Part shown: positions 1 to 64,000 of the stretch, one piece after another
How the letters are laid out: each line of letters starts with the position of its first letter
Numbering within the stretch: position 1 is the stretch's first letter
Assembly (NCBI GenBank): GCA_028692655.1
Contig: JAQUWY010000005.1
Location: 3,789 to 67,788 of the forward strand
Reading direction: 5' to 3'
Length of the DNA stretch: 64,000 nt
Source of the DNA: Candidatus Omnitrophota bacterium
GTDB taxonomy: Bacteria > Omnitrophota > Gorgyraeia > Duberdicusellales > 4484-171
Position numbers and translations under genes: made by a program
The notes under the pieces: generated by a model
Databases searched by the model: none
The model's input: the letters and a program-made list of their open reading frames with translations, nothing else
What the model was told of the DNA's origin: nothing

Positions 1-3000
1 TGAATCAGCCTCCAGCGAACAGGTAAGTGCCAGTTAATGAAATCTTCCATTACTTTTAATCCGATATCAAAAGCATCTTTATCACCTTCATAATTTCTTC
101 TATATTTTCTCCTGTATTCATTGATTACTTTTTGCTGTGCTTTTTCATTAGTCAACAAATCTAAACTGTCAACAAAAAGCCCCCTAATATCATCAGCGAT
201 TTCCTCAGATACCGCCATTAAGCTATGGTATTTACTTATTAAAGAATCAAAATCAGCTGTTCTTTCTGTTTTCTTTAATCTCAAGGTAATCAACTCTCTT
301 GATAATTGCCTTAATTTCTTCTTTTTGCTGTTATTAAGCTTAGCCTCTATTTCTTCTAATCTCTGCCTATAAGCGGGTGTTTCTCCCCGTTTTAAGCCAA
401 AAATAAACTTCCTGAAATCATCAAATCGTTCAGCTTCAGCTTCTTCTAATTTGTCCTTAATCAATTCTACCAAGTTTTGAATATGAATCGGATAGCGCTT
501 AGCCACATAATGGAAATTAGTATCTCTGTTGAATTCGCCCTGGTTTTCATCTTTGATCAAGCTAAGTGACTCAGCCATTGTGAAATAATAAGGGTTAATA
601 CCTCCGGCTGAGTGGAATTGAGTTCTGCTTAATTTTCGCTCAAAGCCTTCTAAGGCCGGTTTATTTCTAAAGTAATCTCTCATCCAGTCTAAAATTTCTT
701 TACGTACTCTTTTATCTTTAGGCTTAGGAATTCTTAGAGAGTGACGCTTGTTAATAACCTTTTCAAATTTATTATATTCAGCTACACTCATATATCCTTT
801 TTCAAGGCCCTCGCGCCGTAAATTCTCTAAGAATTCATCTTTATAAGTTATTCCTAAAGGATTTTTTCTCAAGGCATTAGGCTCCTCAGCTTTATCGTCA
901 TATAATATTACCCTTAAAGTTTTAGCTAATTCGCGCCCGCCTGAGCCACTCCATCTAAAAAACCAGCTATTTTTAAATCTTCTTCCGTGTTTTTCCTCTA
1001 ATTGATCTTTTCCCACTTTGTGAGAAATAATGCTGCCTATTATATCTCGGAACGAAAACCAAGTTAAAGGAAGCAATAATAACCAAACTATTCCGCCAAT
1101 AACAGCTGTTCCTAAAGCCATCGGTATACCGAATACTGTTAACTTCAAATAAGCAAGATAGATTATCGTCGCCAATAGAAGGGTGTTATAAAGAACCATG
1201 GCTACGTTTATTGTTCTCCAGGCAGCCTGGCCTCTTCTAGTCTGCAGGTCTCCGATAGTAGCCGGCGCACTTGTCGCACTTGAAGATTCTGAAGAAGCTA
1301 TGCGCTTTTTATCTAAAAACTTGTAAGCAGCAAAGCTTATGGCTACTGCCGCTAAGGCAGCTACCAGGCCATAAGCCAAATAACCAACTACACTAATGAT
1401 AATAAGCGGAGCGATTATAGATAATTTATCTCTTAATATCGGCTGCACTATTAAGCTATTGATAGTATTCCTTAAAAGCCTTATAAATGATTTCCAGCCA
1501 GTTCTCCAAATAACATATTCACCTTCATTTGTTCTTACTTTCCTGTCAGAGACTTCTTTCATGACTTTGGCTATTGCCAGCTTATCATTCTTGCTGCCTT
1601 CCATCTCTCCCCGGACTTCTTTAATCCTCTTTAAAAATGTTTTGATATCTACTGTATCTAAATCAAGAACGGTGCGCTCTTCTTTGGTTTCAGGGCCGGA
1701 AAGAAAGCCTAGTTCCGTAAATGGCTCTTCTACATACCTGAATAAATCATCGATATCTTCCTGCTGAAGCACATCTGATATACTTCTGTTTCCAAATGGC
1801 TTGATATTCTTAGCCCTAAATTCATCGTGTTCATTGGCTTCAAACTGGATAAGAGCCATAATGATAAATGCTAAATCACTTACAAAGCTATCCATTGCTT
1901 TAGCCGCTTCTTCAATCACTTTTCTCTGGTCTTCAGTTTTATCGGCTCTCTTCTTAGCCAGCTCAACCTGATAATGCCAACGTATAAGCTCGGTCATCTT
2001 AAAGGCATAACGTATAACCGGTGAACGGCTCATAAGCATTCCTAGGCCTTTGCTGGCGCTCCAAGTCTGGCCATATATTTTTTCAAATACTAAGTATCTT
2101 AGACCATAACGATATGGATTTTCAAAGCTCTTATCTTTACCAATCCATTCTTCTGAAGCTGCATTATTAATCTCATCTTGCTCAATAATTCTCCAATCAT
2201 CAATACGTACTTCTATAGTCTCATCCTTTTCTTTTCGCTTAATAGTATCTTGATATGGCACGATATGATATGGATGGATAAGAAGCTTGTTAGTGAACAT
2301 ATCAAAGATGTGATGCTTCATCATAATGGTTAAATCCGGCAAGCGGTCTCTTATTGCTTTTATCGAGTCATATTCTTTGATATATCTGTCAATTATCGGC
2401 TCAAATTTCTTCTCAACTATTTTTAAAGGAATCAAGAAATTAAGAGCGTTCATCTGGGCATCCATGTTAGAAGCAAGCAGCTCTTCAACTATTTTCCCAA
2501 GCTCATCTAAAGTAATCCAGCCTTCTTCTAAGGCTCTCATTACTAAGTCATATACTGCCGGCGCATAAGCACCTGAAGACATATGCGGCAATAAAGGTAC
2601 TTTTTTACTATTAACAACAACAGTAGCAACAGCAACAGCATCTTTAAATACCTTTATATCTGTATCTGGTTTTTTTATTAATTTTAACAATAAATTTAAT
2701 CTTGCTTTCCCGTTTTCTACTCTCTTGACTAACCACTCGCCTTTGTCATCTTCCACTGAGCTGCTTTCAAATGTAATTTTATTGGTATTAATACCTGCTT
2801 TATTAACATCATCTATATCCAAAAATCCTTTCTCTCTTCTCAAGGCTTTTATTTTATCTGCCTGGCCGCGGCCTAAGGCATCTACCAGCTCTCTATCAGA
2901 AGCTCTGTTGATATTCAGTTTTCCGGCTGCGCCCCTTATAGCTCCGTCTTTAACTCTTCCAATAGCAAAAGCATGCCTTAACATTCTTACTATTAAAATA

Positions 3001-6000
3001 ACGAAAGAGGCAAGAAAAACAATAATCGGCCAATAAGCCTTGCCTGTAATTTTAATTTCAGTTACTCGTCTCTGCCACCAAGAGCTATTATCTTTTTCAG
3101 AAGTTGTAGAATCTTCGACTAATATTTTATTGCCAAGAGCGATATTTCCATTTTCTGCGATAGCTATGCTTATACCTTGATCATCTCTTAAAATCTCAGG
3201 GCTATAATCAACTCCCGCGGCATCTTCAAAACTCCTTAATGGTATACCGAATACACCATTTCTAATTTTGTCATGATATAGCCACCAGATGAATCCAGGG
3301 GTTTGCTCAGGCTTGGCAATACCTCCAAAATCTTCTTCCTGGCTCCACTCTCTTCTCTGCCATACCAGGTCGCCATATTGATAGATACTAACTGTAATTT
3401 TTTCTTCAGGAAGTAATGCCTGCACTCCGCTATCAACACTAAAATCTACATATCTGGCGAATAAAGCAAAAGTGCTGTCATCGAACTTGATCTTAAAAGT
3501 TTGCATATAAGGCTGTGAATTTTCTGCGTTACCAATAAGGCTTTGAGCTACTTGATATACATCAGATGAAACTTCATCTTTTAAAACCGAATAAGGAAAT
3601 CCTGTAGCATTGATCATAGCCACCTGCCATTTAGGTGTTTGAGCATCACTGTGAAAAACAACATTGGCATAAGGCCTTCCGTCTAAATGAAGGATATAAC
3701 CTCTAGTTCCTTCAAAATGTGTTCTGTGTTCATCAGATTGATAAACCAAATAATTTCCAATAAAGCGCAAGCCATTAGTTTCAGCTGCTACTGTATTGCC
3801 TTCATAGTCCTCAAATTTTTCATTACCAGCTATGTATTCATAAGTCGAACTTCCTTTAGCAATTCCCAAGTGAGTAGTCCCAATTTCCTGACGCGGTAAG
3901 CCAGAACCATTTCCGTTGTCACCGTTTGTCAAATCAAAGAAAGTAATATACTCTGGATCACCTTGGCCGAATCCATCCTCGCCTATACCCTTAAACCTAG
4001 ATTTAGTAACTACTAGATGGCCCAAATTATCATTTGCCTCTTGTCTTGTGAATAAAGAGTAGAAGCGTAATTGATCTGCCTCAATTATATTAGTGGTAGA
4101 AAGTGCTCTGGCCAAAGTTTTAAGTTCATCATATGTATAATCTGCTGATATAAAGTTAGCTGTTCCGTCATCATCTATTCTAAGCAGTATTCCTTCTTTA
4201 GTTGTATGTTTAACAGTTCCTTGATCATCTACTCCGGTGGTCTTAGTAACGCCATACAAGCTTTCATTGTCCTGGCCATCTGCGTCCTGGCCATTTGCAA
4301 TTGTAGTTATAGTTAAATCAGGTATGCCATATGTAGAGTATCCGTCGCCAAAGAACTGATAAGTTTTCATCCCGCCAACAGGAACATTGCCTTTATCATC
4401 TACACCCCACATACCCAATAATCTTCCTTGCTCATTCCTTAGCTCTTGTTTATCTTGGCTGATCACCCTGTATTCACCGGTAACGCCGTCTTTACCTAAA
4501 AACTCATCATGTCTCTGAGAAAGAATTCTCATTTTTCCCTCAGCTATTTCAAGAGTGCTTAACCAAGACCTGCTCATAGCACCGGTATTATCATTTAATA
4601 ATTCAGTTTCAATATCCGAAAACTCAACAATTTCTAATTTTTTGTTATCTTTTTCACTTTCTTTATAATAATTTCCGTTACCATCGGCAAAATATGCCTG
4701 ATCAGCATTGTTTGTAGAAAGAATTCGTAAGTAAACATTTAATTCTTCTATTTCTTCTTTATTTTCTTTATAGTAGATTACATTACCGTCAGCTATATAT
4801 AAATAAAACTTCTGCAAGCGATAAGTGCGAGCTGAAGTAGATATTTCTAAACGGCCAAGCTGAACTTCGCTATGAGACTCAAACGTATTTGCTTCAAATT
4901 CTTCAACTGTCTCTCTGATGAATCCTTTGTTGAATTCATCAAGTATCTTTTCATCTCTTGCCGGCCTTAACCTTTTTATAATACCAAGGAGCTTATCTTT
5001 AGTATCATTTTTAGTCTCGCCTTTATACATATCGTGATGGCCTTTGTAGATCTGCTCTAATATTCCGTAACGGCTTCTTACTTCTCCAAAGAACTTGTTA
5101 TTATATACATCGAAGATCAAGGCTTCCTCGTCAGTTATAAATATACCTACTGATAAGATCTCATTCTTTGGCTTGCCTTCTTCATAAACATGGTCAATAC
5201 TACCGATTTTATTATTATCATCATCATAAATTATAAAACGGATTCTTCCTAAATCCTCATTAATCTGGGCTAATTCTCTTCCGGTAGCCTCATCAAATAC
5301 TGATTTCCAATATTTTATAGCCTCTTCACCTTGCAAAGCGGTGATAGTGTATGTTAAATAAGGTTTTCCTAAATCTTCTGTTAGCTTTCCGTATAACTCT
5401 TTTTCTTGTTTCTCTAACCACTCTTTTAATTTTTCAATTTCTTCTTGATCAGCGTCTGTTCCTTCTACCGCCTTGAATATACGCTTGGCCTCAGTTTCAT
5501 CCCATTCATCTCTTTCATCTTCATCCCATTCAAAAGTCTCTCTAGCCGGAACAGCGCCTGCCTCATTAATCTTATTGATAATACCTTCTTCAATACTGTA
5601 GCGCATAACCCCGTCTGCATTAAAAACTTCATCCCGTACTGTCTTCCCAGTTTGAGGGTCAATGGTCTGATTACGAACTAATTGCTCTGTTGAATTTTCA
5701 AGGTAATTAGCCTCACTAGTCTTTACCCAATAAACAACATTTGCTGTACTTAAATCAGAAGTAACATTTACTTGTTTTCTATCTCTATCCCGCAAAGTAA
5801 TTGCCCTAGTTTTTGTATCTAGCTCATAGTAAAAGATTGCTTCAGGATTTTTTAGTGTTTCTTCACCAACCTTAACTTCAAAATCTTCATCTGAAAGCTT
5901 CTTAATAACAGCGAGCCCGTCGAACCCTGTACTCCTATCAGCCAATAATCTACCTGAAATCATAGAATTTTTGATATGAAGCTCACTGGAAACTAATTCA

Positions 6001-9000
6001 TCTTCAACTTTTACCTCAAACCAAATCATGGTCTGGGTTCTGCCTTTGACGATTAGAGTAGTATCAGAAGGAATTAGATTGCTGGTGTCTCCGCTTAAGA
6101 TAGCTTGAGCTATAGCAACGAAGTTATTGTCATCAATGGCAACAGTTTTAATCTCTGTGTCGAATTCAGCTATGTTAAGTTTCCAGAGGTCGCTGAAAGC
6201 TACTTTATCATCGGCTACATATAGGATCTCTGGTTTGGCGCCTTTCTTAAATACGTGGATTTCGCTGGATTGTGAATCACCGCTTACGGTGTTATTGGCT
6301 TGATTGTATTGAGCGGCGTCAAACACTTCAAACCATACTGCTTTACTATCACCGGCAACATGGGTACCTCTAACTTTTAGAACCGCGGTTAGTGATTTGC
6401 TGGTATCAGCTTTTAGAGTTGTTGGGTTGATAGAGTAGATAGCAATGATATCACCTACGTTAGCATCGAAAATACCTGCTATCGGTAAGCTGTTATCAGT
6501 TACATATTCGATATCTCTTGAACCTTTAGTATGTATTTCACTTGACGCTAGAACACCGTTGATCTTTACGTCAAACCAGATCTTGGTTTGGGTTCTGCCT
6601 CTGACGGCTATGGTGGTGTTTGAAGCGGTTAAAGTATTTGCTTTACCGCTTAAGATAGCTTGAGCTATAGCAACAAAGTTAGCATTAGTAACTTGGGCGG
6701 TTGCTATTTCAGTGTTGAATTTATCTGGGTTAAGTTTCCAGAGGTCGCTGAAAGCTACTTTATCATCGGCTACATATAGGATCTCTGGTTTGGCGCCTTT
6801 CTTAAATACGTGGATTTCGCTGGATTGTGAATCACCGCTTACGGTGTTATTGGCTTGATTGTATTGAGCGGCGTCAAACACTTCAAACCATACTGCTTTA
6901 CTATCACCGGCAACATGGGTACCTCTAACTTTTAGAACCGCGGTAGAAGACCCGACAGTTTCTCTGCCGCGTACTTTTAATACTACTTTTCTTGCTTCAG
7001 CCTTATCCGGTAATAATGTGTGTGGATCGTTGGGATATATGGAAATAATCTCTTTGTTTGTATCCAGCAACTCTGAACCATAAAGATAAATTTTGCCATC
7101 TTCATCCTGATAACCATAATCGGTTATTGCTCCGTCGCTTCTGCGTAATACGTTTAGCTCGTCTCCGTTTACTAAAATAACTACCCGGCTCTTATCGGCA
7201 GCAACCACTTCTGTTTCAAGCGTTCCTTTTTCTTTTAAGGTTAACTCATCTAATATTGCTGATATTAAAGGTTTATCAATTTCGGATTTTTCTAAGTTCG
7301 ATTTCCACAATAACCATTTTCCTTCAACTCTTCCAACCGGATAAGCACCTTCTCCGTCAATAATCAACACATAATTATTATCTTCTGTAGCGAGTATTGC
7401 CCTGCCACTGTGCTTTTCAATAACCCTTGCCGGCTTACGGCCGTCTTTTTCAACCAACCTGCCGCCTTCTAGGGCATGTTCAACAGCAAATACATCTTCC
7501 CCTTCCTCAAAATCATCAAACTCCGGATAAAGCCAGATTTTTCCTTCTTTATCCACGTATCCATATTCAAGAGTTAAACCTTTAATCCCTTCAGCCCTGT
7601 CTCCAGAAATTACTTCTACTTCTCCGAAAACTTCTTTATCGCCCAAGGTAGCGCTGTTTACTGTTATAAGTACAACATTATCATTCAATAGTTTTTCTTT
7701 TCTCTGGTAATAATTAGTAGCTGTGCCTCTCTCAGCTAAATTTCCTTCCGAAGCAGCTGCTTCAAAGACAGCCTTAGTATAGCGCCTTACTTGATACCAA
7801 CCTGCCCAGGGACCTGTTTCAATTTTCTCAGTAGGCGCTAATATCGCCTGCATCTCTCCTTCGACATCTCTTTCCACATATCCAAAAGTTACATTTTCTT
7901 CAACAACCCAAAACTCAACATGGGGATGCGGCCTATTAGTTATTCTTTTAACTGCTACGGCATCATCCTGGTAAATAAATACATAATTCCCTATGCGAAC
8001 GGCCGAAGTTTCAATCAAGCCTCTCGCGTGGCTTTCTACCAGCCAATCTATGGTTTCGAACTTATTGTTGCCAAGGTGGTACCTGTCATCATCGCCCTGC
8101 ACAAAGTTTACTCTTTCTTCTATCTCAAGTAACAGAGGGCTTTCGAGGTCAAGCTTGGTAGGATTCATTATCTGCAGTTGATAAACTTTCCTGCCTTTTT
8201 CATTGATATCTCCCAACACTACGTAAGGCTTTCCGTCACTCCGTGTTCTCTGATCTTCAATCCAAAATCCCGCGTACCTGCCGTGAGAAAAATCGCGTTC
8301 TTGTAAAGCTTTAAGCGCGCCTTCTTCACTGTCAAACTCATAGACTTTACCCCCATCTAACCAGGAAGTGACTCTGTATTTACCATTTTTGTTATTAAGA
8401 TATATTTCACTTTCCGGAACACCGGATAAGCCTTTTACCCGGCCGCTATTAATTCTGTATTTTTCTATTTTTGTAGCACCGTCTTTGCTGATAAAAACAT
8501 ACCTATATTCCCCTTTGCTATCTTCAACAACACTGCTGCGCCATCCGGAATCCGTACCGCCTTCAAAATCAAGTTTGCCTAACCTCTCCTGAAATTCCTG
8601 CCAGCTCATCCGACGGACTATTCCGGAAACGCTGATTTTAACTTCGACTGGTTTAAAATAGCTATATGTCCTGCCAGACCGCCAGTAAACAGTCTTGGGG
8701 CCAAAAGCATAATCAAAATTAAGCCTCGCTACTAAAGCCCCATCTCCGTTAAAACTTTTATATTTATTTGACCTAACCTCAAAGATGCCCTTACCTTGGC
8801 TTCTTAAAATACGCATTGTATAAATCTGTCCGTAGATTTCTTGTTCGTAAGAGTAATCATATATTCCCGCTTGGGATTCAACCTTTCTTGCTTCCTTTCC
8901 TAAAACATCATCTATCTTGCGGTTAACCCGTGGGGTGTATCCGCAATAACACCAATTTGCCCAGTAATCAGAAATAATCCCTCCGTTGGATGCTATAACC

Positions 9001-12000
9001 TGAAATTTATACCTTTTGCCTTTTATAACCAGCCATACGCTGTCATCAGGCAACTGTTGGAAATTACCCTCAGCCAGGATAATTCCTCCCTTTTTATATT
9101 TATGGTAATTAAGCACTGCTTGGCGGCCATTTTGGGGCATACTGCTGTTATAAACAATCACAGCGCCTGAATAAGACAATTTTTCTACTTCTCTCCAATC
9201 ATCTACCCGGTTAATCGTGGTGAAAATCCGGGAAATTTTCTCATTTCCGCGAACTATTGCTCCAATAACATCATTCCAGTCAGGAATTCGCTTCATCGAG
9301 CTAAACTCCTCTTTCTTAACCTCGGTTTCGTCCCGATCCTCAATTTTTGTTTTATCCTTAATCTCTTCCTGAGCCCCAACCTTCTGTTTGTGGTCATCAG
9401 CACTAGCCCCTTTATTTTCAAGCGCCTCCGGCAAATTTTGGCGGTTGGCATTCGGTAAATTTTCAGCTTTCTTCTCTGCGTTTTCTCTTCTTTCCACCGG
9501 GCTCAATCTTGCCGCCCTATCAACAAAATCTCTAAATACTCCCAAGGCTTGTTTTGGAATTATTCTAATAACTTCATCCTCATAAATAGCTGGTACGCCG
9601 GGATTTTCCCCCTTCTTAACACGCCGATTCATTCCATAATCATTTTCATCCATATTGTCGGAAATCCAGGGTTTAAAAGGATTTGAGGTTAAATCGTATA
9701 TCTCATAACTCGCGATTTGTGTTGGTTTGCTATTGTTATCGATAAAACTGAATACGAATACAGCCTCGATCAAAGGATGCCTTCTCTGCCATAAACTATT
9801 TAAAATCTGTTTTAAGGTCGCGGCCTGCAGGTCTTCTCTTTGTTTGCCTTTAACTAAACTATCTACACCGATTTCACCGATTATCAGCCTACTTAGTCCG
9901 AATTCCTTAAGGCGCTCTATATCTTTAAAGAGCGACTGGTCAGCAACCTGCTTTAAGCCATAATAGTTTACTGCTATATTATGTATACCGTTTTCGGCCA
10001 TAACTCTCATCTGCTCATCAGTAGGCAATCCGGCAAACCCTACGAACACTCCTTTAAATTCTTTTCCTTGTTTTGCCAATACCTCTTTGAGCCTTTTAGA
10101 AACAACTCCTAATTGAGTTAAAGTATCTTGAGTAACTGCCGAATACAGTTTTAATAAGGCTTGGTCTTCAACAGTTAAGCTTTGAGGGTCATTCTTTTGT
10201 TTTTCTACCAGCATGCGGACGCGTTCAAGCGTTTCTATGCCGTACATCTCAGCAATTATTGCCCGGGAGTTGTTGTAAGCCTCTACTTCTTCTTGAGATA
10301 ACGGCTGATTCTTGGTTTTCTTCTCAATCGCGGTTTTAACTATCTCTCTTGTGGTTTCATCTGGAATATACCTTAAATCATTTTCATCTAAATCCCTGCT
10401 ATAAACACCTTCCTGGAACCAGGAAGCCCTGCTTATAATCTTAGCTGTCTGTTCATCTTTGCTTAAAGCCGATCTGGAATTTTTAGATAAAAATTCCAAT
10501 ATATTCTTTTTTTCGATTATTCCATAATCATTCAAAAGCGTTATGTATATTTTTTCTGTAATTTCCGGCGGTAACTGCGCCGCTATTTCGCTTATGTATT
10601 TTATAAATTCTTCGTTCCCGTCTCTAAATAAACCTATGTCGATGCCTATCCTCTTACGGTCAAAAGTATTACCTATAATAAAGTTAGGAATTACATTCCG
10701 GTGGACCAATTCTTTTATGGCTTGAGCGCTTTTCTCCACATTTATATTCCCCTGGCCGTCACTTACAATCGGAAATCCATCATAGAAGCTGGCTCCCACC
10801 CAATAACTGGAATCGCCTCTGGCGCTGTCTATCAACTTAAATGCTGCTTTCTTGCTTTGTTCATTTTCCCAGCTAACAGGCATATCAACGGAAGCACCAA
10901 AAAGGATTGAATCCCTTCTGGGCATAACCGTATTTGCGCTAAAGCTCTCTAACGCCGGCACAGGGCCTATATTATTATGGGATGTAACACCATCCTGAGC
11001 GTCATCATCCTGGCCGGCAAAAGGCATCTGGCCGGTTATACCCATATAAGTAACGCCTGTTATCACAGAACCGGCAAATACGGCTAAGCCTAAGCCTAAA
11101 GCAATCTTCTTCCAATTGACAGGCTTAGCTTTTGACACTCGCTTTTCATCCTTATTCTTAACCCGGTTAAAAACACTTAGCTCTATCTCATCTAACTTAT
11201 CAAGGGCTGACAATGCAATGGCTTTGTATTTATTAATTTTATCGGTAGCCTTCTCGCCATTTCTTTTCTGATATTTAAACCAGGCCAATCTCAATTTTGC
11301 CCCAGCATAACTGGAAACTGCCGACTCATACCCGTTTAACGCTTCGCGCACCTTAGCTTCATCAATGTCTCTGCCGCTTAAGGCTGTATTTATCAGGTAT
11401 TTGTATATATCTATGTTGCTATTTTCAATAGCTTCTTCTATTCTTTTTTCTAATTGGTTATCTTCCTCTCCCAGAAGCCTCCTTAAGGCTTCTTTAACCT
11501 GCCCTCTGACTTGGCAGGAAGATATTCCTTGATTTTTCACTGCCTCTGCTACCTGGGTAACCACAAAATCTTCCAATCCGCCGATTAAATTATCCGCGGC
11601 CTTATCAATACCCACTGCGGTTCCAATAACTTTAAGATACCGTTTCAGGGCGATTCCAAAAGCCTCTTCAATTTTTTCCCATAAAACAGCTTTGTCATTA
11701 CCCTCCAGCCAATCTGAATACCCTGACTCGATAAATTTCTGATTGTCTGTTAGAATTTCTATAGTTTCTTCTTCGGTTTCTTTTGACTCAACAACTGAAA
11801 CCGGTTCAACGCCATCAGGTTTGCTATCCACGGGTTTTTCTACTTCTGTTTTTCTTCCTGCATCCGGCTCACCTTGCGGGACAACTTCAACAGGCTCTTT
11901 CTCTCTCCGGTCAAAAACACTTATCCATAACAATAAAGCAATTACCGGAGCGGCAAAAGTAAATAAAACCAGGTATCCTGCAGGTATAGAAAATATGAAG

Positions 12001-15000
12001 TAGCCTAATGCCCAAGCCAAGCCTAAAAATCCTGCGCCAGCATAAACAGATTTAGGTATATGTATATATGTCCACTCTTCTTTGGGTTCAACATTTTCTT
12101 CAGTGCTAAGCGCCTCGGCCATTGAGGCTTTAGTCTTTTCATCTTGAGTCGACGGTTTAGCATCGGCAGACGGCTCTTCCTCAGCAGCCAGCGGTGCCTG
12201 AACAGAAGGCTCAACAGATGGTTCTTCTTTACCCTTCCCTTCCGGTTTCCCAACTTCTTCTCTGTCTTTTTCCTCATCCATCGTCCCTCGTCTTTCGTCC
12301 TTCGGCCTTGCTGTTTCTGTCTTCTCTTGTCCCTTTGTGCCAACGGGTTGAGAAGTTTGTTTTTTCATCTGCTCAACATATTCTCTAGTTCCAACAGTAT
12401 TGCGTATTTTCCTTTTAATTAACCCATATCCAAGAAAACTTAGGAGCAAAATCAAAATGGCATAAAAAGCGTTGTCGGAAATTTTCCATTCATTTCCATC
12501 TTCCAATGCGGATTTGGAATCTGGAGTACCTTCTGGAGCTGTTTTCGATTCCTCAGTCAAAGGCCCTGCAACCGGCACCTCTTTGATGGGTTTCTCTTTG
12601 GTAGATGGCTCTTTCTCAGCAACCGGAGCTTGCTTGGCTGGTTTCTCTTCAGCTGGCGCTTTCTCCATGGTAGGCTTCTCCTCAACAGGAGGAATTACTG
12701 CGGGTTTCTCTTTAGCAGGCGGCGTGGGTTTCTTAACTTCAGGTTTAGACTCAATCTTTTCCAGCCCCTCCGGTCGTTTTTCTTCCTCTGGGGTTATTTC
12801 TGGCTCAACTGGCTCTGGCACTGGTATCACTTCTGGTGTTGGTTCTGCCTTAATTATTTCTGCGGCGGCCTTTTCTTGAGAAACTTCTACTAATACTGTT
12901 TGTTGGCGCCAGCGGTATCCTCCAAATATCAATCTGCGTATCGGCCCGCGGCGGCGCTCACAAACCCACCTATTTTCATATCTATATGACTGAGTATCTA
13001 CCTGCTGGCTTTGAGTGTGTTTGATTGGATCGAAAGTTTGATCAGCATAGCCATTAGAGTATGCTATTGGTTGAGCATAGGCCTGATACACCTGACAGCA
13101 ACAAGTCCTCCGCGGCCCAAAGCGCCTGAATAACCCGCGAGCTTCGGCATTTGTCGGTGCTATTACAGTCAAGCTTGTAATAAAAATCCCTAAACCTACT
13201 ATAATTTTACGTAACCACGATGCCTGTCGCAATCTCTGCAGAAGTCTTGTTCTTGCGGTTTGTGATTTTAGGACCTCAACTTTATTATCAGTTGCAAAAG
13301 AGGCCCCCTTGGGGGTTGGGGAGGCATGGGAGCCTCTCGCAACTTCATTATTATTAATTTTTATAGGATTTTGCTCATGAGTTTTGTCAGGATTAAGCAC
13401 CGCCCAGATTTCGTGGGCAAGGTCGCGGAAAGATACTTTGCTTTGAGAAAGGATTATGTGATTGGTTTTATTTCTATAGTAATTTGCAATTCCTAAATTC
13501 CAGGCCGGAGGCGCTCGAATTACTTTGATGTTTCCCAAAATTAAACTTATGAATAATCTTAAGGAATCTGCTACCCCCAAATATCTCAACGCCGGTAAAG
13601 CCATTACTATTGATGAAAGCTTTCTTTCTCTTGGAAAATTTTCTAAACCTATAGTTTGAACCTTTCTATTTATTTCTTCTCTAGAAGTCCCTTGGCTTGA
13701 AGCATCAAGCGGAAAAGATTCCGCTATTAAAAGCTCTGCCGCTTGCTTAAATTCTTTCACAAAAAATTCAATGTCTCTGCGAAAAGAACCGTTAGCTGCT
13801 GCAGGCACACTGGACAACATATTCTCAAAAATATCCCAATTGACAACTGTTCCTGATTCCTTAAGCAGGCCAATGTATGGCTTAAAAAGAAAACCCACTA
13901 ATTCAGAAATACTAGTTTCTCTATGGCTTGAGCCGTCATCTACTAAAACGAATTGGCCGGAATTTTCTTCTATCCTTAAATTACCGGCATTATAATCCGT
14001 TGGGGATTTACCTTCTAACAAAACATAGATAAGCCCTGCTGTAAAAAGAGCTTTTTGAGCATATTCCCTTTTCTTTTCCTTGTTTGTTTCAACCAAAATT
14101 AATAAATCAAAATCCTCTCCTTCTATATATTCCTCTGACATCATATGAATAATTATTTTCTCTTCCTCAAAAAGGCCAAGCGGTACCGTTACTTTAAGCA
14201 ATGAACCAACCCTTGGAACTGCTCGAACACTATCAGGAACACCGAACTCGCTTTTTCTTTGGTGAATCCTACTCATTCCTTCAAATTCCGGCCCTAATGT
14301 ATCTGTTAAGATCTTAGGAACTTTTAGTATAAATTCATAAGCTTTCCCGTGCACACCAGTTTTTTCCGAAAACATTGCCACTCTTACGCCATACACAAGC
14401 CGGGTTGTACCGTTAAACCCGCCTTCTACATTAAACAACGTTATTCTTTCAACATTCTCTATATTTATAACATCACCATGAATATCCCGGATGGAGTCTT
14501 CAATAAAATCGCCAATAGAATTCAAGTTAGAAGGCATCCTTAACCAATTTGCGATAAACTTAACTCTGCTGATATAGTGGTCACTAAGCAACTCTTGGAT
14601 AAATGCTTTTACTACAGGGTTGCTTCTCTGTCTAAGCTCTACCTGTAGAGCATCCACTTGCTCATGGTTTAAGCCGCCTAAAGCAGCAATAATTTCATGC
14701 TCTATCTCATCAAAGGAAGCTCTTTCCCGCAGATATACTATATTAAGAAGGTTGAATGAAGGTTCATCAAACCCTGGCGGCCCGCGACGAATAATGATAT
14801 CATCTAAAAGCTTAGCTTTATCTAAAGAAAGATTTTCCTGCAAGAATATAATTTTGTTTTGTACATTCCTAGAGAACTCATCGTCTATCGCATCATAAGG
14901 CTGCCAGCCTCCTAATCTTTGGCCAAGTGAAAGCCTGGCTTGTATAATTGTTAAATCTGCGTTATCAGAAGCATGATCATGCGGAAAAGATTTAATTCCT

Positions 15001-18000
15001 TTATGGATACTGGCAACAGGCAAAACAAAAGTAAAAGTCGTTCCGGGTGTGGTACGGACTCCTGAACTTATCATTTTCAGCGTCTGCATCATAGCCGGAA
15101 GCGCTAATACGGCTTCTTTGACTTCTTTTATCTGTTCGATATCGCTGAATTGGTGGGTTAGAGCGGCATACGCTACTCTTTCACCCCAGACATAACTCCC
15201 TGTATTCTGAGTTACATTGTATAATAACCGATGATTTGCCCCTAACACATCCAGTATATATCCCTGTACAACATTTACTGCCTTCCCAATGGCGCTTTTA
15301 TCGCCTTGGATTCCTTCTGCCGGATTTCGCGTAAAACGTTCTCTCATTAATTTTTCTAAAACACCTAAAATAATAACCATATCGATGGCTTCATAATAAT
15401 AGTCTTCAGCAGTATATCCAATAACACCAGGCTGATGATAAGGATCTCCCAAGGCTGCTCTTGATACACTGTCTATACGGTTAGCCCATCTTTTTGTTTC
15501 TTCTTCTAAAGTTACATACAATTCTCCTATATATTTACGCAAAACATACCCAACCTCAGGCTCACCAAGCATTGGCAATTCTTCAATTATGCCTTCAGTG
15601 AGCGAATCTATTTCAATCATTACTTCGGGCACCCGATAACTTTCAGCTAAACCAAGCCCCCTTGATTCACCTTTGCCTGAAATTCCCAAAACGAGCATTG
15701 CCTGGCGCCCGTCATACCCCGCCGGGATTAAAAGCTTCGCGGGTAAACCTTTTAAGTTGTCGGTGATAGCAATTCTAAGTTTTCCATTTCTGTCTATAGA
15801 CATACTGGCTTTGATTACAAGTTCATTAAGCTGTTTATTAGCTTCAGCCTCATCATAAGCGTTTCTTAAAACATTGGAAACAGCGTTCTCCAAAGCTATT
15901 GGATCAACTCGAATTAAATAATCTTCATTCAGTTTTTTATGGACTGCCAAATTAGCAGGACGCCCTATACGCGCCATGACCCAAGCGTTTTTGATAATTC
16001 TAATTACTTCTCTTATATTGACAAGCTGCGTTGTATCCTGGCCGGTAAAATGCCCATATCTATTATTCAAAATTCTTAAAACATCTTCAAAACCTTCCAG
16101 GGTTTCTTGGTACAAAACTTTAAATTGCCGGTTTGCCGTTAACCTCTTTGCTAATTCAGAAAATTTATTCTTCGCTTGAGTGATCGCTTTTATTATCCTG
16201 TTAAACTCTTCTTTCCATTCATCAACCTGAACTCTGCTTACAGGCTCACCCGGTATTATCGCCTCTTTAATTTGATTATGCAGTATTCTTAAAGCTCCTC
16301 GGCCGGCATATCCATTTTTAGCAAGAACGTTCTTTATCCGCTTTAATTCCGGTAATAAATCCCTAAGCTTGGTACGCCTGCCTAACTCTTCTATGCTATC
16401 AGTAATTACTCCAATCTTTTCGGCATTAAACAGCGCTATTACAATTTCGGTTGCCGCGCTATGTTCAAGGCTTCTTATAGCATAAGCGATTCTTTCCGCT
16501 TCTTTATCTGTAACCTTATCGCCGTCGGCCGCTGTATCTTTAACCTGCCCGCCTAATCGCTCAAGGAGCTCGCGGACAGAACTTTTATAACCGGTTATCC
16601 AACGCGCGGCCAACACATATAACCCAGAAGAACTTAGCCAGTCTTGCAATTCTTTAACTTGGCTATGCTCTAAACCGCCTATAAAAGCCAAAAGCTCGTG
16701 GCGAATAATCCATTCTTTTGTTTTTAAAAGCCACTGGTCCCTTAATTTTTGCTGGTAATACCACTTGGTATTATTAAACAAATTGGAATCAAAATACAAA
16801 GCGGTTGGATTTCCATAATTGTCAATACGCATGCAAGCGCCGCATTCAAGTCCGTCCACCTCAAATATCCAGCCCTCTCTTAACAATTGCGATAACTCCT
16901 CTTTCTTCTTCTCTGCAAGCGCTATTGCCTTAGCCATTTCTGGCGTAATATTCCCCACTGGCGTACCAATTTTGAGAACTAATCCTATTAATTCATCTAA
17001 TAAAGCATCGTAATTGCCTATTAATATTTCTGCTTGAGAACTGCCAAAGCGAATCTTTCGTGGCCCTTTATATTTGTTCAATAATGCTTCTATTTCTTCT
17101 TTTGCTCTCCCGTCAGCTGAAGAATCTTTGGCTGACTGTGTTAAACCAGCCTGCTTAAATAATATTCTCCTGGTAAAATCAAGCAACATTGTTAAAACAG
17201 GTATAATAAACCACAGCGGATTAAGTAAAAGGCTATTGGCCATCATCCAAATAATAATAACTGCCGCAGATATAGCTATTGATAAAGAATGGTTATTATT
17301 TTTTTCTACATTCGGATAGCTCAAAGGAGAAGCGTAAGGATTTATTTCTTCCGGTTGTTTTTCCTCCCTTCCTTCTTGTCCTCTCTTATTTACCTGTGCC
17401 CGCAAAATCCTATATGCCAAATAGCCTAAGCCTAAAACCACCACAGCAGCTATTATATAAGATAAGGCGGTTACCAAAGCCCCAGCAGATGCTCCAGTCA
17501 TACCCGCCTCTCCGGCAAAAGCAGTATTAGCTGCACTAACAACACCTAAGCCAAAAAAGACAGATGCTGTTCGTCCCAGAACACTTTCCACAACGGGGCC
17601 TGCTGTCTTCAGAGATTCATTTAATTCCACCTGACTAATTTTAGGTATCCGGTCTAAATCCCTACGGTTTTTTATGCTTCTTTTTATAAGTTCTCTGGCA
17701 GCATAGTCCGGCTGGCCGCTAACAAAAGGCAGTATCCCTTCAAACCCTTGACGGATAGGAACAAGATTCCAGTTATCCGGCTGTGTTAAGGCAACAACAG
17801 CAGCCAGCTCCTCAATGGTTAAAACTTCAACTATTCCTTCGCTAATACGCCCGCGCTTTTCTTCTATAGCCTTAATTTCGGCCATAGCTTTTGACTTATC
17901 ATCATTGGCTTCATCTGTAAATATTCTTTTAAATAATTCTTCCCTTTGCTTTTCTTCTTCGGCACCGGCCTGTAGCTTTCCTATTATTACTATGGCTTCG

Positions 18001-21000
18001 GCTATTTTTTTTATTTCTTCTAACAACTTTGTACTTTCTGATTTTATCCGCAATACCTCTCTTTTTCTATTGTTAAACGCAGCCGAAAGCCTTGGGTTAA
18101 GATTCAAATCTATATTATTGGAAATATTACTTAATATTTCTTCCGCATCAGAAATCTGCTCAATCACATCTTGCAGCATGCCTTGTAGAAGCTCTAAATA
18201 CTCCTTTGCATCATTTATATAACCTTTAGGTTTTGTTTTTCCAAATTCTCTTAGTAACTTACCCATTTCTCTCTTTGCAATCTCGGTTTGGCCCTCAACA
18301 TTGCCAAGAACACTATTAACCATATTTACCAATGCTTGAAAATCTTTCTCAGCCCGTTTTCTTTTATCTATTTGATCAATTCCTTCTTGTTTCTTCCTAA
18401 TGGACGCAATTACTCTTTTCTGCCCTTCATCGCTCAGACTTTCTGCCTTATGCATTATCTCAAATAATAAACGCTGCGCGGAAGCCTCAGCCGCGTTAAC
18501 AGCCTCAACTTCTTTTATAAGATTATTTACCGCTTCTTCTTCGCGGTCATTTACGTTTCCTTCAGCCTCAAAATTATCTCCTGAACCTGGCCGGCTTGCG
18601 TCAAGTTGTCTTGCTGCTATTTTTCTTCTTATATCCTCGCGTTTTCTTATAGCTTCAGCTAATTCTCCCCTGGCTTTTAGCAGGCTTCTTTCTCTTTCTT
18701 CCTGCAATTCTTTATACCCTTCTAATCTTTCATACTCCATCTCTCTGCTCTTTACTTCTAATATGAGCAAACGCGTTTTTACTCTGCTTATTTCTTTTTC
18801 AGCCGCAAAAACCTCCTCTTTTATGCTGTTTTCTTCCCGAAGTTTTTTTAGTTCCTTCTCGGCCTCCCGTAATCCGATCGTTTCTTTTGTAAACTTTCCA
18901 TCTAACTGAATTTTTTGAGGCATTTTGTTAGGCTCTAAATTTGCAAGTGCTATTGCATACCGGTTTATTATTTCTTCTAATTCGGCAATTCTTTTTGCGT
19001 TCTGGCTTTTTGCTTTTTCAATTCTACTCAGTAACTCTTTCTTAAAAGTTTTCTGTTTATTCACAATTTCAGCAATTTGTGTAAGAGTAGTTATTTGCAA
19101 TAAAGAAATTTCCCTTTCGATTTTCTCGATAAACTCTGGATTGCGTGCCCTTGCATTTTCTAATCGTTTACGCGCGCTAATTCTTGTACGGTTTTTAACT
19201 TCTAAAGCGTCCTTGCCTCTATATTTCAAAGCTTCTTTAATCCTGCCAAGGCCTTTACGTAATCTTCTTATCTGATGCCGCAATTCCCAAATTGTCTGAT
19301 TTATTTTATCCTTTTCCTCAATAAGTTCGGACAAAGTGCTTTCTTTATTTGGCTCAGATGCCGGATTCAAAGCAACAATATCTTTTTCCAACTTTGATAT
19401 CCTGGCTTCACTTTCCTTAAGCTCTTTGCGCATACTAGCCAATTTTTCCTTAACCTTCATTAACTCCCTAGCTAACTGTGTTTCTTTATAGTTTACGTTC
19501 TGCGCTTGCTCTGCGTTCTCTATATCCCCATATACTCTTTCTAATTCTTCTTCTAAATCTTTGATTAACTTTTCAAGACGCGCTTTCTCTTCATTTTCAG
19601 GCTTTAGCTTATCTTTTAACTTAGCAATTATCTCTTCAGGCGTTTCGTTTGATGGCTTTGCCGGAAGAAATGCTTCTTCTTTAGCTTTATCAGCTTTTTC
19701 AGGTTTTTTAGTTGGCTCGTTATCGTCTGATTTTTCTTCCGGCGGCGCTTGCGGTTTTTTAGGCTGTTTGGGGCTTTCTTTTGAAGCTTTAAAATCCCTA
19801 TTTCTTAAATAACTCCTTAACCAGGTTGCAGCAAGACCGAGAATGAATCCGGTAACAAACCCGCCAAAAAATGCAACAACATTAACTGTAGTAATATAAG
19901 CTGTTATACCGCCTACAATACCGGAAAAAGATGCCATAGGTGTGGTTGAATTTGAAGAATTTCTATTTTGACGTGATTTTTTTACTCTTAAGCCGGTAAA
20001 CATACCAGCCAATAGCCCAAGGATTGTGCCGATAATAAATGCAATCCATGGGTAATTTTTACCGGCAAGTTCTCGTTCAGCCTGTTTAGCTTTGATTAAA
20101 TTTTCTGCGGTTTCTTTTGTCTTCTCTGCCTTTATCTTTAGCTCATCTACAGCATCGGCAAAATTTCTTGCCGCCTCAGCGGTTTCTCTTGCCTGTCTGG
20201 CCATTTCTTCTGTGGCGCTCTTAATTTTCTGCCATTTATTTAAATCAGCTATTGCATCAGTAAGGTCTTGATTATATCTTTCTAAATCAGATTTTGCTTT
20301 CTCAATCTGGGCCTTTAACCCAGCAGCCCGTTTTGCCTTAACATTCTTATAGTTAGGATTATTAATTACCTGTTTTTTGCCTTGTCCTGAGCAATTGCAG
20401 GAGTCGCAAGGAACTGCGTTAATGGTTATTGATTTTATATTTTCCGGTAAAAACCTTAACCGAGCTTTTAATCTCTGTGATACCCGGCCAGGATGTGGAC
20501 TTTCGTAACGACGGATATTTGCCTTTACATTATCAATACTTATAGTGACCCTCAAGTAGCCTTGCCCCTCTCTTTTATCTTTCTCATTTATCGGCCTATT
20601 TAATTCTATTCTTGCTTCATTTTCTAACATTCCACTATAATCCTGCACTAAAATATCATAATATCCCGGGTTACCACCCTTAATAATCCTATCCACTTCA
20701 TTATCTGCACTGTCATAAGGATTGGGTGATTTTATAATAGTGTTGTACGACGGCAAAGCATAGAGGGTGTTGTCGTCCTTACCCGCTTGAGTAAGATTAC
20801 TCTTAAGCGTTTGTAATAGTGCTTCTGTTTTGCCTATTGATTCTTTTACTCTATCAACTCTGGCCTGAATAGCATCAACCTTAGCCTGTACCGCTTCAAC
20901 TAATTTATCAAACTTATCAGCAACTTTATCAAGCCTGTCAGCAACCATGCGCGCTTCAGTTGCTGTTACACCCAATTTTTTAATAATATCTTCTATCGCC

Positions 21001-24000
21001 TTAATTTTTGCGCGGACATCATCCTCGGCATTTTGCGAATCAACTGATGGCGTTGCCATTAACTTATCAACCGCTGCTTGCAATTGGTTTATTGCTTCAT
21101 TAGCTTTTTCAGATAACTTAACTGCTTCGTCTGCATTTACCTCTGCTTCTTTGGCTAAATTCTCGGCTTCAATTAGCGATACTTTAGTTTGTTCTACCTT
21201 TTCTTTGCCGGGAACTTCCCTTTCTTGTTGCTGGGCAAGCCTTTCATTGAGGCTAGTTTTATCTTTAACTAATTGGGCTTTTTTGCGGCTTAATTCTGCT
21301 ATTTGCGTTTTTATTTTTCTTATTTGTGATTGAATATGTTCAACTTTTTTAGTACCGCCTACGGATTCGGCCTGTACATATTCATAACGCTGCGTTGCAG
21401 CATTTCTTAATCCGGGAAAGATTGCTCCTTTTCCTCGTGAAGCCCTTCCCCTCGACCATCTAGCAAGCAAACCGTTGCGGACATATCCACCGTCAATAAC
21501 AACCTCTTTTTCTTCCGTCTCTTGAGCTTTTCTTAAACTTTCCTGTAACCTATCTAATCTTCCCTGCAGTTCCGATATTTTCGCAATTATCTCTTGTTGG
21601 CCTTCGTCCAAATCGCCCAATTTTTCTTTCAGTACTTCTGTTCCATTTTGCGCATCCTTCAAACTATTGTTTAAAAGCTCTTCTTCTCCCTTTAATTCCT
21701 CTACCCTATTCTTAAATTTTTCTGCTTCTGTAGCATAGATTTCGGCTTTCGTTTCCACATTATCAACTGCTTCATCCAAACCTTGTAAAGCTCTTTTTAG
21801 GTCTTCTTCTGCGGTTTTTACATCTATTATCGGTTTATTATCACTTTTAGACACTGATGGCTGGTGACGGGTAGCTGGTGTGAGTTTTTTATCTTCGGAA
21901 ATCTGCTTGTCCCGTGACAAAGTTTTTGCGGGTTGTGCGCTTTTTTCAGCAGCTGGTAATTTTTTCGCTGGCGGACCTATCGCAGGCGGTAACTTAATCT
22001 GAGGAGAAATGATAGGCCCTTGCTGAGTAGGTAATTCCAACGATTTTGATGATGTCGGCATAGCCGGCGCTATTGGCCCTTTATCTATCCCTGGCATTAC
22101 CGGTTTTACTTTTAACTCCGTAGATGTTTGAGCTGGTTTCGTTGGCTCTGCTTCAGGTTGTACTGGTTTAGTTTTAGCTACAGGTGGTTTTGGCTGAGTA
22201 GTTTTCGGGGCGGCCGGCCTCGCTACCGATGCTGGGACTGCGGCTTTCGCTTCTTTAGTTGCAGCTTTTCTAGCAGCCAATCTTTCTTCTTTGGCTTCTT
22301 TAGCCAATCTTGCCTTCTCAACGAGAGCTTCTTGGGCAGCTTTTTCTGCGTCCACTCTTTCTTGTTGGAGCCTTGCTGCTTCAGCTTGTCTGGCTGCTTC
22401 TTCTACGCGGGCTTTTGCGACAGCTTTCATTGCTTCGGCTTGAACAGCCTTTGCAGTAGAAACCGCCTCTTCTAAAGAATCGAATGAATGCTTGCCGGTT
22501 TTGTATTCATAGCCTATATAGATACTTATACTCGGGCCGGCACTAGTGGCTCTTGTTTCAGCCATAACTCTGGCCTGTTCTCTTTCTGCCTGACCCATAT
22601 TTAAGAACTCTTTGCCGCCGACACTGTAAGTAGCTTTTCTTTCTACTTTGATTCCTAAACCAGGATGTTGTGTGTCCACCCTTTCTTGCTCTTTCCGTAA
22701 AGCATCTGCGATTTTCTGTCTTTTCTGCTCAATTCTCTCTAGGGCTTTTTTGATTGTCTCTTTTATTTTATCTTTTACTTGGTGGCTAACTCTTTCATCG
22801 GTTTTGAAACTATTAATAATTTGTACTGCGCCATCAAAATTTTCATGGTCAACCGCCAAACTCAACGCTTCTTCCCAGCGGCTTTGCAATTGTTCCTGAG
22901 CTTTCCGGTCTGTTTCTGCTTGCTTTTCAGCATCTATTTTGCCTCTTAGCTTTAAGCCTCTGGCCGTTGAACCTTCTTTAGATTTAACCGGCTGTGTATT
23001 TTCACCAACCTCTAGTTTAACTGCCACCTCAAAGCTTTTGTTACGAGTTTTTTCTGGTTTGCTAACCATTACTTTTTTATTCCTAAGTTTAATTAAAGAA
23101 TTACCAATAGTCCCGGCTATTTGATCTTTATTTCTTTCTCCTACCATCGTAAGCTCAGGTTTGTTTTGGCCATCTACAACAACTGCAATATAAGGAATAC
23201 TTTCAACTCCATAACGCTGAATGACAGAAAGGTTACTTTCTTTATCTGCATCAACCCTAACCAAAAACACTTCACCCGGATAATCAGCAACAACTGCTTC
23301 AAGTTCAGGAGCAGTTTCTCTGCAAGGACCACACCACGATGCCCAAAAGTCTATTAAAATTACTCTTCCCTTTCCTTCTGCTCTGAGAAATTTATTCAGG
23401 GTAGTTAAACCTTCAGCATTAACAATATTGCTGCTTACCCCATCTATTCCGGAAATATCGTCAGCGGCTTGGCCAATATTAGTCAAAACCGGCGAAGCAA
23501 GTATCAGCGCTCCAAACAAACCAAGCACAACAGCTTTAAACACCGGACGGGCGGCAAGCCTTCCAAATACAGTAGAAGGGGTATATTTTTCTTCTTTTTC
23601 TTCGCTCAAGCCAAAATCCGAATGAATTTTCTCTTTCCCTCCTTCAGTAGTTGATGACAATACCCTCTTAGACCATGCCATATATTCAAAATCATCCGGT
23701 TGTTGTTCTTCTTCAACCTGTCCTGTGGCTTCCCCTTTTATTGTTTCTCGAATAGTGCTCCAATTTAGGTCAGATTTCCTTCTTTCTACCTCGGGCTTCT
23801 GCGCTTTAACAGCTTTGCTTATCAGCCAAATGGCCGTAACGGCCGCTAAAATAATTAAGGCCAATTTTGCCCACAAAGGCATTGTGGCCACAGCTACCGG
23901 TTTTGCCGCCCCCATTAAAAATGGTGTGATCCCTGTTAACATCAACGCCGAAATTTTGCTATGGACTGCTTGTCCTGAGCGAAGTCGAAGGATGGACTGT

Positions 24001-27000
24001 GAACTATCGACTGCCTTGGCGCTGCCGCGGCCAACCGCCATAGCCTGATCTACTGCAGATTGATGGGCATAGACAGGAATCCCCTCTAATCTGCGTAAAT
24101 CTGCGTTTCTTTCAATCTGCGCTAATCTGCGTCCCTCAGCTGAGATTAATATTTCTGACGTGATAGACTGGAGCGGCTGAGTAACACGCCTCAATTGACC
24201 TTTTGATATTTCCGGCCTCAGCTTCATCAAGGAGCTTGAAGTTCTCTCTAATCTGCTGTTTAACATCACCATAGGAGTTGATAAGGTAGTTTTCAATCCT
24301 GCCCCTACTGTCTCTTGCTGAGGCAAAAATCGTGCCGTCAGTTGTTCCAACCACGAAATGAGTGAAGATAAGTTTAGTAACCATGACAAACCTCCTTTTG
24401 ATTCGTATAGTGTATGTCGTATTTCGTATGTCGTTAAAGTTGCACTGGAGGCCCCCGTAGGGGTTTGGGGGGAGGCGTGGGAGCCTCCTGCAACTTTATT
24501 TCGTATGTCGTATATCGTATATCGTATATCGTTAGGTAAGGAAAGGATAGAAGAAGCCGCTTTACTAAGAGAGCTTTCTCCGCCTACACGCCGAGATTCC
24601 GCCACGGAAGAGCTTCGACGGGCAAGCATAGATAGACCCTTAGCAAGCGGCATTATACTTATTCGTGGAAATTTGCGTTTTATGTCTGCAGGTAAGGAAG
24701 ATACAAAAGACAAGATTTTTGTAAACTTGTAGCTTATAACATCTAACTTGTGACTTTTTACAGGCGGAGCAAGGCTGTTGGCATTATAATAAGAAGACGA
24801 ATCTCTTGCTTTTGCAAGATTAGTTAATATATTAAAAAGCTTTACTACTCTCTTCGGCAGAATTATCTTTTTGCTTGCCGAAGCGCCGCCATTACCTGAA
24901 CCTTTGCCGTTTCCAGAACCTTTTCCGCTGCCCGGAGCTTTTGAGTTACCGGACATACCACTAGCGCTTCCGGACGCAGTCTTCGCACTTCTAAAACCGG
25001 CATTTTCGCCTGATTTTCCTTGTAAAGAGCCTATTTTTCTTCTAATTTGACCAATTTTACGGCCAATAGTTACAAAATCAGCTTTGATTTTACCCTCTGT
25101 TGCCTTGATCCATCGCTGCGCAAAGGTAATCGCGCGACGGACCAACCCGACACCCGGCGAACCTGGGCCATTTATATAATCAAAACCTGACCGCTTGTTG
25201 GCTTCTGTTGACGATAAGTCAAAGGTTGTGCTCCAAATAGCTTTGCCTACCGGAGCCGCATAAGCATCGGCAACGGTAAACATTCCTTTTATGCCTTCAT
25301 AAAACGTATTTGCTGCTCCTAATATTAATATTGTCATTGGCTTTGGCCCGCCTAAAGGAGCGCTTGGCGGTAACGGCAATGTTATGGGCCTGGTTAAAGG
25401 CGGCAAAGCAAATGGCATACCTGTATCATATATTATGGGTTTTTCCGGGCCCAAAGGCGTTGCTGAAGTAACTATCGAAGAGCCTACCGGGCTTTGATCA
25501 GCTTGATTTAGGCCTAAAGCCTCATCTACGTTTATGCCTAAATCCCGGGCTTTTTTCGCCGCCTCATCCATATTATGTTTTGCCGTACTTAAAGACAAGG
25601 CTCCTTTTTCGCCTTTTTGGGAAGCTATATAATCAGAATAGGCATTTTTTAGTGACTGTCTAGCTGACATTCGCTCAGCACTCTCTGCCATATTATGAAC
25701 TGTACCGGCGGCATCGGAGCTAGCAACATCAACCGCACCGGTTCTGGATAAAGCCTCAGTTAAACCGTGCTCTAATTCTGCTAAACCGGCATCTTGAGCT
25801 AAATAGACAGTGTAAGAACCGTCACCGTTGGCCAGAGTAATTTCTTTATCGCCGCGAGAAGTAAGTTGTTTAGCGCTTAATCTCACAACCTTTACCGGAG
25901 CGATTGCTTCAAACTTATTAGCCCTCTCCTGTATATATATAGGTAAGGAGATTTCTTCAGATTCTGCAATCACCTGTTTGGCTTCATCAATATCTTTTTG
26001 GGCCATTCTTCCTTTTTGCCCGGCACCAGCGGCAAATGGATCATCGTCGGACAAAGTTGTTGTATGAGCGCCTTTCTTTGGGCCAGTTTCAGGTAATCTT
26101 TCTGACGGCTGAAAAGCCGCTCTTTCTGCTAAAACTCTCTCCACCAAAGCTTCAAAAGAATCCGGGGGCACTTCTCCATAAAGTTTATCGTCTAAATCGG
26201 TTACTTTAGATAGGAGCTCTCTGAACTTATCTAAAATTCGACCTTCAACCTCCACGCCTTTGTTTTTAGCTTCACCGAAGACAGACTTTAATTCCTTATG
26301 TAAATCTAAATCGGGGTAACCTGCTGAATCTTGCCGTTGACGCTCAATATCATCTAATACTTCCTCAATATATTCAGTCCAATAGACGCTCTCATCTCTT
26401 TCACTAGCTGTCAAATTGCCCTCTTGTGCTTTTTTATTTCTTATCTGCTCAGCAACCTCAGAAAATTCTTCAGCATCACTGTCAATAAACTCATCCGGCG
26501 TAAACTCACCTAAAATAGCTTCACCCCGGCGTAACAATTTGCCTAAACCGACAGCTTTGGCGATGAAATCTTTTTCTGGCATATCCTGGATTTGAAGAAC
26601 TTGCGGCAAGTCTTCTTCTTCGCCCAGAACTTCGAATTCGCGTAGAATTTCTGTCCTGGCCGCGGCGCTGTCCCTAAATGTATCATTTCCTTCTATAGCT
26701 ATGCCCAGCCAGCGCATAAGTGAATTTAATTCGGCTAAATTACTCCGGTACGCGTCATCAGATAAACTCTGGCGAATATCCGTTATTCTTTTCTCGGATT
26801 GTTTAATAGCTTTTTGTATATCCGAAATTTTTTGTTTCAGCTCTTTTTCTCTTGTAACCGCCTCAAGTTGCTCATCAGCTGCTTCTGAACCATAGAATGA
26901 ATCTATAGCGACAGGTTCCATCGCTTTTTCTGCCAGTTGCCTTTCTATAGCTTCCTGCTCTTTCTCTAACCGTTTTTTTGCATCAGCCCAAGCTCTGCTT

Positions 27001-30000
27001 TCTAATCCTTCTTCTCTCAAGCTCTGCCTTGTGCTGGTGTAAATACTTAATTCTGCATCCAGCCAATCTTTATCTTGCAAGGACATGTTAGCCTTTAGCG
27101 CCTTCACAACTTCTTCTATCCGCCAATCTAACCAAGCTTCTACACTAAAGACTTTAATGTCCTTTGCTTTTTTATCTTCGCCTCTGTACAATTTCAATCC
27201 TGCATCTGTATCTCCAATAAATTTAACATCCATAGCTCGTTGGAAATTGGCCAATTCTTTCTTAATATCTTCAAGGCTTTTATCTTTCCATTGATTAAGA
27301 AATTCTATGTCCTCGCCGGCTTTCTGAGTTTCATCATCTAAAGCGCTTCTAACCGCCGGTAGATAAATATCCCTTATAAAACTATCTTCTTCCTCGTGGG
27401 CTTTTCCTATAAGCTTTTCTATATTCTCTTGGGCTTCTGCTAAAGCTTCTTCTCTTTCTTTCAGCAGTTCAGCCACGCTATCAGAAACAGCCTGTTTATG
27501 TTCATCGTTGTCGCTGCGATTAGGGTTATAATCCGTCAGCTTCTTAACCTTTTGATTACGTAATTTGCCTGAAAGAGTGTCTTTTGATTTTTGCTTGACT
27601 TCCTCTAAGGAAAAATGCAGTAATCCTTTCGGTAAACTTAACCGCCCATCATCCTTAAACTCCCGCTTATAAGCACCTTCTAATTTTCTTACCCAATTAA
27701 TCTGTTCGCTTAGTCCACTCTCATTGACAGAAGGATTAATAAGCTCAAGAATCCGCATTACTTCATCTTTCTTTTCTCCACCCAGTAGAGCCTCTAATTC
27801 GTCTATGGTTTCTATATCCATTGACGGCATTTCCGAAACGCCTTTCCCGTAATTATCTTTAGCATAGGCCATCTTGATTTCATTTATGGCTTCGCCATTA
27901 GCACCGGCACTGCGATAACCGTTAAGACTTGAATTAACATACATCAGGCTTTCTAAAAAAGTTTCCGAGTCAGTTCCATTTAATATAACATCCGAATAGG
28001 CACGTAATTCTTTTTGCTTGCTGCTTACCTGTAAATCCTTATCTAAAGCATGTCTTGTCTCATGGCGCAATACTGACATTGTTAATAATTTTTCTACCTC
28101 TTTTTGTGTAACCCTACCTTCACCTCCATTGAGCTTGCGCCATTGTCCGGTATATTCGCTATTTTTTTCTTCATTCAAAAATGCGGCAATATTGCCAGCT
28201 GTTTCCTTTATCATCTCAATAAAGATGCTTATTTCATTATTGTGCGGATTATATTCGCCAAGCTTATCAGTATTGCCATTCTTCACTTCAACTTGGACTT
28301 TCCTTGAACCGTCAACATCAAGCATAGAAGTTTGTTCTGCCCCGCTTAAAACCCTCTCTGCTAACTCCTCTAACTTATCATCTACACCTGCTAACTCCTC
28401 CAATTCTCCGGTATCAGCCAAGCGAGCTAACCGAACGGCAGACCGCATACCTTCAATTAAATTTTCTACGCCTGTGGAACCTAAATTTGCGGTATCCATA
28501 TGCAATAAGCTGTTAACATCAGTGCCGGAGAGCTGGCTGAAAAGTCCTGCCTTAGCTTTAGCCGCCTGAAAATCGCTTCGTACACTGCCGGCACCATTTA
28601 TTCCTGCAAGGCGCGTGAGTTTTCTTTCGGATAAACTGTTAAAAGCTCCCAATAAAAGCAAGCCGCCTCCGCTGTTATAGCCCATAGAAACTATATTGCT
28701 AATAGAAAATGCACGTAGGCCTTTAAAAAATCCTCTTCCGAGCAAAGGTGTTGGATGTGCAGTAGCCCAATTTATACGTTTCTGTAATTTGTTTATACGC
28801 TCTTCTATTTGTTTCACATTGCTGAGGGCATCTTCATATTTATTATTTTCTAAAGAAGCCATTATTATCCTGTTTAATAAATATTTTAAGTAGTCTATAT
28901 TTTGCTTATCTTCGGTAACAGACATCCACCTTTTAATTCTTAAAACGTTCCAACCGCGTATTTTTTTATCTGCCGACAACCCATATCTTTCCTGCATTTT
29001 GGCGGCTGCAGCCAAGCCTCTGTTAATAGAAAACCTGTCGGCATTGCCTGAGCCGCTTAACCTTATTAATGATGTCCGTAGGGCTTCTCCTTGTGAATCG
29101 ATTTCGTTTTCATCCAAAGGCCCCCTGCGGTTTCTCCATATAGAGATACCTGCTACTAATGCCAATCCGCCAAATGCCAACAGCGTAGGAATGAGATAAT
29201 TTTCTCCTGAGTCTGGCTGGTTAGGCATATCTTTGAAAGCCTGGTTTAAAGCCAATGGCAACAATGAAAGAGCATAGCTAGCTGATGTTGTTGAAGGATA
29301 GAGCGAAGATTTATACACTTTTTGCTGCAGCCCTTTTACATATTTATCAAGCTGGCTGACACTCATATCGGAAACTTTTTTGATTGCCCTACGAGAAAGG
29401 ATAAGACGATTCTGGCGGTCATTGATAAATCTTGCAACAAGGTTATCGTCCTTATCTGATTCGGCCTGCCGTCCAAGAGCCCAGTTTAAGCCTTCAGCTA
29501 AAGCCTGCTTCACTTTTCCGTCACGAAACACCATGCCAGAGACGAATTCCGTTGGATAACTCATAAACACATCTCCGACCAAACCGTCGGCCTGCAACCT
29601 TTTTTGTGTTCCCTGGTCTAAAACAGCAAACCCTCCGGATATAGCTTCAAGGCTGCCAAAAGAAGAAACAGCGGGATTCATTAAAGCTGCGGCTAAATCA
29701 GCCGTATCACGACGCTGTTGTATAGTCATTGTTTTATTCTGGAAAGCTTCGTTTATGATATCTATTGCCTGCTGGGCATATTGGGGAGCGGATAGGCCTT
29801 TAGCTAATTTGCTATTTGATCCGGTTATAGCGGTTTGAATATCTGTTAATACCTGGTTTGCTGATGCATTAGGAAAGTATGCTTTTACAGTTTGAAATAA
29901 TTCAGGTGAACCGCGTGTACCATTAGAAAGCATAACGGTATCCATCTGCCTGTATATTTCGGCTTTATCTTCAAAAGACAATTTATCACTCCCGGAAGCT

Positions 30001-33000
30001 TTTCGCGCGGCTTCGACTGTTTCTAAAGCCTTATCCACGGTCTTTGAAACCCTGGCACTTCTTGTAATATCTCCTTGAACCTGGACAGTGCTTGAAAGCA
30101 CTGTTTTAGAAAAGCCATCAAATATCCTGGCAACATCAGCGATACTGTAAGCGTCTGAAATAGAATTTTTACCGGTTGTGCCATTTTCATACACCGTGCC
30201 GCTAACAACCTTAGCCGCTTCCGCTTTTAACCAGTTTGCCTGCGCCCGGCTGATAGCCGATACTTTACCGCCGGCTTCTTCTATGCGCCCTAATATGTGC
30301 TGTGAATACTCAGCGATATCCTTACTTACTTTCCTGATTCTGTCTTCCCCTTTTACATTATAAGGAGATGCTTCTAGATCAGCTATATACTTATGTTGTA
30401 TAACTTCATTGAATATATTTTCTATGTATTGCCGTTCAACAGGATTGGCGGCCCGGCCAAGCATTTCTTTCAATGGCTCAATGAGCTGGCGCGAGTAACC
30501 TGCCTCTCGGGCCTGATGCAAAAGAGCCTGAGAAGTCTTAATAACTTCTAATCTCTGAGAATTTCTTAACAACTCTTTTGTCTTTTCCCTGGAGCCTCCC
30601 TGTTTACCTGCGGTAGCTTGATGTATTCTCAGTAAATATTGTCCGGAGCTGGTAATATCCTTTATTTCTTTCAAAGTCCCTCTATCAGTATTATTGATAT
30701 TCAACAAGTTATCTCGATCATAAAAAACTACTCTCTGGCCTGACTTAACTTTATCGCGGTCGTTTCTGTTGATTGCCTGAAGAAGCTGTGACTCTGGGAA
30801 TTTTTCACCGTCGGCAATAATTAAATCACGGCCAACCCTGACACCATCTTTAACTTTATCTTCAAAACTATATCCTGTGGCAACTCGAATATTAGCTAAA
30901 ACAAACTTACCGGCATTTTCTGCCAAAGAAAGGCTAACTATATCATCAGGTTTTTTACTGCCATATACTACCTCAATTTCCTTATCTTTAAATCTTTCTC
31001 TTATCGCCAGTTCCAACTTAGTCATAAGCTTTGGGTCTTCCACTATAAGCAGCAGCCCATTTTCCTTATTGGGCCTTGCTTCTAGTCTTTTCATAATCTC
31101 ACCAACTCTGTCTTTTGAGCCAACCCTGACCACCTGTGCATCAAACTTTGTCTCGCTAATACGCTCAACCGAGCGCCCTAAATTCATTCTTAATAACATC
31201 TCTATGCCTTCGGGCGTACCGGTAAAGCCTAAAGTCGAAGCCGTAGGCTTAAACTTCAGCATTTCCGATAAAGTAGCTTGGTTCAACGTCCGGGTGGTAG
31301 ATAAATCCTTGATTTTTAAGCCCTCTTTTTCTCCTAAATAAGCTAAATAAGCCGGGTCGCTTAATACACGGTCTGCCTGCTCAACTCCGCCTTCCCAAGG
31401 AATAATATCCGTTTTGCCTTTTCGCTGCCCAACACCATAATCTACGCCAAAGCGGCTGCGCTCAGCACGTATATAAGCGTGAGCTAAATACTCATTTACC
31501 CCTTCTGCCTTCATTGCTTTTTTTGCCGCTTTGTTAACCACAAATTCACCGCTTTGTTTATCATAATAAAGGCCTGGCTTACTTTGAGACTTAAGAATCT
31601 CCTTCTTATCGGTGTTATTTTCATTTTTGAATAAAACATCCCGCACAAACTTACCGGCTCTATCCAGCTCAGCTTGTATAGCTTGTGTTCCCGCGCCTTT
31701 TTTATCTAAAATCCCCGCCAACTGTTCAATAACAGATACCTCGCCGCCGCCGACGATGTAACTGCTCCTATCGGAAAGCGGAACGTGAATTTCATCTACG
31801 CGTATGCTATCTTGGTTGTAAACGCGCTGTATGAAATCCCGATCAGCGCTGTTACGCAGATGGCCCAGAGTCGGGTGGTCAAAAACAACAATCAACGAAT
31901 TGTTTCTCAAGGCGTGTTTTACTTTTTGAGAGTTACTGCTCCAGTTACGACCATCAACAAGCTTTAATCCGAATTTTTCTAGTAATTGGTTTATTACAGG
32001 GTCCTTCATCATCTTATCGACCTCACCCGCACGCACAACCCAAAGCTGATTAGCTTCGGGAAACATCGCCTTTCTCATAATCATTTCAACTGCTCCGCCT
32101 ACAGTCTTACCGCCGCCGGCTTCTAACCCAACATTTTTATCTCCCAACAAGGAAAGAGCCATGCGGACTTGTTCTAAACCTTTCTTTCCGAATTCTTGCA
32201 ATTTAGCTGCTCCTAACTCTTTACCTATAATAGCATAAGCTTCATCCATAATCAGGCGTAAAGCTTTTCCTACCTGTTCTCCGGTAACAGGTTTGCCGTT
32301 TTCGAATATATTTTCGATACCTTTTTCTCTACCACCGTTTTTAAATCCCTTAACAACTTCACCTAAAAATGCACTATGGTCGGTGCCTTTCTTAAGTTCT
32401 AACTCTAGAGTGCCGTTTCTAACATTTAACAACAAGTTTTTCGCATCTTTACTTTCTAACGTAAAAACTTCTTTTAAAACACTACGGCGTTGAAAATAGT
32501 CACCTACCCCTTTATCTTCCTTGAATAGTTTTACTGGATTGCCTTGACTATCCTTAAGTTCAATTACGCCTTCTTTATCATACTGGTTTTTATACTCTTC
32601 CCACTTTTTCCATCCGTCTTTATTGAATTTGCCGTCTTTACCAAATATTTCGCCATCAAGATTACGCAGGCCTATTTGTATGCGTATATCGCTGGTACGC
32701 ACCCCGATCCTGCGGCCGTCTTTTAATCTAACTTCAATGAGCCCTTTATCTCTAACTGTATAGTGCCTTAAAAGCTCACCCTGGTCAGCCGCTTTATTCA
32801 AAATATAGTTCATAGCTGTTTCTCTACTGGGTATACCAAGCAAAGGGTTGTCACTTATATATTCAATTGCCCCAATCTTTTCAGTCCTAGCTAATTCCCT
32901 GTCAATAATTCTTTGCCGAGGTGATATTGCTCTGGCTTTCGCTTTATTTTCACTCTTTTCTATATCGAATTTGTATCTTTTATTGACAAAATCTTCGGCA

Positions 33001-36000
33001 GTAGAGGCTACTTTATCTTTTAGCAGGCCATACTCTCTATCGCTCACCCCTTTTAATACACCTTCATTAAAAGCTTTGACGGCCTTAAGCCTGTTTATGT
33101 TAGCCTGCCGAGTCTTTACATCCGCGGGGGATAATTCTTCCTGGTTTTTGCGGGCATCCTTGAGTCCTTTTTCTAAAGTTGCTATACCGGCTTCCTCGTT
33201 TCTGACTGAATCTACGTAACTGCTTGCGGACCTGCTTAATTGTTCTCTGCCGAACCCGGAGATAGCATCCAGCCTTTCGCCGTTAGGCAAGCGTAACTTA
33301 TTGTATGGATCTAATTCTCTAATTATTTCCCTTCGTGAATCTGAACCTCTTTTACCACGATCGCCTCCAATGCTTTTATTTGCCAAAGCTGTTCCTAAAA
33401 ACTTCCTATCTCCCGACAACAGATTATCCGCAATATTATAATCCTGTTTAACAGGGTTTTGCCTGCCAAATTTTTCAGCAACTCTCTGCGCTAATTTATC
33501 GCGGTCAAAAGCACCGCCTCTTGCGCTTGCGCCAAAAACCTGTGAAGTCAACCTGCCTACTTGCTCGCCTGTCAATTCTACGCTCGTCCGGATTCTATCT
33601 CCTCCAGGCAGTGTGATTTCCGCGTCTTCTAACCTGAATGTTGCCTTTCTTTCCGATTCTGAAACTTTACTTAATCCTTCAAATAGCTCTCTTAATGATT
33701 CACTCGAGAAACTGCTCTTTTCTATAAAAATCTTGGCTATGTCGCGGTCTCCGATACTATTTTTTAAACCAGTTATTCTTTCTGTAATATTTGGCAAGTT
33801 ACCAGCATCTACTCTGCCTAAACCGCGCTTACTTCTTATTGAATTATAATTATCTAAAGCGGTTTTCGCCAAAGATGCCGCTTTCTCCTGGCCAAAAGCG
33901 CTTTTTACCATATTCTCAGCCACTTCCCAATGGGCTTCTCTAAGCTTAATGTCATCATTTCGGCCGTCCGCAAGCCATAAATTGTGCGCTTGATGTTCTG
34001 TTAAAGCCCTTTGCCAGCCGTCTCTATCACCTATGAGTGCCTTATCTCTGGCATTTGATAAATGTTCCATACCTTTATATACATCTTTAGCAAAAGCCCA
34101 GTCACCATCAGGAGTTTCCCAATCGGCTCTTTTTCCGCTTTTTACTCTTGCATCATAATGAGCCTTGGCTAATGCTTTAACTGCTGAGTCTCCACTCAGC
34201 TCTCCTGACAAAATCCGCCTGCTGATATCCTTGGCTGCATCCGAAGACATGCCTTTTATTCTCTGTTCTAAATAATTTCCGCCTTTATCTTCGTGCGCGC
34301 GCTGAATTTTTGCTGTGGCGCTATCTATTGACTTAACAAGCTCTCCGACTCCTCCAGCACTTCTAATTCGCTCAAAAGTCCTTCTTATCTCCGGCATAGC
34401 TTCAGCCGGTTTATCAACTCCCTTGCGGGCGGCTTCTACTACAGTTTTGGCATTATCATACTGCACTCTTGGGTAAATCATTAACAACGCCCAGCCTAAA
34501 GCAGACCTTTCCTCACCACTAAAAGCAGCATCTTTATACAATGATAAATCGGCCTTAGGATTATGCCCTGATGCTGTGTCCCAATACAAGCCCGCCCGTT
34601 CAATTACTTTCAAACCTCTTTCTATTCCAGTAACTGTACCGGCAACAAAAGTTAAATCTATTGATTCTGTTGCCAGCATCGCCGGGAAATTTCCCTTTTG
34701 GGCCGCAGCTTTAAGGCTGCTGATAAAAGATTCTTTAGCATCAACTTTTCTCATTATTTTTGAAAAAGATTTCTCAAGGATAGCATCGTTGGGCTGGCGC
34801 ATAAAAACTTTTATCAATGGGCTGGTAAATTTACCGTGTTTTGCCGAAGCCAGCCACTGCCGGCGGTTATCCTGACTGAAAAAATTCGCGTAAGAAAACG
34901 GCTGGTATCCATGCTCATCATCGCCCTGCCTGAACGATGAAGACACATTATGAACCTTCCCCGTGCTGTCTTGAACTTTTAAATTGTCCCAACCAACTAT
35001 ACGCTGGTTTGTTAAACTCTTATTTCCGGTCACCAAGCCCCAACCGTAATCTGCGCTTTTCTCTATTGCCCCAAAACCGGTATCCCAAACCGGAGTTGCC
35101 GCCTGCATAACCATAGAAACAAGCGGCCACTTTAGCGCGCCCTCGACCGCATCAATTTGTAATTGCGCCATACCACTGCCTTTAAAAGGCAAATTTATCG
35201 TTTTCAGCCAGCCTGTTTGCAATTCTTTAACTTCTGCGCTGCCATAGCCTTCAAGGTGCCTGGCTACTCCCTTTATATATCTTACTCCATTAGGCGAAAC
35301 CGCGAACCTGGCCAGTTCTCCAAACATGGCTCCCTTAAGCCCGCTGACAAAGATTTCTCCGGGCGTAACCTTGCCGTCTTTTTGAAAATTCAAAAGAGCA
35401 AAGTCTTTGGCTACATTGAGTCCGGCACCGCCGCCAGCGATAATCGCATGACGCCCTAAATATTTACCAGCTCTTGGGAATGTTGTCTTCCAAGTATTAC
35501 CTGCAAATAGACCCTTACCTTTCACTAAAGTATTCCTTACTGCCGGCGAGGCTAAAAATCTGGCGTATCCGGCCCACATAGCGGTTTCAACCAAGTCTTG
35601 GGACGTAAAGTCAGAACCGGTTAACCTCTCTATTCCATATCGTGTCCCAACAGCTGTTCCCGCCCAAACAATAGTAGATACTCCTTTTGAAGCCCATTCC
35701 ATCGTTTTGTTAAAAAATCTATTATTTAAACTGCTTTTATAGGCAGGATTAAAAGCAAAATTAAGCGCCTTCATTGTGTAGCCTTGGCTAAATCTTTGTA
35801 AACTTCTCAGGCTGTTTAACTGAGTCTTAAGCCTTGCTATACGCCCGGCAGATTTCATTGTTTTAGCTTTATTTAAAAGGCTTGTAGTTCGAGCAATCTG
35901 TGCTTCTAAATTAGCAAATTTTGAAAAAGCGTTTGCTGCTAGTCCTGCGCCGGTAAAAACACCACCAAAACCCGCGCCGAGCGTTGCTCCGGCCTTTGGA

Positions 36001-39000
36001 TTATAACTACCTATAAAATCAAATTTTCCGGTATCCTGATTATCAAAATTCCATCCAACAAAACTCTTTATAGTAAACCAAGACAACTCACTCCATAACC
36101 TATTTTGTAAATACGGTTGATAAAGAGCATGATTAACGGCTGTATCAATGGCACCAAAAGTCATCGCAGTCCTACCGGCTCCAAGCGCTATCTTGCCGAC
36201 TGTTGGCAGAACTCCTGATGCAGTAGGAGTTATCCTTGCCATTGCTCCGCCAGCTGCTGCTGCCGCGGTTATTGTCGCAAAAACTAAAGCGTTTTGTTTA
36301 TAGCTTAAAACATCTCCGTTAACTGCCAAGGAGCCCAGATTAACCACACCAGTCCCTGCAACTCCAACTTGCAACGACCTCTGCAAGCCGGCCCCAACCG
36401 CTGGTATCTTACCGGCACCATATATTAAAGCAGGTAAGATAACTGCGATAGTAGTATTTGTAAACATATTCTGAGTTAAATCATTACCTTTATAATAATT
36501 ATAACCGGCAGTGCCCGTCGGAGCAGTTAATAATGCGGCAACTGTATATCCCGCCCAAGTTTTAGCTGCTACTGAAGCATTGGGTAAAATTTTTGCACCG
36601 ATAGCAGTAAAAGGCCTGCCAACATTTGTTAATATTCGGCCAGCGCTTCCTGCTCTGCTAAGAGTGTTTGCGATAGCCCCCTCGGTTCCAACAAACGGTC
36701 CTAACACAATAGCTGCTGTTGTTGCCGCATCAAAACCTGCCCGGCCATCAAACCAACAACCGCTTTGCCAATTCTTATTAGGATCCGTGCCTAAACCATA
36801 CTGCCAACCAGCACTTCTCCAATCCTCCCCCCACGCTAATATATCCATAGCAGCGTTGTCGTACCCGAGCAACTTTGCTCCTCCGTATCCACCCCAGCTG
36901 ACTATTTCGGCAACAGGAGAGGTAAGTATTCGGGTACCCCGGATAAAACTATATTCTATATTAGCTAATGTTTCACCTACATTGTAAGATATGGTGCCAG
37001 TTATAGCCTCTTCCGCAGCTTGACGCTGGCTCGCCAGCCTTTGAAACAAATCAACTGTCTGCTGCATCACCGCAGAATCTTTACCTAATATGCTCGCTGC
37101 GAATTCAGCGTTTTCAGCCCATTTTTGGTTAAAGATAGCGAGTGTTTCTCTATTAACTTCGTAATCAGGCCGATATTGCCAAAACACTGAATATGCCGCG
37201 GATTCTACTTCCGCGTTTGCTCTGTATGCAGCCATATCCGCGCTTTTACGGTATGCTTCTCCGTACGCTTCATACAAAGACGCACCTTTTTTGTTTTCAC
37301 TTTGAAGAATACTTAATAAATTAGTTGCTATTTGTAATTCCGCGTCCGCTTCCACTTCATTGCTTTTTGCCTGAAGGTAGCTTTTCTCAACTGTTTCCAT
37401 CGCTTCACGTCCAACGAATAAATGATATATGGTGCCGCTAGCCCAAGCACCCCAAGAATCAAAAACTTCATCGTAATTTTTTTGGGCAGCTTTCATGCTT
37501 TTATTTGCGGACCTCCAATGAGTATAAGCTCGTCCATTCCACTGCTTAGCAACATCAAGCTGTAATTTCGCTAGCAGCTCTTTTGCTTCTGAATTTTTTC
37601 CTGCAAGAAGGCTGTCTTCTATTGCTTTAGCTCTAAGCCGGAAACTATCCCTGTCTTGACCTTCCAGCTGATTGTGCTTGTTGTCAATAATACTTTGTAA
37701 AACCCGCAAAGATTTAGCCATTTGAGCTCTGTTTTCAAAGTGTTTTTTCAAAGCAACTTGCATATCATCTTTAGTGGCATTTTTCCCAATATTTAGTTTG
37801 TTTCTTAATTGCTCAAAAAATTGCTGAGGGGTTGTTTTATCTATATCTATACCCATAGCCCTTGCTAATTCAGCGTTATCATGACGAAAACCTATAAGAT
37901 TTTTCTCATATTCCGCTCTTAAAACACCGAGTTTCTTTGTCCCTAGCAAAAGTTCTTTCCCTGTAGCTAAGTTCCAGCCTCGACCTTGACTATCTAAAGC
38001 AATATTGCCGTCAACGGCTACAAATTGCAATTCACTGTTTTTAAATAATATTCGTTGGCTCTTTACTTTGCCTTCGGCGTCTATAGCAACTATTCTTTTA
38101 AAGTCACCTCTTCGTAATATCGAAAGTTTCTCTCCTCCGCCCAGGTCTTTCAGCTCTACGGAAAGCCGTTTACCGCCGGCAAATTCATTAAGAATATACC
38201 TGCCTTCTGCCTGCTGCCATTCACCTTTGGAGTTCTGGTTCATTATTTGCGGGACATCCGAGCCGTTCGCCTGGAAAATTCCTAAAGCGTTATTTTCTCC
38301 TAAAGAAAGGTAGCTTGTGTTTTCCGCTTTTGGATTAATCACTAAAGACGTGCGGGTGAGTTTACCGTCGGGGCCAATAGTTGTAGAATAGGCAAGGCCC
38401 TTGGTTGACACATCAAAAGAACCGTCTTTATTTTTGGTGGGAACAGGTATGTTTGTCCATTGGGCTAAATTGCTTAAGGCTAAAGAGTTTATATCCAACT
38501 GATTGATTGACATATTCCCCTGTTTATCAATTTGCGGCTGGAAAATAAATCCTGTTATACCGCTGGCAGCGTTAATCCTCCATTTGTTATCCTCGCTTAT
38601 CACCGAACCTTCCAGCTTTCCTTCTAAATTAAGACGGGGATGGATGTTGCTTTCGGTTATCCGCGGCGAAGACGCTGAAGCATCTTTACCAGCTGATTTG
38701 CTTACCAATTCCGGAATCAACGAGTCTCCTTTAGCAACTAAAGTAGCTACCTGGCTGAATAGTTGCCCATCTTTTCTGTATTCTGTTATGCCTACATCTA
38801 TGATTTCTCCTCTCTTGATAACTTCGCCCAACTTCTGACTGTAGCTTCCCTGGGCATAAGATAAATCCCAATCTGTCGTAATATTTTTCTGGGGGGTGTT
38901 TGCCTGAAGAAAACTGTCGGTTTTACTTGAGATGTTATCGGCGGTAACATTATCCGTTTTAAACATAGTTACGACATCAAGGCGTTTAAGTTTTCCTTCT

Positions 39001-42000
39001 GTTAAAACTCCACTTTTATCAAGCTCTGAAAAAAGAATAGGTTTTTTCTGGGCATAATCTTTAATAAACGCCGCGTCGCCATAGAACCTTCCGCCTTCGC
39101 CAATTCTCAAGAAACCCTTCTGGTTTGCTTGCACTATATGCCCCAGCCAGGTATCAGGAGAATAATGGACGCCGTAATTTTTATCAGCATATTTAGCGCC
39201 TGATTCTTCGACAACATTAAACCGCGGAGTCTGCTTCCACACCGCACCATCAGAATAAGTGGGAGAAAAGTCGGCTTTGAAAATAGGCTGCCCTGTTCGG
39301 CTGTCTCTTCCTATAGGAGAAAACAACATTCCGGCGCTCCCTTCATGAATATTGATAGATGAGCCGTACTTAACCGGGGAAATCCAATCTAACACAATAT
39401 CTTTTCCTAAACCGGCAGCACCCGAATGCGTATTCTGCTGCATTTTATCAATATCTGAGGAAAGAAGGTGAGAGTGAGAAAACATTATAGTATTCGAATC
39501 AGTAATATATTTGAGGCTTCCTAACGCCGGTCCGGTTAGCAATTTACCTTTAGAGAAATCAATATCAACCTGCAGTGTATTGCGGGCAATTTCTTTAACC
39601 CGTGTTCTGCCCGGGTCTATATTATCTAAATTAATTCCTAAAGTTTTACCGAGCCAAGCGGATAAATCAGCCCGGCTGGTTCCCTCTAAAGTCTGGCGTA
39701 TGTTGCCGGCGCGATGAGCGTATGAGGTAATGTTTTTACCTTGAAAGACATTCTCAGAAAGCATAGTAGTATTATTAAATTTAGTAGTCAGCTTTACACC
39801 CGCGGCCTTATCATCAAAAACAAGCCTTTCTGTACGGGCCTGGAATCCATTGATAAGCCTGCCGGGCAGGATTTTTCCTTCAAGTGAAAGGCTATTCTGG
39901 CCTAATCCGGCACCGACGAGTTCGCCGTTTTCAACCTGAACCCTGTTGAGATTAATTCCTACCCCATTCTTTAAAAGTACTGTATTGGGGTTAAGCGTAG
40001 AGTCTAATAGAGATTTCATGCCTCCGTCAGCAAAAACATTTTTCTTAATAACCGGGCCCTTACCCTCAAGAGTTAGCTGATTAATCCTACCGGTATTATT
40101 TTTTATGTTTAAATGTTCTGTGGGCAAAGTTGACATAAGCCCGCTGGTAATTGTGCGGGATATTTTTTTGCCGCTTACATCCATAGTAGAAATGCGCCAT
40201 AGACCACCATAAGCAGAATCACTTACAAGGCGATATTGTGAATTGCCTTTAGGATGTACAGTAAAAGCACTTTTAAAATCTTCCCCAAAAATACGGGAGC
40301 CTCTGTCTGCATTAGAAGGTTTGCCAAACCCTCCCGTATTAGAAGGTTCAGCCAGAAAATGCGTCTTGTCAACAATCGTTTCTTTAACTATTTTTGGCTT
40401 ATTAGTAGAGAAATGAGAAGAATTCTCCCAGTTAATATCCGGAGTATTAAAACCATCGGCGCGCATTTTAGCGGCATTATTATTATATTGACGCGCTACT
40501 GCTGAAGGACTCCATATGTTCCAAGCATTTTCAGTACCGTGCTTAGTCCAGTCGTAAGTTGCTACTGTTTTACGGCCGGCGGCCAAACCTACGAATAATC
40601 CACTGCCGCTTTTTACCAGTGAACCGGACTTATTCTTTTTTGCGTCGTCATTGAATGGTAAATGAGCTAAAGAGTCACCAACTCTTAAACCTAAGAACGG
40701 CTGTAAAGGTGTTGTGTGGGCCTTGCCGCTCATATTCCTGAACTCTGTCCCAAGGCCTGAGGTATTAAGTTTGATTTTGCCGAATTCATTGCCGGAAGAG
40801 GTTCCGGAAAGTTTAGTTAAGTTATAATTTACATCTTGTAAAAATGTAAGCTGGGCATTTCTGCCTTTTATTTTTATCCCATTGCCGGCGTCAAGCTCCC
40901 AACCGCCTGATATTTTTACCTGGTTCGTTTTTTGGTTCAAAGGGCAATTAGGGCCGCTGCATCCGGAATCTTTCTGCCCCAGTTTATCTAACCCTGTAAG
41001 CTGGCTAAAGCTGTCAGAAATGGTTCCAAAAGCAGTATTGCCCATAAACGGATTTGAAGGATCAAATTTCTTTAAATAATCGTAAGCAACGTAAACTCTG
41101 CCTTTACTAACCGCGGCCCAATTGGTTTTTAATTCAACAAAGGGGTTAGCCGCGGGCGTTTTATTTATCGCCATAAAAACATCCCCTGTCATTTGGCTCT
41201 TGCCAATTGAGAATTCCTGATTCGCGGCCAAGCGGCCTATTGAACCATAACCCATTATCCCCTGTTGCTGCTTGGATAAACTGTGCATATGAGGAATGAC
41301 CAGCTTATCTTTGTATTTGCTGAATGGCTGGACTCCGGCGCCGCTGCGGGCCATAAGAGTATTCTGAAAGTTAGCCCCGAAAATTTTAGGGTCAAAAATA
41401 GTATTGCCGGCTAAAACTTCTAACCCGGTTCCTAAACCGGCAGGTTTAACTGCTAACGGTGTATCCCAGCCTTTGCCAGAAACCATTCCTTGAGTTAATC
41501 GCCCGTTAGCTCCAAATTGAGACACGGTCATATTGACCCTGCCCATATCCCGCACAATGGGGTTCCATATAAATTGATTGTTTTTAGAAAAAGTAAACTG
41601 GCTAAAACTGCCTAATTGATGGTCAACTGATTTCCAATACTGGTTTATTCCGGGCGCTCCGCCTGAATAACTATTTGCGAAAGGGCTACCGCCGGGTAAA
41701 TAAAGCCTGTTGGCTAAAGCGTCAACTACTTGATAGGGCGCGCCGGATGAAAATTTAACTCCATTGGCGGTAAATTCAGGTTTATTAAGGCTTAAGCCAA
41801 GCACATGCGCATTCCCATTGTCTGATTCAATAACCGCGGTTACCTGCGTGCCTTGGTTTAAAGAAAAGTCTCCTCGTAATCCGGATTCCTGAAGCACTTT
41901 TCTGCCCATGGCGGATTCCAAACTGCGGCCGGCATATTCGGTAGCTGTATCAAAATACGCTTGGATTGCTGAACGTGTCTTTTTATCCATACCCGAAGCA

Positions 42001-42731: not shown

Positions 42732-42828
42732 TTTTAAATGTATATATAAAATAAAGGAAGAAAAAATTCCCCCTTACCCCCATCAATAAGACTCGCATTT
42801 TTTCAAGTTATGAGCGAAGAAAAAATGC

Positions 42829-43158
42829 TTAGTCGAATTGACCCCGCTCTTTTGGCGGAAGTCCTATAGTTAAACTGTGCTCCAAACGCCGTTTTAAATG
42901 ACCAATCGCGCTTCCATGATGTTTTAACTTATTTTCACGTTTGACCGCATCGCGTTTATCTAAGTAAGCCTCGTAATAAATCAATGTAAGCGGCCGGCGA
43001 TCCTTAGTAGAAGCAACTTTCCCTTTATTATGGGCTTTTATACGTGTTTCAATACTTTCGGTATCTCCCACATATATTTTTTTGTCTGTCTGGCTTTTAA
43101 GTATATACAAATAATGCATTGTATCTGCTCCGCCAAAAGGGCGGGGTTTTTCGGCCAT
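42829..43158 (-). CDS. GIY-YIG nuclease-superfamily small protein (109 aa).
   Basis: MAEKPRPFGGADTMHYLYILKSQTDKKIYVGDTESIETRIKAHNKGK...RENKLKH carries the GIY ... YIG ... R ... E ... N pattern. Confidence 0.8.
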   Translation of the reverse strand: MAEKPRPFGGADTMHYLYILKSQTDKKIYVGDTESIETRIKAHNKGKVASTKDRRPLTLIYYEAYLDKRDAVKRENKLKHHGSAIGHLKRRLEHSLTIGLPPKERGQFD

Positions 43159-43159
43159 A

Positions 43160-43215
43160 CGGCCTCAAAAAAAAAGAGCCGGATTACCATTTAGAATTTC
43201 GGTAACCCGGCCATC
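43160..43215 (-). terminator. Hairpin + U9 tract immediately upstream of the SD/ATG of the GIY-YIG gene.
   Basis: Minus strand: GGCCGGGTTACC-gaaattctaaat-GGTAATCCGGCTC TTTTTTTTT GAGGCCGT ATG. Confidence 0.45.
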
Positions 43216-43254
43216 CTTTTCTTGTTTAACTTATACGCAAATCTTCACAAATTA

Positions 43255-43400
43255 CACTCGAATAGACACGAATAAACTAGTTTACTTAGTGTTTCAATTC
43301 GTGCTCATTTGTGTGCAATTCGTGTTCATTCGCGTTTCTAGGACCCGTGGCTTTGCGCCTCTCGATTACTCGAGATTTGCCTTTTTCGTTTCCTAACACA
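43255..43400 (-). promoter_or_regulatory. Upstream leader module, copy D (upstream of the GIY-YIG gene). Partial: CAATTCGTG/CATTCGCG direct repeats + core + one hairpin.
   Basis: cattcgcgtttctaggacccgtggctttgcgcctctcgattactcgagatttgcc. Confidence 0.5.
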
Positions 43401-43639
43401 AGATGCTAATGCACTAAAAATATAACATATAATGTATATATAAGTCAACAAAAAAGTGAAGAAAATCGATGATTTTGTAAACGGTTCGAAAAGGGTTGGT
43501 TTGAGTTTTACTTTGATACAAACAAAATATAACACACAGCTGTCATATTATAAGCCCTTTGAAATATATTGTTAACTATTATGGACGAAAACGCTCGTAA
43601 CTTCCTTGAAAGCTTATATTTGTGCAAATGTTTTGTATA

Positions 43640-45613
43640 TCATCTCGGGGCTCTAATGGCTCCTTGCCGTAATAAAGGGCTCCCTTTTAGCAGGATAACA
43701 TTTGAGCTTCCTATTGCTTGGACATCCTTTTCCTGGTCAATTTGATACATACTGGGCATTTGTGCTTCTTCGATAATGCTTACCCTGGGGACCTTATTCA
43801 AATCATCATAGACAATTTCCATCTCAGGCGTCACAAGCATCTGCTCTATTTGCTCTCCTGAAATTCCCAGGGTGTTGACCACACCAGCCCTTAGCTCATC
43901 GCTAACGTTGATTACACTCTTATAATTTATTGCCTTACCTGAACCATTTACCGGAACAGCATAAGTTGAATTTTTGATTAAATTAGAAGTGCTGTATGAG
44001 CTATTTGAAATTTCATCCTGCCTTAGATTAGCCAATTGTTTGAATGCCGGACTTAAAGCCTTCTGCATTTTGGCCAAATCAGGGCTTCCCAGCTTATCGG
44101 AAACCCGGCTTAAGCGGTTAAAAGAAACTTTAAGTTCAGAATTCAAGGCTTCTTTAAGGGGTAATTCTTTAAGTTTTAAATCAGCTAATTTGCTGAAATC
44201 CGAAGCTATTTTTGCCGCGTTGTGTTCATCAAAATTATTTCTTTTTAGCTTCTCAGAAGATATTTCTGCCAAGCGCGAAAAATCATTATTCATCTGATAA
44301 GGCATAGTATAGTCCCTTGTAATACCGGCAAGATCCATCAATTCCGGATCGATTATTTCCTGTGAATCAAAACCGCCGGAGGCAAGCTGTGAAATGTCTT
44401 GTGATAAATCCGCCAAGCGAGTCATACTGGAATTTTCCCGGCTTAAGCGTGACAAATCCGGTTTTAATTTGTTTTCTAAATTGTTGATTCCGGCAAGTCT
44501 TTGCAGTTTTGAATCAAAACTCTTAGGGCTTAACTCCCGCAAAGAACTGCGGGTATTAGCAAGAGAAATAGTTTCTCTTTGCGCCAGGCCCTGGAGCCTA
44601 TTTATATCGGGGCTCTGAAACGCGGCTCTTGTTGGCCTTTGAACATTGACCCTGTCAACCATTCTTTGGATTTTTGTTTCTAAGTTATTTACCGGATTCT
44701 GGTTTGTTCTGGCTAATTTTTCCAGCTTATCCAGAGTCTTTGATTTATCCAATCCTAATGCAGGTTTTTTGGCGTTTGTCCTATCAGCCAACTGCTGCAT
44801 TCTATCTTCTAAATTACCTGGCCTCTGGCTGGTTTTGGTAGGTTTTTGCGTCTTGGCCATAGAGGGTTTTTCAGCACTATCGGCTATTTTTTGCTGCTGC
44901 TTATCAGCCAAAGCTTCTGCTCTCTGTCGAGATTGCTCAAGGTTATTCTTCTTCGCTAAGTCATTTTTTTGAGATTGAGGATTGAGCTTTTCACTATCTG
45001 TTGCGTGATTTTGCGTAAATGTTTTCTTGGCTAAATCAGGGACAGAGGGCTGGCCACCAGGAGGATTCTGTTTAAGTTTAGCGAATGCATCCGGTCCATA
45101 ATCTGTCCCGGTTTTGGTTTTAGAACCTGTGGCCAAATTACCTCTACCGGCTGAAGCTGCAGGCGTTGCATTTCTTGCAGTAGTAGCTGAACCAGTCCCG
45201 GGGCTTTTAACTTCACTGGAAGCAGCCGCGGCTTTTCGAAAATTCTCCCATTGATTCTTAAACTGTTTCTGAGCACTTTGAGCAGTAGACGCTATTGCCC
45301 CATAAACGGCTTTAGAAGCGGCCTTGGCTTGTCCGGGCGTTATTCCTCCGCCTATTGATTTCACATTAACTATTGTATCCCCATCGCCAGGACCATTTCC
45401 TACCTCGGGTACTGTTATGCTACGGGGACAACTCTTCGGCGCAGGTTGACAGAATCCATAATTCAAAAAGACAAAACTCAATAGCACCGAACATAAACCC
45501 ACCACAATAATTTTTCTAAGAGTTTTAAGTTGTGGCTTTTTGCTTCTTATGTTCATACCAGCCGTCCTGTCAAAAAAAATAGGGAAGCTTTCGCCTCCCT
45601 TTATATCTTCCAT
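43640..45613 (-). CDS. Membrane-anchored / secreted low-complexity repeat protein (657 aa; repeated ..SRLA.. / ..LxRLAx.. units).
   Basis: Track ORF. It has an N-terminal TM helix (IIVVGLCSVLLSFVFLNYGFC) and Ala/Lys/Gln-rich repeats related to the KPSFxKxAN family. Confidence 0.7.
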   Translation of the reverse strand: MEDIKGGESFPIFFDRTAGMNIRSKKPQLKTLRKIIVVGLCSVLLSFVFLNYGFCQPAPKSCPRSITVPEVGNGPGDGDTIVNVKSIGGGITPGQAKAASKAVYGAIASTAQSAQKQFKNQWENFRKAAAASSEVKSPGTGSATTARNATPAASAGRGNLATGSKTKTGTDYGPDAFAKLKQNPPGGQPSVPDLAKKTFTQNHATDSEKLNPQSQKNDLAKKNNLEQSRQRAEALADKQQQKIADSAEKPSMAKTQKPTKTSQRPGNLEDRMQQLADRTNAKKPALGLDKSKTLDKLEKLARTNQNPVNNLETKIQRMVDRVNVQRPTRAAFQSPDINRLQGLAQRETISLANTRSSLRELSPKSFDSKLQRLAGINNLENKLKPDLSRLSRENSSMTRLADLSQDISQLASGGFDSQEIIDPELMDLAGITRDYTMPYQMNNDFSRLAEISSEKLKRNNFDEHNAAKIASDFSKLADLKLKELPLKEALNSELKVSFNRLSRVSDKLGSPDLAKMQKALSPAFKQLANLRQDEISNSSYSTSNLIKNSTYAVPVNGSGKAINYKSVINVSDELRAGVVNTLGISGEQIEQMLVTPEMEIVYDDLNKVPRVSIIEEAQMPSMYQIDQEKDVQAIGSSNVILLKGSPLLRQGAIRAPR

Positions 45614-45881
45614 TAATTTGTCCCATTATCCTCCACGGACTTCGCATAAATTTACCCCGCGCTTATCTTTTCCGTGGCTTTTACCGCACCCCCTGCGGCA
45701 CTATATTTACAAAGAACTTCTGTATTTTAGTATAACACTTCCTTGTTAAAAAAGTCAATGTAGTTTATATATAAATTGTAAGCGTTTTCAATAGGTTTCT
45801 CTTATTTAAACTCGGAAATTCCAAAAACGCCAACCGCCAATAATCACACCTCTATTTATTCCAATGCTACGGAAATACGAT

Positions 45882-45912
45882 ATTACCAAAAAATGACGAT
45901 GCGGGTTCGTCA
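45882..45912. terminator. Bidirectional terminator-type hairpin (A-tract-hairpin-T-tract), downstream of 46059..46862. Copy 1 of a repeated element.
   Basis: ccaaaaaATGACGAtgcgggtTCGTCATttttttgg. Confidence 0.55.
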
Positions 45913-46058
45913 TTTTTTGGTTTATTGATATAACTTGCGACTTACGGACTATAACTATAGCTTGTAATGCTTAACATTTCCGTTTGCCAATCTGGACAAT
46001 AATAATTATAACATTCTATTTTAAAATTAGTTATAAAAACTATTTGTTATATTTCTCT

Positions 46059-46862
46059 TTAAAGCCACGGTTGATAATCTTTATATGGATCTTCATTCCC
46101 GGGTGGCAGTATTCGCTCTGGCTCTCCATTCCAAGAATCATATTCCTCCTTATCCATCCCCCTGAATCCCTCATTTTGCTTTCTCAATAACTCTGACTGA
46201 TACTCGGGATTGTCATAAGCCGGATCATACGATGCTATCTGATATTCACCCTCGTCCCGATTATGGCCTAAAATCCTGTTGATTTCAGCCAACGTGCTTT
46301 TGTATTCTGCTAAATCACCGTCTTCTTTAGTATCCCAGCTAAACTCTCCTTCCTGATTAAGCCCGCCATGACCGGCAACAACGGTTAGGCCTTTATCTGA
46401 AAGCCTCATTTTACTTAAATCTTCGACCCAGGTTTCTTTCTTATAGTCATAAACCGCAAATTGATTTTTGCCGCCTTCACCAGTAGTAACAAAAACCCCG
46501 ATATGCGTACCAGTTACCGCATCTTTCACATCCACCCCGGTTACTCCGGACTGCTGACCGCTATGGTGCCTTTTTGCTTCTATCTCCTGAGTCCGGGCTG
46601 CCTCGCGGCTATGAGTATTTATTATGGCTCCATTCCTTACCTGCTCTGGGCTTGTGTAGTTTGGATGGCTTACCTGTCCCCGCGGTCCCAAAGTGTTGTA
46701 ACGGTCTTGGCCAATAGCGTTTTCATCAGTGGTCCATTTAGAGTTATTAACATACTGAGTGAAACCCTCCAAACAAAAGAATAACCCTACTGCCAGAGCA
46801 CAAAAGAATATGCTTAGCTGCCAAAAACTTCCCTTTTTTTTAGAAGAACTTCTTCCCCTCAT
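46059..46862 (-). CDS. Secreted hypothetical protein (267 aa). Paralog of 46958..48028.
   Basis: It has a signal peptide (FWQLSIFFCALAVGLFFCLEG) and an SD GGGGG 7 nt upstream of the ATG. It shares a ~85-aa block (VTGTHIGVFVTTGEGGKNQFAVYDYKKETWVEDL..GHGGLNQEGEFSW) with the next gene. Confidence 0.7.
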   Translation of the reverse strand: MRGRSSSKKKGSFWQLSIFFCALAVGLFFCLEGFTQYVNNSKWTTDENAIGQDRYNTLGPRGQVSHPNYTSPEQVRNGAIINTHSREAARTQEIEAKRHHSGQQSGVTGVDVKDAVTGTHIGVFVTTGEGGKNQFAVYDYKKETWVEDLSKMRLSDKGLTVVAGHGGLNQEGEFSWDTKEDGDLAEYKSTLAEINRILGHNRDEGEYQIASYDPAYDNPEYQSELLRKQNEGFRGMDKEEYDSWNGEPERILPPGNEDPYKDYQPWL

Positions 46863-46957
46863 ATTTACCCCCTTTTTTATCCCTATATAATGTCTTAAAC
46901 ACAGTTAATATTAAACTTTTTACACCACAAATTTATGCTATACGCAAAACCGACTAA

Positions 46958-48028
46958 TTAATATTCATAAGCAAAGAAAATCGGCCTTCCTTCTGCATTA
47001 ATTCCTCCCATAACTTCATAAATCCTGCCATTTTCTAAAATTCTTTGCAATTTCGGCTCTTTTGTAACTGAAGTCAATTTACCAATATTACTGGTTTCTA
47101 TCTTGGCTAATGCCCAAGCTAAAGCGGCTTCGCGGTTATTAGGAAAATTGCTTATTGCCAGCTCTGGCCTAACTACTTCCCCCTTAACGCCTCTGGCATT
47201 AACGAATTCTTCTAAACCTGTAATTTTAACAGGGTAGCTCACACTCTGGCCTAAATCACTGGGAGATTCAGAAACAAACTCAGCTTTTTTAATTAAAGAG
47301 TCAGAGCCGCGATTAAAAGAAGCAAAAATATTGAGCTCATCAAGGGTTGTTTTATACTCCCTCTGACTGCCCCATTCAATGGTATCCCCATTGCCATAAC
47401 CTACTAAAACATTCAAACCCTTCTGGGAAAGAAAAGTATTTGCTGCTCCATACTTGCCCGTATCCCTGTCATAGACTTCATAAACATTGCGGCCCTGTTT
47501 ATCTTTAGTCGCGTAAATTACCACTTCCTTTCCGGTATGGGTATCGGTTACTTCTATTTGAGAAATACCCTCTCTCGCATCTCTATAGCGCTGAGTATCT
47601 ACCTCAATAACTTCCTTATATCCCTGTTGTTTTGATGACTCCTCATAGGCTTTCCGGGAAGCAATCTCAGGATTAATACTGCTTCTCCTATAATTTGGAC
47701 CAAACCAATTCTGGTATTGTTTATGCCTGGAAGCCTCTGCTTTGCGCTCATCAGGAGTCCAGTTGTTTTTAGATTGACGAGTATTCTGGCCTTGGGAAAC
47801 CGGTGCAGAATTTGACACGCTTCTTTGACTAACCACATGCCCGGAAGAAGATTCTTTGGCATTTGGCTGTGATGTGCCGGAATTATATGACACCTGTTGG
47901 TTATTGTTATATCTTTGCCCTCTGAAAGATCTCAAAAGACCCCTCGCTTGAGCTTGCTGAGAAAAAACAGAACATAAAAGAACTAAAACCGATACAACTA
48001 GTTTTATTTGTGATTTATACTCACACAT
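46958..48028 (-). CDS. Secreted hypothetical protein (356 aa). Paralog of 46059..46862.
   Basis: It has a signal peptide and the shared block VTDTHTGKEVVIYATKDKQGRNVYEVYDRDTGKYG..GYGNGDTIEWGSQ. An AGGGGAGGCAGAT SD precedes the ATG. Confidence 0.7.
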   Translation of the reverse strand: MCEYKSQIKLVVSVLVLLCSVFSQQAQARGLLRSFRGQRYNNNQQVSYNSGTSQPNAKESSSGHVVSQRSVSNSAPVSQGQNTRQSKNNWTPDERKAEASRHKQYQNWFGPNYRRSSINPEIASRKAYEESSKQQGYKEVIEVDTQRYRDAREGISQIEVTDTHTGKEVVIYATKDKQGRNVYEVYDRDTGKYGAANTFLSQKGLNVLVGYGNGDTIEWGSQREYKTTLDELNIFASFNRGSDSLIKKAEFVSESPSDLGQSVSYPVKITGLEEFVNARGVKGEVVRPELAISNFPNNREAALAWALAKIETSNIGKLTSVTKEPKLQRILENGRIYEVMGGINAEGRPIFFAYEY

Positions 48029-48057
48029 ATCTGCCTCCCCTTAGATTGAAACCGCTT

Positions 48058-48105
48058 ACAAAAATAAAAAACCGGGTTGCCTTTTTAGGAATTTCGGCAA
48101 CCCGG
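48058..48105 (-). terminator. Terminator-like hairpin + U-tract on the minus strand, placed between leader module A and the SD of 46958..48028. Candidate attenuator or expression platform.
   Basis: Minus strand: CCGGGTTGCC-gaaattcctaaaaa-GGCAACCCGG TTTTTTATTTTTG, then ..AAGGGGAGGCAGAT ATG. Confidence 0.5.
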
Positions 48106-48107
48106 CT

Positions 48108-48330
48108 GACCTATCTTACAGACTGCATGAATTTAAGCAAGATTACCCATTTTTTTACTGGGTTTTCTCTTATAAATCTGCGATCATCTGCGTTTCTTTC
48201 AATCTGCGCTAATCTGCGCCTAAAAGGTCCCGTGGTTTTGCCCAGCATTGCAATAAATTCAATGCCGGATCACAACACATATTTATATGTGCCGGACGTC
48301 TCCCGATTACTCGGGATTTGCTCTTATCGC
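48108..48330 (-). promoter_or_regulatory. Conserved ~225-bp upstream leader module, copy A.
   Basis: Minus-strand order is three hairpins, the GGCAAARCCACGGGACC core, then 4x CGCAGAT (plus-strand ATCTGCG at 48176, 48186, 48202, 48212). It is ~95% identical to copy B except inside the hairpin stems, which differ by compensatory changes. Confidence 0.7.
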
Positions 48331-48367
48331 CTCCCCAACGATAATCACAATTTATCAAATTATAAAA

Positions 48368-49495
48368 CTATTCTTCCTCAGCAGCAATAAAAGCTTTCAG
48401 AGCAAGATTGTCTATTTCCTGGCGTAATTCATCATCTCCCGGCTTTAAAGTCAACTGTGCGGAATCTATAATATCCGCACTCTCCTCCAGTATATTTATA
48501 GGCTCTTGTAATTGTATGTCATCTAAAGCGGAAATATTTGGTATAAATCTATCGGATACAGGGGCTTTAGAAAGTAAATTCTTAGGTATAGCCAATTCAG
48601 TTAAGCCTGTGCTTCGGTTAGATAAGCTCTTCATAGACACATCCTGTATAGACGAAAAGCTTTCACTTATATTTGATAAATCCTTAAAAGATGGCTTAAG
48701 CTCTCCAGACATGCCCGGGCTTATATTAGCCAAATTGATAAAAGAAGGCCTTAAGCCCACATCTAAAGAAACTGTTCTGGCAAGATTAGTAAACGCCTGG
48801 CTTAAACCACCGGAAACTGCCGGGCTGATATTAGCTAACTTTGTAAAAGAAGGTTTCAGGCCTGAGGCAAAAGCCGGGCTTAAGCTTGCTAACTTTGTAA
48901 AAGAAGGCGAAAGCCCCTCTGCCATAGCTGGATTTAAATTTGCCATTTTGGTAAAAGAAGGTGAGAGCTTCGGAGTCATGCCCGTGCCTAATTGGCCTAA
49001 GCGGCTAAAAGAGCTCTTGAGTTCATCTGCCTGAGGCCTTGAATTGGATGACGCCAAACGCTCAAAAGAAGAGTTAATGGCTGCTTTTGAAACTCCCGGG
49101 GCCATATCTGCAAGCTTAGTAAAGGAGGGTTTCAAATACACACTATTCATCTGGGGGTTAACCCCCGCCAGCCTGCTAAGCTCAGGTTTAATCCCGGCAT
49201 TAATACCTTTTTCGCTAAAACCGCTTAAACGGTTTAAACCGGGTTTGAGTTCCGTCTGAATTTGTTTTCCCTTTTCAGCTAAACGCTCAAGGCCTGGCTT
49301 AATAAATTCTTGCGTGTTGTATGTTCCTTCTTCGGCAAACTGGCCAAAACGGGAGTTGAGGTTTCCCAAGCGGTCCATCTGTTCAAACCTGTCCCAACGG
49401 TCAAAACCGCCCCAGGCATCTGCCCAGGCTGAGTTCGCCCCAGCACAAATCACAAACACCACTGCAAATACGCCAAACGCCTTTATTATTTTCAA
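48368..49495 (-). CDS. Secreted repeat protein (375 aa; TTG start). It has 17-aa repeats LKPSFTKLANISPAVSGG and a C-terminus ..LALKAFIAAEEE.
   Basis: Track ORF. Signal peptide MKIIKAFGVFAVVFVICAGANSAWA. The repeats were seen directly. Confidence 0.75.
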   Translation of the reverse strand: MKIIKAFGVFAVVFVICAGANSAWADAWGGFDRWDRFEQMDRLGNLNSRFGQFAEEGTYNTQEFIKPGLERLAEKGKQIQTELKPGLNRLSGFSEKGINAGIKPELSRLAGVNPQMNSVYLKPSFTKLADMAPGVSKAAINSSFERLASSNSRPQADELKSSFSRLGQLGTGMTPKLSPSFTKMANLNPAMAEGLSPSFTKLASLSPAFASGLKPSFTKLANISPAVSGGLSQAFTNLARTVSLDVGLRPSFINLANISPGMSGELKPSFKDLSNISESFSSIQDVSMKSLSNRSTGLTELAIPKNLLSKAPVSDRFIPNISALDDIQLQEPINILEESADIIDSAQLTLKPGDDELRQEIDNLALKAFIAAEEE

Positions 49496-49570
49496 ATTAC
49501 CCCCACAAACATTTATTCTCCGTTTAACAATAAGGCGTTAAACAAGAATTTCTCTCACAAAACTACCTGC

Positions 49571-50242
49571 CTAATTTCTCCATAATGGCCCGCGAAACTC
49601 TCCATTGCCATTAAAAATCCTATCATACAACTCTTTCACTTCTTTTTCTTCGCTATTTTTTCTTTTTGTTCCTAGTGTTTTTTTCTTAGCTTCTACTGTA
49701 GATTTTGCCTTCAATGCTTCCATTACCTGTTTTTCCTCTGAAGGCTTATATACATTAGCATGTGTTTCTGAAATTATTCGTTTTGATTCCTGAACTGTTG
49801 GTTGTGCTTTAGCCGTAGCTGTCGGTTCCTTTGCTGTATCGATTATTGCCTTATGAGTGGCATTCAACATTGCCCCTAATACAGTTGGCTTACCATTCTT
49901 CGATTGATTATTATCTGAAACAGCGGAACCATTCGCTTTCTTTCCCTTAGGAGTACTGCTAATTACCTCAAGCCCGGCTCGCGGCTGGCCTTCTTGTTGC
50001 GACATTTCTCCGCCGCCGCCAGCAGAAGAACTTTCTCCGCCGCCGCCGGAGCCTCCGCCGCCGCCGCGTCTCGCTTTAATTCTTCCTATGATACCTCGCC
50101 CGTTGTTCCATCTTTCACGTAAAGGGCCATTTCCTCTTCCCCATCTTCCCCAGGCATAAGCATCCGAGCCGGAAATTAAAATTGCCGTGCCTAAAACAAA
50201 AATTAAAAACATCAGTAGAGATTTGAGTTTACCTTTACCCAT
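49571..50242 (-). CDS. Secreted Gly-rich protein (223 aa; GGGGGSGGGGESSSAGGGG tract).
   Basis: Track ORF. It has a signal peptide, and an AGGGGAGGCAGAAA SD precedes the ATG. Confidence 0.6.
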   Translation of the reverse strand: MGKGKLKSLLMFLIFVLGTAILISGSDAYAWGRWGRGNGPLRERWNNGRGIIGRIKARRGGGGGSGGGGESSSAGGGGEMSQQEGQPRAGLEVISSTPKGKKANGSAVSDNNQSKNGKPTVLGAMLNATHKAIIDTAKEPTATAKAQPTVQESKRIISETHANVYKPSEEKQVMEALKAKSTVEAKKKTLGTKRKNSEEKEVKELYDRIFNGNGEFRGPLWRN

Positions 50243-50282
50243 TTTCTGCCTCCCCTAAATTAACTTTGCTGTTCGTTTCCAA

Positions 50283-50325
50283 AAATAAAAAGAGCCGCTC
50301 TCTATAATAATATGAGGCGGCCCGG
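50283..50325 (-). terminator. Terminator-like hairpin + U-tract between leader module B and the SD of 49571..50242.
   Basis: Minus strand: GCCGCCTC-atattattatagaga-GCGGC TCTTTTTATTTTTGG, then ..AGGGGAGGCAGAAA ATG. Confidence 0.45.
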
Positions 50326-50535
50326 CCAACCTATCTTACAGACTGCATGGATTTAAGCAAGATTACCCATTTTTTTACTGGGTTTTCTCTTATAAATCTG
50401 CGATCATCTGCGTTTCTTTCAATCTGCGCTAATCTGCGCCTAAAAGGTCCCGTGGCTTTGCCCAGCACTATAGTAAATTAGGTGCTGGATCGCGGCACAT
50501 ACTTATATGTGCCGGACGTCCCAGAATTTCTTCTG
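50308..50535 (-). promoter_or_regulatory. Conserved upstream leader module, copy B (upstream of 49571..50242).
   Basis: Aligned by eye to 48108-48330. Hairpins: cagcactatagtaaattaggtgctgg, cggcacatacttatatgtgccg, cccagaatttcttctgg. Confidence 0.7.
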
Positions 50536-50796
50536 GTTTGCCTTTATCTCTTTTACCACATAAATATAACACATTTTTTTGCTTGCGTTAAGCCCTTTTT
50601 AGAAAGAATTGATAACGGTTTCACGGTATATTTGCAATTAGCCTCCTAATTTACTTAATCATAACTACCGCAAAAGTTATTAATAAGTTTAAGCTATAAT
50701 CATAACATTTTAGGACAATAATGTTTATAAAATACTGCAAAAAAATAAGTTATGAATATATTTTATAACAAAAATGCATTATTTTACCCCAAAAAT

Positions 50797-50826
50797 GACG
50801 ATGCGGGTTCGTCATCTTTGGTTAAG
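50797..50826. terminator. Copy 2 of the ATGACGA..TCGTCAT hairpin, downstream of the TadC-like gene.
   Basis: ccccaaaaATGACGAtgcgggtTCGTCATctttgg. The minus-strand reverse complement ends in TTTTTGGGG. Confidence 0.5.
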
Positions 50827-50828
50827 CA

Positions 50829-50876
50829 ATTTATTTCTATGTATTTCCATATATTTCTACCGTATTTCTACTAAAG
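50829..50876. repeat. GAAATA-phased repeat element, copy 1 (reverse complement of 62492-62549 and 62616-62671).
   Basis: atttatttctatgtatttccatatatttctaccgtatttctactaaag. Confidence 0.7.
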
Positions 50877-50898
50877 AATAGATTATGATTTTTCTCAA

Positions 50899-50955
50899 CC
50901 TTAACCTTAACCTTAGCCTCTGCCTTTGCCTCAGCCTCAGCCTCAGCCTTAACCT
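50899..50955. repeat. Hexamer array (CCTYRR) of 9.5 units: ccttaa ccttaa ccttag cctctg cctttg cctcag cctcag cctcag ccttaa cct.
   Basis: Seen directly. A short reverse-complement copy lies at 62322-62340 and a related copy at 62741-62760. Confidence 0.8.
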
Positions 50956-51061
50956 GTATAGACTATCGTCTATGGACTCTCGACTGCTTGTCCTGAGTCT
51001 TTCGATTTCACTCAGGATAAACGTAATCGAAGGATGGACTTTTCTTAGGACTGGTCTTGAA

Positions 51062-51922
51062 TTACCGGATGCCGGTGAAGATGCCTTGGCGGACAAAGCG
51101 GATAAGAATCGGGCCGGCAACAACAATCAGGATTACCGGCAAAATGCAGAAAATAAGGGGTATTAGCATCTTTAAAGGAGCTTTCATCGCCTGACGTTCA
51201 CCGCGGTGAAAACGGCGCATACGGGTGTCTTCTGAGAGGATTCTGAAGGTTTCCTCAACCGGAGTACCCATCCTGTCGGCCTGAACCAAGATTCTGACAA
51301 ATGATGTAACATCGGGGATATCAACCCTCTTAGACATATCTCGCAAAGCTTCAACCCGGGGCTTGCCAACATTTATTTCTTTTAACACCAAGGTCAGCTC
51401 TTCAATCATAGGGTTTACTGCAACCTTATCAACAACCCAGCGCACTGCCGCCATAAAATCTAACCCTGCCCCTACGCAAAGGCCAAGCAAGTCTATCGTT
51501 TCAGGCAATATTCTGCCTATCTGAAATTTACGCTTTTTGACTTTAGAATTAAGCAGCATATCCGGCAAAAGCAGGCCAAAAAGAAAGGCCCCTAACAACC
51601 ACCACATATTTTTAACGTCGAATAAAAACAAAAGCAAAGGTATGAGTATAGCCAGAAGCTCCTTGGCTCCTAAAAACTCAGCCGGGGTAACCCTCCAACG
51701 AGCAAGATACATCTTGTGAAGTAAAGGTTTTTCCATACCGAAAAGTTTAATTAAAATCGCGTTCAACGGTGCTAAGGGCAGCAAAAAAGGGGTAAAAACA
51801 GAGCCCTTTTTGTCTTTTACCGTGTCACTAAATACTGAAACCGTATCCGGGGGTTTGGGGAAAAGGCCAATAAAGATAACGGCAAAACCTAAAATTAAAA
51901 TTACGTATAGAAAGGTCAACAT
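51062..51922 (-). CDS. tadC: Type II secretion system F-domain protein, TadC-like pilus platform protein.
   Basis: 286 aa with multiple TM helices and T2SSF-type conserved blocks (..LPETIDLLGLCVGAGLDFMAAVRWV.. ..VQADRMGTPVEETFR..). Confidence 0.8.
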   Translation of the reverse strand: MLTFLYVILILGFAVIFIGLFPKPPDTVSVFSDTVKDKKGSVFTPFLLPLAPLNAILIKLFGMEKPLLHKMYLARWRVTPAEFLGAKELLAILIPLLLFLFDVKNMWWLLGAFLFGLLLPDMLLNSKVKKRKFQIGRILPETIDLLGLCVGAGLDFMAAVRWVVDKVAVNPMIEELTLVLKEINVGKPRVEALRDMSKRVDIPDVTSFVRILVQADRMGTPVEETFRILSEDTRMRRFHRGERQAMKAPLKMLIPLIFCILPVILIVVAGPILIRFVRQGIFTGIR

Positions 51923-51949
51923 AAATTCTTATTTTCCTTTATATTTTAA

Positions 51950-52792
51950 CTATATTTCAACCTTCCCAAATATTATAATAAGGATAAACCCTAAAATCTG
52001 TAAAACCACAGCTACAGCCAGCATAAGCCTGCCCACTTCATCCTGAATCATAATGTCAAAATGATCCGGCTTAATTTTACGGACAATAAAGAAAAAAGCC
52101 GGCCCCAAAAGAGAAATAATAATCGACTGTAAACGCGCCTGGAGCGTAAGAGTAGTTACCAATTCCCGTAATTTCAGCCTGTCTCTTATGGTTTCAACTA
52201 AGCGGGAAAATACCTTGGTCAGGTCTCCTCCGGTCTCTCTTGCCACAACAATGGCTGATGAAACAAGAGTCATCTCTTCCGAAGGCATCCTTTTGTCAAG
52301 CCTCATTAAAGCCTCTTCCAGGGTAACGCCTACTTTTATTTCCCGATTAAGCAGGCCTATCTCCTGAGATAAAGGCGCTGACATCTCCTCGGATAAAATC
52401 TCAAACGACTGAACAAGCGTAAGGCCACCCTTAAGGCAGCTGTTCATAATCATTAGGCCGTCAACCAACTGAACAATGAATTTTTTCCTCCTTCTTTTAT
52501 CCATAAATTTGACAAGCCAGAGAGGAAGGAATGCCCCTACAATAGCAAAAATTATAGCTATCCACCATTTACGGCTTAAGAAAAACCCAGCTATAAGCAT
52601 TACCAGAGGAGCGATAATATAAAGGCGGATAAGTACTTTTTTACGGACAAAAAGGAACATCTCCTCAAACTGAGAGGCGGTTTTATCAGCCTTACCTCTC
52701 TGGGCTATATCCCAGCGTTTAAGCAGAAAGGTAACACCGTAATAGGAAAGGATCATAAAGGAAATTAAGAGAAGAATATAAGCAAATAACAT
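51950..52792 (-). CDS. tadB: Type II secretion system F-domain protein, TadB-like pilus platform protein.
   Basis: 280 aa with TM helices and GspF/TadB-like blocks (..LVQSFEILSEEMSAPLSQEIGLLNREIKVGVTLEEAL.. ..ARETGGDLTKVF..). Confidence 0.8.
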   Translation of the reverse strand: MLFAYILLLISFMILSYYGVTFLLKRWDIAQRGKADKTASQFEEMFLFVRKKVLIRLYIIAPLVMLIAGFFLSRKWWIAIIFAIVGAFLPLWLVKFMDKRRRKKFIVQLVDGLMIMNSCLKGGLTLVQSFEILSEEMSAPLSQEIGLLNREIKVGVTLEEALMRLDKRMPSEEMTLVSSAIVVARETGGDLTKVFSRLVETIRDRLKLRELVTTLTLQARLQSIIISLLGPAFFFIVRKIKPDHFDIMIQDEVGRLMLAVAVVLQILGFILIIIFGKVEI

Positions 52793-52989
52793 AAGTAAAA
52801 TCTCAAAAACACCCTTAACCTGCTTAACTACGAAACAGAGTTATTTTACCATTTCTCATTAGTTATGTCGAGATTCTTCTTTTTAAAAGCTCTTTTGCCT
52901 TATAGAAAAATTTTATTTAAAAACCTGCTTATAGCTAAATATAATCATAAACAATCATTGCAATCTCTCGATAATCTGTGTAATCACAT

Positions 52990-53026
52990 AAAAAAAACGG
53001 CTCCGTAAATAATTTACGGAGCCCAA
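52990..53026 (-). terminator. Rho-independent terminator downstream of the TPR lipoprotein gene.
   Basis: Minus strand: GGGCTCCGTAAAT-tatt-TACGGAGCC followed by TTTTTTTT. Confidence 0.65.
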
Positions 53027-53159
53027 CGCTCCCTCATTAAGAAGGAGCAATCTAACAGGTTAGTAAAGCCCAATTTATCAGGGGTGGCAACGCCACATCA
53101 AAAAAGGGCTTTACAATCTTTCATAATAATACACAAAGCTAAGACAGAACTAAGCTTCC

Positions 53160-53513
53160 CTATTCAGCGCCGGGAAGAGCCCTTATATAATCCGCCGCTT
53201 CTTGGGCGCTCTCATAATCGGCTTTTGCCTCATACATACCGCTTGCTTTATCGAAATCAGCCTTTGCTTTATCGTATTCTTTAAAATAAGTGTAAGCAAA
53301 ACCCCTTGACATATAATCTTCAGGGGTTTGGGGCTTTATGCCCAGGAGTTTCTTGTAGTAACCGTTTAAGATTTCTTTTTGCTTCTCTTCTCTTACTGTA
53401 GTCCTTTTTTTCTTTAGAGAAATATCGGGTTTCTGTTCGCAGCCGGAAAAAGAAACAGCAAAAACTATTAACATTAAAATTATAATATTTTTCTTACCGA
53501 CAAACTGTTTCAT
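53160..53513 (-). CDS. TPR-like lipoprotein, possibly TadD-like.
   Basis: The lipobox is VSFSGC. The TPR-like helix pair DYMSRGFAYTYFKEYDKAKADF is paralogous to the C-terminal domain of 59822..60409. The track ORF extends to 53531; the start is probably the internal Met. Confidence 0.5.
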   Translation of the reverse strand: MKQFVGKKNIIILMLIVFAVSFSGCEQKPDISLKKKRTTVREEKQKEILNGYYKKLLGIKPQTPEDYMSRGFAYTYFKEYDKAKADFDKASGMYEAKADYESAQEAADYIRALPGAE

Positions 53514-53631
53514 TTCTCTCCGTTTCCGCAATCATTTCACATTTCCCGCCGGTGGCGAGGTCTCGCCTGTCTCACCAGATTTTTAAATAACTTTGGTGGA
53601 CGAAGCGGACAAGGGCTGACCCCGCATTTCT

Positions 53632-53793
53632 TCAGTTTTTTATCTCGCCGTCGCCATAGGCGTCGCCTGCCTGCTTATACAACCCCTGGACGCGGCGCTG
53701 GATATAACCGGACATAAGCATCAAGGTTGCGACCACAAAAGCAATCAAAGTCGCGTAAATAAGAATTGTTTGTGTTTTACACTTATATATCAT
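53632..53793 (-). CDS. Small pilin-like protein (degenerate class-III signal K-T|Q-T-I-L-I-Y).
   Basis: Hydrophobic N-terminal helix after KTQ. The track ORF (53632..53835) overlaps the upstream gene; the internal Met is the likely start. Confidence 0.35.
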   Translation of the reverse strand: MIYKCKTQTILIYATLIAFVVATLMLMSGYIQRRVQGLYKQAGDAYGDGEIKN

Positions 53794-53809
53794 GTTTTCT
53801 TTGTACTTC

Positions 53810-54715
53810 TTAATAGGAATACACAACGCTAACAACAGTTGTCCCGTAACTCCCTAAAACAATATCTATATCATGCTCATAAACCGTGCCTTTGGCCTTT
53901 TCAATAATGTCATCAAAGGTATAAATAGCAATTTCGCATTTCTGCTGCTTCCTTGTAAAAATTAATTTTGATCCTTTTAGATGTAAGGGCGGCACTTGCG
54001 CAGGCAATTTTCCTTCACAATTAGGACAAAAGTTAGTGTAAGGGGCCACCATCTCAACCCATTGATCGATTAAATATACACCTTCAGAATCGTTTCTCTC
54101 CGATAAGCGCCAACTAAAATCTGGCATATTTTGAAGATAGAATCTTGTCACATCTGAATAATTAGACTGACTAAGGTAGCCAACTGTAATTACAGGGGGA
54201 GTTGCATGCTCCCAGTTAATGTATTCCAATTGCCCTTTTAACCCCGAATATAACGGCATAAAGTTTAATTTTTCTACTTTGGCTATTCTCCCTGGAAACA
54301 GCTCTGTATCTAACTGCATATAATTATCTCGTCTGCTCTTTTTCTTAATCTCCGGGTTAATATTATAAAAGCTTATAATATAATTTGTCTGTCCATCTGG
54401 TGAAGGCAAAAAAGTTACTCGCCTTTCATCTTGATCACGGACAAAAGTAAGAGTTTCTATCTCGTTTGTGTTTTGTTCAGAAAATCCTTCCCGAGAAAAA
54501 TATCTATGATAAAAATCAACTATTCTATCTTTGGAAAACTTGGATGTATACTTAAAAATGCCCGATACGCTGCTTTTATTATCTTTTACATTCTCATCCA
54601 CTAATTTTGCCTGCCAAGGCGCGGGAAAATTAATAGGTTTTCCTAAAACGTTTGTCTCAAAAATAGATAAAAAAATAAACACCCAGATAAATTTACCAAG
54701 ACTAATTATTCTCAT
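53810..54715 (-). CDS. Secreted hypothetical protein (301 aa) within the pilus locus.
   Basis: Track ORF. Sec-type signal peptide MRIISLGKFIWVFIFLSIFETNVLG. Confidence 0.6.
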   Translation of the reverse strand: MRIISLGKFIWVFIFLSIFETNVLGKPINFPAPWQAKLVDENVKDNKSSVSGIFKYTSKFSKDRIVDFYHRYFSREGFSEQNTNEIETLTFVRDQDERRVTFLPSPDGQTNYIISFYNINPEIKKKSRRDNYMQLDTELFPGRIAKVEKLNFMPLYSGLKGQLEYINWEHATPPVITVGYLSQSNYSDVTRFYLQNMPDFSWRLSERNDSEGVYLIDQWVEMVAPYTNFCPNCEGKLPAQVPPLHLKGSKLIFTRKQQKCEIAIYTFDDIIEKAKGTVYEHDIDIVLGSYGTTVVSVVYSY

Positions 54716-54722
54716 AACTTTA

Positions 54723-56138
54723 CTAAAAATCCACTAATTTTGCATCATGGCTTGCTCTTCCCTGCTCAATATCCCCACCATCAAAAGAAGCAGTAGCACT
54801 GCTTTGTACCGGCGGATAAACCGTAGGGACATCTATGTCTCCTCGCATTCCTTTTATTGGGCTGCCCATATGAAATTGAATGTTAAAAGCCTGGACCCTT
54901 CGATCATGTTGTATGTCTTTTATATGCTTAATAATATAAGGCTCTGAATCATCCTTGTTATTAGTTGTTTCTGGTTTACTGGCGCTTATGCCCTGCCAAG
55001 CTGGAATAGCATTGTCATTGCCGGCTTCTCTCATCTTTTGAGCTGATTCATTCATTAATTTATCTCCTTTCTCTTCATGCCCTTGGCAGCAATCCGGACA
55101 GCCGCTTATTGAACCGTCACAATCAGGAGTGCAAGGAGTACAACACTTACAACAACCAGAAGCCTTAGCGTACTCTTTGGCCGCATCCTCAGCTTTTTGT
55201 CTAGCCGAATCGGTATCATCGGAAGATAAATCTTTAGCTCTCTGTAATTTGTCATTTACCTCATCTCTATCCATTTGGGTTGTTTCAAGATCATAAGTCC
55301 TTGCTGCTTGTATATTCACAATGGCTGTCACAGTATGGAATCTACCTGCGCCATCAACCCAGGAAAAAGTTTTTGACTCACCGTTACGAATGCTTTGAGG
55401 TGTAATGCTTTGTAAGAAAGTTGAGTATCGTTTTTGATTAATCTTTCCTAAACGATGGCTTATACCGCTGTTAGAAAAGTTATATATATAGCCAATATAA
55501 AGCGCATTTTGATATAAATCATTCTGTCCATCCTGATCATCATGAACCCGCTCTCTAACTGCTTCTAACTCTGCTTGTTGAAGCGCTGCTGCATTTGGCA
55601 ACACCCCTTCTTCAGTGCCTTTCTGGTCCTCCTGAGAGCTGGAATCATCAGGAAAACCATTTTCATCGATCAACTCATTAATCTGCTCTCTAAAATTATG
55701 GGCTTCTTTAGCAGCTTTCTTGGCAGCATCTTGAGCTGCTCCCGTTATAGTAGAACAAGTCGGACCACACTTACCGCCACAACTTTGACTTATCGCTGTA
55801 GTATACTGCGGAATATATCTTGCTGCCCAAATATTATAGATTGCATGGTTAAAATGTTTAGTATATGTATTTTTGATGTCTTCCCAATTATCTTTGAAAT
55901 TCTTCTGACTTTCGCCGGCATTCGCGTTGGCCACATAATTAAAAGCATAAGCCATGACCGACGCCGCAGCCAAAGCACTGGCATCAGCGGCATTGTCGCT
56001 ATAGGTCTGGTCTTTTGCGACTTTGCCGATATTTACGGTAACAAAAGTTATAACAATTAAAGTCACTATAACGGATAGAAAAAATATTGAAACTTGTGTT
56101 TTCGGGCTTTTATTTTTTAGTTTAAGAGGATATTTCAT
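54723..56138 (-). CDS. Tad pilus assembly TadE/G-like N-terminal domain protein with a Cys-rich cluster (CCKCCTPCTPDCDGSISGCPDCC).
   Basis: An N-terminal TM is followed by ..VNIGKVAKDQTYSDNAADASALAAASVMA.., matching the TadE/G-like motif. It is 471 aa. Confidence 0.55.
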   Translation of the reverse strand: MKYPLKLKNKSPKTQVSIFFLSVIVTLIVITFVTVNIGKVAKDQTYSDNAADASALAAASVMAYAFNYVANANAGESQKNFKDNWEDIKNTYTKHFNHAIYNIWAARYIPQYTTAISQSCGGKCGPTCSTITGAAQDAAKKAAKEAHNFREQINELIDENGFPDDSSSQEDQKGTEEGVLPNAAALQQAELEAVRERVHDDQDGQNDLYQNALYIGYIYNFSNSGISHRLGKINQKRYSTFLQSITPQSIRNGESKTFSWVDGAGRFHTVTAIVNIQAARTYDLETTQMDRDEVNDKLQRAKDLSSDDTDSARQKAEDAAKEYAKASGCCKCCTPCTPDCDGSISGCPDCCQGHEEKGDKLMNESAQKMREAGNDNAIPAWQGISASKPETTNNKDDSEPYIIKHIKDIQHDRRVQAFNIQFHMGSPIKGMRGDIDVPTVYPPVQSSATASFDGGDIEQGRASHDAKLVDF

Positions 56139-56160
56139 ATCTTAAATTTAGAAGCCTTTT

Positions 56161-56409
56161 TTAAGGACAAGGTGCGGCGATATATGTAGGCCAAAGAGCC
56201 TGATTTGCACCTCCAGAAGCACCGCTGGCACTTACACTTCTGCTAGAAGTTCCCGCAGCTACTCTGGTTGTCTCATAAGTAGCTTGTCTTACCGGCACAT
56301 GGGCATTACCCCATGCCCAAATACCGACTGCCGCGCCTAAAAGAGCTGTGGCCGCGGCATAAGCTAAGACTGACTCTAAAACACTCTGGGCTTTTTTAAA
56401 TTTATTCAT
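56161..56409 (-). CDS. Flp-type pilin-like protein (82 aa), KKA|QSVLES class-III signal.
   Basis: Track ORF. It overlaps the upstream gene by 4 nt, suggesting operon coupling. Confidence 0.6.
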   Translation of the reverse strand: MNKFKKAQSVLESVLAYAAATALLGAAVGIWAWGNAHVPVRQATYETTRVAAGTSSRSVSASGASGGANQALWPTYIAAPCP

Positions 56410-57002
56410 TTATTATCTCCACTTAAGCTCCTTGTGCCGCCTGAAGGCCGGCCTTGAAGATAACGGCGCTCGCCTATTTTATAAGTCATAACTTCGCCAA
56501 CAATTGCCGAGCGGGTTGAGGAAGTCTTTCCGTTATTATTGTTTACAGTGAGGCTGTCGGTTGTCGTAGTAAGATACATCGGGGTGATACCGCCGCTAGA
56601 AGCCTCCTCTCCTAAATCATACTCTATCGGCATACCAAATCTGCCGCCGAAAGAATTAACCGCCATATACATCTTCTTCTCTGGATCCTCACCCTGGTTT
56701 TCAACACTGGGAATAGCCCAGAGAACATATCCGGCACCGCTTGAGGTAATTTTCTGGCCCACAATAGGATTTGAAGCATCAGCCTGGCGCCTGTCATCCC
56801 AGGTACCGTAGGCAACGGCTTTATTATCATTATGAGACTTTGAAAGGGCCGAGCGAAACGCCTGCATAAGCTGGTACTGGTCGCCGTTGAGCTTAGCAAT
56901 ATAGGTTACGACCACCCCCAGAGCCATAAGCATAATCGGCCCCAGAATTGCCATTTCAACCATTGCCTGTGCTAACTTGTTTTTATATATTATTCCCATC
57001 AT
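56406..57002 (-). CDS. TadE-like pseudopilin (198 aa).
   Basis: N-terminus KLA|QAMVEMAILGPIMLMALGVVV, with Glu at +5. Confidence 0.6.
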   Translation of the reverse strand: MMGIIYKNKLAQAMVEMAILGPIMLMALGVVVTYIAKLNGDQYQLMQAFRSALSKSHNDNKAVAYGTWDDRRQADASNPIVGQKITSSGAGYVLWAIPSVENQGEDPEKKMYMAVNSFGGRFGMPIEYDLGEEASSGGITPMYLTTTTDSLTVNNNNGKTSSTRSAIVGEVMTYKIGERRYLQGRPSGGTRSLSGDNK

Positions 57003-57011
57003 AGCCTCTCT

Positions 57012-57467
57012 TTAATGCATCTCCCAGCCTTGATCGTCCCACTCCTTATATTCCAAATCCGGATAATCCGGAAGCGGAGCAGCACTCGGCGCATCCTGAA
57101 CGCTTATGGCTGAGCCTTTATGTTCCATAACTGAGAAGCCCTTAATGCTTGGAACCGGGGCTTGTAGCGTAGTCTGAGAGCTGCTTGTATCTATATCTAT
57201 ATTTGTTTTGCCTCCGATTTCTTCTGTCCTCTCAGAGGTAGAGCTGCTGCTATAAGTAGTTAAGCTGCTCCCCCATTCTAAGCCTATTCCCGGGCCCGGC
57301 TGATAAAGAACAAATCCCGTGCGCCTTGCCTCATCCTTTATTCTTGCCTGAATATGGCGCTGTAAGTACATATGCATTCCGGTTAATGCCCCTACTACTA
57401 CAAAAATAATTATCCCATATTCCAAAATAGCATTTGATTTTCTGTATAAGACATTTCTTTTTACCAT
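57012..57467 (-). CDS. Flp-type pilin paralog (151 aa).
   Basis: RKSNAILEYGIIIFVVVGAL. Confidence 0.6.
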   Translation of the reverse strand: MVKRNVLYRKSNAILEYGIIIFVVVGALTGMHMYLQRHIQARIKDEARRTGFVLYQPGPGIGLEWGSSLTTYSSSSTSERTEEIGGKTNIDIDTSSSQTTLQAPVPSIKGFSVMEHKGSAISVQDAPSAAPLPDYPDLEYKEWDDQGWEMH

Positions 57468-57481
57468 TTTTATCCTAAGGC

Positions 57482-57883
57482 TTAATCTTTTATCTCTCCT
57501 TCCTGATGCATAGCTGAAGAACTTGTGGTCACCGCAAAACCCCTTTCCCCCTCATAGGTAAAACTTACAGTTGAACGGGTTAAATTATTAACTGATGTTA
57601 CTATTGAATCAGCTTGGCCTACCTTATTATGGTCAGCACCGGAAACCCTGTAGCCGCTTTCCGGCAAAGGCGTATTAAAGGCTGCTGCGATATACTCTCC
57701 TCCCAGAGAATCTACAGACTCTTTTAATTTACCCTGCAAAGAACGGCTGGCGTAATGACGCATAACCAACAAAGTTGCCACGCTCACCGCCACAATAAGT
57801 GAATATTCCAGAAAAGACTGCGCTTTTCTGGAATGGCATATTTTCTTTATCTCTGTGTCTTTCCTAAAGTAATATTTCATCAC
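57482..57883 (-). CDS. Flp-type pilin paralog (133 aa).
   Basis: SRKA|QSFLEYSLIVAVSVATLL. Confidence 0.65.
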   Translation of the reverse strand: MMKYYFRKDTEIKKICHSRKAQSFLEYSLIVAVSVATLLVMRHYASRSLQGKLKESVDSLGGEYIAAAFNTPLPESGYRVSGADHNKVGQADSIVTSVNNLTRSTVSFTYEGERGFAVTTSSSAMHQEGEIKD

Positions 57884-57917
57884 AACTCTTGGCTTTTGTA
57901 AATTTATTTCCCATAAT

Positions 57918-58241
57918 TTATTCTTTAGGCAGAGGTGTCATCGCCCTGTCAACTTTTGAAGAACTTGAACCCCTGACGCTAATAACTGTTGTCGGATGCC
58001 CCCAGCCCGGCAAAGAGATATCCACGCCGCTGCTTCGGCCTTCGGAATATTCATAGCCGTCTGTTTCTTTGTAAGCATATTGGCCGGCCATTTCATCGCT
58101 TGATTTCTGAATCTGGCCGTTCATACCCCTGGCCAAATACACCTGTATGCCAATGAGGCCTATTATCGCAAAGCCTATCACCAGAGCATACTCTATACTT
58201 GACTGAGCCTGTTTATGTTTAATTTTTCTTAACATAACCAT
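57918..58241 (-). CDS. Flp-type pilin paralog (107 aa).
   Basis: KHKQA|QSSIEYALVIGFAIIGL. Confidence 0.7.
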   Translation of the reverse strand: MVMLRKIKHKQAQSSIEYALVIGFAIIGLIGIQVYLARGMNGQIQKSSDEMAGQYAYKETDGYEYSEGRSSGVDISLPGWGHPTTVISVRGSSSSKVDRAMTPLPKE

Positions 58242-58285
58242 ATCCCAAAAATTAGATTTTTATCCACTGTTTCCATTTTACCTAC

Positions 58286-58606
58286 TCACCAAGTCTCATT
58301 CTCTAAAGGGCCGACATCACGCCAAGAATTCATTTCCTGGTGCCCGCCGGTTACATTAGTGGTAGTAGTGCCATTTACTCCGGATGTCATGGTTTCATTG
58401 ATGAAATTTGTGCTCATGGCCATATTCTCATATCTATGGGTCATGCCCGGAGAATATTGGTCACCCATCTGGTCTCCAATAACCTGCATCCTTCCCTGAA
58501 CACTTCTTTTAAGGTAGTTTTGCATAGCTAAAAGCGCGCCTACAACCACCCCTATAAGCAAAGCGTATTCCAGAGTGCTTTGCGCTTTTTGTATTTTTAT
58601 CAACAC
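58286..58606 (-). CDS. Flp-type pilin paralog (106 aa; TGA stop).
   Basis: IQKA|QSTLEYALLIGVVVGAL. Confidence 0.7.
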   Translation of the reverse strand: MLIKIQKAQSTLEYALLIGVVVGALLAMQNYLKRSVQGRMQVIGDQMGDQYSPGMTHRYENMAMSTNFINETMTSGVNGTTTTNVTGGHQEMNSWRDVGPLENETW

Positions 58607-58644
58607 TGGGACACCTCCTTTTTAAACCAAAATAAACTTCTAAC

Positions 58645-58956
58645 CTACTTTGTAGTTGAAGAAGTATAGTTTGAACCCATAGTCTCATTGTAAGTGTAAG
58701 GCATGGTTGTATTGTTAAAGTCTTCAGTAAAGTAGCGGTTCGAATATTGATCAGTAGTTGTTTTGCTTCCGCTAACGCCTTCCCACTGAAAAGTAGTGCC
58801 ATTGGTATTATTAACGAAATCATTAGCTGCATCATACATCCTTGCCTGAAGGGCTCTCTTTACATAAGTCTGCACACCCATGGCCGCAGATATTACTATA
58901 GCAAATAATATAGCATATTCCGCGGTAGCCTGGGCTTTCTTTAATTTTATTAACAT
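58645..58956 (-). CDS. Flp-type pilin paralog (103 aa).
   Basis: LKKA|QATAEYAILFAIVISAA. Confidence 0.7.
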   Translation of the reverse strand: MLIKLKKAQATAEYAILFAIVISAAMGVQTYVKRALQARMYDAANDFVNNTNGTTFQWEGVSGSKTTTDQYSNRYFTEDFNNTTMPYTYNETMGSNYTSSTTK

Positions 58957-58992
58957 TTTTGCACCTCCTTATTATCTTTATCTACCTCGAAC

Positions 58993-59232
58993 TCAGCCTC
59001 CATCGTTAGTACCTGTAGTTCCATCACTGGAATCCGTACTCACACCTCCGGCAGCCCTACTCAAGAATTCTGTGGATTGATCTTCGATCAAATCAGCAGA
59101 ATCATTGAACATTTTGGTCACTGCCTTACTGATTACCCCATCCTTACCAGAAGCTGCCAACACTGCCACTATGATTGCTGAGAGAACAATGATGTATTCC
59201 AAAATACTCTGCGCCTTCCTCTTTCTTAGCAT
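58993..59232 (-). CDS. Flp-type pilin paralog (79 aa).
   Basis: KRKA|QSILEYIIVLSAIIVAVL. Confidence 0.7.
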   Translation of the reverse strand: MLRKRKAQSILEYIIVLSAIIVAVLAASGKDGVISKAVTKMFNDSADLIEDQSTEFLSRAAGGVSTDSSDGTTGTNDGG

Positions 59233-59260
59233 AGTTCACCTCCATTTCAATTATTATTAT

Positions 59261-59446
59261 TTACCTTATACCATTAATCGGGCTGTTTAAATCGGCTTTT
59301 ACGTGATAAATTCTGGCATTAACCGACTTAAGCACATATCCCCACATCGCCATCAACGATATAGAAATAACCGCTATCAGAGCCGCGTAATCTATAAAAC
59401 TCTGGGCCTTTATTTTCATCCTGATATTTTTATGCTGGTATTTCAT
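59261..59446 (-). CDS. Flp-type pilin paralog (probable start MKYQHKNIRMKIKA|QSFIDY; the track ORF extends to 59476).
   Basis: The motif is conserved. The track start would overlap the next gene by 26 nt. Confidence 0.55.
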   Translation of the reverse strand: MKYQHKNIRMKIKAQSFIDYAALIAVISISLMAMWGYVLKSVNARIYHVKADLNSPINGIR

Positions 59447-59450
59447 AATT

Positions 59451-59642
59451 TTAGTTGGTTGTTGTAAAAACGGCATTTTGCCTCAATGTGCTATTTATAT
59501 CATTCTGAGCCCTGTTTAAACCGCCTCTTAAGCCCAATTTGAAACCCTGAGTACTCAACATTATCGCTGCAACAACTCCGGTAAGCATAATTAGGTATTC
59601 TAAGATGCTTTGTGTTTTTATTTTTCTATTGGTTTTTTCCAT
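59451..59642 (-). CDS. Flp-type pilin paralog (probable start MEKTNRKIKT|QSILEY; the track ORF extends to 59663).
   Basis: The motif is conserved. Confidence 0.55.
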   Translation of the reverse strand: MEKTNRKIKTQSILEYLIMLTGVVAAIMLSTQGFKLGLRGGLNRAQNDINSTLRQNAVFTTTN

Positions 59643-59646
59643 GTTC

Positions 59647-59808
59647 TTACCTGTTAGTTTCATTTAACTCCTGGGCTAAGTGCCTCATTCTTACGTCCAT
59701 GCCTCTTCTCAAATAAAACACCATGGCCGAAAGAGCCGCCGAAACTATGGTCACAAGAATTGTATACTCTATTATACTTTGGGCCGCTACTTTTAAACTT
59801 CTTTTCAT
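59647..59808 (-). CDS. Flp-type pilin paralog (probable start MKRSLKVAA|QSIIEY; the track ORF extends to 59841).
   Basis: The motif is conserved. Confidence 0.55.
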   Translation of the reverse strand: MKRSLKVAAQSIIEYTILVTIVSAALSAMVFYLRRGMDVRMRHLAQELNETNR

Positions 59809-59821
59809 AATATTTCCTATC

Positions 59822-60409
59822 TTAATTACCTTTAGCCTCACTTAAAGCAGCTGCCTGCTCTATTTTTATTAATTTTTCAGCTATATTAAAATCTGCCTGA
59901 GCTGCTTCACGGTCACCGTAATAATCATAAGCAAAGCCTCTTTCCATATAATCCTGTGAGTCCTGTGGTTGTTTACTTAAAACTTCGTTATAATAATTAT
60001 CCGAAAGTTCCTTGCGGCCTATTGCCCCTTTTTCATCAATACTGTCAACATAGCCCTGAGCCGTCCTGGCATTCTCCTTATCGCCGGCGGCCTCATATAT
60101 TTCTTGAGCTCTTTGAAAATTCTCTCTGGCCTCAAGCGGCCTGTCAAAATAAGAGTTAGCAAAACCTTTAGCCATATAGTCTTCGGCGGTCTGAGCTTCC
60201 GCTTCTAAAACACCTTGATAATAATCTTGCATATAGTCATCCGCGTCCCCAAAGCTTTGGCTTTCATCGGCTATTTCTTCTACCGCTTCATCTCCATAAT
60301 TATCAAAACTACCCTGCATAGTAGCCATTACTGCGCCTATACCTACGGTAGTGAACATAGCCGCTACTAAAATATATTCCAAGGTTGACTGACTTTTCTT
60401 AAATATCAT
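59822..60409 (-). CDS. Pilin-like N-terminus (MIFKKS|QSTLEYILVAAMF) fused to a TPR-like C-terminal domain. The track ORF extends to 60478.
   Basis: The C-terminal DYMERGFAYDYYGDREAAQADF is paralogous to the lipoprotein 53160..53513. Confidence 0.55.
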   Translation of the reverse strand: MIFKKSQSTLEYILVAAMFTTVGIGAVMATMQGSFDNYGDEAVEEIADESQSFGDADDYMQDYYQGVLEAEAQTAEDYMAKGFANSYFDRPLEARENFQRAQEIYEAAGDKENARTAQGYVDSIDEKGAIGRKELSDNYYNEVLSKQPQDSQDYMERGFAYDYYGDREAAQADFNIAEKLIKIEQAAALSEAKGN

Positions 60410-60489
60410 TTTTCTTACTCCAAATAAAAAAGGGCTGCCTTTGTCTATTTTAAAGAAGACTTTCGGCAGCCTGGTCATCCTCGACGCTA

Positions 60490-60670
60490 ATTATCGCTAA
60501 TCAAACGCAAATAACTGCTAATATCTTATTCGCGTAAATTAGCATTGATTCGTGTCCATTCGCGCTTTAAAGGATCCGTGGCTTTGCCACAGCACAACAA
60601 TTAATTCTGTGCTGGGTCTCGGCATATACTTTTATATGCCTGACGCTCTAGAGTTTCCTCTAGTTGGCCT
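60490..60670 (-). promoter_or_regulatory. Upstream leader module, copy C (upstream of the pilin operon). GCTAAT-type direct repeats replace CGCAGAT.
   Basis: The core cattcgcgctttaaaggatccgtggctttgcc and three hairpins (cagcacaacaattaattctgtgctg; ggcatatacttttatatgcc; ctctagagtttcctctag) are present. Confidence 0.55.
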
Positions 60671-60765
60671 TTTCGTTGCCTCCCCTGATACCACCTTAAT
60701 ATACCATAGATAATATAGGTATTTCAAGCCAGCAATCACCCCTTGGTGAAAACGTTTTCATTGGT

Positions 60766-62211
60766 TTAAGCCAAAAATACCCGTTTTCCATCTGCGTAAA
60801 AATTAAATTCATTGAATTTTTTCTTAAGTCCTTGCGGCACTTGAGCTAACCTAATAATTATGTAATTTTTGCCCTTTACTAGACTACCCCTTTTATCTTT
60901 AGGCTCCCAACCCCAAACGATTTCCTTAAATATAATCGATAAAATCTGCCCAACTCTAACAAAATCAATGGGTTGGGAAAATTTTAGTCTTTTAGGCACA
61001 AGTTTTTCAAAAGGATTTTTTGTTACTAAGTCCTTAAAAAGAAACTTATCTATATATTCCATATCTTTTAAGAAATTTTCTTCGGTGTTCGGCCAGTTAT
61101 AAAGATATTGCTTTAGAAGCGAAGCGACAATTTCTTTTTTGTCAGGTAAAATTTTTGTAGAAATCAGGCCCCATCCGGGTAAAATTTTTTTATCTTTCTT
61201 GATTAAAATAGAGTGAAGGCTTAAGCTTGAGCCTTTTTTAGCCTGAAGAAATTTTATAAGGCTGTGGGAAGCAAAGAACTCGCCCAATTCCGGCCAAAAA
61301 AATCGTTTGAACTTTTTAGTCCTTTGAAGAAAAACCAGAGTTTTTGCCATAATTTTAGGATAATATCCAAAACATGCCCCAATACCCTCGGTTGTTACTT
61401 CAATACGCTTCAGACACTTGCCACCGGGAGCCAGGAACTCTATATTTTTTAGCCCGCTTTCAAGCCCCTTAATAAAATCCGAAGCAAGTAAAGAAAGGTA
61501 TCCAAAACTTTTCGTATAACCTAAAATAAAAGTTTTATTAGCCAACATTTGGCTTACTATTTTTTGGGCCGGGGCAAGAGGAAGAAAAAATTTGTCTATT
61601 TTGCAAGGTTCTTCCCAGAAAGTCGTAAGTTTTCCGTCGCAATAACTGACGCGGCCGTTTTTAAAATAAAATTTGCAGGTAGCAACCAATTCTAAGGATT
61701 TCCTGAGCCTCTCTGTTCCTATCGTTGGAGAATTTTCCATTATCTTGTTATTAAAATAATCTATTTTGGGCCCGGGAAAATACCGCAGGCTCATCAGGCG
61801 CAGGAACCCTTGCGCTTTTGCGTTTTCTTTAAAATCCTTTCCGGAAAGAAAACAAAGGCTCTCTAAAAGAATAATCCGCTTAAGAATCTGTTTAGAAAGC
61901 TTTGGAAAGTATACTTTGAGCTCTTCGATCAAGTGTTCTGATAACCCTATATATTCATCTAAAGCATACAAGAGCATAAGCCCGCAGGGCTTTATATCCT
62001 TTATTTGGTAGCGCCTTGAAGCTATTTTGGGGCCGGGAGCTAAAGAGAAATGATGTTTCTTAAGAATTGAATGCAAAGTACTTTTTGAAATATCTATATT
62101 ATATTTTTTAGAAAGAAAATCAGCGAACTCCCTGACTCCCAGAGAAGCCGCCTTTTTTTTATTGCGCAGGATAATTATTTTATCCTTTGAATCCAATTTT
62201 TTATGAATCAC
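60766..62211 (-). CDS. HTH-domain protein of 481 aa, possibly a transposase-like protein.
   Basis: N-terminal helix-turn-helix-like segment (AASLGVREFADFLSKKYNIDISKSTLHSILKK). I could not recognise a DDE triad. Confidence 0.3.
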   Translation of the reverse strand: MIHKKLDSKDKIIILRNKKKAASLGVREFADFLSKKYNIDISKSTLHSILKKHHFSLAPGPKIASRRYQIKDIKPCGLMLLYALDEYIGLSEHLIEELKVYFPKLSKQILKRIILLESLCFLSGKDFKENAKAQGFLRLMSLRYFPGPKIDYFNNKIMENSPTIGTERLRKSLELVATCKFYFKNGRVSYCDGKLTTFWEEPCKIDKFFLPLAPAQKIVSQMLANKTFILGYTKSFGYLSLLASDFIKGLESGLKNIEFLAPGGKCLKRIEVTTEGIGACFGYYPKIMAKTLVFLQRTKKFKRFFWPELGEFFASHSLIKFLQAKKGSSLSLHSILIKKDKKILPGWGLISTKILPDKKEIVASLLKQYLYNWPNTEENFLKDMEYIDKFLFKDLVTKNPFEKLVPKRLKFSQPIDFVRVGQILSIIFKEIVWGWEPKDKRGSLVKGKNYIIIRLAQVPQGLKKKFNEFNFYADGKRVFLA

Positions 62212-62344
62212 GTATACCTATGCCTCCTTAAGATAATTTCTATTATATCAAATATTCTAATAACTGATAATTGATAATTTAAGAAAAGCTCATAGTCAAC
62301 AGTCCATGATCTATAGACTATACAGATTAAGGCTAAGGTTGAGA

Positions 62345-62440
62345 AAGACAGAAAAACCGAAAAACCAAAGAACCGAAAAACGGAAGAACTAAAAACTAAA
62401 AGACCAAAAAACGGAAAAAACATAAAAACTAACTAAGTTA
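62345..62440. repeat. Phased A-tract region (AAAAACYRRAA periodicity ~10-11 bp). Likely intrinsically bent DNA upstream of the 60766..62211 gene.
   Basis: gaaaaaccgaaaaaccaaagaaccgaaaaacggaagaactaaaaactaaaagaccaaaaaacggaaaaaacataaaaac. Confidence 0.6.
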
Positions 62441-62491
62441 AAACCTTGCCTACCGGCAGGCAGGCGCTAACCGAAAACCGAAAGAACATTT

Positions 62492-62549
62492 CTTTAGTAG
62501 AAATACGGTAGAAATATGTGGAAATACATAGAAATAGATTGTTTAGATA
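62492..62549. repeat. GAAATA-phased repeat element, copy 2.
   Basis: ctttagtaGAAATAcggtaGAAATAtgtgGAAATAcataGAAATAgattgtttagata. The motifs sit at 10-11 bp spacing. Confidence 0.7.
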
Positions 62550-62550
62550 A

Positions 62551-62880
62551 AATTCCAATAATCCCAATACTACCAATACTACCAAATAAATCCCAAATCC
62601 AAAATTCCAAACATTCTTATAGAAATACGATAGAAATATATGGAAATACGTAGAAATAGGTTGTTTAGATATGGGTGCAAAGAGAATAGACTGCTTTGTT
62701 TAGAATTTAGGATTTTGAATTTGTTTAGAGTTTAGGATTTAGAATTTTTTTAATCTTTGCCTTAGCCTTTGCCTATACCCGTTTCTATCAGCTTACAACT
62801 TATAGCTTAAAGCTGTTTCTGTTTGGGATTTTGAATTTGGGATTTGGTATTATTGGGATTTTGGATTTTCTGGTGTACTG
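62551..62880. repeat. Imperfect inverted-repeat pair of GGATTTTG/CAAAATCC-rich low-complexity DNA (62551-62616 versus 62821-62880). It flanks GAAATA copy 3 and a CCTTAGCCTTTGCC motif.
   Basis: The reverse complement of 62821-62870 resembles 62560-62612 at about 70-75% identity. Confidence 0.4.
62616..62671. repeat. GAAATA-phased repeat element, copy 3.
   Basis: cttataGAAATAcgataGAAATAtatgGAAATAcgtaGAAATAggttgtttagata. Confidence 0.7.
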
Positions 62881-62916
62881 GTGACTGGTGCGCTGGTGTC
62901 TTATGGCTGGTATTGC

Positions 62917-64000
62917 TTATTCCGATTCTGCCGCAAGCAGTGCACGCAAAGAAATATTACCAGAACCATCGCTATTATCCTTGTTATCAGAGGGTTTAAT
63001 TATTATCGTTCCCGGCTGAAGAGAGCGATTATCACTTTGTAAAACTTTTATCGGAGCTTGAGTAGAAAGTCCTTGAGTTTGATTAGGGTTTAGCTCCAAA
63101 ACATTGGCGCTGCTTTGGATTAAGCTGCTTAAACCCTGGATTCCATCAGCAGAAACTTTAAAGGTAAACTGCTCCTGGCCAATTTTTAAAGGAGCTTTAG
63201 CAATAATTCTTTCTTGGGAAGCAAGGTTAACAAACGAGGGCTGTATGGCAACTCCCATCTGTTTGTTGGCTTCGGCTAACCTACCTAGAGAAGGGCTCAA
63301 GCCAGCCTGCATTTTTGGATTAAGAGCCCCCAGGCGAGAAAATGGTGAATTAAGTTTGCCATTCATAGCCGGATTAACATTAGCCAACCGGGTAAGTGAA
63401 GAATTTAGGCCTCCTGACATCTTCGGGCTTAGTTCCGCCATTCGACTAAAACCAGACTTTAGCGCTCCTGTCATATTGGCGTTTATATTTGCCATTTTGG
63501 TAAAAGAAGGGCTAAGCTGGCCGCCTAAAGTTGGATTTACATCCGCCATTTTAGTAAAAGCGGGTTTCAAGCCTGCCGACATAGAAGAAATATTAGCCAT
63601 GCGCTCAAAAGAAGGCTTAATCATACCTCCCATAGCATTTGTATTGGCCATACGCTCGAAGGCAGGGTTTACTGCGCCGCTGATACCTGAGCTTATATTA
63701 GCCATTTTCTCAAAAGAAGGTTTAATCATACCTCCCATATTTGAACCGATATTGGCCATTTTAGTAAAAGTAGGTTTAAACTCTCCGGACATGGAAGAAT
63801 TTAGATTAGCCATTCTCTCGAAAGACGGCTTTACCATCCCTCCCATACTAGAACCAATGTTGGCCATTTTCTCAAAAGAAGGCTTAATCATTGCCCCCAT
63901 AGAGCCAGGATTAGCCATTCGTTCAAAGGCAGGCTTTACCATACCATTCATGTTTGAGCCAATATTGGCCATTTTTTCAAGTGCCGGGTTAGCAACACCG
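62917..64000 (-). CDS. KPSFEKMAN-repeat secreted-protein family member. 3' end complete (TAA 62917-62919); the 5' end runs off the window.
   Basis: The track lists 62917..63972 as '+', but the protein MANIGSNMNG...LRALLAAESE is only obtained from the reverse complement. The stop is the reverse complement of tta at 62917-62919. There are 17-aa repeats MIKPSFEKMANIGSxMGG. Confidence 0.75.
   Translation of the reverse strand, partial: GVANPALEKMANIGSNMNGMVKPAFERMANPGSMGAMIKPSFEKMANIGSSMGGMVKPSFERMANLNSSMSGEFKPTFTKMANIGSNMGGMIKPSFEKMANISSGISGAVNPAFERMANTNAMGGMIKPSFERMANISSMSAGLKPAFTKMADVNPTLGGQLSPSFTKMANINANMTGALKSGFSRMAELSPKMSGGLNSSLTRLANVNPAMNGKLNSPFSRLGALNPKMQAGLSPSLGRLAEANKQMGVAIQPSFVNLASQERIIAKAPLKIGQEQFTFKVSADGIQGLSSLIQSSANVLELNPNQTQGLSTQAPIKVLQSDNRSLQPGTIIIKPSDNKDNSDGSGNISLRALLAAESE

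Follow-up and report, generated by a model that had tools for sequence, protein, structure and literature searches.

A giant Omnitrophota gene beside Tad pilus genes is preceded by a c-di-GMP-I-type riboswitch aptamer and a conserved G-rich leader motif

The 64,000-nucleotide stretch of Omnitrophota DNA analyzed here (the window) contains a minus-strand reading frame that runs without TAA, TAG, or TGA from position 42773 to base 1 (42,773 nt). The next-longest stop-free run in any frame of the window measures 1,983 nt. About 7% of random codons should be stops given the base composition, or some 1,000 in 14,257 codons, against an observed number of zero, and in the other two minus-strand frames over this DNA the density is 61 to 156 stops per 1,000 codons. 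Downstream of the preceding in-frame stop, the first ATG lies at 42729-42731 and opens an ORF (1..42731, the minus strand, as for all features described below) of at least 14,243 codons. This start is supported by the homology with the N termini of relatives, which begins at residues 4 to 20. Because the gene extends past the window start, the window covers its 5' 42.7 kb but not its 3' end. A first-pass annotation of this DNA had proposed just such an uninterrupted frame, continuing past the window start, and had suggested checking it by counting stops. None exists inside 1..42731, and the frame is open to base 1. The same annotation had noted that the ORF track lacks the frame, which is correct: the ORFs listed in 1-42800 are all on the plus strand and at most 183 amino acids each, and the giant ORF is missing because the track omits ORFs that run off the source.

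Codon usage of the frame, compared with that of neighbouring genes in 3-kb slices, correlates at r = 0.77 to 0.87 in frame 0 and at 0.06 to 0.45 in shifted frames. It is uniform in all 14 slices, and GC1 > GC2 > GC3 holds along the whole length, so that neither codon usage nor GC by codon position reveals a frame change or a noncoding stretch. Recoded stop codons can be ruled out, as the frame contains no stop codons at all. Upstream, also on the minus strand, lies a Tad block (51062..58956) in which Pfam matches T2SSF twice, Tad, and Class_IIIsignal. It comprises a TadC-like gene (51062-51922) and a TadB-like gene (51950-52792), both with T2SSF, a TadE/G-like gene (54723-56138), and a series of small paralogues resembling pilins (57012-58956). 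The order from Tad genes to giant gene is kept in relatives. No tRNA genes were found in the window. A search with the TadB-like neighbour led to 80 loci, with a best identity of 95%; nearly every one belongs to an Omnitrophota MAG or to a MAG mislabelled Planctomycetia. This fits the earlier remark that giant genes with Tad pili have been reported for Omnitrophota-type genomes. Exact sequence look-ups returned no record for the 657-residue neighbour and, for the TadB-like protein, only a contig of 2.4 kb. The core of that first reading, a single giant gene of the Omnitrophota type adjoining Tad-pilus genes, is thus supported.

The region in front of the giant gene contains a c-di-GMP-I riboswitch aptamer (43198..43391). 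It matches RF01051 at 58.2 bits (gathering score, 35; E = 8.7e-9) over model positions 1 to 87 of 87, which places it in class I, with c-di-GMP as the putative ligand. The GGC variant model (RF03167) gives a score close to this (53.6 bits), and most of the relatives' aptamers score best with that variant. The second hairpin of the window aptamer bears a 122-nt insertion that folds into a long extra helix. A terminator hairpin (GGCCGGGUUACC ... GGUAAUCCGGCU plus U9; 43167..43212) uses the 3' strand of the aptamer as its own 5' arm and forms in the minimum-energy fold (z = -6.8), and the same overlap is present in 14 of the 15 related aptamers examined. The remaining one, at locus L036, shows only a short U run. 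A candidate sigma-70-like promoter (TTGACT-18-TATATT, TG-extended; 43419..43448), identified by its match to the consensus, is located 28 nt before the aptamer, and locus L082 carries TTGACA-17-TATACT at the same place. The full-length aptamer above the gathering score and the terminator-type expression platform overlapping its 3' strand are as in other c-di-GMP-I riboswitches, from which the present one differs in the long helix in its second hairpin and in a downstream gene of more than 42 kb. In other bacteria, this class usually accompanies pili, adhesins, and surface proteins. The position in front of a giant gene recurs as well: a long ORF lies downstream of 36 of the 44 riboswitch matches in 41 related loci, and with the window included (42 sources, 733 kb), 37 of 45 matches have, within the next 600 nt, an ORF that is at least 1 kb long or runs off the locus.

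Closer to the start codon, at a distance of about 45 nt, lies a leader motif, TGGGGGTAAGGGGGAA...TATATATA (42736..42783), that is conserved at 34 places, with both G runs invariant. It consists of two invariant blocks at fixed spacing, GGGGGTAAGGGGGAA ... N18-20 ... TATATAGG, and shows no conserved pairing or RNA secondary structure. At 31 of the 34 places, the motif follows a riboswitch and terminator at a distance of 63 to 163 nt (417 nt in the window), and at three loci (L038, L042, and L044), it stands before a long ORF without a riboswitch. The larger distance in the window accommodates a small GIY-YIG ORF (42829..43158; Pfam GIY-YIG, E = 1.9e-16) between terminator and motif, for which there is no room in the relatives examined. 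A group I intron carrying this ORF was ruled out, as no intron matched at an E value of 1 or below in 42400-43800.

This layout allows for a reading in which the riboswitch controls the GIY-YIG ORF only, or nothing, and the leader motif is the giant gene's own promoter. We consider this doubtful but worth weighing. Two invariant blocks at fixed spacing without conserved base pairing do resemble a promoter, the motif accompanies long ORFs at the three loci without a riboswitch, and in the window 417 nt and a separate ORF intervene between riboswitch and motif. On the other hand, the motif blocks are unlike sigma-70 hexamers, good sigma-70-like sites stand before the aptamers, and no terminator with a U run was found after the GIY-YIG ORF. 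Moreover, 31 of the 34 motifs trail a riboswitch and terminator, and outside the window nothing lies between them to regulate. The arrangement would otherwise make no sense, so we favor placing riboswitch and motif in one leader of the giant gene.

The giant gene encodes a multi-pass membrane protein longer than 14,243 residues. A Kyte-Doolittle scan yields 20 hydrophobic stretches, amounting to about 24 to 27 helices, among them a cluster of several transmembrane helices near the window start (residues 13760-13902; 1026..1454). The first stretch, at residues 32-55 (42567..42638), agrees with the signal or transmembrane segment that had been predicted at the start of the product; it is the best-conserved part of the N terminus among relatives and probably acts as a signal-anchor. 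Gly, Ser, and Asn are abundant in the low-charge region that follows (residues 56-1500; 38232..42566), which, judging from its composition, is predicted to be extracytoplasmic. Pfam finds no known domain in residues 56-1500, and homologues in L026, L007, L033, and L082 are 28 to 34% identical to it. Sidedness along the protein was assigned by a parity argument from the hydrophobicity scan combined with the positive-inside rule.

Residues 3500-4110 (30402..32234) are predicted to form a divergent SecA-like ATPase motor. Their AlphaFold (AF2) model (pLDDT, 78.8; pTM, 0.75) was compared with the PDB using Foldseek, and the top 28 matches were all SecA or SecA2 (best E value, 5e-17), aligned over 620 to 685 columns with TM scores of 0.5 to 0.6. 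As in SecA, the model has two RecA-like domains, an inserted domain at the place of the preprotein-binding domain, and a long helix after these. The sequence retains the Walker A (GGGKT), Walker B (DEIH), GxTGT (GFTGT), and arginine-finger (Q..R..R) motifs, and K43, D147, E148, Q486, and R490 of the region are invariant among homologues. The likeness has its limits: sequence identity is about 15%, the motor is embedded in a giant membrane protein whereas SecA is a soluble 100-kDa protein, and downstream of the long helix no resemblance to the SecA wing or two-helix-finger domains can be detected. Pfam SecA_DEAD, SecA_PP_bind, and SecA_SW do not match the giant product at an E value of 1 or below, a profile of the region reaches SecA2 (4uaq) in the PDB at a nonsignificant E value of 0.22, and Helicase_C matches 3 of 11 homologues of the region. 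Given that Pfam SecA_DEAD is silent and the SecA2 profile match is not significant, the assignment rests on predicted structure, and it is at the level of the fold that the model supports a SecA-type ATPase. The SecA/SF2-like P-loop that the first-pass annotation had placed at about 32.1 kb therefore stands in terms of fold but not as a Pfam SecA_DEAD domain. Adjoining the motor, up to the next transmembrane segment, is an all-alpha region conserved in 14 homologues (residues 4111-4510; 29202..30401). A model of residues 4040-4545 is all-helical (pLDDT, 64), and a fold search of the PDB with it gave no match. The K/R counts around the transmembrane segment at residues 4511-4532 do not favor the cytoplasmic side that a SecA-like motor requires.

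Further along the protein, a transmembrane segment (residues 6392-6420) precedes a WCGPC thioredoxin (residues 6456-6542; 23106..23558 for the two together). Pfam Thioredoxin matches it (E = 3e-18 to 8e-19, 66 to 68 bits; cutoff, 23.5), thioredoxins in the PDB are matched at E = 2e-14, and the WCGPC motif occupies residues 6466-6470 (CGPC, 6467-6470), so that the transmembrane segment plus CGPC module proposed earlier is supported. With three K/R residues before the transmembrane segment and none after it, the thioredoxin is predicted to face outward. Residues 8943-9032 (15636..15905) may form a histidine-kinase/GHKL-type ATP-binding domain. The partial HATPase_c match (E = 3.4e-6; model positions 2 to 81 of 111) lies just over the cutoff (27.9 versus 26.4 bits) and falls to 17.6 bits in a 1,000-residue piece cut at residue 9000. 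By eye, the N and G2 boxes are visible and the G1 box is degenerate, which lends weak support to a GHKL domain as initially suggested. Pfam on pieces of 4,900 and 1,000 residues and phmmer against the PDB returned only the thioredoxin and HATPase_c. A GH-A hydrolase, which had been put forward as a possibility, found no Pfam or PDB match at E values of 1 or 0.1, respectively, or below. An IGEIG-like motif near residue 10955, seen by eye, is the sole GH-A-like trace.

Scattered between transmembrane segments, such heterogeneous domains might be released from a polyprotein that is cut during or after translation into membrane and soluble proteins of ordinary size, and one homologue (P0009) bears the name C39 peptidase domain protein. 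We regard such processing as unlikely, since the 14,243 residues yielded no peptidase domain and have no Cys between residues 44 and 590 to serve a C39 site. Rather, we favor one continuous membrane protein. Adhesin and glycosidase domains were likewise not detected in the 14,243 residues, and we consequently argue the function proposed below for the outside of the cell from context only.

Relatives of the protein are few. Only 27 homologues of residues 3451-4150 were found among 1.84 billion representatives, all of them pieces of large proteins, and five of the six giant-protein homologues that were looked up come from Omnitrophota MAGs. One homologue (MFA7676793.1), from an independent MAG, is 81% identical and collinear over 3,591 residues (residues 2820-6363), and further homologues are collinear with the giant product over residues 2100-5300. 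A metagenome scan with the N-terminal alignment recovered one locus, L082, and one with the last 400 residues of the product recovered no relative; a word-sharing search with residues 1-1800, with residues 3481-4080, and with alignment A3 scored 0 of 8,000 candidates each time. As far as sequence comparison can tell, this giant-gene family appears rare but real. That the long frame is an artefact of a chimeric or mis-assembled contig, or of sequencing errors that deleted stops and so joined several genes, is exceedingly improbable: metagenome assemblies may hold errors, and the homologous ORF is broken in L026, L033, and L013, where an overlapping frame carries on, but sequencing errors add stops and frameshifts and would not erase some 1,000 expected stops, the coding signature is even over all slices, the independent homologues are collinear, and the window gene contains no repeats able to mislead an assembler beyond a single 555-nt duplication (see below).

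Taken together, we consider it highly probable that the window holds the 5' 42.7 kb of one genuine Omnitrophota gene that encodes a multi-pass membrane protein of the Tad/type-II-linked giant-gene group. Giant ORFs are common in Omnitrophota, encode many transmembrane helices and divergent SecA domains, and adjoin secretion or pilus loci, and the peptides of one such protein were increased 3-fold in attached cells (bioRxiv 10.1101/2023.11.21.568195; PMC10066038; bioRxiv 10.64898/2026.06.07.730766). The type example is a 39,678-residue protein of Velamenicoccus archaeovorus LiM (West-Roberts et al. 2023, bioRxiv 10.1101/2023.11.21.568195; Seymour et al. 2023, PMC10066038; Nielsen & Lui 2026, bioRxiv 10.64898/2026.06.07.730766). 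Thresholds for giant genes have been set at 10,000 amino acids or more (Nielsen & Lui, bioRxiv 10.64898/2026.06.07.730766), more than 20 kb (Seymour et al., PMC10066038), and more than 30,000 amino acids (West-Roberts et al., bioRxiv 10.1101/2023.11.21.568195). The window ORF, with at least 14,243 amino acids and 42.7 kb, passes the first two. Like the known genes, it comes from Omnitrophota, exceeds 10,000 codons in one ORF, encodes many transmembrane segments, few recognizable domains, and a SecA-like domain that is divergent and seen at the fold level, and follows directly on a Tad/type-II-like secretion and pilin locus that includes class-III-signal-peptide genes. In contrast to Archaeovorin, its 14,243 residues contain no glycosyltransferase, methyltransferase, SAM-methylase, glycosyl hydrolase, peptidase, NUDIX, or GGDEF domain, some of which the C-terminal part beyond the window may yet encode; they also lack the dockerin or TSP3 repeats of the dockerin-type giants and a C39 domain, and carry a WCGPC thioredoxin.

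The giant ORF is thus of a kind already described in Omnitrophota, and it is the placement of the riboswitch that is new. Neither the riboswitch nor the leader motif is mentioned in the three studies (bioRxiv 10.1101/2023.11.21.568195; PMC10066038; bioRxiv 10.64898/2026.06.07.730766), and no description of a riboswitch or leader element of giant genes was found elsewhere in the literature searched. We see an even chance that Tad-adjacent giant genes of Omnitrophota share a 5' control region composed, in this order, of a sigma-70-like promoter, a c-di-GMP-I riboswitch (mostly of the GGC variant) working as a transcriptional ON switch, an invariant GGGG-TAA-GGGGGAA...TATATAGG leader element, and the start codon, with a second riboswitch before Flp-type pilin genes in some genomes; in the window, no second riboswitch was found upstream of the pilin genes.

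In the mechanism that we propose, transcription would start at the sigma-70-like promoter (about 43420-43450) and, with no ligand present, would stop at the terminator. Bound ligand would lock the aptamer helix and block the terminator, and the polymerase could then continue through the GIY-YIG ORF into the giant gene. With such an ON switch, the giant protein would be made at high c-di-GMP. High c-di-GMP is the usual signal to attach. The N-terminal signal-anchor would insert the nascent protein into the membrane, where the SecA-like motor (residues 3500-4110), if cytoplasmic, may help to drive the long stretches destined for the outside through the Sec channel. There, the low-charge N-terminal region and a beta-rich C-terminal region (residues 10566-13227) would be exposed and might act together with the Tad pilus when the cell touches its host or prey. 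Conceivably, the outward thioredoxin and the cytoplasmic histidine-kinase-type ATPase add redox and signalling functions.

Omnitrophota proteins of 10,000 residues or more are already known in their thousands; the giant gene itself is one more domain-poor example and leaves the picture of what these proteins are unchanged. How genes of 40 to 400 kb are regulated, transcribed, and translated is an open question, which the riboswitch and the invariant motif make testable. By its sequence, the control region would tie giant-protein expression to c-di-GMP, consistent with the PilZ genes and GGDEF domains that have been noted within or close to giant genes, as well as with the proposed attachment-dependent lifestyle. 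If so, one second messenger would coordinate pilus production with that of a very costly protein, 14,000 to over 100,000 residues long, presumably when the cell meets its host or prey. Should the shared control region prove true, the G-rich element could represent a new signal for transcribing or translating genes of such length, possibly an ops-like site that recruits a processivity factor, or a ribosome standby site.

The very large size and the proposed role in cell-cell contact are reminiscent of RTX/Bap/LapA-like adhesins and the giant ORFs of Chlorobium chlorochromatii, and adhesins of the LapA type are under c-di-GMP control. Those proteins, however, contain many tandem repeats and use type I secretion, whereas the window product has a SecA-like motor of its own, spans the membrane many times, and is almost free of repeats. 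In this respect, the tandem Ig-like repeats that had been proposed for it reduce to one two-copy duplication of a beta-rich module of 555 nt (185 amino acids; 5965..7075), detected by sequence self-comparison. The copies are 97% identical over 239 nt and 72% over 162 nt, with 73% amino acid identity, and lie inside the predicted extracytoplasmic stretch at residues 10566-13227.

By itself, the giant gene is of an already known kind, and it is the conserved riboswitch and leader motif ahead of it that deserve pursuit. No riboswitch is mentioned in the giant-gene papers of West-Roberts et al. (2023, bioRxiv 10.1101/2023.11.21.568195), Seymour et al. (2023, PMC10066038), and Nielsen and Lui (2026, bioRxiv 10.64898/2026.06.07.730766), and literature searches on riboswitches in Omnitrophota, Omnitrophica, or Velamenicoccus gave nothing relevant. 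The control region was also missing from the first-pass annotation. On the strand of the giant gene, a full-length c-di-GMP-I aptamer lies at 43198-43391 (minus; Rfam, 58.2 bits; gathering score, 35), with a candidate promoter site, TTGACT-18-TATATT, 28 nt upstream. Its second hairpin carries a 122-nt insertion (43300-43340 region) that forms a long, almost perfect helix; related aptamers measure 76 to 194 nt, with inserts of varying length. Overlapping the aptamer is a terminator hairpin followed by U9 (43167-43212, minus), in which the aptamer 3' strand, GGCCGGGUUACC, is paired with GGUAAUCCGGCU just downstream and which is present in the minimum-energy fold of the region. Since this 3' strand is shared, aptamer and terminator would be mutually exclusive, and on standard riboswitch logic read-through is predicted with ligand bound. 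The overlap is repeated in 14 of the 15 related aptamers examined (that of the related locus L036, which was not folded, shows a short U run only). Judged from sequence, the aptamer is of the c-di-GMP class and is coupled to a terminator.

An Rfam scan of 42 sources (41 related loci and the window, 733 kb) gave 45 riboswitch matches, 37 of which have, within 600 nt downstream, an ORF that is at least 1 kb long or runs off the locus; the remaining eight are followed by small ORFs, of which several have 59 codons. Second c-di-GMP-I riboswitches occur in the related loci L019 (4178-4289), L026 (4060-4145), L013 (1388-1495), L028 (3304-3393), L027 (132-240), L057 (2832-2970), L059 (2811-2948), and L078 (8784-8872), in the first five of which they lie upstream of the pilin-gene array. 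The 59-codon ORF that often follows a second riboswitch is the size of a Flp pilin. Positions 56000-64000 of the window gave no counterpart of this second riboswitch.

In the mechanism that we propose, high c-di-GMP would allow transcription into the giant gene, an N-terminal signal-anchor would fix the giant protein in the membrane, and its own cytoplasmic SecA-like motor would assist export of the long outside segments. From gene context and the literature, the outside parts may cooperate with the Tad pilus when another cell is contacted. In attached cells, peptides of the V. archaeovorus giant protein were 3-fold higher (Seymour et al., PMC10066038), and PilZ genes after giant genes, as well as GGDEF domains within them, have been described (West-Roberts et al., bioRxiv 10.1101/2023.11.21.568195), an occurrence that fits c-di-GMP control. 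The giant protein may possibly be processed into smaller ones.

The stretch from the terminator to the start codon contains the G-rich leader motif, TGGGG(G)TAAGGGGGAA followed about 18 to 20 nt on by TATATAGG(T). It is present at 42736-42783 (minus) and in 33 related loci (e.g., L075:12365-12410 and L080:7527-7572), and in these 34 places it precedes the start of a long ORF by about 40 to 55 nt. Both G runs are invariant, and RNAalifold gave no conserved base pairing in the motif; it might serve an unknown factor as a promoter, act as an ops-like or standby site, or bind a protein. Possibly, it is an independent promoter, in which case the window riboswitch would govern mainly a small GIY-YIG ORF (42829-43158, minus; Pfam E 1.9e-16) that lies between the riboswitch terminator and the motif. 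This is hard to square, however, with the fixed tandem of riboswitch and motif in 31 of the 34 places, the riboswitch being upstream at 63 to 163 nt (417 nt in the window), and we favor riboswitch control of the giant gene itself. The spacing in the window is wider because the GIY-YIG ORF occupies the gap, and riboswitch and motif are both intact despite it. Since the gap in the relatives examined is too short for such an ORF, the GIY-YIG ORF looks like an insertion into the leader of the giant gene; no group I intron signal was found alongside it.

All genes at 42.8-64 kb lie on the strand of the giant gene. Pfam identified TadC-like (T2SSF, 51062-51922), TadB-like (T2SSF, 51950-52792), and TadE/G-like (54723-56138) genes. 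An array of small paralogous ORFs, five or six in number, lies at 57012-58956; their N termini are pilin-like, and one of them reaches Class_IIIsignal (all minus). This array is kept in 41 to 54 related loci. Among species-representative genomes, the TadB-like protein matched 80 loci (best identity, 95%), nearly all from Omnitrophota MAGs or Planctomycetia-labelled MAGs with the same gene order, namely, pilin array, TadE/G, TadB, TadC, and long ORF. Homologues of the N terminus of the giant protein are detectable downstream of tadC in at least 16 loci, most of them running off the locus, and many more loci have a long run-off ORF without detectable similarity at the equivalent place. Synteny with the Tad genes is conserved. 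Compared with its relatives, the window has an additional 7.7 kb between tadC and the control region; five ORFs in this block (657, 267, 356, 375, and 223 aa; 43640-50242, minus) have no Pfam or NCBIfam match and almost no homologues across the 80 related loci, and the block looks like a lineage-specific insertion.

The giant protein is a membrane protein that combines a SecA-fold ATPase and a thioredoxin with a candidate HK-type ATPase domain. A hydrophobicity scan gave 20 hydrophobic stretches across its full length, several fitting two or three helices, and by composition it includes a low-charge, Gly/Ser/Asn-rich zone (residues 1-1500), a charged, mixed alpha/beta zone (2750-4500), an acidic helical zone (5000-5750), a highly charged helical zone (6750-8250), and a beta-rich acidic zone (11250-13250). 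Pfam and PDB sequence searches recognized only two domains, and neither an adhesin nor a lytic domain turned up in the residues covered by the window. One is the CGPC module with a TM segment noticed at first pass, a WCGPC thioredoxin at residues 6456-6542 (E 3e-18; PDB thioredoxins, E 2e-14); as the preceding TM segment is preceded by three K/R and followed by none, this domain probably faces outward. The other is a candidate for the suggested GHKL domain, HATPase_c matching only over its first 80 model positions (residues 8943-9032) at 27.9 bits versus a cut-off of 26.4. Six K/R precede a further TM segment (10542-10565) and none follow it, and on this count residues 10566-13227 are predicted to lie outside. 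These include a two-copy tandem duplication of 555 nt (185 aa; 5965-7075, minus), the sole internal similarity in a nearly repeat-free protein, with no other sizeable repeat in the 42.7 kb; it appears recent, with a 239-nt stretch 97% identical between copies. Cysteine is very rare, at 18 in 14,243 residues, yet three are consecutive (residues 9877-9879, window about 13095-13103), after a TM segment (9839-9862), and two further CxxC motifs lie at residues 7442 and 8630.

The P-loop that had been read as SecA/SF2-like (GLEAGGGKTV, residue 3541) held up as SecA-like at fold and motif level, with VDEIH (3645) and GFTGT (3836) downstream. When residues 3451-4150 were searched exhaustively with HMMER against 1.84 billion cluster representatives, only 27 proteins matched, all of them fragments of large proteins, the longest having 7,803 aa. 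Five of six looked up were Omnitrophota MAG proteins, mostly marked partial, and names included "glucosaminidase domain-containing" and "C39 peptidase domain-containing." The MAG homologue MFA7676793.1 is 81% identical over residues 2820-6363, and collinearity with more distant homologues extends over about residues 2100-5300. Eleven aligned sequences all keep the Walker A Lys, the Walker B Asp-Glu, and a Q..R motif. The best PDB match of the profile was weak (SecA2, E 0.22), three homologues weakly touched Helicase_C, and Pfam SecA_DEAD never matched the region or its homologues. An alignment-based AlphaFold model was confident (pLDDT 78.8, pTM 0.75), and its top 28 PDB matches are all SecA/SecA2 (E down to 5e-17, TM about 0.5-0.6, 620-685 aligned columns), other SF2 helicases reaching only 1e-8 to 1e-7. 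Structure matches and motifs without a SecA_DEAD match suggest a module that is SecA-like in fold and motifs but outside the SecA sequence family, the same situation as in other giants (West-Roberts et al.). The 400 residues that follow are conserved and all-helical and match no solved structure. With Omnitrophota giant genes the gene shares the phylum, a length of 10,000 aa or more, numerous TM segments, a SecA-like domain of divergent sequence, and a position near secretion/pilus genes, whereas the enzyme set of the Archaeovorin subtype and the dockerin/TSP3 repeats of the dockerin-type subtype are absent from the window's portion of the protein. It fits neither subtype and belongs with the domain-poor giants of Seymour et al. 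and Nielsen and Lui.

The giant gene is real. The single uninterrupted minus-strand frame claimed in the first-pass annotation contains no TAA, TAG, or TGA between base 42773 and base 1, where base composition (about 7% stop codons, by our arithmetic) would give about 1,000; across all six frames, the next longest open stretch reaches 1,983 nt, and the two shifted minus-strand frames hold 61 to 156 stops per 1,000 codons. Over fourteen 3-kb slices, in-frame codon usage and that of the flanking genes correlate in every slice (r = 0.77-0.87, versus 0.06-0.45 for other frames), and GC1 > GC2 > GC3 all along the ORF; the entire stretch is therefore coding in a single frame, and it is very unlikely that an assembly artefact explains it. 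The proposed ATG (42729-42731) is the first past the upstream stop and is supported by relatives' alignments, which begin at residues 4-20; the resulting length of at least 14,243 residues is a lower bound, as the gene extends past the window start. The ORF track shows only plus-strand ORFs here (at most 183 aa) and, as had been pointed out, does not list the giant frame, because by the tool's own description ORFs running off the source are omitted. In three related loci, the homologous long ORF hits a stop and an overlapping frame runs on to the locus end (L026:20215-20317, L033:15778-15982, L013:17909-17990); these breaks may be assembly-error frameshifts or genuine.

Follow-up and report, generated by a model that had tools for sequence, protein, structure and literature searches.

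A palindromic element translated in frame in two spacers of a giant Omnitrophota open reading frame is a candidate mRNA hairpin

A short GC-rich palindrome occurs twice in the 64-kb stretch of Omnitrophota DNA analysed here (the window), both times in frame within the same giant open reading frame (ORF). The explanation that we tentatively prefer is that this is a lineage-specific palindrome of the REP/MITE/RPE type, which lies in translated spacers and would be maintained as a nucleic-acid hairpin with the peptide that it encodes being incidental. The comparison that bears on this was made between two genomes, the source of the window and one Omnitrophota MAG (JBAYNQ01, three contigs), and the conservation and covariation described below come from few independent events, namely these two genomes and one compensatory pair. 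The features referred to are collected in Table 1.

Table 1. Coordinates of the palindromic element and of the features around it (window positions; aa, residues of the giant frame).
Feature	Position	Strand	Size or extent	Remarks
Giant ORF, partial	1..42731	-		First ATG 42731; stop-free from 42773; continues past the left edge of the window
Palindromic element, copy 1	13290..13345	-	56 nt, 61% GC	Codons span 13290-13346, translated EVARGSHASPTPKGASFAT
Palindromic element, copy 2	24438..24496	-	59 nt, 66% GC	Codons span 24438-24497, translated KVAGGSHASPQTPTGASSAT
Divergent patch (copy 1)	13154..13700	-		aa identity to MAG 57-59%; 4-fold divergence ~48%
Hypervariable, indel-rich spacer patch (copy 2)	23912..24790	-	aa 5995-6288	
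Signal-peptide/TM-like segment	13157..13213	-	aa 9854-9872	LRKIIVGLGIFITSLTVIA, then PTNAEA; hydropathy scan
Heptamer array TATATCG	24497..24532	.	5.1 units	Abuts copy 2 on one side
Heptamer array TCGTATG	24403..24434	.	4.6 units	On the other side of copy 2; missing from the MAG
Embedded 82-aa ORF	24136..24384	-		Frame other than that of the giant ORF; Shine-Dalgarno AAAGGAGG 7 nt before ATG
CGCAGATT octamer repeats	24062..24131	-		Inside giant ORF

Giant ORFs of 20 to more than 100 kb are a hallmark of the Omnitrophota and are almost unannotated (PMC10066038). The one described here has no stop over 14,257 codons, from 42773 down to position 1, with more than 14,243 codons following the ATG, and the other two sense frames over the same span contain 1,129 and 1,507 stops. 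Its only Pfam domains are thioredoxin and HATPase_c, and a hydropathy scan predicts some 20 helix-like hydrophobic stretches. In the MAG orthologs, too, the frame is open. Since it is open over this length and across a patch that has been largely replaced between the genomes, we take it to be real. Two separate giant genes joined by a spacer that is open by chance were considered and rejected, because the patch around copy 2 has no stop in its 294 and 313 giant-frame codons in the two genomes as against 10-26 in the other two frames. Both the giant ORF and the stand-alone gene for a GIY-YIG (UPF0213) nuclease directly upstream of it follow one c-di-GMP riboswitch. For the protein of a neighbouring gene no exact match is on record.

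The initial annotation had reported the palindrome as present twice and in frame on both occasions, and this is what we observe, with copy 1 at codons 9810-9828 and copy 2 at codons 6093-6112 of the giant frame. The copies are on the same strand and match at 48 of 56 aligned positions (86%), with one additional 3-nt indel. Chance similarity is excluded, as the right part (28 nt) alone gives E = 7e-4 in blastn-short and two half-patterns allowing up to three mismatches find these two sites only. The sequences flanking one copy bear no relation to those flanking the other, which rules out a paralogous protein repeat. The GC content of the element is well above the 41% of the giant gene, and its inverted arms, AGTTGCA..GAGGC and GCCTC..GCAACT, form 17 base pairs. 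Because the element is open in five or six of the six reading frames, the probability that both copies share frame and orientation by chance is only about 1/6. The peptide that had been proposed, G-S-H-A-S-P-x-P-x-G-A-S, is exact for copy 1; copy 2 is one residue longer, the two together reading GSHASP(Q)TP(K/T)GAS.

A search of the window with nhmmer --max gave no third copy, and the three contigs of the MAG held no copies beyond the two orthologous ones, which were the sole relatives of the elements to be found. The suggestion that this might be a miniature in-frame insertion element has some of the expected features on its side, with unrelated flanks, a contrast in GC content, inverted arms and spacers that tolerate insertions, though further copies, a parent and a clear target-site duplication are missing from it. 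Neither a transposase nor a related IS was found within the 64-kb window and the three contigs of the relative, no parent element was found where we searched, and the window lacks a RAYT gene. No unambiguous target-site duplication was found at either copy, nor did the DNA searched contain an empty site. In the window a direct repeat of 15 nt, TATTTCGTATGTCGT, brackets copy 2, but it belongs to the two heptamer arrays and is missing from the MAG, while the similarity common to the flanks of copy 1 is only that they are AT-rich.

Both copies have orthologs in the MAG. That of copy 1 (locus L006) has a single difference over the 56 nt of the element, a synonymous one, and that of copy 2 (L005/L010) differs by 2 bases. 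Between the two genomes 4 of 117 nucleotides differ in the elements compared with 236 of 924 in flanks of ±120 codons (Fisher 7e-10; two genomes), and the variant bases peculiar to each copy are kept in the second genome while the flanks have diverged. The same tendency is seen at 4-fold sites, with 1/29 changed in the elements and 18/82 in the flanks (p = 0.016). For copy 1 alone the figures are 0/14 and 13/31 (p = 0.003), whereas the test on synonymous sites does not reach significance when confined to copy 2 (p = 0.59). Set against the gene-wide 4-fold rate of 16.5%, the conservation of the element has P = 0.036. The peptides are identical to their orthologs at 19/19 (copy 1) and 19/20 (copy 2) residues, and from the sequence comparison the conserved peptide would be best seen as a by-product of conserved DNA.

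Searches further afield returned little beyond the MAG. A HMMER search with 1,200 aa around copy 2 gave one true ortholog, the remaining matches being to the thioredoxin domain only. A six-frame peptide query of an index of 5.8 billion proteins gave no match and did not return the known MAG protein either, and a word-index search with the copy 2 region had no match and likewise missed the existing ortholog P0002. A two-arm pattern scan of metagenomes gave two chance hairpins, a weak negative as the known JGI contig Ga0172381_10007515 was not recovered and is evidently missing from that collection. Viral scans found chance GC hairpins only, and blastn against plasmids and phages gave chance matches or none.

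The inverted-repeat symmetry noted at the outset translates into a 17-bp hairpin on the sense strand, as predicted by RNAalifold, with a C-rich loop of 22-25 nt. The check by RNA folding that had been proposed gave single-sequence sense folds of -27.6 and -31.8 kcal/mol for the two copies (z -4.3 and -6.0), with none of 200 shuffles folding as well. Copy 2 is the most stable 70-nt sense-strand fold within the giant ORF, and the other stable windows have weak z-scores. One pair of the stem has changed from A-U to G-C between the genomes, a compensatory change that combines a non-synonymous R/G replacement with a synonymous change in a Ser codon. Two further pairs, a U·G that is conserved and a G·U of copy 1, would be mismatches on the opposite strand or in DNA. 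As these pairs work on the sense strand only, RNA pairing is favoured over DNA pairing. Of the possibilities raised in the initial annotation, an RNA structure inside the mRNA is thus the one that the comparative data favour, through conservation far above that of the flanks, synonymous sites included, together with the compensatory pair and the sense-only G·U pairs.

The element is not assignable to any Rfam family. At the gathering threshold the only Rfam match in the whole window is the c-di-GMP-I riboswitch, away from the element, and permissive scans over both copies gave chance sub-threshold matches (best 20 bits against a threshold of 50). Although the hairpin has the GC-rich stem-loop of a Rho-independent terminator, its stem is not followed by a U-tract on the sense strand, whereas the genuine terminators of the window carry 8-9 U in a row; it is thus not a canonical terminator. 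A sense-strand Rho-independent terminator is also argued against by the loop of 22-25 nt, and a terminator scanner found none on this strand at either copy. A G-quadruplex was rejected because the template strand offers no more than three G-runs and the hairpin is by far the stronger structure.

The stretches of the protein in which both copies lie are its most divergent ones, rich in indels and probably disordered. The divergence of the giant gene from the MAG is mosaic along the gene. Outside the copy 1 patch the 2.6-kb ortholog is 95% identical, and within the patch copy 1 and about 20 nt form a conserved island. Because the divergence is mosaic, a conserved island as short as this could be a product of past recombination and not of selection. 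The patch around copy 2 is the largest divergent patch in 3.5 kaa. Differences within the copy 1 patch fall mostly at third codon positions and include indels. The element is absent from the other divergent patches, at aa 3134-3200 and 4449-4546. The linker carrying copy 1 has a pLDDT of 40 in an AF2 model and is predicted as coil, which supports only its description as coil or disordered. The signal/TM-like segment starts 26 codons past copy 1, and we infer from its sequence that it may be a signal peptide.

The 42.7-kb ORF has no heptamer arrays other than the two adjoining copy 2. The units of the one at 24497-24532 have changed in concert in the MAG, where TCGTATA has become TCGTATT. Read in the sense of the mRNA, 53 nt separate copy 2 from the ATG of the embedded 82-aa ORF downstream, and over the bases of this ORF dN/dS is 0.16 in the 82-aa frame as against 1.11 in the giant frame. 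By this measure purifying selection acts on the 82-aa ORF, the evolution of the giant frame there being neutral, though it is kept open. A single-sequence AF2 model of the 82-aa protein has a pLDDT of 69, and Foldseek gave no significant match in the PDB. There is no such embedded gene beside copy 1.

In-frame palindromic repeats are an established phenomenon, an example being the Rickettsia palindromic elements or RPEs (PMC10969869). RPEs are palindromic, lie in frame in coding genes, are translated and are kept at orthologous sites of related genomes (PMC10969869); in both genomes both copies of the present element are likewise translated in-frame insertions. RPEs, however, measure about 100-150 bp and are known only from Rickettsia, where their copies number in the tens and lie in many unrelated genes, whereas the element here is 56-59 bp and was seen twice in 64 kb, both times in one Omnitrophota giant ORF. 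It is expected to be unrelated in sequence to the RPEs, the likeness being one of kind. Bacterial MITEs, among them intragenic ERIC, BOX and Anabaena MITEs, can fuse in frame with host ORFs (PMC10969869). Terminal inverted arms, small size and the lack of coding capacity for a transposase of its own are what the element has in common with MITEs, from which it differs in having no unambiguous target-site duplication, related IS or multi-copy family in the DNA searched.

REP stem-loops can stabilise upstream mRNA and modulate expression within operons, roles that are summarised in PMC3733652. The same paper describes REPs as extragenic, high-copy sequences of 20-40 bp with a GTAG or CGTC tag at one end. 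The present element resembles REP/BIME sequences in being a short, GC-rich, imperfect palindrome at the boundary of an expression unit, copy 2 being just upstream of a small gene led by a Shine-Dalgarno sequence, and departs from them in its length of 56-59 bp, its position in an open frame, its two copies and its ends, AGTTGCA and TGCAACT. Mobile GC-rich palindromes are also found in organelles, as in the yeast mitochondrial GC clusters, the double-hairpin elements of Allomyces and the 'byp' elements of Magnusiomyces. As here, these are short hairpin-forming inserts that are tolerated within ORFs of AT-rich coding sequence. The organellar palindromes are multi-copy and sometimes bypassed by the ribosome, while the element described here belongs to a bacterium, has just two copies and keeps an open frame that requires no bypassing.

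Several other classes were tried and set aside. DNA uptake sequences are motifs of 9-12 bp that occur roughly once per kb genome-wide, and just two copies of a 56-59-bp element are present in 64 kb. The proposal of a recombination or uptake signal therefore fails in its second part; recombination is compatible with the data, both copies being in mosaic divergent patches. The outer sites of integron attC elements are ordered 5'-RYYYAAC ... GTTRRRY-3', whereas the element reads 5'-GTTGCA ... GCAAC-3' on both strands, the opposite polarity. The patches are not targets of a diversity-generating retroelement, which would come with a reverse transcriptase and a template repeat close by and would vary at adenine-templated positions only, as no reverse transcriptase domain was found in the scanned ORFs and the differences are dominated by third positions and accompanied by indels. 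A reading of the element as a CRISPR repeat was also rejected.

A doubtful account would have the palindrome as a functionless MITE/RPE-like passenger, purely selfish or neutral, in frame in a linker free of constraint, with its conservation an artefact of sampling or recombination. The unrelated flanks and the foreign GC content are consistent with this, as is the way in which the same segments gather junk-like DNA in the form of the heptamer arrays and an octamer repeat of intergenic type. The neutrality of the giant frame in the copy 2 patch points the same way, an in-frame copy would be cheap as the element is open in nearly every frame, the window has a direct repeat around copy 2, and the RPEs provide a precedent (PMC10969869). 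A patch that is about 30% diverged, however, predicts roughly 15-18 changes per copy where 1-2 are observed, and chance survival would have to account for the unchanged synonymous sites of copy 1 beside altered flanks and for a compensatory change that keeps the arms paired. There are also no other copies in the window or in the contigs of the relative, and the direct repeat at copy 2 is missing from the MAG. It seems unlikely that the palindrome acts instead on the DNA as a hotspot, in which an extruded hairpin or cruciform is cut by a structure-specific nuclease and gene conversion or slippage diversifies a giant surface protein. Both copies are indeed inside the most divergent patches (aa 5995-6287 being the largest in 3.5 kaa, and the copy 1 patch having 57% aa identity), and the synonymous divergence of the copy 1 patch is also high (48%), as imported alleles would give. 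Heptamer arrays that evolve in concert adjoin copy 2 only, the MAG contig with copy 1 breaks off 87 nt past the element, and a GIY-YIG gene is next to the giant ORF behind the same riboswitch, although this last link is one of adjacency alone. The causality may be the reverse, with insertions surviving in unconstrained spacers only. The divergent patches at aa 3134-3200 and 4449-4546 have no element, the G·U pairs speak more for pairing in RNA than in DNA, and the model by itself leaves the conservation of the palindrome unexplained.

Selection on the peptide, with GSHASP(Q)TP(K/T)GAS serving as a functional linker, a protease-processing site or a recognition motif, would be consistent with the near-identity of the orthologous peptides, with the use of the same frame by both copies and with the position of copy 1, 26 residues ahead of the signal/TM-like segment. 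It leaves unexplained the palindromic symmetry of the DNA, the conservation of synonymous sites (1/29 changed) and the replacement of R by G that is compensated in the RNA by a synonymous change, and we regard it as very improbable. The same low standing is given to an action on the antisense (+) strand, where a double hairpin resembling a terminator might, for instance, end antisense transcription within the giant gene. A Y-shaped fold of comparable energy is predicted for the + strand, T-rich sequence follows it, and the scanner flags one small terminator-like hairpin on this strand at copy 2. Yet copy 1 is not flagged, the shuffle z-scores of the + strand are weak (-2.0 and -2.8), the Y-shaped structure has no compensatory pairs, and the runs of 8-9 U are a property of the genuine terminators of the window.

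In the preferred account of a maintained hairpin, the element would have spread by insertion or ectopic copying into segments that are indifferent to amino-acid sequence, and would owe its survival to adding a multiple of three bases and no stop codon. The residues that it contributes in the giant frame are small and flexible (Gly, Ser, Ala, Pro and Thr) and include no Cys or Trp. Selection would now be on the hairpin and not on the peptide. The likeliest role would seem to be that of an mRNA stem-loop of intercistronic type at module boundaries of a very long transcript, where it may act as a barrier to 3'-exonucleases, as a processing site or as a pause site for RNA polymerase or the ribosome. 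For copy 2 the putative boundary is just upstream of the small gene, which is selected independently and has its own ribosome-binding site.

Rather improbably, the hairpins may be functional punctuation in a giant gene organised like an operon without stops, marking translated spacer junctions that would give rise to processed or stabilised mRNA segments and to the 82-aa protein, translated independently in its other frame just past copy 2, or they may be cis sites at which a nuclease brings about programmed diversification of the flanks, the riboswitch-controlled GIY-YIG gene being adjacent. Either would, if true, be a new principle for the organisation and expression of giant bacterial genes of more than 40 kb. 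If the hairpins are functional, they would offer a first handle on internal signals in giant transcripts. If they are selfish, in-frame palindromic repeats, a rare phenomenon best known to date from Rickettsia, would extend to a new phylum and to a much smaller element. The giant frame can evidently cross spacers of intergenic appearance, with simple repeats, a conserved hairpin and a separate small gene on which purifying selection acts in its own right, while being kept free of stops. Within the octamer repeats, a 44-nt stretch (24088-24131) matches parts of two intergenic leader regions of the window, at 48175-48218 and 50395-50438, with 93% identity.

The two palindromic stretches described in the initial annotation were read back from the window unchanged, and both are in frame in the giant ORF of the minus strand, where copy 1 encodes EVARGSHASPTPKGASFAT and copy 2 KVAGGSHASPQTPTGASSAT. 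The copies are identical at 48 of 56 aligned positions, with one 3-nt indel. No third copy was found in the 64 kb with nhmmer run with all heuristics off, and either half used as a query, with up to 3 mismatches, matched no further site. The GC content of the element is 61-66%, as against 41% for the giant gene, and 5 or 6 of its 6 frames are free of stops, so that the shared frame and orientation of the copies is about a 1-in-6 coincidence and, taken alone, carries little weight.

The inverted-repeat symmetry noted in that annotation extends to the predicted RNA. The sense (mRNA) strand of both copies folds as one long hairpin of 17 pairs with a C-rich loop of 22-25 nt (−27.6 and −31.8 kcal/mol, z −4.3 and −6.0, for copies 1 and 2 respectively). 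Among the 70-nt sense windows of the whole ORF, copy 2 ranks first in stability and copy 1 about fourth, the remaining strong windows having unremarkable z-scores. Between the copies one pair is compensatory (A-U to G-C), the change being non-synonymous (Arg/Gly) on one arm and synonymous (Ser) on the other. The hairpin also includes a conserved U·G pair and, in copy 1, a G·U pair; were the opposite strand to fold, or the DNA to form a cruciform, these would be mismatches. No Rfam family matches the element. A sense-strand terminator was considered and rejected, as the hairpin is not followed by a U-tract, unlike the genuine terminators in the window.

Location of the element and associated features (window coordinates unless a MAG locus is named)
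Feature	Location	Strand or frame	Remarks
Element copy 1	13290-13345	same strand as copy 2	56 nt; bounds by similarity
Element copy 2	24438-24496	same strand as copy 1	59 nt; bounds by similarity
Heptamer arrays flanking copy 2	24403-24434 and 24497-24532	in frame	
Heptamer arrays in MAG patch	L010 9803-9838, 10074-10111, 10383-10459		
Embedded 82-aa ORF	24384-24136	(-), frame differs from giant ORF	strong Shine-Dalgarno
MAG counterpart of embedded ORF	L010 10068-10349	(+)	93 aa; own GGAGG ahead
Thioredoxin fold	about 23100-23370	giant frame, aa about 6470-6556	E = 3e-18
HATPase_c segment	about 15630-15900	giant frame, aa about 8957-9046	E = 3e-6
c-di-GMP-I riboswitch	43198-43391	(-)	58 bits
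Canonical terminator at riboswitch	43151-43220	(-)	
Stand-alone GIY-YIG (UPF0213-like) nuclease gene	42829-43158	(-)	109 aa; immediately before giant ORF

In a scan of a genome collection the right half of the element matched only two contigs, both from the Omnitrophota MAG JBAYNQ01; a metagenome scan added no copy, a weak negative since it missed a known positive. All evolutionary comparisons are of one genome pair, the window and this MAG. At the protein level, too, the MAG was the sole true homolog, by word index for the region of copy 1 and by exhaustive HMMER for that of copy 2, so that the giant gene is restricted to a very narrow lineage. The ortholog of copy 1 (L006) has 92.7% nucleotide identity across 2.6 kb and its contig stops 87 nt past the element; that of copy 2 is L005, and L010 is the whole 10.8-kb contig. 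In every one of these the giant frame is stop-free, many indels notwithstanding. Both genomes retain the bases diagnostic of each copy (AAA versus CTG in the bulge, the TGG indel, TC versus CT), so that the copies diverged before the genomes split and have not been homogenised since.

Divergence over the giant gene is strongly mosaic, with long runs of 94-100% amino-acid identity broken by patches of 14-66% (aa 3134-3200, 3453-3500, 4449-4546, 5246-5295 and 5995-6287; window about 33370-23912), a pattern that suggests recombination or local relaxation. The last of these, around copy 2, is the largest and richest in indels in the 3.5 kaa that are comparable. The patch around copy 1 has 57-59% amino-acid identity with about 48% of 4-fold sites changed, while the other 2.2 kb of its MAG contig are 95% identical. 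Within these patches both elements are conserved islands: pooled, they differ at 4 of 117 nucleotides, whereas the ±120-codon flanks differ at 236 of 924 (Fisher 7e-10). Counting 4-fold sites alone, the pooled elements have 1 change in 29 against 18 in 82 for the flanks (p = 0.016), which is also below the gene-wide rate of 16.5% (P = 0.036). Copy 1 alone gives 0 of 14 against 13 of 31 (p = 0.003); for copy 2 alone there is no significant difference (p = 0.59).

In the direction of transcription, copy 2 is preceded by a Ser-rich hypervariable stretch and a heptamer array and followed by a second array, AAAGGAGG, 7 nt, the ATG of an 82-aa ORF and then CGCAGATT repeats; beyond is more variable sequence and a conserved block starting at a transmembrane helix. 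No heptamer arrays other than these two occur in the 42.7-kb giant ORF. Their unit has shifted in concert, TCGTATA in the window and TCGTATT in the MAG, where the patch has additional arrays with different units. Over the patch the giant frame has no stop in 294 codons (window) or 313 (MAG), compared with 10-26 stops in the other frames, so that read-through is selected for. The DNA of the embedded ORF seems to be truly dual-coding. Over 228 ungapped nucleotides aligned between the genomes, the small frame has a dN/dS of 0.16, 80% amino-acid identity and no stops, the giant frame 1.11 and 64% with no stops in either genome, and the third frame 65% identity with 9-11 stops. In 13 kb of alignment this is the sole place where an open alternative frame coincides with a neutral giant frame. 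A single-sequence AlphaFold model (AF2) of the small protein has a pLDDT of 69, and no family or fold match to it was found; for the linker that the giant frame encodes at copy 1 the pLDDT is 40. An embedded ORF is not evident near copy 1, where a signal-peptide or TM-like segment begins 26 codons after the element.

The simplest account of the element is a small palindromic repeat of the REP, MITE or RPE kind, which would have entered the giant gene at two positions where the protein tolerates nearly any sequence, and could be translated through since it preserves the frame, has no stops and encodes small, flexible residues. As with the Rickettsia palindromic elements (PMC10969869), its translation is in frame, and in position and shape it is like REP elements, but it misses the defining size, copy number, end tags and host of both, its copies being counted in the 64-kb window. 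Present maintenance of the hairpin itself is suggested by conservation at the nucleotide level, by the compensatory pair and by the G·U pairs of the sense strand. The location at module boundaries agrees with this, copy 2 lying immediately ahead of a small gene that is under selection of its own and has a ribosome-binding site. The hairpin would most plausibly serve as an mRNA stem-loop of the intercistronic type, with a part in stabilisation, processing or pausing.

One rival reading is that the element is a purely neutral passenger; mosaic recombination could have contributed to the conservation pattern. Were it instead to encode a functional peptide motif, the peptide, present in frame in both copies, would be what is conserved; the element-versus-flank and 4-fold counts, a small sample, favour constraint on the nucleotides. 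A signal on the antisense strand has in its favour a Y-shaped fold of similar energy, but the z-scores are weaker and no compensatory pairs are found between the copies. The element could also be a DNA-level hotspot of recombination or instability that generates the hypervariability around it, for which the adjacent GIY-YIG gene is a candidate lead; the G·U pairs of the sense hairpin would be mismatched in a cruciform.

The main value of the element is the view that it gives into the internal organisation of giant ORFs. Giant, poorly conserved ORFs adjoining pilus genes are a trait of the phylum (PMC10066038); palindromes or hairpins within them are mentioned neither there nor in a 2026 preprint on the giant proteins of Omnitrophota. 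Here the minus strand runs from 42773 to 1, 14,257 codons without a stop and on beyond the window edge, while stops number 1,129 and 1,507 in the other two sense frames. In Pfam the giant protein matches nothing but a thioredoxin fold and an HATPase_c segment, and no other domain can be recognised in its >14,000 residues; there are about 20 hydrophobic helix-like segments. Tad-pilus components are encoded upstream. As the riboswitch and terminator directly precede the GIY-YIG gene, with the giant ORF next, both genes are probably under c-di-GMP control.

Elsewhere in the giant ORF an in-frame duplication with 555-nt (185-codon) spacing (6151-6389 and 6706-6944, and also 5965-6126 and 6520-6681) has 97% identity over its 239-nt part, which suggests that it is recent. 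A 90-nt imperfect palindrome (15026-15115, +) folds well on the antisense only (−33.1 kcal/mol, z −4.4). In the pilus-gene cluster two intergenic leaders share a 233-nt repeat with 88% identity (48096-48328 and 50316-50548), and its 44-nt core of CGCAGATT repeats is found again at 24088-24131 in the giant ORF, with 93% identity to segments of both leaders; possible identities of the leader repeat are a regulator-binding array and an unknown leader RNA. Dense tandem arrays with units of 7, 8, 10 and 14 nt fill intergenic 62343-62898, which shows that simple repeats are normal in the intergenic DNA of this genome. Two upstream-cluster genes (ORFs 48368-49495 and 62917-63972), neither with a Pfam match, have in common 54-nt (18-residue) periodic repeats at 48685-49141 and 63361-63991.

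What the first reader, a model, noticed from the sequence alone, without database searches (positions are those of the whole stretch)
23680..24560. Fossil intergenic spacer translated in frame in the middle of the giant ORF
The 880-bp segment contains sequences otherwise found only in true intergenic regions of this window. These are the 33-nt CGCAGAT-repeat core (24099-24131, identical to 48186-48218 and 50406-50438) and ggactgcttgtcctgag..tcgaaggatggact (23961-23999, matching 50981-51045). It also has a 59-bp palindrome and a heptamer microsatellite. Downstream follows Met-Ala-Trp..TM helix..thioredoxin, which looks like the N-terminus of a separate membrane-anchored protein. Upstream the sequence ends with a TM helix. 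Yet about 290 consecutive codons are open, which is implausible by chance in AT-rich DNA. This suggests two giant genes fused, or are conditionally fused, through a now-coding spacer.
Basis: partly seen in the sequence, partly recalled or inferred. Interest (0 to 1): 0.75.

Follow-up and report, generated by a model that had tools for sequence, protein, structure and literature searches.

The report
Small gene nested in giant-gene spacer
In the middle of a giant (more than 14,000 codon) gene of an uncultured Omnitrophota bacterium lies an ~800-base stretch that looks like DNA from between genes and holds its own small gene in another reading frame, yet evolution keeps the giant reading frame open through it, so the giant gene seems to be read as one piece.

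Summary
The minus-strand frame is open for 14,257 codons (window 1-42773). It runs through a stretch made of a 60-nt palindrome flanked by heptamer repeats, a CGCAGAT x4 box (33 nt identical to two riboswitch-like leaders) and a fragment of another intergenic repeat. Chance does not explain the open frame (0 of 20,000 shuffles).

New here:
- The stretch contains an 82-codon ORF (24384-24136) in another frame, with a perfect Shine-Dalgarno site.
- One related contig was found (L006, MAG WCY34, about 88% nt identity). There the giant frame is also open, but the filler around the small ORF is replaced by unrelated DNA of different length, each change a multiple of 3.
- The small ORF is kept in L006 with its own SD, ATG and stop. 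dN/dS is 0.16 in its frame and 1.1 in the giant frame.

So about 270 codons (24758-23951) are a translated spacer selected only to stay open, and they host a living nested gene.

- no relative with a stop codon was found;
- ATG 23681 is not a gene start;
- the spacer is dynamic, not fossil.

The origin (fusion, insertion or overprinting) stays open. The function of the small protein is unknown.

The parts
1..42773 (-). Giant open reading frame, at least 14,257 codons. It runs off the window start. The first in-frame ATG is at 42731, followed by an N-terminal membrane helix.
   Evidence: Stop-free stretch. Codon-usage score is positive along almost its whole length. Membrane helices are scattered along it. 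The only Pfam hits above the curated cut-off are Thioredoxin (23366-23106), Thioredoxin_2 on the same stretch, and HATPase_c (15905-15636).
23951..24758 (-). Translated spacer, about 269 codons. The giant frame is open, but it has weak codon usage, dN/dS about 1, and indels and replacements relative to the orthologue.
   Evidence: Codon-usage score is about -2 to 6 (40-codon windows) over 24773-24263, below 2 in most windows, against a mean of 10.3 (sd 4.5). dN/dS is 0.76-1.23. Conservation ends at NSLAPPV (24779-24759) and resumes at 23950. Simulated neutral divergence of 17.5% leaves the frame open in only 0.1% of trials.
24498..24532 (-). Upstream heptamer array: ACGATAT x3, ACGACAT, ACGAAAT.
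   Evidence: In L006 all three ACGATAT units read ACGAAAT, a concerted change, and the unit count is the same.
24437..24496 (-). 60-nt G+C-rich palindrome (hairpin of 20 pairs). It is translated in the giant frame as KVAGGSHASPQTPTGASSATL.
   Evidence: Fold -34 kcal/mol, z = -4.8. Nearly identical in L006 at 9838-9897. A second copy at 13345-13290 has one compensatory pair.
24401..24434 (-). Downstream heptamer array: ACGACAT, ACGAAAT, ACGACAT, ACACTAT, ACGAAT. It forms a direct repeat (83%) with the upstream array.
   Evidence: In L006 this stretch is replaced by 217 nt of unrelated DNA.
24391..24396 (-). Shine-Dalgarno site AGGAGG, 6 nt before ATG 24384.
   Evidence: L006 has GGAGG 7 nt before its own ATG in otherwise unrelated sequence. 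Neighbouring genes use GGGGAGG.
24136..24384 (-). Nested small gene of 82 codons plus TGA, in the +2 frame of the giant ORF.
   Evidence: It lies in the longest +2-frame open run of the whole giant ORF (119 codons); only one +2 run reaches 83 codons. Its codon-usage score is above the 99th percentile for that frame. It is conserved in L006 (93 aa, same C-terminus). 22 of 40 substitutions fall at its third codon positions. dN/dS is 0.16, against 1.11 in the giant frame.
24089..24131 (-). CGCAGAT x4 box with spacing 10, 16, 10. The same box sits in the leaders at 48176-48218 and 50396-50438.
   Evidence: Absent from L006, which has ACGTCAC and AAGTCAC heptamers at that place.
23963..23998 (-). 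Fragment of a second repeat (AGTCCATCCTTCGA..CTCAGGACAAGCAGTCC). A longer copy lies at 51045-50981, just after the stop of gene 51062..51922.
   Evidence: Absent from L006.
23787..23950 (-). First conserved stretch after the spacer: hydrophobic membrane segments (ALMLTGITPFLMGAAKP..MPLWAKLALIILAAVTAIWLISKAV).
   Evidence: Hydrophobicity peak at 23864. 93% nt identity to L006 and dN/dS 0.25-0.31.
13290..13345 (-). Second copy of the palindrome, in the same giant ORF and the same codon phase. It is followed by a stretch with non-coding-like codon usage and a signal-anchor helix.

Best explanation
The segment is a real, maintained 'translated spacer' inside one continuous giant gene of an Omnitrophota bacterium.

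Shown:
- Over about 270 codons (24758-23951) the giant frame carries no amino-acid constraint, yet it is kept free of stops and in phase in two lineages, even though the DNA there is being replaced.
- Inside the spacer, in another frame, lies a complete 82-codon gene with its own ribosome-binding site, start and stop. It is under purifying selection.

Inferred:
- Ribosomes that translate the giant gene read straight through the spacer. They make an unconstrained linker peptide that joins the upstream ~6,000-residue part to the downstream membrane-anchored thioredoxin part, which has no start signal of its own.
- The small gene is co-transcribed and is translated by internal initiation at its Shine-Dalgarno site, like comS inside srfAB.
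- The rest of the spacer (palindrome, heptamer boxes, repeat fragments) is filler of the kind that also sits in this genome's leaders and intergenic DNA. It is tolerated wherever it does not break the frame.

The function of the small protein is unknown.
For: Continuity is selected:
- No stop in 14,257 codons, and 0 of 20,000 shuffles of the spacer are open.
- The orthologous contig L006 (MFA7676793.1, another assembly from another sample) is also open throughout.
- The two non-homologous filler blocks differ in length by 150 and 72 nt, both multiples of 3. In both genomes they have 0 stops in the giant frame; the three longer blocks carry 3-6 stops in each other frame, and the short 67-nt window block has at most one.
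- Neutral simulation predicts about 6 new stops, with 0.1% of trials still open.

No amino-acid constraint in the giant frame: dN/dS is 0.76-1.23 across 24905-24092, against 0.26 overall.

Nested gene:
- SD plus ATG are present in both genomes, within unrelated upstream sequence, and the C-terminus and stop position are the same.
- About 80% identity, mostly conservative changes, against 64% in the giant frame.
- 22 of 40 substitutions fall at its third codon positions (p = 0.004). dN/dS is 0.16 (synonymous excess p = 5e-6), against 1.11 in the giant frame.
- It is the only sustained departure from the normal substitution pattern in the 10.7 kb shared with L006.

No start signal precedes any in-frame ATG downstream of the spacer.
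Against: - Only one comparator genome was found, and the dN/dS values rest on 76 codons and a method not designed for overlapping frames.
- There is no expression, proteomic or ribosome-profiling evidence for either frame.
- The small protein has no detectable relatives outside these two genomes.
- Its single-sequence AlphaFold confidence (pLDDT 69) is no better than that of the giant-frame peptide from the same DNA (65.6).
- Its codon-usage score (0.065 per codon) is well below the giant's average (0.257).
- A stable hairpin and terminator-like context inside a translated region is unexpected.
Confidence: 0.72

Rival explanations
1. Origin by gene fusion. Two neighbouring large genes with a small gene and a terminator hairpin between them became one ORF when the upstream stop was lost. 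The former intergenic region is now read in a frame that happens to overlap the small gene.
For: - Intergenic-like layout: hairpin, then SD-ATG small gene, then repeats, then a part that starts with membrane helices.
- No amino-acid constraint on the giant frame there.
- A conserved double stop (TAGTAA in the window, TAGTAG in L006) in another frame just before the heptamer array.
Against: - No relative with separate genes was found; L006 is fused too.
- The downstream part has no relic start signal.
- About 200 stop-free codons would have had to arise or be cleared.
- In a stand-alone homologue (L007/P0017) the pre-spacer module (..NSNALAPP) runs straight into membrane helices without any spacer.
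Confidence: 0.35
2. Origin by insertion. A pre-existing permissive linker of the giant gene was colonised by repeat or mobile DNA (palindromic element, heptamer boxes) and by a small gene cassette. Only insertions that kept the frame open survived, as with Rickettsia palindromic elements in coding genes.
For: - Filler blocks differ completely between the window and L006, so DNA is gained and lost here.
- The CGCAGAT box and the second repeat have copies elsewhere in the genome and are lineage-specific.
- The palindrome has a second in-phase copy in the same ORF.
- P0017 lacks the spacer.
Against: - No empty site was seen for the palindrome or the small gene, since both are present in L006.
- No transposase and no clear terminal repeats or target duplications; the 15-nt flanking repeat is part of the heptamer array.
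- Homology of the P0017 membrane helices to those after the spacer is not significant.
Confidence: 0.35
3. Overprinting. The small gene arose de novo in the alternative frame of an unconstrained linker.
For: - The host frame is unconstrained, which makes overprinting easy.
- The small protein has no homologues anywhere searched.
- Its codon-usage score is modest.
Against: - Strong purifying selection with conservative replacements at 20% divergence.
- Canonical SD in both lineages.
- Its frame scores above the 99th percentile for codon usage among +2-frame windows.
Confidence: 0.15
4. The two halves are not always joined. Copy-number slippage in the heptamer arrays (7 nt, so a frameshift), or termination or processing at the hairpin, conditionally uncouples the upstream and downstream parts, so the spacer is a switch.
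For: - Perfect ACGATAT x3 repeat, with a concerted change of all three units between lineages, which suggests slippage or conversion.
- A strong conserved hairpin directly after the array.
- Stops lie close by in both other frames.
Against: - Only three perfect units, which is short for efficient phase variation.
- Both genomes have the same unit count.
- No canonical slippery site lies before the hairpin (read by eye).
- The frame that links the hairpin to the small ORF is open in the window but full of stops in L006, so a frameshift fusion is not conserved.
Confidence: 0.1
5. Artefact or ordinary linker: a mis-assembly, or a normal coding linker whose similarity to intergenic repeats is accidental.
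For: The sequence comes from a metagenome assembly, and repeats can cause mis-joins.
Against: - An independent assembly from another sample has the same layout and an open frame.
- A mis-join would not be stop-free for about 270 codons.
- dN/dS about 1, together with a nested ORF at dN/dS 0.16, is not an ordinary linker.
Confidence: 0.03

Closest known systems
comS nested in srfAB of Bacillus subtilis (and other same-strand nested small ORFs such as GndA in E. coli)
   Same: A small protein gene lies wholly inside a very large gene, on the same strand and in a different frame. It is co-transcribed and has its own initiation site (PMC12915044; PMC11230408).
   Different: In srfAB the host frame encodes a constrained enzyme domain. 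Here the host frame is unconstrained (dN/dS about 1) and seems to serve only to keep the giant ORF open. The nested gene is longer (82 codons, against 46 for comS by my recollection). Expression has not been shown.
Rickettsia palindromic elements (RPEs) and other MITEs inserted in frame in coding genes
   Same: A palindromic repeat is read through in frame as extra peptide. There are multiple copies, and the host protein tolerates them (PMC10969869).
   Different: Only two copies were seen in 64 kb, both in the same gene. No empty site is known. The element is 60 nt, flanked by heptamer arrays, and is only one component of a larger spacer.
Giant genes of Omnitrophota (archaeovorin-type giant proteins)
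   Same: Omnitrophota MAG. ORF of more than 14,000 codons with many membrane helices. It lies next to Tad/T2SS-F pilus genes and has few recognisable domains (bioRxiv 10.1101/2023.11.21.568195; 10.64898/2026.06.07.730766).
   Different: Term searches of those two papers ('stop codon', 'riboswitch' and 'thioredoxin' in both; 'intergenic' and 'fused' in the first; 'fusion' in the second) found no occurrences, so they appear not to describe internal spacers, nested genes or riboswitch control. No SecA-like domain was detected in the part of the gene held in the window.
Gene fusion by stop-codon loss (read-through of an intergenic spacer)
   Same: A non-coding-like stretch is read in frame between two modules, with no amino-acid constraint.
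   Different: The unfused state has not been observed. The spacer is not decaying: it is maintained, turns over, and holds a living gene.

Membership tests
Same-strand nested out-of-frame gene (comS/srfAB type) | A complete ORF with start and stop inside a longer ORF, on the same strand and in a different frame | tested here: met
   24384-24136 lies in the +2 frame of the giant ORF. The arrangement is the same in L006 at 10068-10349.
Same-strand nested out-of-frame gene (comS/srfAB type) | Own translation initiation signal | tested here: met
   AGGAGG 6 nt before the ATG in the window. GGAGG 7 nt before the ATG in L006, within unrelated flanking sequence.
Same-strand nested out-of-frame gene (comS/srfAB type) | Purifying selection on the nested frame | tested here: met
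   dN/dS 0.16, and 22 of 40 substitutions at its third codon positions. This rests on one pairwise comparison only.
Same-strand nested out-of-frame gene (comS/srfAB type) | The host frame encodes a constrained protein across the overlap | tested here: not met
   The giant frame has dN/dS 1.11 in the overlap and 0.8-1.2 around it.
Same-strand nested out-of-frame gene (comS/srfAB type) | Both products are expressed | not testable with these tools
   No proteomic or ribosome-profiling data could be reached.
In-frame palindromic repeat element (RPE / MITE-like) | A palindromic element repeated in the genome | tested here: met
   Two copies in the window (24496-24437 and 13345-13290; 81% over 63 nt) plus the orthologous copy in L006, with 0 expected by chance.
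In-frame palindromic repeat element (RPE / MITE-like) | Read through in frame without a stop | tested here: met
   Both copies are in the same phase of the giant ORF (GSHASP..GAS.AT).
In-frame palindromic repeat element (RPE / MITE-like) | Presence/absence polymorphism (an empty site in relatives), terminal repeats or a target duplication | tested here: inconclusive
   L006 has the element at the same site. The 15-nt flanking direct repeat ACGACATACGAAATA is part of the heptamer arrays.
Fused genes with a fossil intergenic spacer | Relatives in which a stop codon and a new start separate the two parts | tested here: not met
   The only orthologue found is open. The scans of the genome and metagenome collections found no other orthologue.
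Fused genes with a fossil intergenic spacer | A relic start signal at the head of the downstream part | tested here: not met
   No SD precedes ATG 23681 or any other in-frame ATG after the spacer. Conservation resumes at 23950.
Fused genes with a fossil intergenic spacer | The spacer has no amino-acid constraint | tested here: met
   dN/dS 0.76-1.23, with indels.
Intein or self-splicing intron (removed intervening sequence) | Hint/intein domain, or a group I/II intron RNA structure | tested here: not met
   The only Pfam match to the 293-aa in-frame translation is a weak CopD match far below its cut-off. No Rfam match in 23500-24800 apart from one chance-level snoRNA match (E = 3.2). An intron would also not need an open frame.
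c-di-GMP-I riboswitch (source of the CGCAGAT box) | An aptamer is present in the segment | tested here: not met
   No aptamer in 23500-24800. The other CGCAGAT boxes lie next to weak c-di-GMP-I-variant matches at 50477-50551 (E = 3e-4) and 48264-48331 (E = 0.23).

The most novel reading that the evidence does not exclude
The spacer is a functional junction rather than tolerated filler. The nested small protein would be a partner of the giant protein (for example an immunity or chaperone-like factor, made only when the giant gene is transcribed). The conserved hairpin with its heptanucleotide arrays would set or switch how often ribosomes carry on into the downstream ~8,000 codons. If so, giant Omnitrophota genes would be built and regulated as chains of modules joined by such junctions; a second palindrome junction lies at 13.3 kb.
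Probability: 0.12. Interest if true: 0.85.

Novelty: new variant of a known kind. Interest (0 to 1): 0.66.

Why it matters
It is debated whether the giant ORFs of Omnitrophota are truly single genes, and how they grew so long. This locus gives evolutionary evidence that ORF continuity is itself under selection: across a stretch with no amino-acid constraint and rapid DNA turnover, two lineages still have no stop and no phase change. That is what translation of the whole ORF as one unit predicts.

It also shows that such genes contain permissive junctions that take up intergenic-type DNA and can even hold a separately translated gene. Neither NCBI's annotation of the L006 contig nor the public protein collection lists the small ORF from either genome.

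Finally, it gives concrete targets for metaproteomics and for surveys of the new complete Omnitrophota genomes.

Tried and rejected
1. Word-indexed protein searches found nothing: 1433 aa and 393 aa across the segment, and the 82-aa ORF. For the long queries the 8000-candidate list was probably saturated by low-complexity words. The exhaustive search then found the orthologue.

2. The genome-contig scan found only unrelated thioredoxins. The first metagenome scan found nothing. The second, with the CGCAGAT 24-mer, found only the orthologue of the 50.4-kb leader (L003, 99% identical), not the spacer.

3. The small protein has no match in Pfam, NCBIfam, plasmids, phages or viral contigs.

5. The antisense ORF 24358..24732 (+) has the best codon score of all alternative-frame ORFs, but it is truncated at both ends in L006. 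Rejected as a gene.

6. Frameshift fusion of the upstream part to the small ORF. The linking frame is open in the window but has many stops in L006, and there is no slippery site. Rejected.

7. Internal start at ATG 23681. No SD, and it lies inside a conserved block. Rejected.

8. Homology between the membrane helices of P0017 and those after the spacer is not significant (1093 of 2000 shuffles score as well), so P0017 cannot settle fusion versus insertion.

9. Integron attC site. Read by eye, the stem base is GTTGC...GCAAC, not RYYYAAC...GTTRRRY. Not pursued.

10. The terminator scan does not call the palindrome a terminator on the coding strand.

Full report
**What is there**

The window comes from a Candidatus Omnitrophota MAG. 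Exact look-ups of neighbouring proteins give MDD3296145, MDD3296149, MDD3296153 and MDD3296165, locus tags PHU64_, on a 70.4-kb contig.

On the minus strand one frame has no stop codon from 42773 to the window start, which is 14,257 codons. Its neighbours are Tad/T2SS-F pilus genes. A c-di-GMP-I riboswitch lies upstream at 43391-43198. The ORF has scattered membrane helices. The only Pfam hits above the curated cut-off are Thioredoxin at 23366-23106, Thioredoxin_2 on the same stretch, and HATPase_c at 15905-15636. This fits the giant genes described for Omnitrophota (bioRxiv 10.1101/2023.11.21.568195 and 10.64898/2026.06.07.730766).

**Check of the observation**

All the listed features exist.
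- The CGCAGAT x4 box at 24131-24089 is 93% identical over 44 nt, and identical over 33 nt, to 48175-48218 and 50395-50438.
- The repeat at 23998-23963 shares collinear exact blocks of 16 and 14 nt with 51045-50981.
- A 60-nt palindrome at 24496-24437 folds at -34 kcal/mol, z = -4.8.
- It is flanked by heptamer arrays at 24532-24498 and 24434-24401.

The open frame is not chance. None of 20,000 dinucleotide shuffles of 24560-23950 is open, and the intergenic stop density in this window is 6.4% per codon.

Two corrections apply.
- The palindrome's only other copy in the window, at 13345-13290, is itself inside the giant ORF and in the same codon phase.
- The two other CGCAGAT boxes lie in 233-nt leaders that resemble c-di-GMP-I riboswitch variants (E = 3e-4 and 0.23, both below Rfam's thresholds).

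Just after the palindrome (on the minus strand) there is AGGAGG, then 6 nt, then ATG at 24384. This opens an 82-codon ORF that ends at TGA 24138-24136, in the +2 frame of the giant ORF.
- It lies in the longest +2-frame open run in the whole 42.7-kb ORF (119 codons; only one +2 run reaches 83 codons).
- Its codon-usage score is above the 99th percentile for that frame, while the giant frame's score drops there.

**Comparative evidence**

Word-indexed protein searches and the scans of the genome and metagenome collections found no relative of the spacer.

The exhaustive HMMER search found P0014, a 3591-aa partial protein with 81% identity. It is MFA7676793.1 of MAG WCY34. Its contig was fetched as L006 (10,773 bp, JGI 3300014204).

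DNA alignment of L006 to the window:
- L006 1068-9901 matches 33300-24434 at 88%.
- L006 10119-10347 matches 24366-24138 at 82.5% without gaps; this is the small ORF.
- L006 10463-10771 matches 23950-23642 at 93%.
- Between these blocks the DNA is unrelated: 217 nt in L006 against 67 nt in the window, and 115 nt against 187 nt. Both length differences (150 and 72 nt) are multiples of 3.

The CGCAGAT box and the second repeat are absent from L006, which has ACGTCAC and AAGTCAC heptamers instead. The giant frame is open throughout L006. The filler blocks have 0 stops in the giant frame in both genomes; the three longer blocks carry 3-6 stops in each other frame, and the short 67-nt window block has at most one.

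**Selection**

Across the 3,495 aligned codons, dN/dS in the giant frame is 0.26. From about 24905 to 24092 it is 0.76-1.23.

In the 229-nt gapless overlap, 22 of 40 substitutions fall on the third codon positions of the small ORF, which are the second positions of the giant frame (p = 0.004). dN/dS is 0.16 in the small frame (excess of synonymous changes p = 5e-6) and 1.11 in the giant frame.

The small proteins are about 80% identical with mostly conservative changes. The giant-frame peptides over the same DNA are 64% identical.

L006 keeps the small ORF with its own GGAGG and ATG in unrelated upstream sequence, and with the same C-terminal residues and stop position.

A scan of the whole shared 10.7 kb shows that this is the only sustained departure from the normal third-position pattern.

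A neutral simulation of the spacer at 17.5% divergence creates about 6 stops and leaves 0.1% of trials open.

**Interpretation**

Taken together, two things are under selection here:
- the continuity and phase of the giant frame, but not its amino-acid sequence;
- the protein encoded by the nested small ORF.

The simplest mechanism is as follows. Ribosomes read the giant ORF straight through the spacer, producing an unconstrained linker. This is also the only visible way to translate the downstream part, which has no Shine-Dalgarno site before any in-frame ATG. The small gene is translated by internal initiation, as comS is within srfAB (PMC12915044). The step from 'kept open' to 'translated through' is an inference, and no expression data were available.

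The ATG at 23681 is not a gene start. It lacks an SD and lies inside a block conserved from 23950 onwards.

**Origin**

Three origins remain possible.
- Fusion of two genes across a former intergenic region that held a small gene. The layout fits: hairpin, SD-ATG gene, repeats, then membrane helices. A double stop in another frame is also conserved just before the heptamer array.
- Insertion of repeat DNA and a small gene into a permissive linker. The filler clearly turns over and has copies elsewhere in the genome. A stand-alone 300-aa homologue in another metagenome (P0017/L007) joins the pre-spacer module (ending NSNALAPP) to membrane helices, and then to the module that follows the second palindrome in the window. 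However, homology of those helices to the ones after the spacer is not significant.
- De novo birth of the small gene in an unconstrained frame.

No genome with the unfused or empty state was found.

**Comparison with known systems**
- It works like a same-strand nested gene (comS/srfAB; GndA, PMC11230408). The difference is that the host frame is unconstrained here.
- The palindrome behaves like an RPE-type in-frame palindromic insertion (PMC10969869), but no empty site is known.
- It is not an intein, an intron or a riboswitch.
- Term searches of the two papers on giant Omnitrophota genes found no occurrence of stop codon, riboswitch or thioredoxin in either, nor of intergenic or fused in the first or fusion in the second.

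**Limits**
- There is one comparator and 76 overlapping codons.
- There is no expression evidence.
- The small protein has no other relatives.

**Verdict**

The best reading is a maintained, translated spacer that hosts a living nested gene inside a single giant gene. This is a new variant of known phenomena, and it is of real interest for how giant bacterial genes are built and read.

Noticed in passing
window 43198-43391 (-): A c-di-GMP-I riboswitch (Rfam 58 bits) lies upstream of the giant gene. It is 194 nt long because its second hairpin loop holds an insert of about 105 nt with CACGAAT heptamer repeats. It is followed by a terminator-like hairpin.
   Followed up: partly
window 48096-48328, 50316-50548, 60562-60672 (-): Three related leaders upstream of pilus-locus genes resemble c-di-GMP-I variants (E = 3e-4 and 0.23, below Rfam thresholds). 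They have the same 'GCAAAGCCACGGGACC ... GGUUGGCCGGG' layout, and in the first two the CGCAGAT box sits in the loop insert. This could be a divergent riboswitch class that controls the whole Tad and giant-gene locus. L003 (JGI Ga0172381_10335782) is a 99% identical copy of the 50.4-kb leader.
   Followed up: partly
window 42832-43119 (-): A 96-aa GIY-YIG domain gene (Pfam E = 1e-16) sits between the riboswitch/terminator and the start of the giant ORF.
   Followed up: partly
window 13345-12900 (-): A second palindrome copy lies inside the giant ORF. It is followed by about 330 nt whose codon-usage score is negative in all six frames although the giant frame is open (Cys/Arg/Gln/Tyr-rich peptide), and then by a signal-anchor helix (13214). 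This may be a second junction of the same kind. No comparator sequence was available.
   Followed up: partly
L007 310-1212 (P0017, JGI 3300009538): A stand-alone 300-aa membrane protein with its own SD combines homologues of giant residues 5889-6004 (just before the spacer) and 9813-9884 (just after the second palindrome). These two parts are 3,800 residues apart in the window's giant protein. This hints that the ~11-kb block between the two palindromes was added to a smaller ancestor.
   Followed up: partly
window 33400-33300 (-) / L006 949-1065: Another hypervariable stretch of the giant ORF: 53% amino-acid identity, dN/dS 0.69, and a 31-codon length difference between the two genomes.
   Followed up: no
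window 5965-6389 and 6520-6944: A 555-bp tandem duplication inside the giant ORF, with parts 97% identical.
   Followed up: no
window 50823-50878, 62490-62545, 62620-62667: Arrays of TAGAAAT-type heptamer repeats occur in true intergenic DNA in both orientations. Different heptamer units (CGCAGAT, CACGAAT, ACGATAT, TAGAAAT; ACGTCAC, AAGTCAC and AACCGCA in L006) recur in the non-coding or permissive sites of these genomes.
   Followed up: no
window 25175-24760 (-): Synonymous divergence to L006 is unusually low just upstream of the spacer (pS 0.05-0.09, against 0.27 on average). This suggests nucleotide-level constraint or recent recombination between the lineages.
   Followed up: no

Follow-up and report, generated by a model that had tools for sequence, protein, structure and literature searches.

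We have analyzed a window of 64,000 nucleotides (the whole stretch of DNA studied here) from a Candidatus Omnitrophota genome. Its minus strand carries a single reading frame free of stops over 14,257 codons (positions 3–42773) in DNA of 41% GC. The first ATG is found at 42731 and the frame runs off the window, the C-terminus lying beyond the window start, and the ORF counted from this ATG (3..42731) codes for at least 14,243 amino acids. Comparison with an orthologous contig gave a dN/dS of 0.245, the ortholog fragment being 81.5% identical, and this value together with the length of the stop-free frame at such a GC content indicates that the reading frame is real. Upstream of the giant gene there are TadB/C-like and TadG-like genes, and at 51–56 kb the window holds a pair of T2SSF genes together with a Tad gene (PF13400). 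A neighbour gene was 99% identical to JBAYNQ010000209.1, from a Candidatus Omnitrophota MAG.

Omnitrophota proteins of giant size with multiple TM helices, encoded beside Tad/T2SS-like genes, have already been published, and the locus fits this description. They are known as membrane-threaded mosaics with hundreds of Pfam families (10.1101/2023.11.21.568195; 10.64898/2026.06.07.730766; PMC10066038), and examples are a protein of 39,678 aa from Velamenicoccus archaeovorus, those called 'Archaeovorin' and 'Dockerin-type', and the 916 long proteins catalogued in 2026 (10.64898/2026.06.07.730766). West-Roberts et al. folded such giants in overlapping pieces of 1,000 aa. The giant described here shares with them the phylum, an ORF longer than 10,000 aa, numerous TM helices spread along the chain (about 20 hydrophobic segments), few recognisable domains, poor conservation and the adjoining Tad/T2SS-like genes. 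It differs in that Pfam found no SecA_DEAD, HEAT, glycosyltransferase, dockerin, TSP3 or C39 domain in its 14,257 residues. Domains typical of the Archaeovorin and Dockerin-type subclasses gave no match at E ≤ 0.01 over the same residues, the C-terminal part of the protein being outside the window. Thioredoxin goes unmentioned in the main texts of 10.1101/2023.11.21.568195, 10.64898/2026.06.07.730766 and PMC10066038 and in one supplementary file.

Scanned with Pfam over its whole 14,257 residues, the giant gave a thioredoxin domain and, besides it, no match above a curated cut-off; HATPase_c stayed below threshold (23.2 vs 26.4 bits). A first-pass annotation of this DNA had described a membrane-anchored thioredoxin module embedded in a giant, multi-enzyme protein. 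The embedding is borne out by the 14,257-codon stop-free frame, while 'multi-enzyme' is not supported, Pfam giving no second match above cut-off. The thioredoxin domain, of the classical type, covers residues 6450–6570 (23064..23426, minus strand) and was recognised by PF00085, TIGR01068, PDB, AF2 and Foldseek. Its CGPC active site (Cys6481 and Cys6484, 23322..23333, minus strand) appears in the translation inside DFWASWCGPCR and in alignment A1. The surrounding WCGPC peptide GKGRVILIDFWASWCGPCR is encoded by 23319–23375 of the minus strand, two nucleotides away from the 23321–23377 given before, and the wider span of 23150–23681 translates without stops, starting at an internal Met (ATG 23679–23681). 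The cis-proline, Pro6527 in ESIPYIA (codon at 23193..23195, minus strand), is invariant in the alignment as P123, and we take it to be the counterpart of Pro76 of E. coli thioredoxin. Over the 40 sequences of A1, D71, W73, an Ala, W76, C77, G78, P79, C80 and P123 were all invariant, and the buried Asp, the WCGPC motif and the cis-Pro are all found in the domain.

The first-pass proposal of a thioredoxin fold extending beyond the CGPC tetrapeptide was upheld by the profile search. The Pfam PF00085 match had an E value of 8.6e-19; its 67.9 bits compare with a cut-off of 23.5, and it spans profile positions 19–101 of 103. Among NCBIfam models the top match was TIGR01068 thioredoxin, with 74.1 bits against an equivalog cut-off of 96.8 that was not reached, and the domain also fell below the cut-offs of TrxA PRK09381 (48.6 vs 138) and TrxC (60.7 vs 125). 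A PDB search retrieved 227 sequences at E ≤ 1e-6 with bacterial thioredoxins on top, among them that of Staphylococcus aureus (2o7k, E 1.1e-16), and the printed alignments covered 83–88 query residues. The AF2 model had a core pLDDT of 84–95 and a five-stranded sheet with four helices in the order beta1-alpha1-beta2-alpha2-beta3-alpha3-beta4-beta5-alpha4 (E46–49, H52–62, E67–73, H78–92, E98–104, H111–116, E124–129, E137–140, H145–166). The best 50 Foldseek matches were all thioredoxins, with target TM scores mostly of 0.77–0.93 and of 0.83–0.93 for the top ones, and the best structural matches were thioredoxins of 103–111 residues. The sequence match is far above chance and goes well past the CGPC tetrapeptide alone. 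Judged by profiles, alignment and model, residues about 6450–6570 are a complete, canonical thioredoxin domain, whose fold and catalytic residues we count as established, and which is apparently redox-competent.

The resemblance to the TrxA type (S. aureus 2o7k and E. coli TrxA) includes fold, element order, WCGPC, buried Asp, the Pro five residues past the second Cys, the cis-Pro and the Gly before alpha4, with 35% identity to the S. aureus protein in a Foldseek alignment of 111 columns. Besides staying below the equivalog cut-off, the domain differs in its setting: unlike the free TrxA of about 12 kDa, it lies inside a chain of more than 14,000 aa, around residue 6,450, with a hydrophobic signal-like segment directly before it. 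An anchor- or signal-like hydrophobic segment closely followed by a thioredoxin fold with WxxWCxxC is also the architecture of TlpA, ResA, CcmG/DsbE and TrxP, and the proposed working principle would be theirs too (background on envelope thiol-disulfide reductases in PMC8945050). The nearest sequence and structure matches were cytoplasmic-type thioredoxins and not TlpA, ResA or CcmG. The profiles of envelope families were all under their cut-offs, most of them far under (DsbE TIGR00385 36 vs 123.15; TlpA NF047696 34.7 vs 230; ResA 32.6 vs 170; StoA 29.4 vs 210), as were those of Redoxin and AhpC-TSA in Pfam (PF08534 20–24.8 vs 26.6; PF00578 18.4–23.4 vs 26). Among the good PDB matches there was also 3hxs (E 2.8e-15), which we take to be the periplasmic thioredoxin TrxP of Bacteroides fragilis. 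The TlpA-like fold is defined by an extra N-terminal beta-hairpin and a central insert, and the AF2 model and the Foldseek comparison have neither of them. TlpA, ResA and CcmG/DsbE are recharged by DsbD/CcdA. Those proteins are of about 20 kDa, while the domain described here is embedded in a giant and has no partner shuttle in the window: neither a CcdA/DsbD-like gene nor a Cys-bearing TM bundle was found among the 16 other ORFs and the giant protein, in which Cys57 is the sole Cys within any TM helix.

Cysteines amount to 18 of the 14,257 residues of the giant (0.126%), compared with 0.72% in the 16 neighbouring ORFs and 1.45% expected from base composition. The protein is thus strongly depleted in Cys, about 6-fold, and both cysteines of the active site have nevertheless been kept, which argues for functional retention of the domain. 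With regard to codon usage, GC3 is lower in the domain than anywhere else in the gene (25 codons ending in G or C vs 41.9 expected, z −3.4). Two other thioredoxin-like candidates in the giant were considered. At DYWANWCYC (residue 11269) a second domain is unsupported and doubtful, with no Pfam match even at E ≤ 5, a BLASTP match of 10 residues, 14 columns at a probability of 46% in hhalign and an uninformative single-sequence AF2 model (pLDDT 36). A weak similarity of the C-terminal half of the domain to residues 12617–12699 (E 0.15 against the whole protein) was set aside as noise.

About 20 residues separate the domain from the hydrophobic segment that precedes it, residues 6411–6429 (VFKAVVLGLFGALILASPV; Kyte-Doolittle 2.13), with three K/R on the N side and none on the C side. 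The TM helix announced at this point by the first-pass annotation does exist as a hydrophobic segment, although a marginal one: its insertion score was about +2, compared with about +6.6 for the helix at 6277–6295, in an approximate Hessa-type sum. From its hydrophobicity and flanking charge we described residues 6411–6430 (23484..23543, minus strand) as signal-peptide-like, with an n-region RLAARPVFK, an h-region AVVLGLFGALILA of 13 residues and a c-region SPVLTNIGQA, and then ADD. Before it there is a highly charged loop of 88 residues (6323–6410; 23544..23807, minus strand) that holds 15 K/R and the internal Met (ATG 23679–23681), and that is predicted to be cytoplasmic by the K/R-rich flanks of the bordering helices. 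Translation starting at this ATG was considered and rejected, no Shine-Dalgarno-like motif being found ahead of it. Further upstream, hydrophobicity and flanking charges (3/1 and 2/5) point to a candidate membrane hairpin at residues 6277–6322 (23808..23945, minus strand), formed by the weakly hydrophobic helix LMLTGITPFLMGAAKPVAV and the strong TM helix LALIILAAVTAIWLISKAV.

On the other side of the domain, residues 6571–7334 (20772..23063, minus strand; about 760 residues or 2.3 kb) have the composition of a K/E/A-rich stalk with a Pro-rich hinge (11.6% K, 11.0% E and 12.7% A), the hinge being residues 6845–6981 with 19.7% Pro (21831..22241, minus strand). These measured compositions agree with the earlier description of more than 1 kb of Lys/Glu/Ala and Pro-rich sequence. 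The stalk is probably alpha-helical, and it gave no Pfam family and no homologs. It is followed in the translation by a small non-helical region, residues 7335–7481 (20331..20771, minus strand), with the motif CDSCNC, whose Cys7456, 7459 and 7461 are the sole further cysteines in the TM-bounded segment shared with the thioredoxin. We could not recognise a substrate domain in this region, as nothing was above the cut-off in Pfam and no homologs were found in 5.8 billion proteins. The next strong TM helix (residues 7577–7595; 19989..20045, minus strand; KD 2.17; K/R three on the N side and five on the C side) ends the 1,147-residue segment that bears the domain.

The K/R counts at the flanks of all three bordering helices (6304–6322, 2/5; 6411–6429, 3/0; 7577–7595, 3/5) are compatible, by the positive-inside rule, with the loop inside and the thioredoxin outside, and flanking charges favour a predicted extracytoplasmic, membrane-proximal position of the domain. 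For this placement the weak helix 6277–6295 has to take part in a hairpin, or else the positive-inside rule is broken once. The word 'exported' of the first-pass annotation is therefore uncertain, being favoured by the charges but weakened by the marginal hydrophobicity of the preceding segment and the ambiguous helix count upstream. The alternative, which we consider possible but doubtful, is that the thioredoxin faces the cytoplasm, as an ordinary NADPH/thioredoxin-reductase-driven thioredoxin on the inner face of the membrane serving the cytoplasmic parts of the giant or local partners. In sequence and in structure the domain comes closest to cytoplasmic TrxA-type proteins, and the sequential count of four clear helices (49–67, 4527–4545, 6304–6322 and 6411–6429) would leave the domain inside, the upstream helix count being ambiguous for its orientation. 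The bulk of the chain is predicted to be cytoplasmic in 46% of the Omnitrophota long proteins, West-Roberts et al. deemed some 'extracellular' calls unlikely, and published papers caution against relying on the localisation predicted for these giants. However, a cytoplasmic thioredoxin would break the positive-inside rule at all three bordering helices (2/5, 3/0 and 3/5), would need translocation of the 88-residue loop with its 15 K/R, and would have to reconcile the resemblance of the preceding segment to an N-in/C-out signal peptide.

Taken jointly, the reading that we lean towards, with moderate confidence, is that of a tethered thioredoxin in a giant multi-pass Omnitrophota membrane protein, acting as an outward-facing reductase and derived from a captured gene. 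The preceding segment has all the parts of a Sec signal peptide: positive charge in the n-region, an h-region of 13 residues and small residues (G-Q-A) at the end of the c-region. In the likeliest topology the 88-residue charged loop would be cytoplasmic and the thioredoxin would lie on the extracytoplasmic face, near the membrane. Past the domain, some 900 residues of stalk (first helical, next Pro-rich, at last a small globular piece) would follow before the chain goes back into the membrane at 7577. The module may work in the envelope as a tethered thiol-disulfide oxidoreductase, most probably as a reductase, similar to TlpA, ResA or TrxP but outside those families. Recharging would occur in trans through a CcdA/DsbD-type membrane electron shuttle encoded elsewhere, and the electrons could be passed to disulfides or sulfenates of envelope proteins, to surface proteins of target cells or to the CDSCNC cluster of its own segment. 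The neighbouring membrane segments, the giant ORF around the module and the taxon are established like its fold and catalytic residues, and the orientation of the module, its redox direction, its electron donor and its substrates are what we infer here. As to its origin, it looks like a one-time stand-alone pre-thioredoxin gene taken into the giant ORF, given that stand-alone WCGPC thioredoxins with a signal or anchor exist and that the domain has the most AT-shifted synonymous codons in the gene.

We have searched for relatives of this arrangement. When 1.84 billion representatives were searched exhaustively with HMMER, a single fragment (P0121) proved to be a true ortholog, the sole one found, colinear with the giant ORF over 3,544 residues up to and beyond the internal Met. 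Its contig, Ga0172381_10007515 of JGI metagenome 3300014204, ends at residue 6377, before the thioredoxin module and 34 residues short of the hydrophobic segment. The hairpin 6277–6322 was 85% identical in this ortholog, compared with only 29% for the 76 residues before it, and the charged loop was 95% identical up to the contig end. The remaining matches of the same search were generic to thioredoxin (≤2,166 aa), a word-indexed search with hairpin plus thioredoxin gave only ordinary or multi-thioredoxin proteins (≤567 aa), and a query of thioredoxin plus coiled coil aimed at K/E-rich giants gave 14 matches, all of ≤920 aa. Two metagenome scans with flanking peptides found nothing and the exact look-up of one neighbour gene returned no record, and so neither a relative nor another giant protein with the module was recovered from the 1.84 billion representatives and the two metagenome scans. 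The nearest matches include stand-alone WCGPC thioredoxins bearing a signal or an anchor (P0248, P0239 and P0258).

These comparisons also bear on whether the domain is an evolutionary passenger, coming from a thioredoxin gene that was captured recently, does nothing specific for the giant and may vary between strains, something that we regard as unlikely. The gene-wide GC3 minimum (z −3.4) falls on the domain, the contig of the ortholog stops at residue 6377, shortly ahead of the module, and no module-bearing relative came from the 1.84 billion representatives or the two metagenome scans. Against this, all the catalytic and structural hallmarks are intact and the two Cys are kept although the rest of the protein is about 6-fold poorer in Cys. 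Besides, the start of the low-GC3 island (internal Met and loop) is 95% conserved in the ortholog, suggesting that the acquisition was not very recent.

Very unlikely, in our view, is a polyprotein cut at internal signal peptides and releasing a reductase that attacks prey or host. In such a case Sec would still recognise RLAARPVFKAVVLGLFGALILASPVLTNIGQA|ADD and signal peptidase I would cut it, giving an envelope protein of about 1,150 residues with an N-terminal thioredoxin head, carried by the helical and Pro-rich stalk and anchored at its C-terminus by TM 7577–7595. The exposed reductase would target disulfide-stabilised surface proteins of prey or host at attachment, the 0.13% Cys of the giant making it immune to its own reductase, and DYWANWCYC at residue 11269 would be the remnant of another captured module. 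Finally, that the thioredoxin is made apart from the giant, from the internal ATG at 23681 or through a mis-assembled or chimeric join, has hardly any probability, as the in-frame Met 46 residues ahead of the hydrophobic segment and the composition shifts at the module have to be set against a frame without stop codon for 42.7 kb, a colinear ortholog of 3,544 residues reaching past that Met and the improbability of an in-frame chimeric join.

Returning to the tethered, outward-facing reductase, a thioredoxin behind a membrane anchor is in itself textbook biology. The first-pass annotation had called the arrangement unusual, and this is somewhat true of the setting only; for the domain, which is ordinary, it was overstated, since Omnitrophota giants are known mosaics and WCGPC thioredoxins with an anchor or signal are common as stand-alone proteins. 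The Omnitrophota giants are among the longest known polypeptides and nearly all unannotated. Being the sole domain that profiles recognise above threshold in the 14,257 visible residues, the thioredoxin is one of the few experimental handles on this giant. It is a 12-kDa domain that can be expressed alone and has a standard activity assay, and its position beside a signal-like segment offers a clean test for the disputed topology of the giants and also for their processing. If the thioredoxin faces outward, redox chemistry would be added to the roles in adhesion and cell-wall degradation proposed for these proteins.

We have found that the minus strand of the window carries a frame of 14,257 codons without a stop (3-42773), which continues past the window's left end and has its first ATG at 42731; residue number i of this frame converts to window position 42773-3(i-1). 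Translation of minus-strand positions 23150-23681 is stop-free, begins with a Met and includes the peptide GKGRVILIDFWASWCGPCR, as the first-pass annotation had read, although the peptide lies exactly at 23319-23375 and not at 23321-23377, which is 2 nt out of frame. The thioredoxin domain proposed there (residues about 6450-6570; 23064-23426, minus strand) was confirmed, and the fold assignment is secure. Pfam PF00085 matched with an E of 8.6e-19 and 67.9 bits, where the cut-off is 23.5, and the match covers positions 19-101 of the 103-position profile, so that support reaches well past the CGPC tetrapeptide; the clan relatives Thioredoxin_2, Thioredoxin_8, Redoxin and AhpC-TSA gave weaker matches, near or under their own Pfam cut-offs. 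In the PDB, phmmer recovered 227 sequences at E<=1e-6, with the thioredoxins of S. aureus, Streptomyces and Thermus ranking first over 83-88 aligned residues. The AlphaFold2 model (core pLDDT 84-95) has the classical element order beta1-alpha1-beta2-alpha2-beta3-alpha3-beta4-beta5-alpha4, and D, W, A, W, C, G, P, C and the cis-Pro were invariant in the 40-sequence alignment used for it. The best 50 Foldseek matches in the PDB were thioredoxins in every case (50/50; target-normalised TM-scores about 0.83-0.93). The top NCBIfam model was TIGR01068 thioredoxin, and since its 74.1 bits fall under the equivalog cut-off of 96.8, a housekeeping TrxA cannot be called.

The domain has all the hallmarks of an active thioredoxin. 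The giant protein is strongly depleted in cysteine, with 18 in 14,257 residues (0.126%); the figure for 16 neighbouring ORFs is 0.72%, and codon-position base composition would predict 1.45%. Despite this the active-site pair has been kept, which argues for a retained redox function. In the best-supported working model the domain would be a membrane-proximal envelope thiol-disulfide oxidoreductase, acting in the manner of TlpA/ResA/CcmG or of exported thioredoxins and recharged by a CcdA/DsbD-type shuttle (for background, PMC8945050). The comparison with TlpA/ResA/CcmG is a working likeness only: the domain is not a family member, because the profile cut-offs were missed widely (25-36 bits against 123-330 for the DsbE, TlpA, ResA, StoA and DsbD models) and the model lacks the fold additions of those families. 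No gene for a CcdA/DsbD-type shuttle is encoded within the window, and none of the giant protein's transmembrane (TM) helices has the cysteines that such a shuttle requires. The cysteines of the giant protein are clustered, as CSGPNC (605/610), WCGPC (6481/6484), CDSCNC (7456-7461), ECGAC (8644/8647), CCC (9891-9893) and WCYC (11275/11277). Those of CDSCNC are the only others in the TM-bounded segment shared with the thioredoxin, and a sequence search found no homologs of that region.

A hydrophobic segment, read as a TM helix in the first-pass annotation, precedes the domain, and K/E/A-rich sequence (residues 6571-7334) with a Pro-rich stretch (6845-6981, 19.7% Pro) follows it. The segment (residues 6411-6436), RLAARPVFK-AVVLGLFGALILA-SPVLTNIGQA followed by ADD, shows the three-part (n-, h-, c-) layout of a Sec signal peptide, with small residues in positions -3 and -1 and with three K/R before and none after it; the thioredoxin fold begins about 20 residues further on. 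On the upstream side the chain passes through a helix of weak hydrophobicity (6277-6295), a strong TM helix (6304-6322, with two K/R on its N-terminal and five on its C-terminal side) and a strongly charged loop of 88 residues with an internal Met at 6365. Downstream, CDSCNC lies in a small non-helical region (7335-7481), after which come further helical stretches and then a strong TM helix at 7577-7595 (K/R 3/5). Flanking charges at all three helices bordering the module fit a loop inside and a thioredoxin outside. If the four clearly hydrophobic helices alone are counted from the N-terminus, the domain instead falls inside, an arrangement that breaks the positive-inside rule three times. It comes out outside if the weak helix 6277-6295 is counted as a hairpin partner, and likewise if the marginal segment before the thioredoxin is taken as non-inserted. 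The insertion-energy values for these segments are approximate, and topology calls on Omnitrophota giant proteins have been reported as unstable (10.1101/2023.11.21.568195). On these sequence features we regard an outward-facing thioredoxin as moderately probable. Signal-like segments recur in the giant ORF, with small-x-small motifs at the N-terminus (MRVIAFFVLFCFVYQDMVSA followed by AAG, from residue 47; 42564-42635, minus strand) and at residues 9854-9880 (RLRQASWLRKIIVGLGIFITSLTVIAPTNAEA followed by RG; 13134-13214, minus strand), so that processing at internal signal peptides is a possibility.

The giant ORF is a genuine gene. One true relative, P0121, emerged from an exhaustive HMMER search: a 3,591-aa fragment that spans an entire 10.8-kb JGI contig (3300014204, Ga0172381_10007515) and aligns colinearly with residues 2834-6377, with 81.5% identity and a dN/dS of 0.245. 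The contig stops at residue 6377, 34 residues short of the hydrophobic segment, so its thioredoxin region is out of view. Identity is 85% over the membrane hairpin (6277-6322) and 95% over the loop leading to the module (6323-6377). An indel-rich, hypervariable stretch (locus L002; residues 6001-6276, 23946-24773, minus strand), 29-49% identical to P0121 and down to 29% with indels at 6201-6276, is flanked by blocks of 85-95%. This variable region upstream of the hairpin holds an odd pair of alike short motifs, LPNDIRYTIYDIRNKVAGG and TTYEIRHTLYESKGG (residues about 6075-6125; about 24400-24560, minus strand).

The nearest single-domain matches include stand-alone WCGPC thioredoxins (P0248, P0239 and P0258) that carry a signal peptide, a lipobox or an anchor, and because such proteins exist the module has the look of a pre-thioredoxin gene taken up into the giant ORF. 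Codon usage is in keeping with gene capture: GC3 in the giant gene reaches its minimum at the thioredoxin domain, where 25 codons end in G or C, while the domain's amino-acid sequence and the codon usage of the whole gene predict 41.9 (z -3.4, more extreme than in any other 121-codon window of the gene). The low-GC3 island (residues about 6340-6610; about 22950-23750, minus strand) spans the internal Met, the signal-like segment and the domain. Its beginning is 95% conserved in P0121, and the capture is accordingly not very recent. Another low-GC3 region lies near residues 12600-13000. No ribosome-binding motif precedes the internal ATG, so the thioredoxin is unlikely to be translated separately from there, and the uninterrupted frame makes a chimeric assembly unlikely as well.

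Elsewhere in the giant protein, the motif DYWANWCYC (residues 11269-11277; 8943-8969, minus strand) reproduces D[FY]WAxWC, the context of the thioredoxin active site, for which a rough estimate from residue frequencies gives about 1e-6 chance occurrences given the protein's composition. A second thioredoxin fold there was not supported by Pfam, hhalign or single-sequence AF2; the motif is perhaps a relic, or else a highly diverged CxC domain. Internal repeats detected in the protein are limited to one tandem duplication of about 185 residues, whose copies (11902-12085 and 12101-12270; 5964-7070, minus strand) share 66% identity.

The giant genes published for Omnitrophota run to tens of thousands of codons, encode many TM helices and few recognisable domains, and are poorly conserved and often found beside T2SS/Tad-like loci (10.1101/2023.11.21.568195; PMC10066038; 10.64898/2026.06.07.730766), and this locus matches that picture. 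The gene that lies upstream of the giant ORF shares 99% identity with contig JBAYNQ010000209.1 of a Candidatus Omnitrophota MAG; farther upstream family matches identify two T2SSF (TadB/C-like) genes (51062-51922 and 51950-52792) and a Tad/TadG-like gene (PF13400; 54723-56138, 12 Cys), all on the minus strand. The majority of the 16 minus-strand ORFs upstream (43640-63972) have no family match, and many begin with N-terminal hydrophobic segments. Profile searches lent no support to the description of the protein as multi-enzyme: over all 14,257 residues, no Pfam family besides thioredoxin scored above cut-off. A sub-threshold HATPase_c match (PF02518, 23.2 bits against 26.4; residues about 8957-9046, 15636-15905, minus strand) belongs to one of the most frequent families in published Omnitrophota giant proteins (10.64898/2026.06.07.730766). 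Sequence searches and metagenome scans recovered the module in no other giant protein, and thioredoxin is mentioned neither in the main text of these three sources nor in one supplementary file. The host belongs to a known class of proteins, the giant membrane proteins of Omnitrophota, and the module is likewise of a known type, an anchored thioredoxin; their combination, undescribed in the text of the literature searched, is a modest extension of what is known.

Follow-up and report, generated by a model that had tools for sequence, protein, structure and literature searches.

The window analysed here, i.e. the whole 64,000-nucleotide stretch of DNA from a Candidatus Omnitrophota bacterium, contains a leader module that recurs ahead of several genes, which raises the question of what kind of RNA it encodes. 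An initial annotation had regarded the module as a candidate cis-regulatory RNA present in several copies, and the repetition is real: four minus-strand leaders, designated W43, W48, W50 and W60, follow one shared plan of ~270 nt (coordinates of the leaders and their parts refer to this strand). We propose that they are class I cyclic-di-GMP riboswitches (GEMM-I, or c-di-GMP-I) joined to intrinsic terminators, an assignment that rests on sequence comparison and to which we give a probability of about 0.85.

The element at 48060-48336 (W48) has the layout of a complete riboswitch, comprising a 5′ flank, an aptamer with two expansions, a terminator and a U tract; it scores 124 bits with R1, a covariance model of the insertion-bearing 5′ half. 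Its paralog W50 (50281-50554) carries both expansions as well, and consists of P1 (50518-50541), two further hairpins termed A (50489-50517) and B (50462-50488), an array of CGCAGAU heptamers (50396-50438), a terminator (50294-50321) with its U tract (50281-50293), and a promoter-like site (50563-50591). The two are 88% identical across 233 nt (48096-48328 versus 50316-50548). W60 (60422-60683), located before Flp-type pilin genes, contains the same insertion in the P1 loop and a cassette of CRCGAAU/AUUAGCG repeats; its parts are P1 (60645-60668), hairpin A (60616-60644), hairpin B (60587-60615), the cassette (60475-60575), a terminator (60433-60471) and a promoter-like site (60698-60727). The fourth leader, W43 (43167-43391), has the canonical c-di-GMP-I junction and a CRCGAAU cassette, with 5′ heptamers at 43297-43334, anti-repeats at 43236-43273, a terminator at 43178-43211, a U tract at 43167-43177 and a promoter-like site at 43419-43448. 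Copies at 60490-60670 and 43255-43400 had been described as partial; instead, both belong to complete riboswitches equipped with other repeat cassettes, of the CRCGAAU type.

The core motif CAAARCCACGG occurs exactly four times in the window (43345, 48230, 50450 and 60576), and when one mismatch is allowed there are seven matches versus 1.5 expected, a number reached in none of 100 shuffles. A second motif, the 3′ box CCRGGYTRCCGAAA, has exactly three occurrences, in W43, W48 and W60. Full leaders are predicted to fold much more stably than shuffled sequences, with z values of -5.2, -8.1 and -5.7.

The family was identified through Rfam, a search of which had been suggested in the initial annotation. 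The search covered the window, an 18-kb region and a 306-nt element, at gathering and permissive thresholds. W43 matches RF01051 over the whole model with 58.2 bits (gathering score 35), and 121 extra nt are accommodated at the second hairpin's tip. The best result for W48 in Rfam 15 (306-nt query, lax filters) was a misaligned, partial match to RF03168 of 21.4 bits (threshold 65.9), while W50 (29.7 bits) and W60 (18.1 bits) gave sub-threshold, partial matches restricted to the first hairpin. These three copies escape the Rfam models because of an insertion of ~56 nt in the P1 internal loop. A T-box, a protein-dependent attenuator and other RNA families were considered and rejected: Rfam gave only matches to the c-di-GMP-I clan, with the rest at chance level, and no tRNA-related elements were found.

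Relatives (L-numbered loci) were collected with one scan of genomes and one of metagenomes, the pattern being the core and, 100-130 nt beyond it, the 3′ box. This yielded 31 loci, mostly of Omnitrophota; the scan demanded a P2 insert of 100-130 nt and gives no frequency of cassette-free Omnitrophota riboswitches. The orthologous loci comprise L010 (MAG SO_2016_LW1_69) and contigs prefixed Ga0172381. Other routes to orthologous leaders were unproductive: a search for homologs of the 356-aa protein controlled by W48 returned only the protein itself, and the Logan contigs of the same organism (exact-protein look-up) end 59-133 nt upstream of the genes, i.e. inside the riboswitches, and gave no new leaders. 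Seven relatives with the canonical junction (L004, L012, L013, L015, L016, L022 and L028) score 42-60 bits on RF01051; L014, of the same junction type, falls below the threshold, and the long-P2 relatives L009, L016(-), L017 and L024 score best on the c-di-GMP-I-GGC model.

With the P1 insertion and the P2 tip cut out in silico, the cores of W48, W50, W60 and of the orthologs L010 and L029 align without gaps to those of Rfam-validated relatives. In the resulting alignment of 11 cores, 96.7% of the pairs of the canonical GEMM structure are standard, a value reached by none of 500 shuffles (slid controls, 27-45%), although excision of the insertions by hand biases the alignment towards that structure. 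The AAA linker between P1 and P2 is invariant (11/11). The P2 helix has a bulged A and 12 pairs, with 97.7% pairing; both partners of one pair are altered (A-U, U-A, C-G), and G-C/G-U/A-U exchanges are seen too. As defined by Weinberg 2007, GEMM RNAs have a P1 of 2+6 bp with a GNRA loop, which an AAA linker joins to a P2 of variable length, and the 3′ part of P2 competes with a terminator (PMC1950547). The leader elements match this definition, save that the P1 internal loop is interrupted: in W43 a short 3-nt internal loop sets off the 2-bp P1 base from the 6-bp stem, and in W48, W50 and W60 this arrangement is broken by the insertion.

The architecture of this insertion can be followed in W48. 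P1 (48298-48321; G-C, AAA, 6-bp stem, GUAA tetraloop, 6-bp stem, GAC) is canonical up to the 3′ side of the internal loop, with all six stem pairs covarying. It is followed by hairpin A (48269-48297; GUCCGGCACAUA-UAAA-UAUGUGUUG-U-GAU) and hairpin B (48242-48268; CCGGCAUUG...CAAUGCUGG), both supported by covariation, and then (48226-48241) by the GC that closes the 2-bp P1 base, the AAA linker and the P2 5′ strand ACC-A-CGGGACC. The insertion thus amounts to 56-57 nt between GAC and the closing GC-AAA; it is present in W48, W50 and W60 and missing from W43. Within the P1 internal loop it occupies the 3′ side, and only two base pairs separate it from the ligand pocket. In the three expanded copies the 5′ side of the loop reads AAA (CAA in W60), the 3′ GAC/AGC is kept, and the GC...GC base can pair; W48 has a GUAA tetraloop, the other two GAAA. 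Each copy had been credited with three hairpins, which holds for W48, W50 and W60; W43, with its canonical junction, lacks two of them. The three hairpins seen originally correspond to the canonical P1 plus two hairpins of one insertion.

The compensatory stem changes reported from the window copies persist in an alignment of five sequences (W48, W50, W60, L010 and L029), where 13 of the 27 pairs are altered on both sides: 6/6 in P1 (100% paired), 3/12 in hairpin A (98% paired) and 4/9 in hairpin B. Taken together, 97% of the cells in P1, A and B are standard pairs, compared with 26-49% when the partner strand is slid, and none of 500 shuffles reaches this value; the five sequences come from two or three closely related genomes and fall into three groups of paralogs, and template switching can also yield clustered compensatory changes. 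The stem of hairpin B in W50, W60 and the ortholog L029 differs wholly from that of W48. Three unrelated hairpin B stems occur within otherwise similar contexts. An R1 search of 237 kb revealed no further copies apart from a related architecture in L023, a locus of an unrelated G+C-rich organism, in which ~150 nt are inserted at the identical P1 site. Expansion at this site is thus recurrent.

The terminator-like hairpin that had been placed ahead of the ribosome-binding site also withstood inspection. In W48 the intrinsic terminator (48060-48105; -22.8 kcal/mol) consists of the stem CCGGGUUGCC / GGCAACCCGG with a 14-nt loop, followed by a U tract (48060-48071); the hairpin proper (48072-48105) is G+C-rich, contains 10-12 bp and was missed by the terminator scan because its loop is longer than 8 nt. 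Downstream lie the Shine-Dalgarno sequence GGGGAGGCAGAU and the ATG at 48028 (together 48026-48040, minus strand) of a gene for a 356-aa orphan secreted protein (46958-48028). The P2 3′ strand with the C92 equivalent (AGGUCAGCCGGGUUGCC, 48096-48112) shares positions 48096-48105 with the 5′ arm of the terminator. This double use recurs: the sequence (G)CCGGGUURCC forms both the P2 3′ strand plus C92 region and the terminator 5′ arm in 4/4 window copies and in 9/11 other sequences, the latter including the orthologs L010, L028 and L029. A P2-overlapping terminator with a U tract is thus found in 13 of 15 elements (the exceptions being L013 and L014), its stem measuring 7-15 bp, about 12 in most. 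The predicted energies of the 66-nt downstream segments range from -18 to -30 kcal/mol, and the minimum-free-energy fold of the full leader contains the terminator.

Since the P2 3′ strand is at the same time the left arm of the terminator, aptamer and terminator should be mutually exclusive. In the absence of ligand the terminator would form and transcription would halt ahead of the gene; with ligand bound, the aptamer would keep the P2 3′ strand and RNA polymerase would read through. The leaders are therefore probably ON switches, as judged from this overlap. Control of transcription termination by a cis-acting RNA, as originally suspected, agrees with the above-threshold Rfam match of W43, the fit of the excised cores of the other three copies, the terminator overlap in all four and the promoter-like sites ahead of three of them.

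Sigma-70-like sites with TG right before the -10 hexamer are located 10-30 nt upstream of W43, W50 and W60. The upstream scan detected no promoter-like site belonging to W48 itself, which starts ~30 nt past the stop codon of the preceding gene. W48 is probably a second, operon-internal checkpoint after W50.

W50 and W48 lie before genes for orphan secreted proteins. W60 heads pilin-like genes with class III signals (Flp-type), followed by a TadE/G-like gene and two T2SS-F (TadB/C) genes, while downstream of W43 come a small GIY-YIG ORF and, after it, a giant ORF that exceeds 14,257 codons and leaves the window. Among the relatives, riboswitches are placed before homologous N-termini of giant genes (H-P-x-FKPWMRVVAF...LYQD) in at least five Omnitrophota loci, L004, L012, L015, L016 and L031, and before pilin-like ORFs in L006, L010, L013, L014 and L018. 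The riboswitches probably activate operons for pili, secreted proteins and giant genes, which would bring the Flp/Tad-type pilin genes, the giant surface-protein gene and the orphan secreted proteins under cyclic-dinucleotide control. In published work on Omnitrophota, a Tad/T2SS-like locus is described beside giant genes, with PilZ and GGDEF nearby, and peptide counts of giant proteins are higher in attached cells. These papers make no mention of riboswitches, and our literature search for these expansions or for Omnitrophota riboswitches found nothing, which is not proof of absence.

The second expansion extends the tip of P2. In W48 its 5′ arm consists of four CGCAGAU heptamers at a spacing of 10/16/10 nt (48176-48218), and the remainder (48113-48175) comprises a hairpin at the apex (48145-48163) together with a 3′ arm that is degenerate (AUCUUGC, AUUCAUGC, AGUCUGU). 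The fourfold repeat and its spacing had been recorded correctly in W48 and W50; however, the repeats are not a separate array downstream of the hairpins, as first assumed, but sit inside aptamer stem P2. CGCAGAT is strongly over-represented in the window, with 22 copies versus 5.5 expected (0/100 shuffles reach 22), and 12 of the 22 fall in three arrays of identical 10/16/10 spacing. In general form the extension is a cassette of ~100-134 nt, in which four CRCRRAU heptamers with a ~10-nt period are followed by about four complementary heptamers. We found it in the window copies and in L004, L010, L012-L016, L022, L028 and L029, and two heptamer classes, CGCAGAU and CRCGAAU, occur within one genome. 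At most loci the two arms are complementary and form one long interrupted hairpin; W48 and W50 are atypical, having perfect 5′ heptamers and a decayed 3′ arm.

The third array of the 10/16/10 type (24089-24131, minus strand) is solitary: this set of four CGCAGAU heptamers, as an array 93% identical, lies inside a giant ORF with no aptamer. A relic riboswitch was considered here, and the resemblance to the riboswitch copies is limited to the 44-nt 5′ array. Together with 24658-24677 it represents the 5′-arm arrays of the window found outside riboswitches; free-standing arrays are also present after the L015 terminator and at position 9967 of L032. Pfam gave no match for the 82-aa ORF beside the solitary array or for the surrounding segment of the giant ORF. 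No target-site duplication around the cassette was seen by inspection.

Comparison of paralogs and orthologs revealed an unusual pattern of divergence. The cassettes of the paralogs W48 and W50 are 97.6% identical with flanks at 58-70%, and those of the paralogs L028 and L029 are 80.5% identical with flanks at 46-60%. Between orthologs, the W48 and L029 cassettes share 54% (downstream sequence, 98.7%), those of W43 and L028 65% (flanks, 95-96%), and those of W60 and L010 98% (flanks, 81-87%). As these identities indicate, the P2 cassettes evolve in concert within a genome. Both expansions occupy places able to accommodate them, and we take both, the P2 cassette included, as peripheral to ligand sensing.

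The cassette may be a functionless, mutation-driven palindromic repeat, lodged where alone the aptamer can absorb additional length and arising by slippage, intra-strand template switching and gene conversion among riboswitch copies; we give this explanation a little less than an even chance. It is P2 whose length varies across the family (PMC1950547), and L016(-), with a plain P2 of 68 nt, resides in the same genome as a cassette-bearing riboswitch. At the same P2 site other lineages carry unrelated tandem repeats (CAGNAGG in L023, AUCAGGG in L024) or non-repetitive inserts (L006, L009, L017, L018 and L031). Two comparisons were aimed at telling an RNA-level role from a DNA-level one: a sense-strand (G-U) bias is not consistent, the folding energy of the sense minus the antisense cassette averaging -2.1 kcal/mol with mixed signs, and nested covariation, taken repeat by repeat, is inconsistent (62/77 positions paired in the nested register and 66/77 in the parallel one, which does not discriminate). 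Moreover, cassettes common to paralogs and not to orthologs are the expected signature of gene conversion. Against this, the four-unit, ~10-nt design recurs in at least eight distinct Omnitrophota loci of small streamlined genomes, and the W60 and L010 cassettes are better conserved than their flanks. The perfect 5′ heptamers of W48 and W50, retained beside a decayed 3′ arm, and the 44-nt array standing alone suggest selection on the sequence, and not on pairing only.

The nucleotides G20, A47 and C92 contact the ligand (PMC6140456); to locate them, we used the consensus lines that Rfam gives for its GGC and UAU variants. Equivalents of A47 (in W48, the first A of the AAA linker) and C92 are present in all four window copies. 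In the gap-free core alignment, W43, W50 and W60 have G at the G20 position, whereas W48 and its ortholog L029 have A; in W48 it is the last base (48322) of the 5′ flank GGGGAGGCGAUAAGA (48322-48336). Because of this A, the ligand of W48 may be c-di-GMP, cGAMP or both. For W48 and its ortholog only, a more specific proposal is that the aptamer senses 3′,3′-cGAMP, or cGAMP together with c-di-GMP, in the manner of GEMM-Ib RNAs, in which case the operon would be gated in series by two signals, by W50 (G20) first and then by W48 (A20). The two sequences read AAGAGCAAA where L012 has AAGGGCAAA, and all other aligned copies have G; the G20A change confers dual c-di-GMP/cGAMP binding on Vc2, and natural A20 aptamers bind cGAMP (PMC6140456). 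However, A20 RNAs often still hold c-di-GMP tightly and A20 alone is insufficient for cGAMP selectivity (PMC6140456), the change is confined to two closely related sequences, and no cGAMP synthase is known in this organism. We regard this proposal as unlikely.

A further explanation of the repeats treats the heptamer array as an RNA- or DNA-level platform for a trans-acting factor specific to the genome. Binding at every helical turn, this factor would supply the riboswitch with a second input or co-ordinate the cassette-bearing transcripts. With a period of ~10 nt, all sites would lie along the same helical face, and the contrast between W48/W50 and W48/L029 fits a factor particular to each genome. 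The 5′ array remains perfect where complementarity has been lost, its 10/16/10 spacing and spacers are kept at three sites of which one is aptamer-free, and free-standing arrays exist in L015 and L032. These observations have to be set against the lack of any candidate binding protein, the adjacent 82-aa ORF having no Pfam match, and against the coexistence of the CGCAGAU and CRCGAAU classes in one genome. Furthermore, gene conversion alone explains the concerted evolution, and the complementary arms, which fold at most loci, would hide single-stranded sites. We consider such a platform rather improbable. The same applies to the most far-reaching scenario, in which the cassette would be an array for a genome-specific factor (protein or RNA), the cassette leaders and the solitary array of the giant gene would be co-ordinated, each riboswitch would integrate two inputs, a cyclic dinucleotide and this factor, and the P1-loop hairpins and A20 would tune the choice between c-di-GMP and cGAMP.

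Finally, W48, W50 and W60 could be decayed riboswitches whose ligand binding was destroyed by the insertion, leaving constitutive or protein-controlled attenuators, as their escape from Rfam and the occupation of a loop highly conserved in the family (PMC1950547) might imply, but this is very improbable, given that three paralogs and their orthologs keep the canonical stems, which show compensatory changes, and the contact nucleotides (with A at position 20 in W48 and L029), that compensatory change has also preserved the two inserted hairpins, that the overlap of terminator and aptamer is conserved and that the distant lineage L023 has an insertion at the same site.

Part of this picture is already known, i.e. 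the c-di-GMP-I family itself, of which W43 is an ordinary member. What appears to be new is (i) the two-hairpin insertion in the P1 loop, which hides copies from Rfam, (ii) the periodic P2 cassette and its concerted evolution, (iii) the A20 copy, and (iv) the conserved link of these riboswitches to Omnitrophota giant genes and pili. Covariance models miss expanded members of a riboswitch class deemed well covered (3/4 copies at one locus), and predictions of regulons in candidate phyla are therefore incomplete. The P1 internal loop is a highly conserved 3-nt feature of the GEMM family (PMC1950547), so the insertion could perturb the pocket; located two base pairs away from it, the insertion constitutes a natural experiment on the tolerance of the junction and possibly on the tuning of specificity. 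The proposed control would place the Tad-type pilus and the giant genes, invoked for the predatory or episymbiotic lifestyle of Omnitrophota, under a cyclic dinucleotide, and it makes giant-gene regulation testable by simple RNA biochemistry, with no culture needed. Cassettes common to paralogs and swapped between orthologs represent an unexplained case of concerted evolution within a functional RNA.

The closest known systems are the c-di-GMP-I riboswitches (RF01051), whose prototype is Vc2 of Vibrio cholerae. The leaders share with them the 2+6-bp P1, the GNRA tetraloop, the AAA linker, a P2 with a bulged A and equivalents of G20 (A in W48), A47 and C92. Both are also linked to genes for pili and the cell surface, and W43 belongs to this type without any peculiarity of its junction. 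A terminator competing against the 3′ part of P2, as in these leaders, was present in 78 of the 322 original GEMM RNAs (PMC1950547). Unlike typical c-di-GMP-I riboswitches, W48, W50 and W60 carry the ~56-nt two-hairpin insertion in the P1 loop and score below the threshold, the P2 of these leaders bears a periodic heptamer cassette of 100-134 nt, the host belongs to the Omnitrophota and giant genes are among the targets.

The GEMM-Ib riboswitches of Geobacter, which respond to 3′,3′-cGAMP, resemble W48 and L029 in the A at the G20 equivalent, and have a comparable terminator-based ON design. Their targets are pili and cell-surface genes. However, they come from another phylum and contain neither insertion. 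The variants c-di-GMP-I-GGC (RF03167) and c-di-GMP-I-UAU (RF03168) share the fold of our elements and vary it in sequence; they are defined by substitutions at three contact positions, whereas W48, W50 and W60 differ by architecture and have canonical contacts except for A20 of W48. The cassette, in turn, recalls REP/BIME, BOX-type and MITE-like repeats, being near-palindromic, multi-copy, ~100 nt in length, homogenized within a genome and present in transcribed leaders. In contrast to those repeats, no terminal inverted repeats with target-site duplications were seen, the location of the cassette at the end of an aptamer stem is fixed, and each arm has four spaced heptamers.

In the riboswitch-controlled gene behind W60, one of the four minus-strand c-di-GMP-I riboswitch leaders, the mechanically called start of ORF 59822-60478 (-), an ATG at 60478, falls within the 3' strand of the aptamer's P2 stem. 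The true start is almost certainly the ATG at 60409, MIFKKSQSTLEY..., which lies downstream of the W60 terminator and of a GGAG Shine-Dalgarno sequence (SD) and gives the protein a Flp-like class III signal peptide.

A 109-aa ORF with a GIY-YIG domain (42829-43158, minus strand; Pfam E=1.9e-16) is placed between the terminator of the W43 riboswitch and a giant gene, and is retained in the orthologous locus L028. The giant ORF itself occupies positions 1-42773 (-) as one uninterrupted frame exceeding 14,257 codons, running past the start of the window, and is a typical Omnitrophota giant gene. Its start is likely near 42731 (MNYQEGRK...), where the signal-anchor-like FKPWMRVIAFFVLFCFVYQD follows. 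The only Pfam matches were a thioredoxin domain (~23105-23381) and a weak HATPase_c match. Within this ORF, the segment 24040-24700 (-) has a non-coding appearance, yet the frame stays open. The segment carries, on the minus strand, a solitary array of four CGCAGAT units (24089-24131), tandem CGATATA/CGACATA repeats (~24440-24530) and a two-unit CGCAAAT/CACGAAT array (24658-24677), together with an 82-aa ORF (24136-24384) that lies in a frame other than that of the giant ORF, has a strong AAGGAGG SD and gave no match in Pfam. The segment could have arisen as an intergenic region that the ORF absorbed, or by an in-frame insertion.

Secreted orphan proteins encoded at 48368-49495, 62917-63972 and 43640-45613 (-) are made up of 18-residue repeats of the KPSF(T/E)K(L/M)AN type; the 54-nt period of their genes was seen in the repeat search (families D1, D2 and D5), and none of these three proteins of the window matched Pfam. 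Directly 5' of the SD (GGAGGAUAA) of a 657-aa gene stands a hairpin, CCACGG...CCGUGG (45640-45700, minus strand), which has the CCACGG word in common with the riboswitch core and shows no further aptamer feature.

Periodic arrays of a second type, consisting of four (G/A)TAGAAATA units spaced 11 nt apart, were matched three times, against 0.14 expected. The array at 50831-50880 (-) precedes the W50 promoter by about 250 nt; the other two (62497-62540 and 62618-62660, plus strand) are in the intergenic region at 62.2-62.9 kb, which also contains GAAAAACC-type repeats. The arrays are candidate regulator binding sites. Two different operons are closed by near-identical terminator hairpins (45885-45921 and 50795-50815), which on the minus strand read ATGACGAACCCGCATCGTCAT followed by a run of T.

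Short-read contigs of the window's organism (L001, L002 and L034; Logan assemblies SRR22315505 and SRR22315506) all stop 59-133 nt upstream of riboswitch-controlled genes, within the riboswitch or the heptamer-repeat cassette at its P2 tip, in keeping with the cassettes being repeats present in several copies, at which assemblies break.

In an Acetothermia MAG (L003, ~428-610, minus strand), the match of the gapped search pattern spanned a tandem pair of complete c-di-GMP-I aptamers. Two Omnitrophota riboswitches, L015 (~1567-1640, -) and L016 (~2346-2410, +), have two additional hairpins directly 5' of the ligand-contact position G20, i.e. the same junction is expanded as in W48, W50 and W60, but on the opposite strand. 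Directly past the L015 terminator there is, in addition, a CGCGAAT/ATTAGCG cassette that stands free (~1230-1348). The unrelated lineages of L023 (4513-4830, +) and L024 (3713-3874, -) have tandem-repeat hairpins of other sequence at the P2 tip, the site of the window cassettes: L023 has CAGNAGG heptamers there, and its P1 site too is expanded, by an insert of ~150 nt, while L024 has (A)ATCAGGG units.
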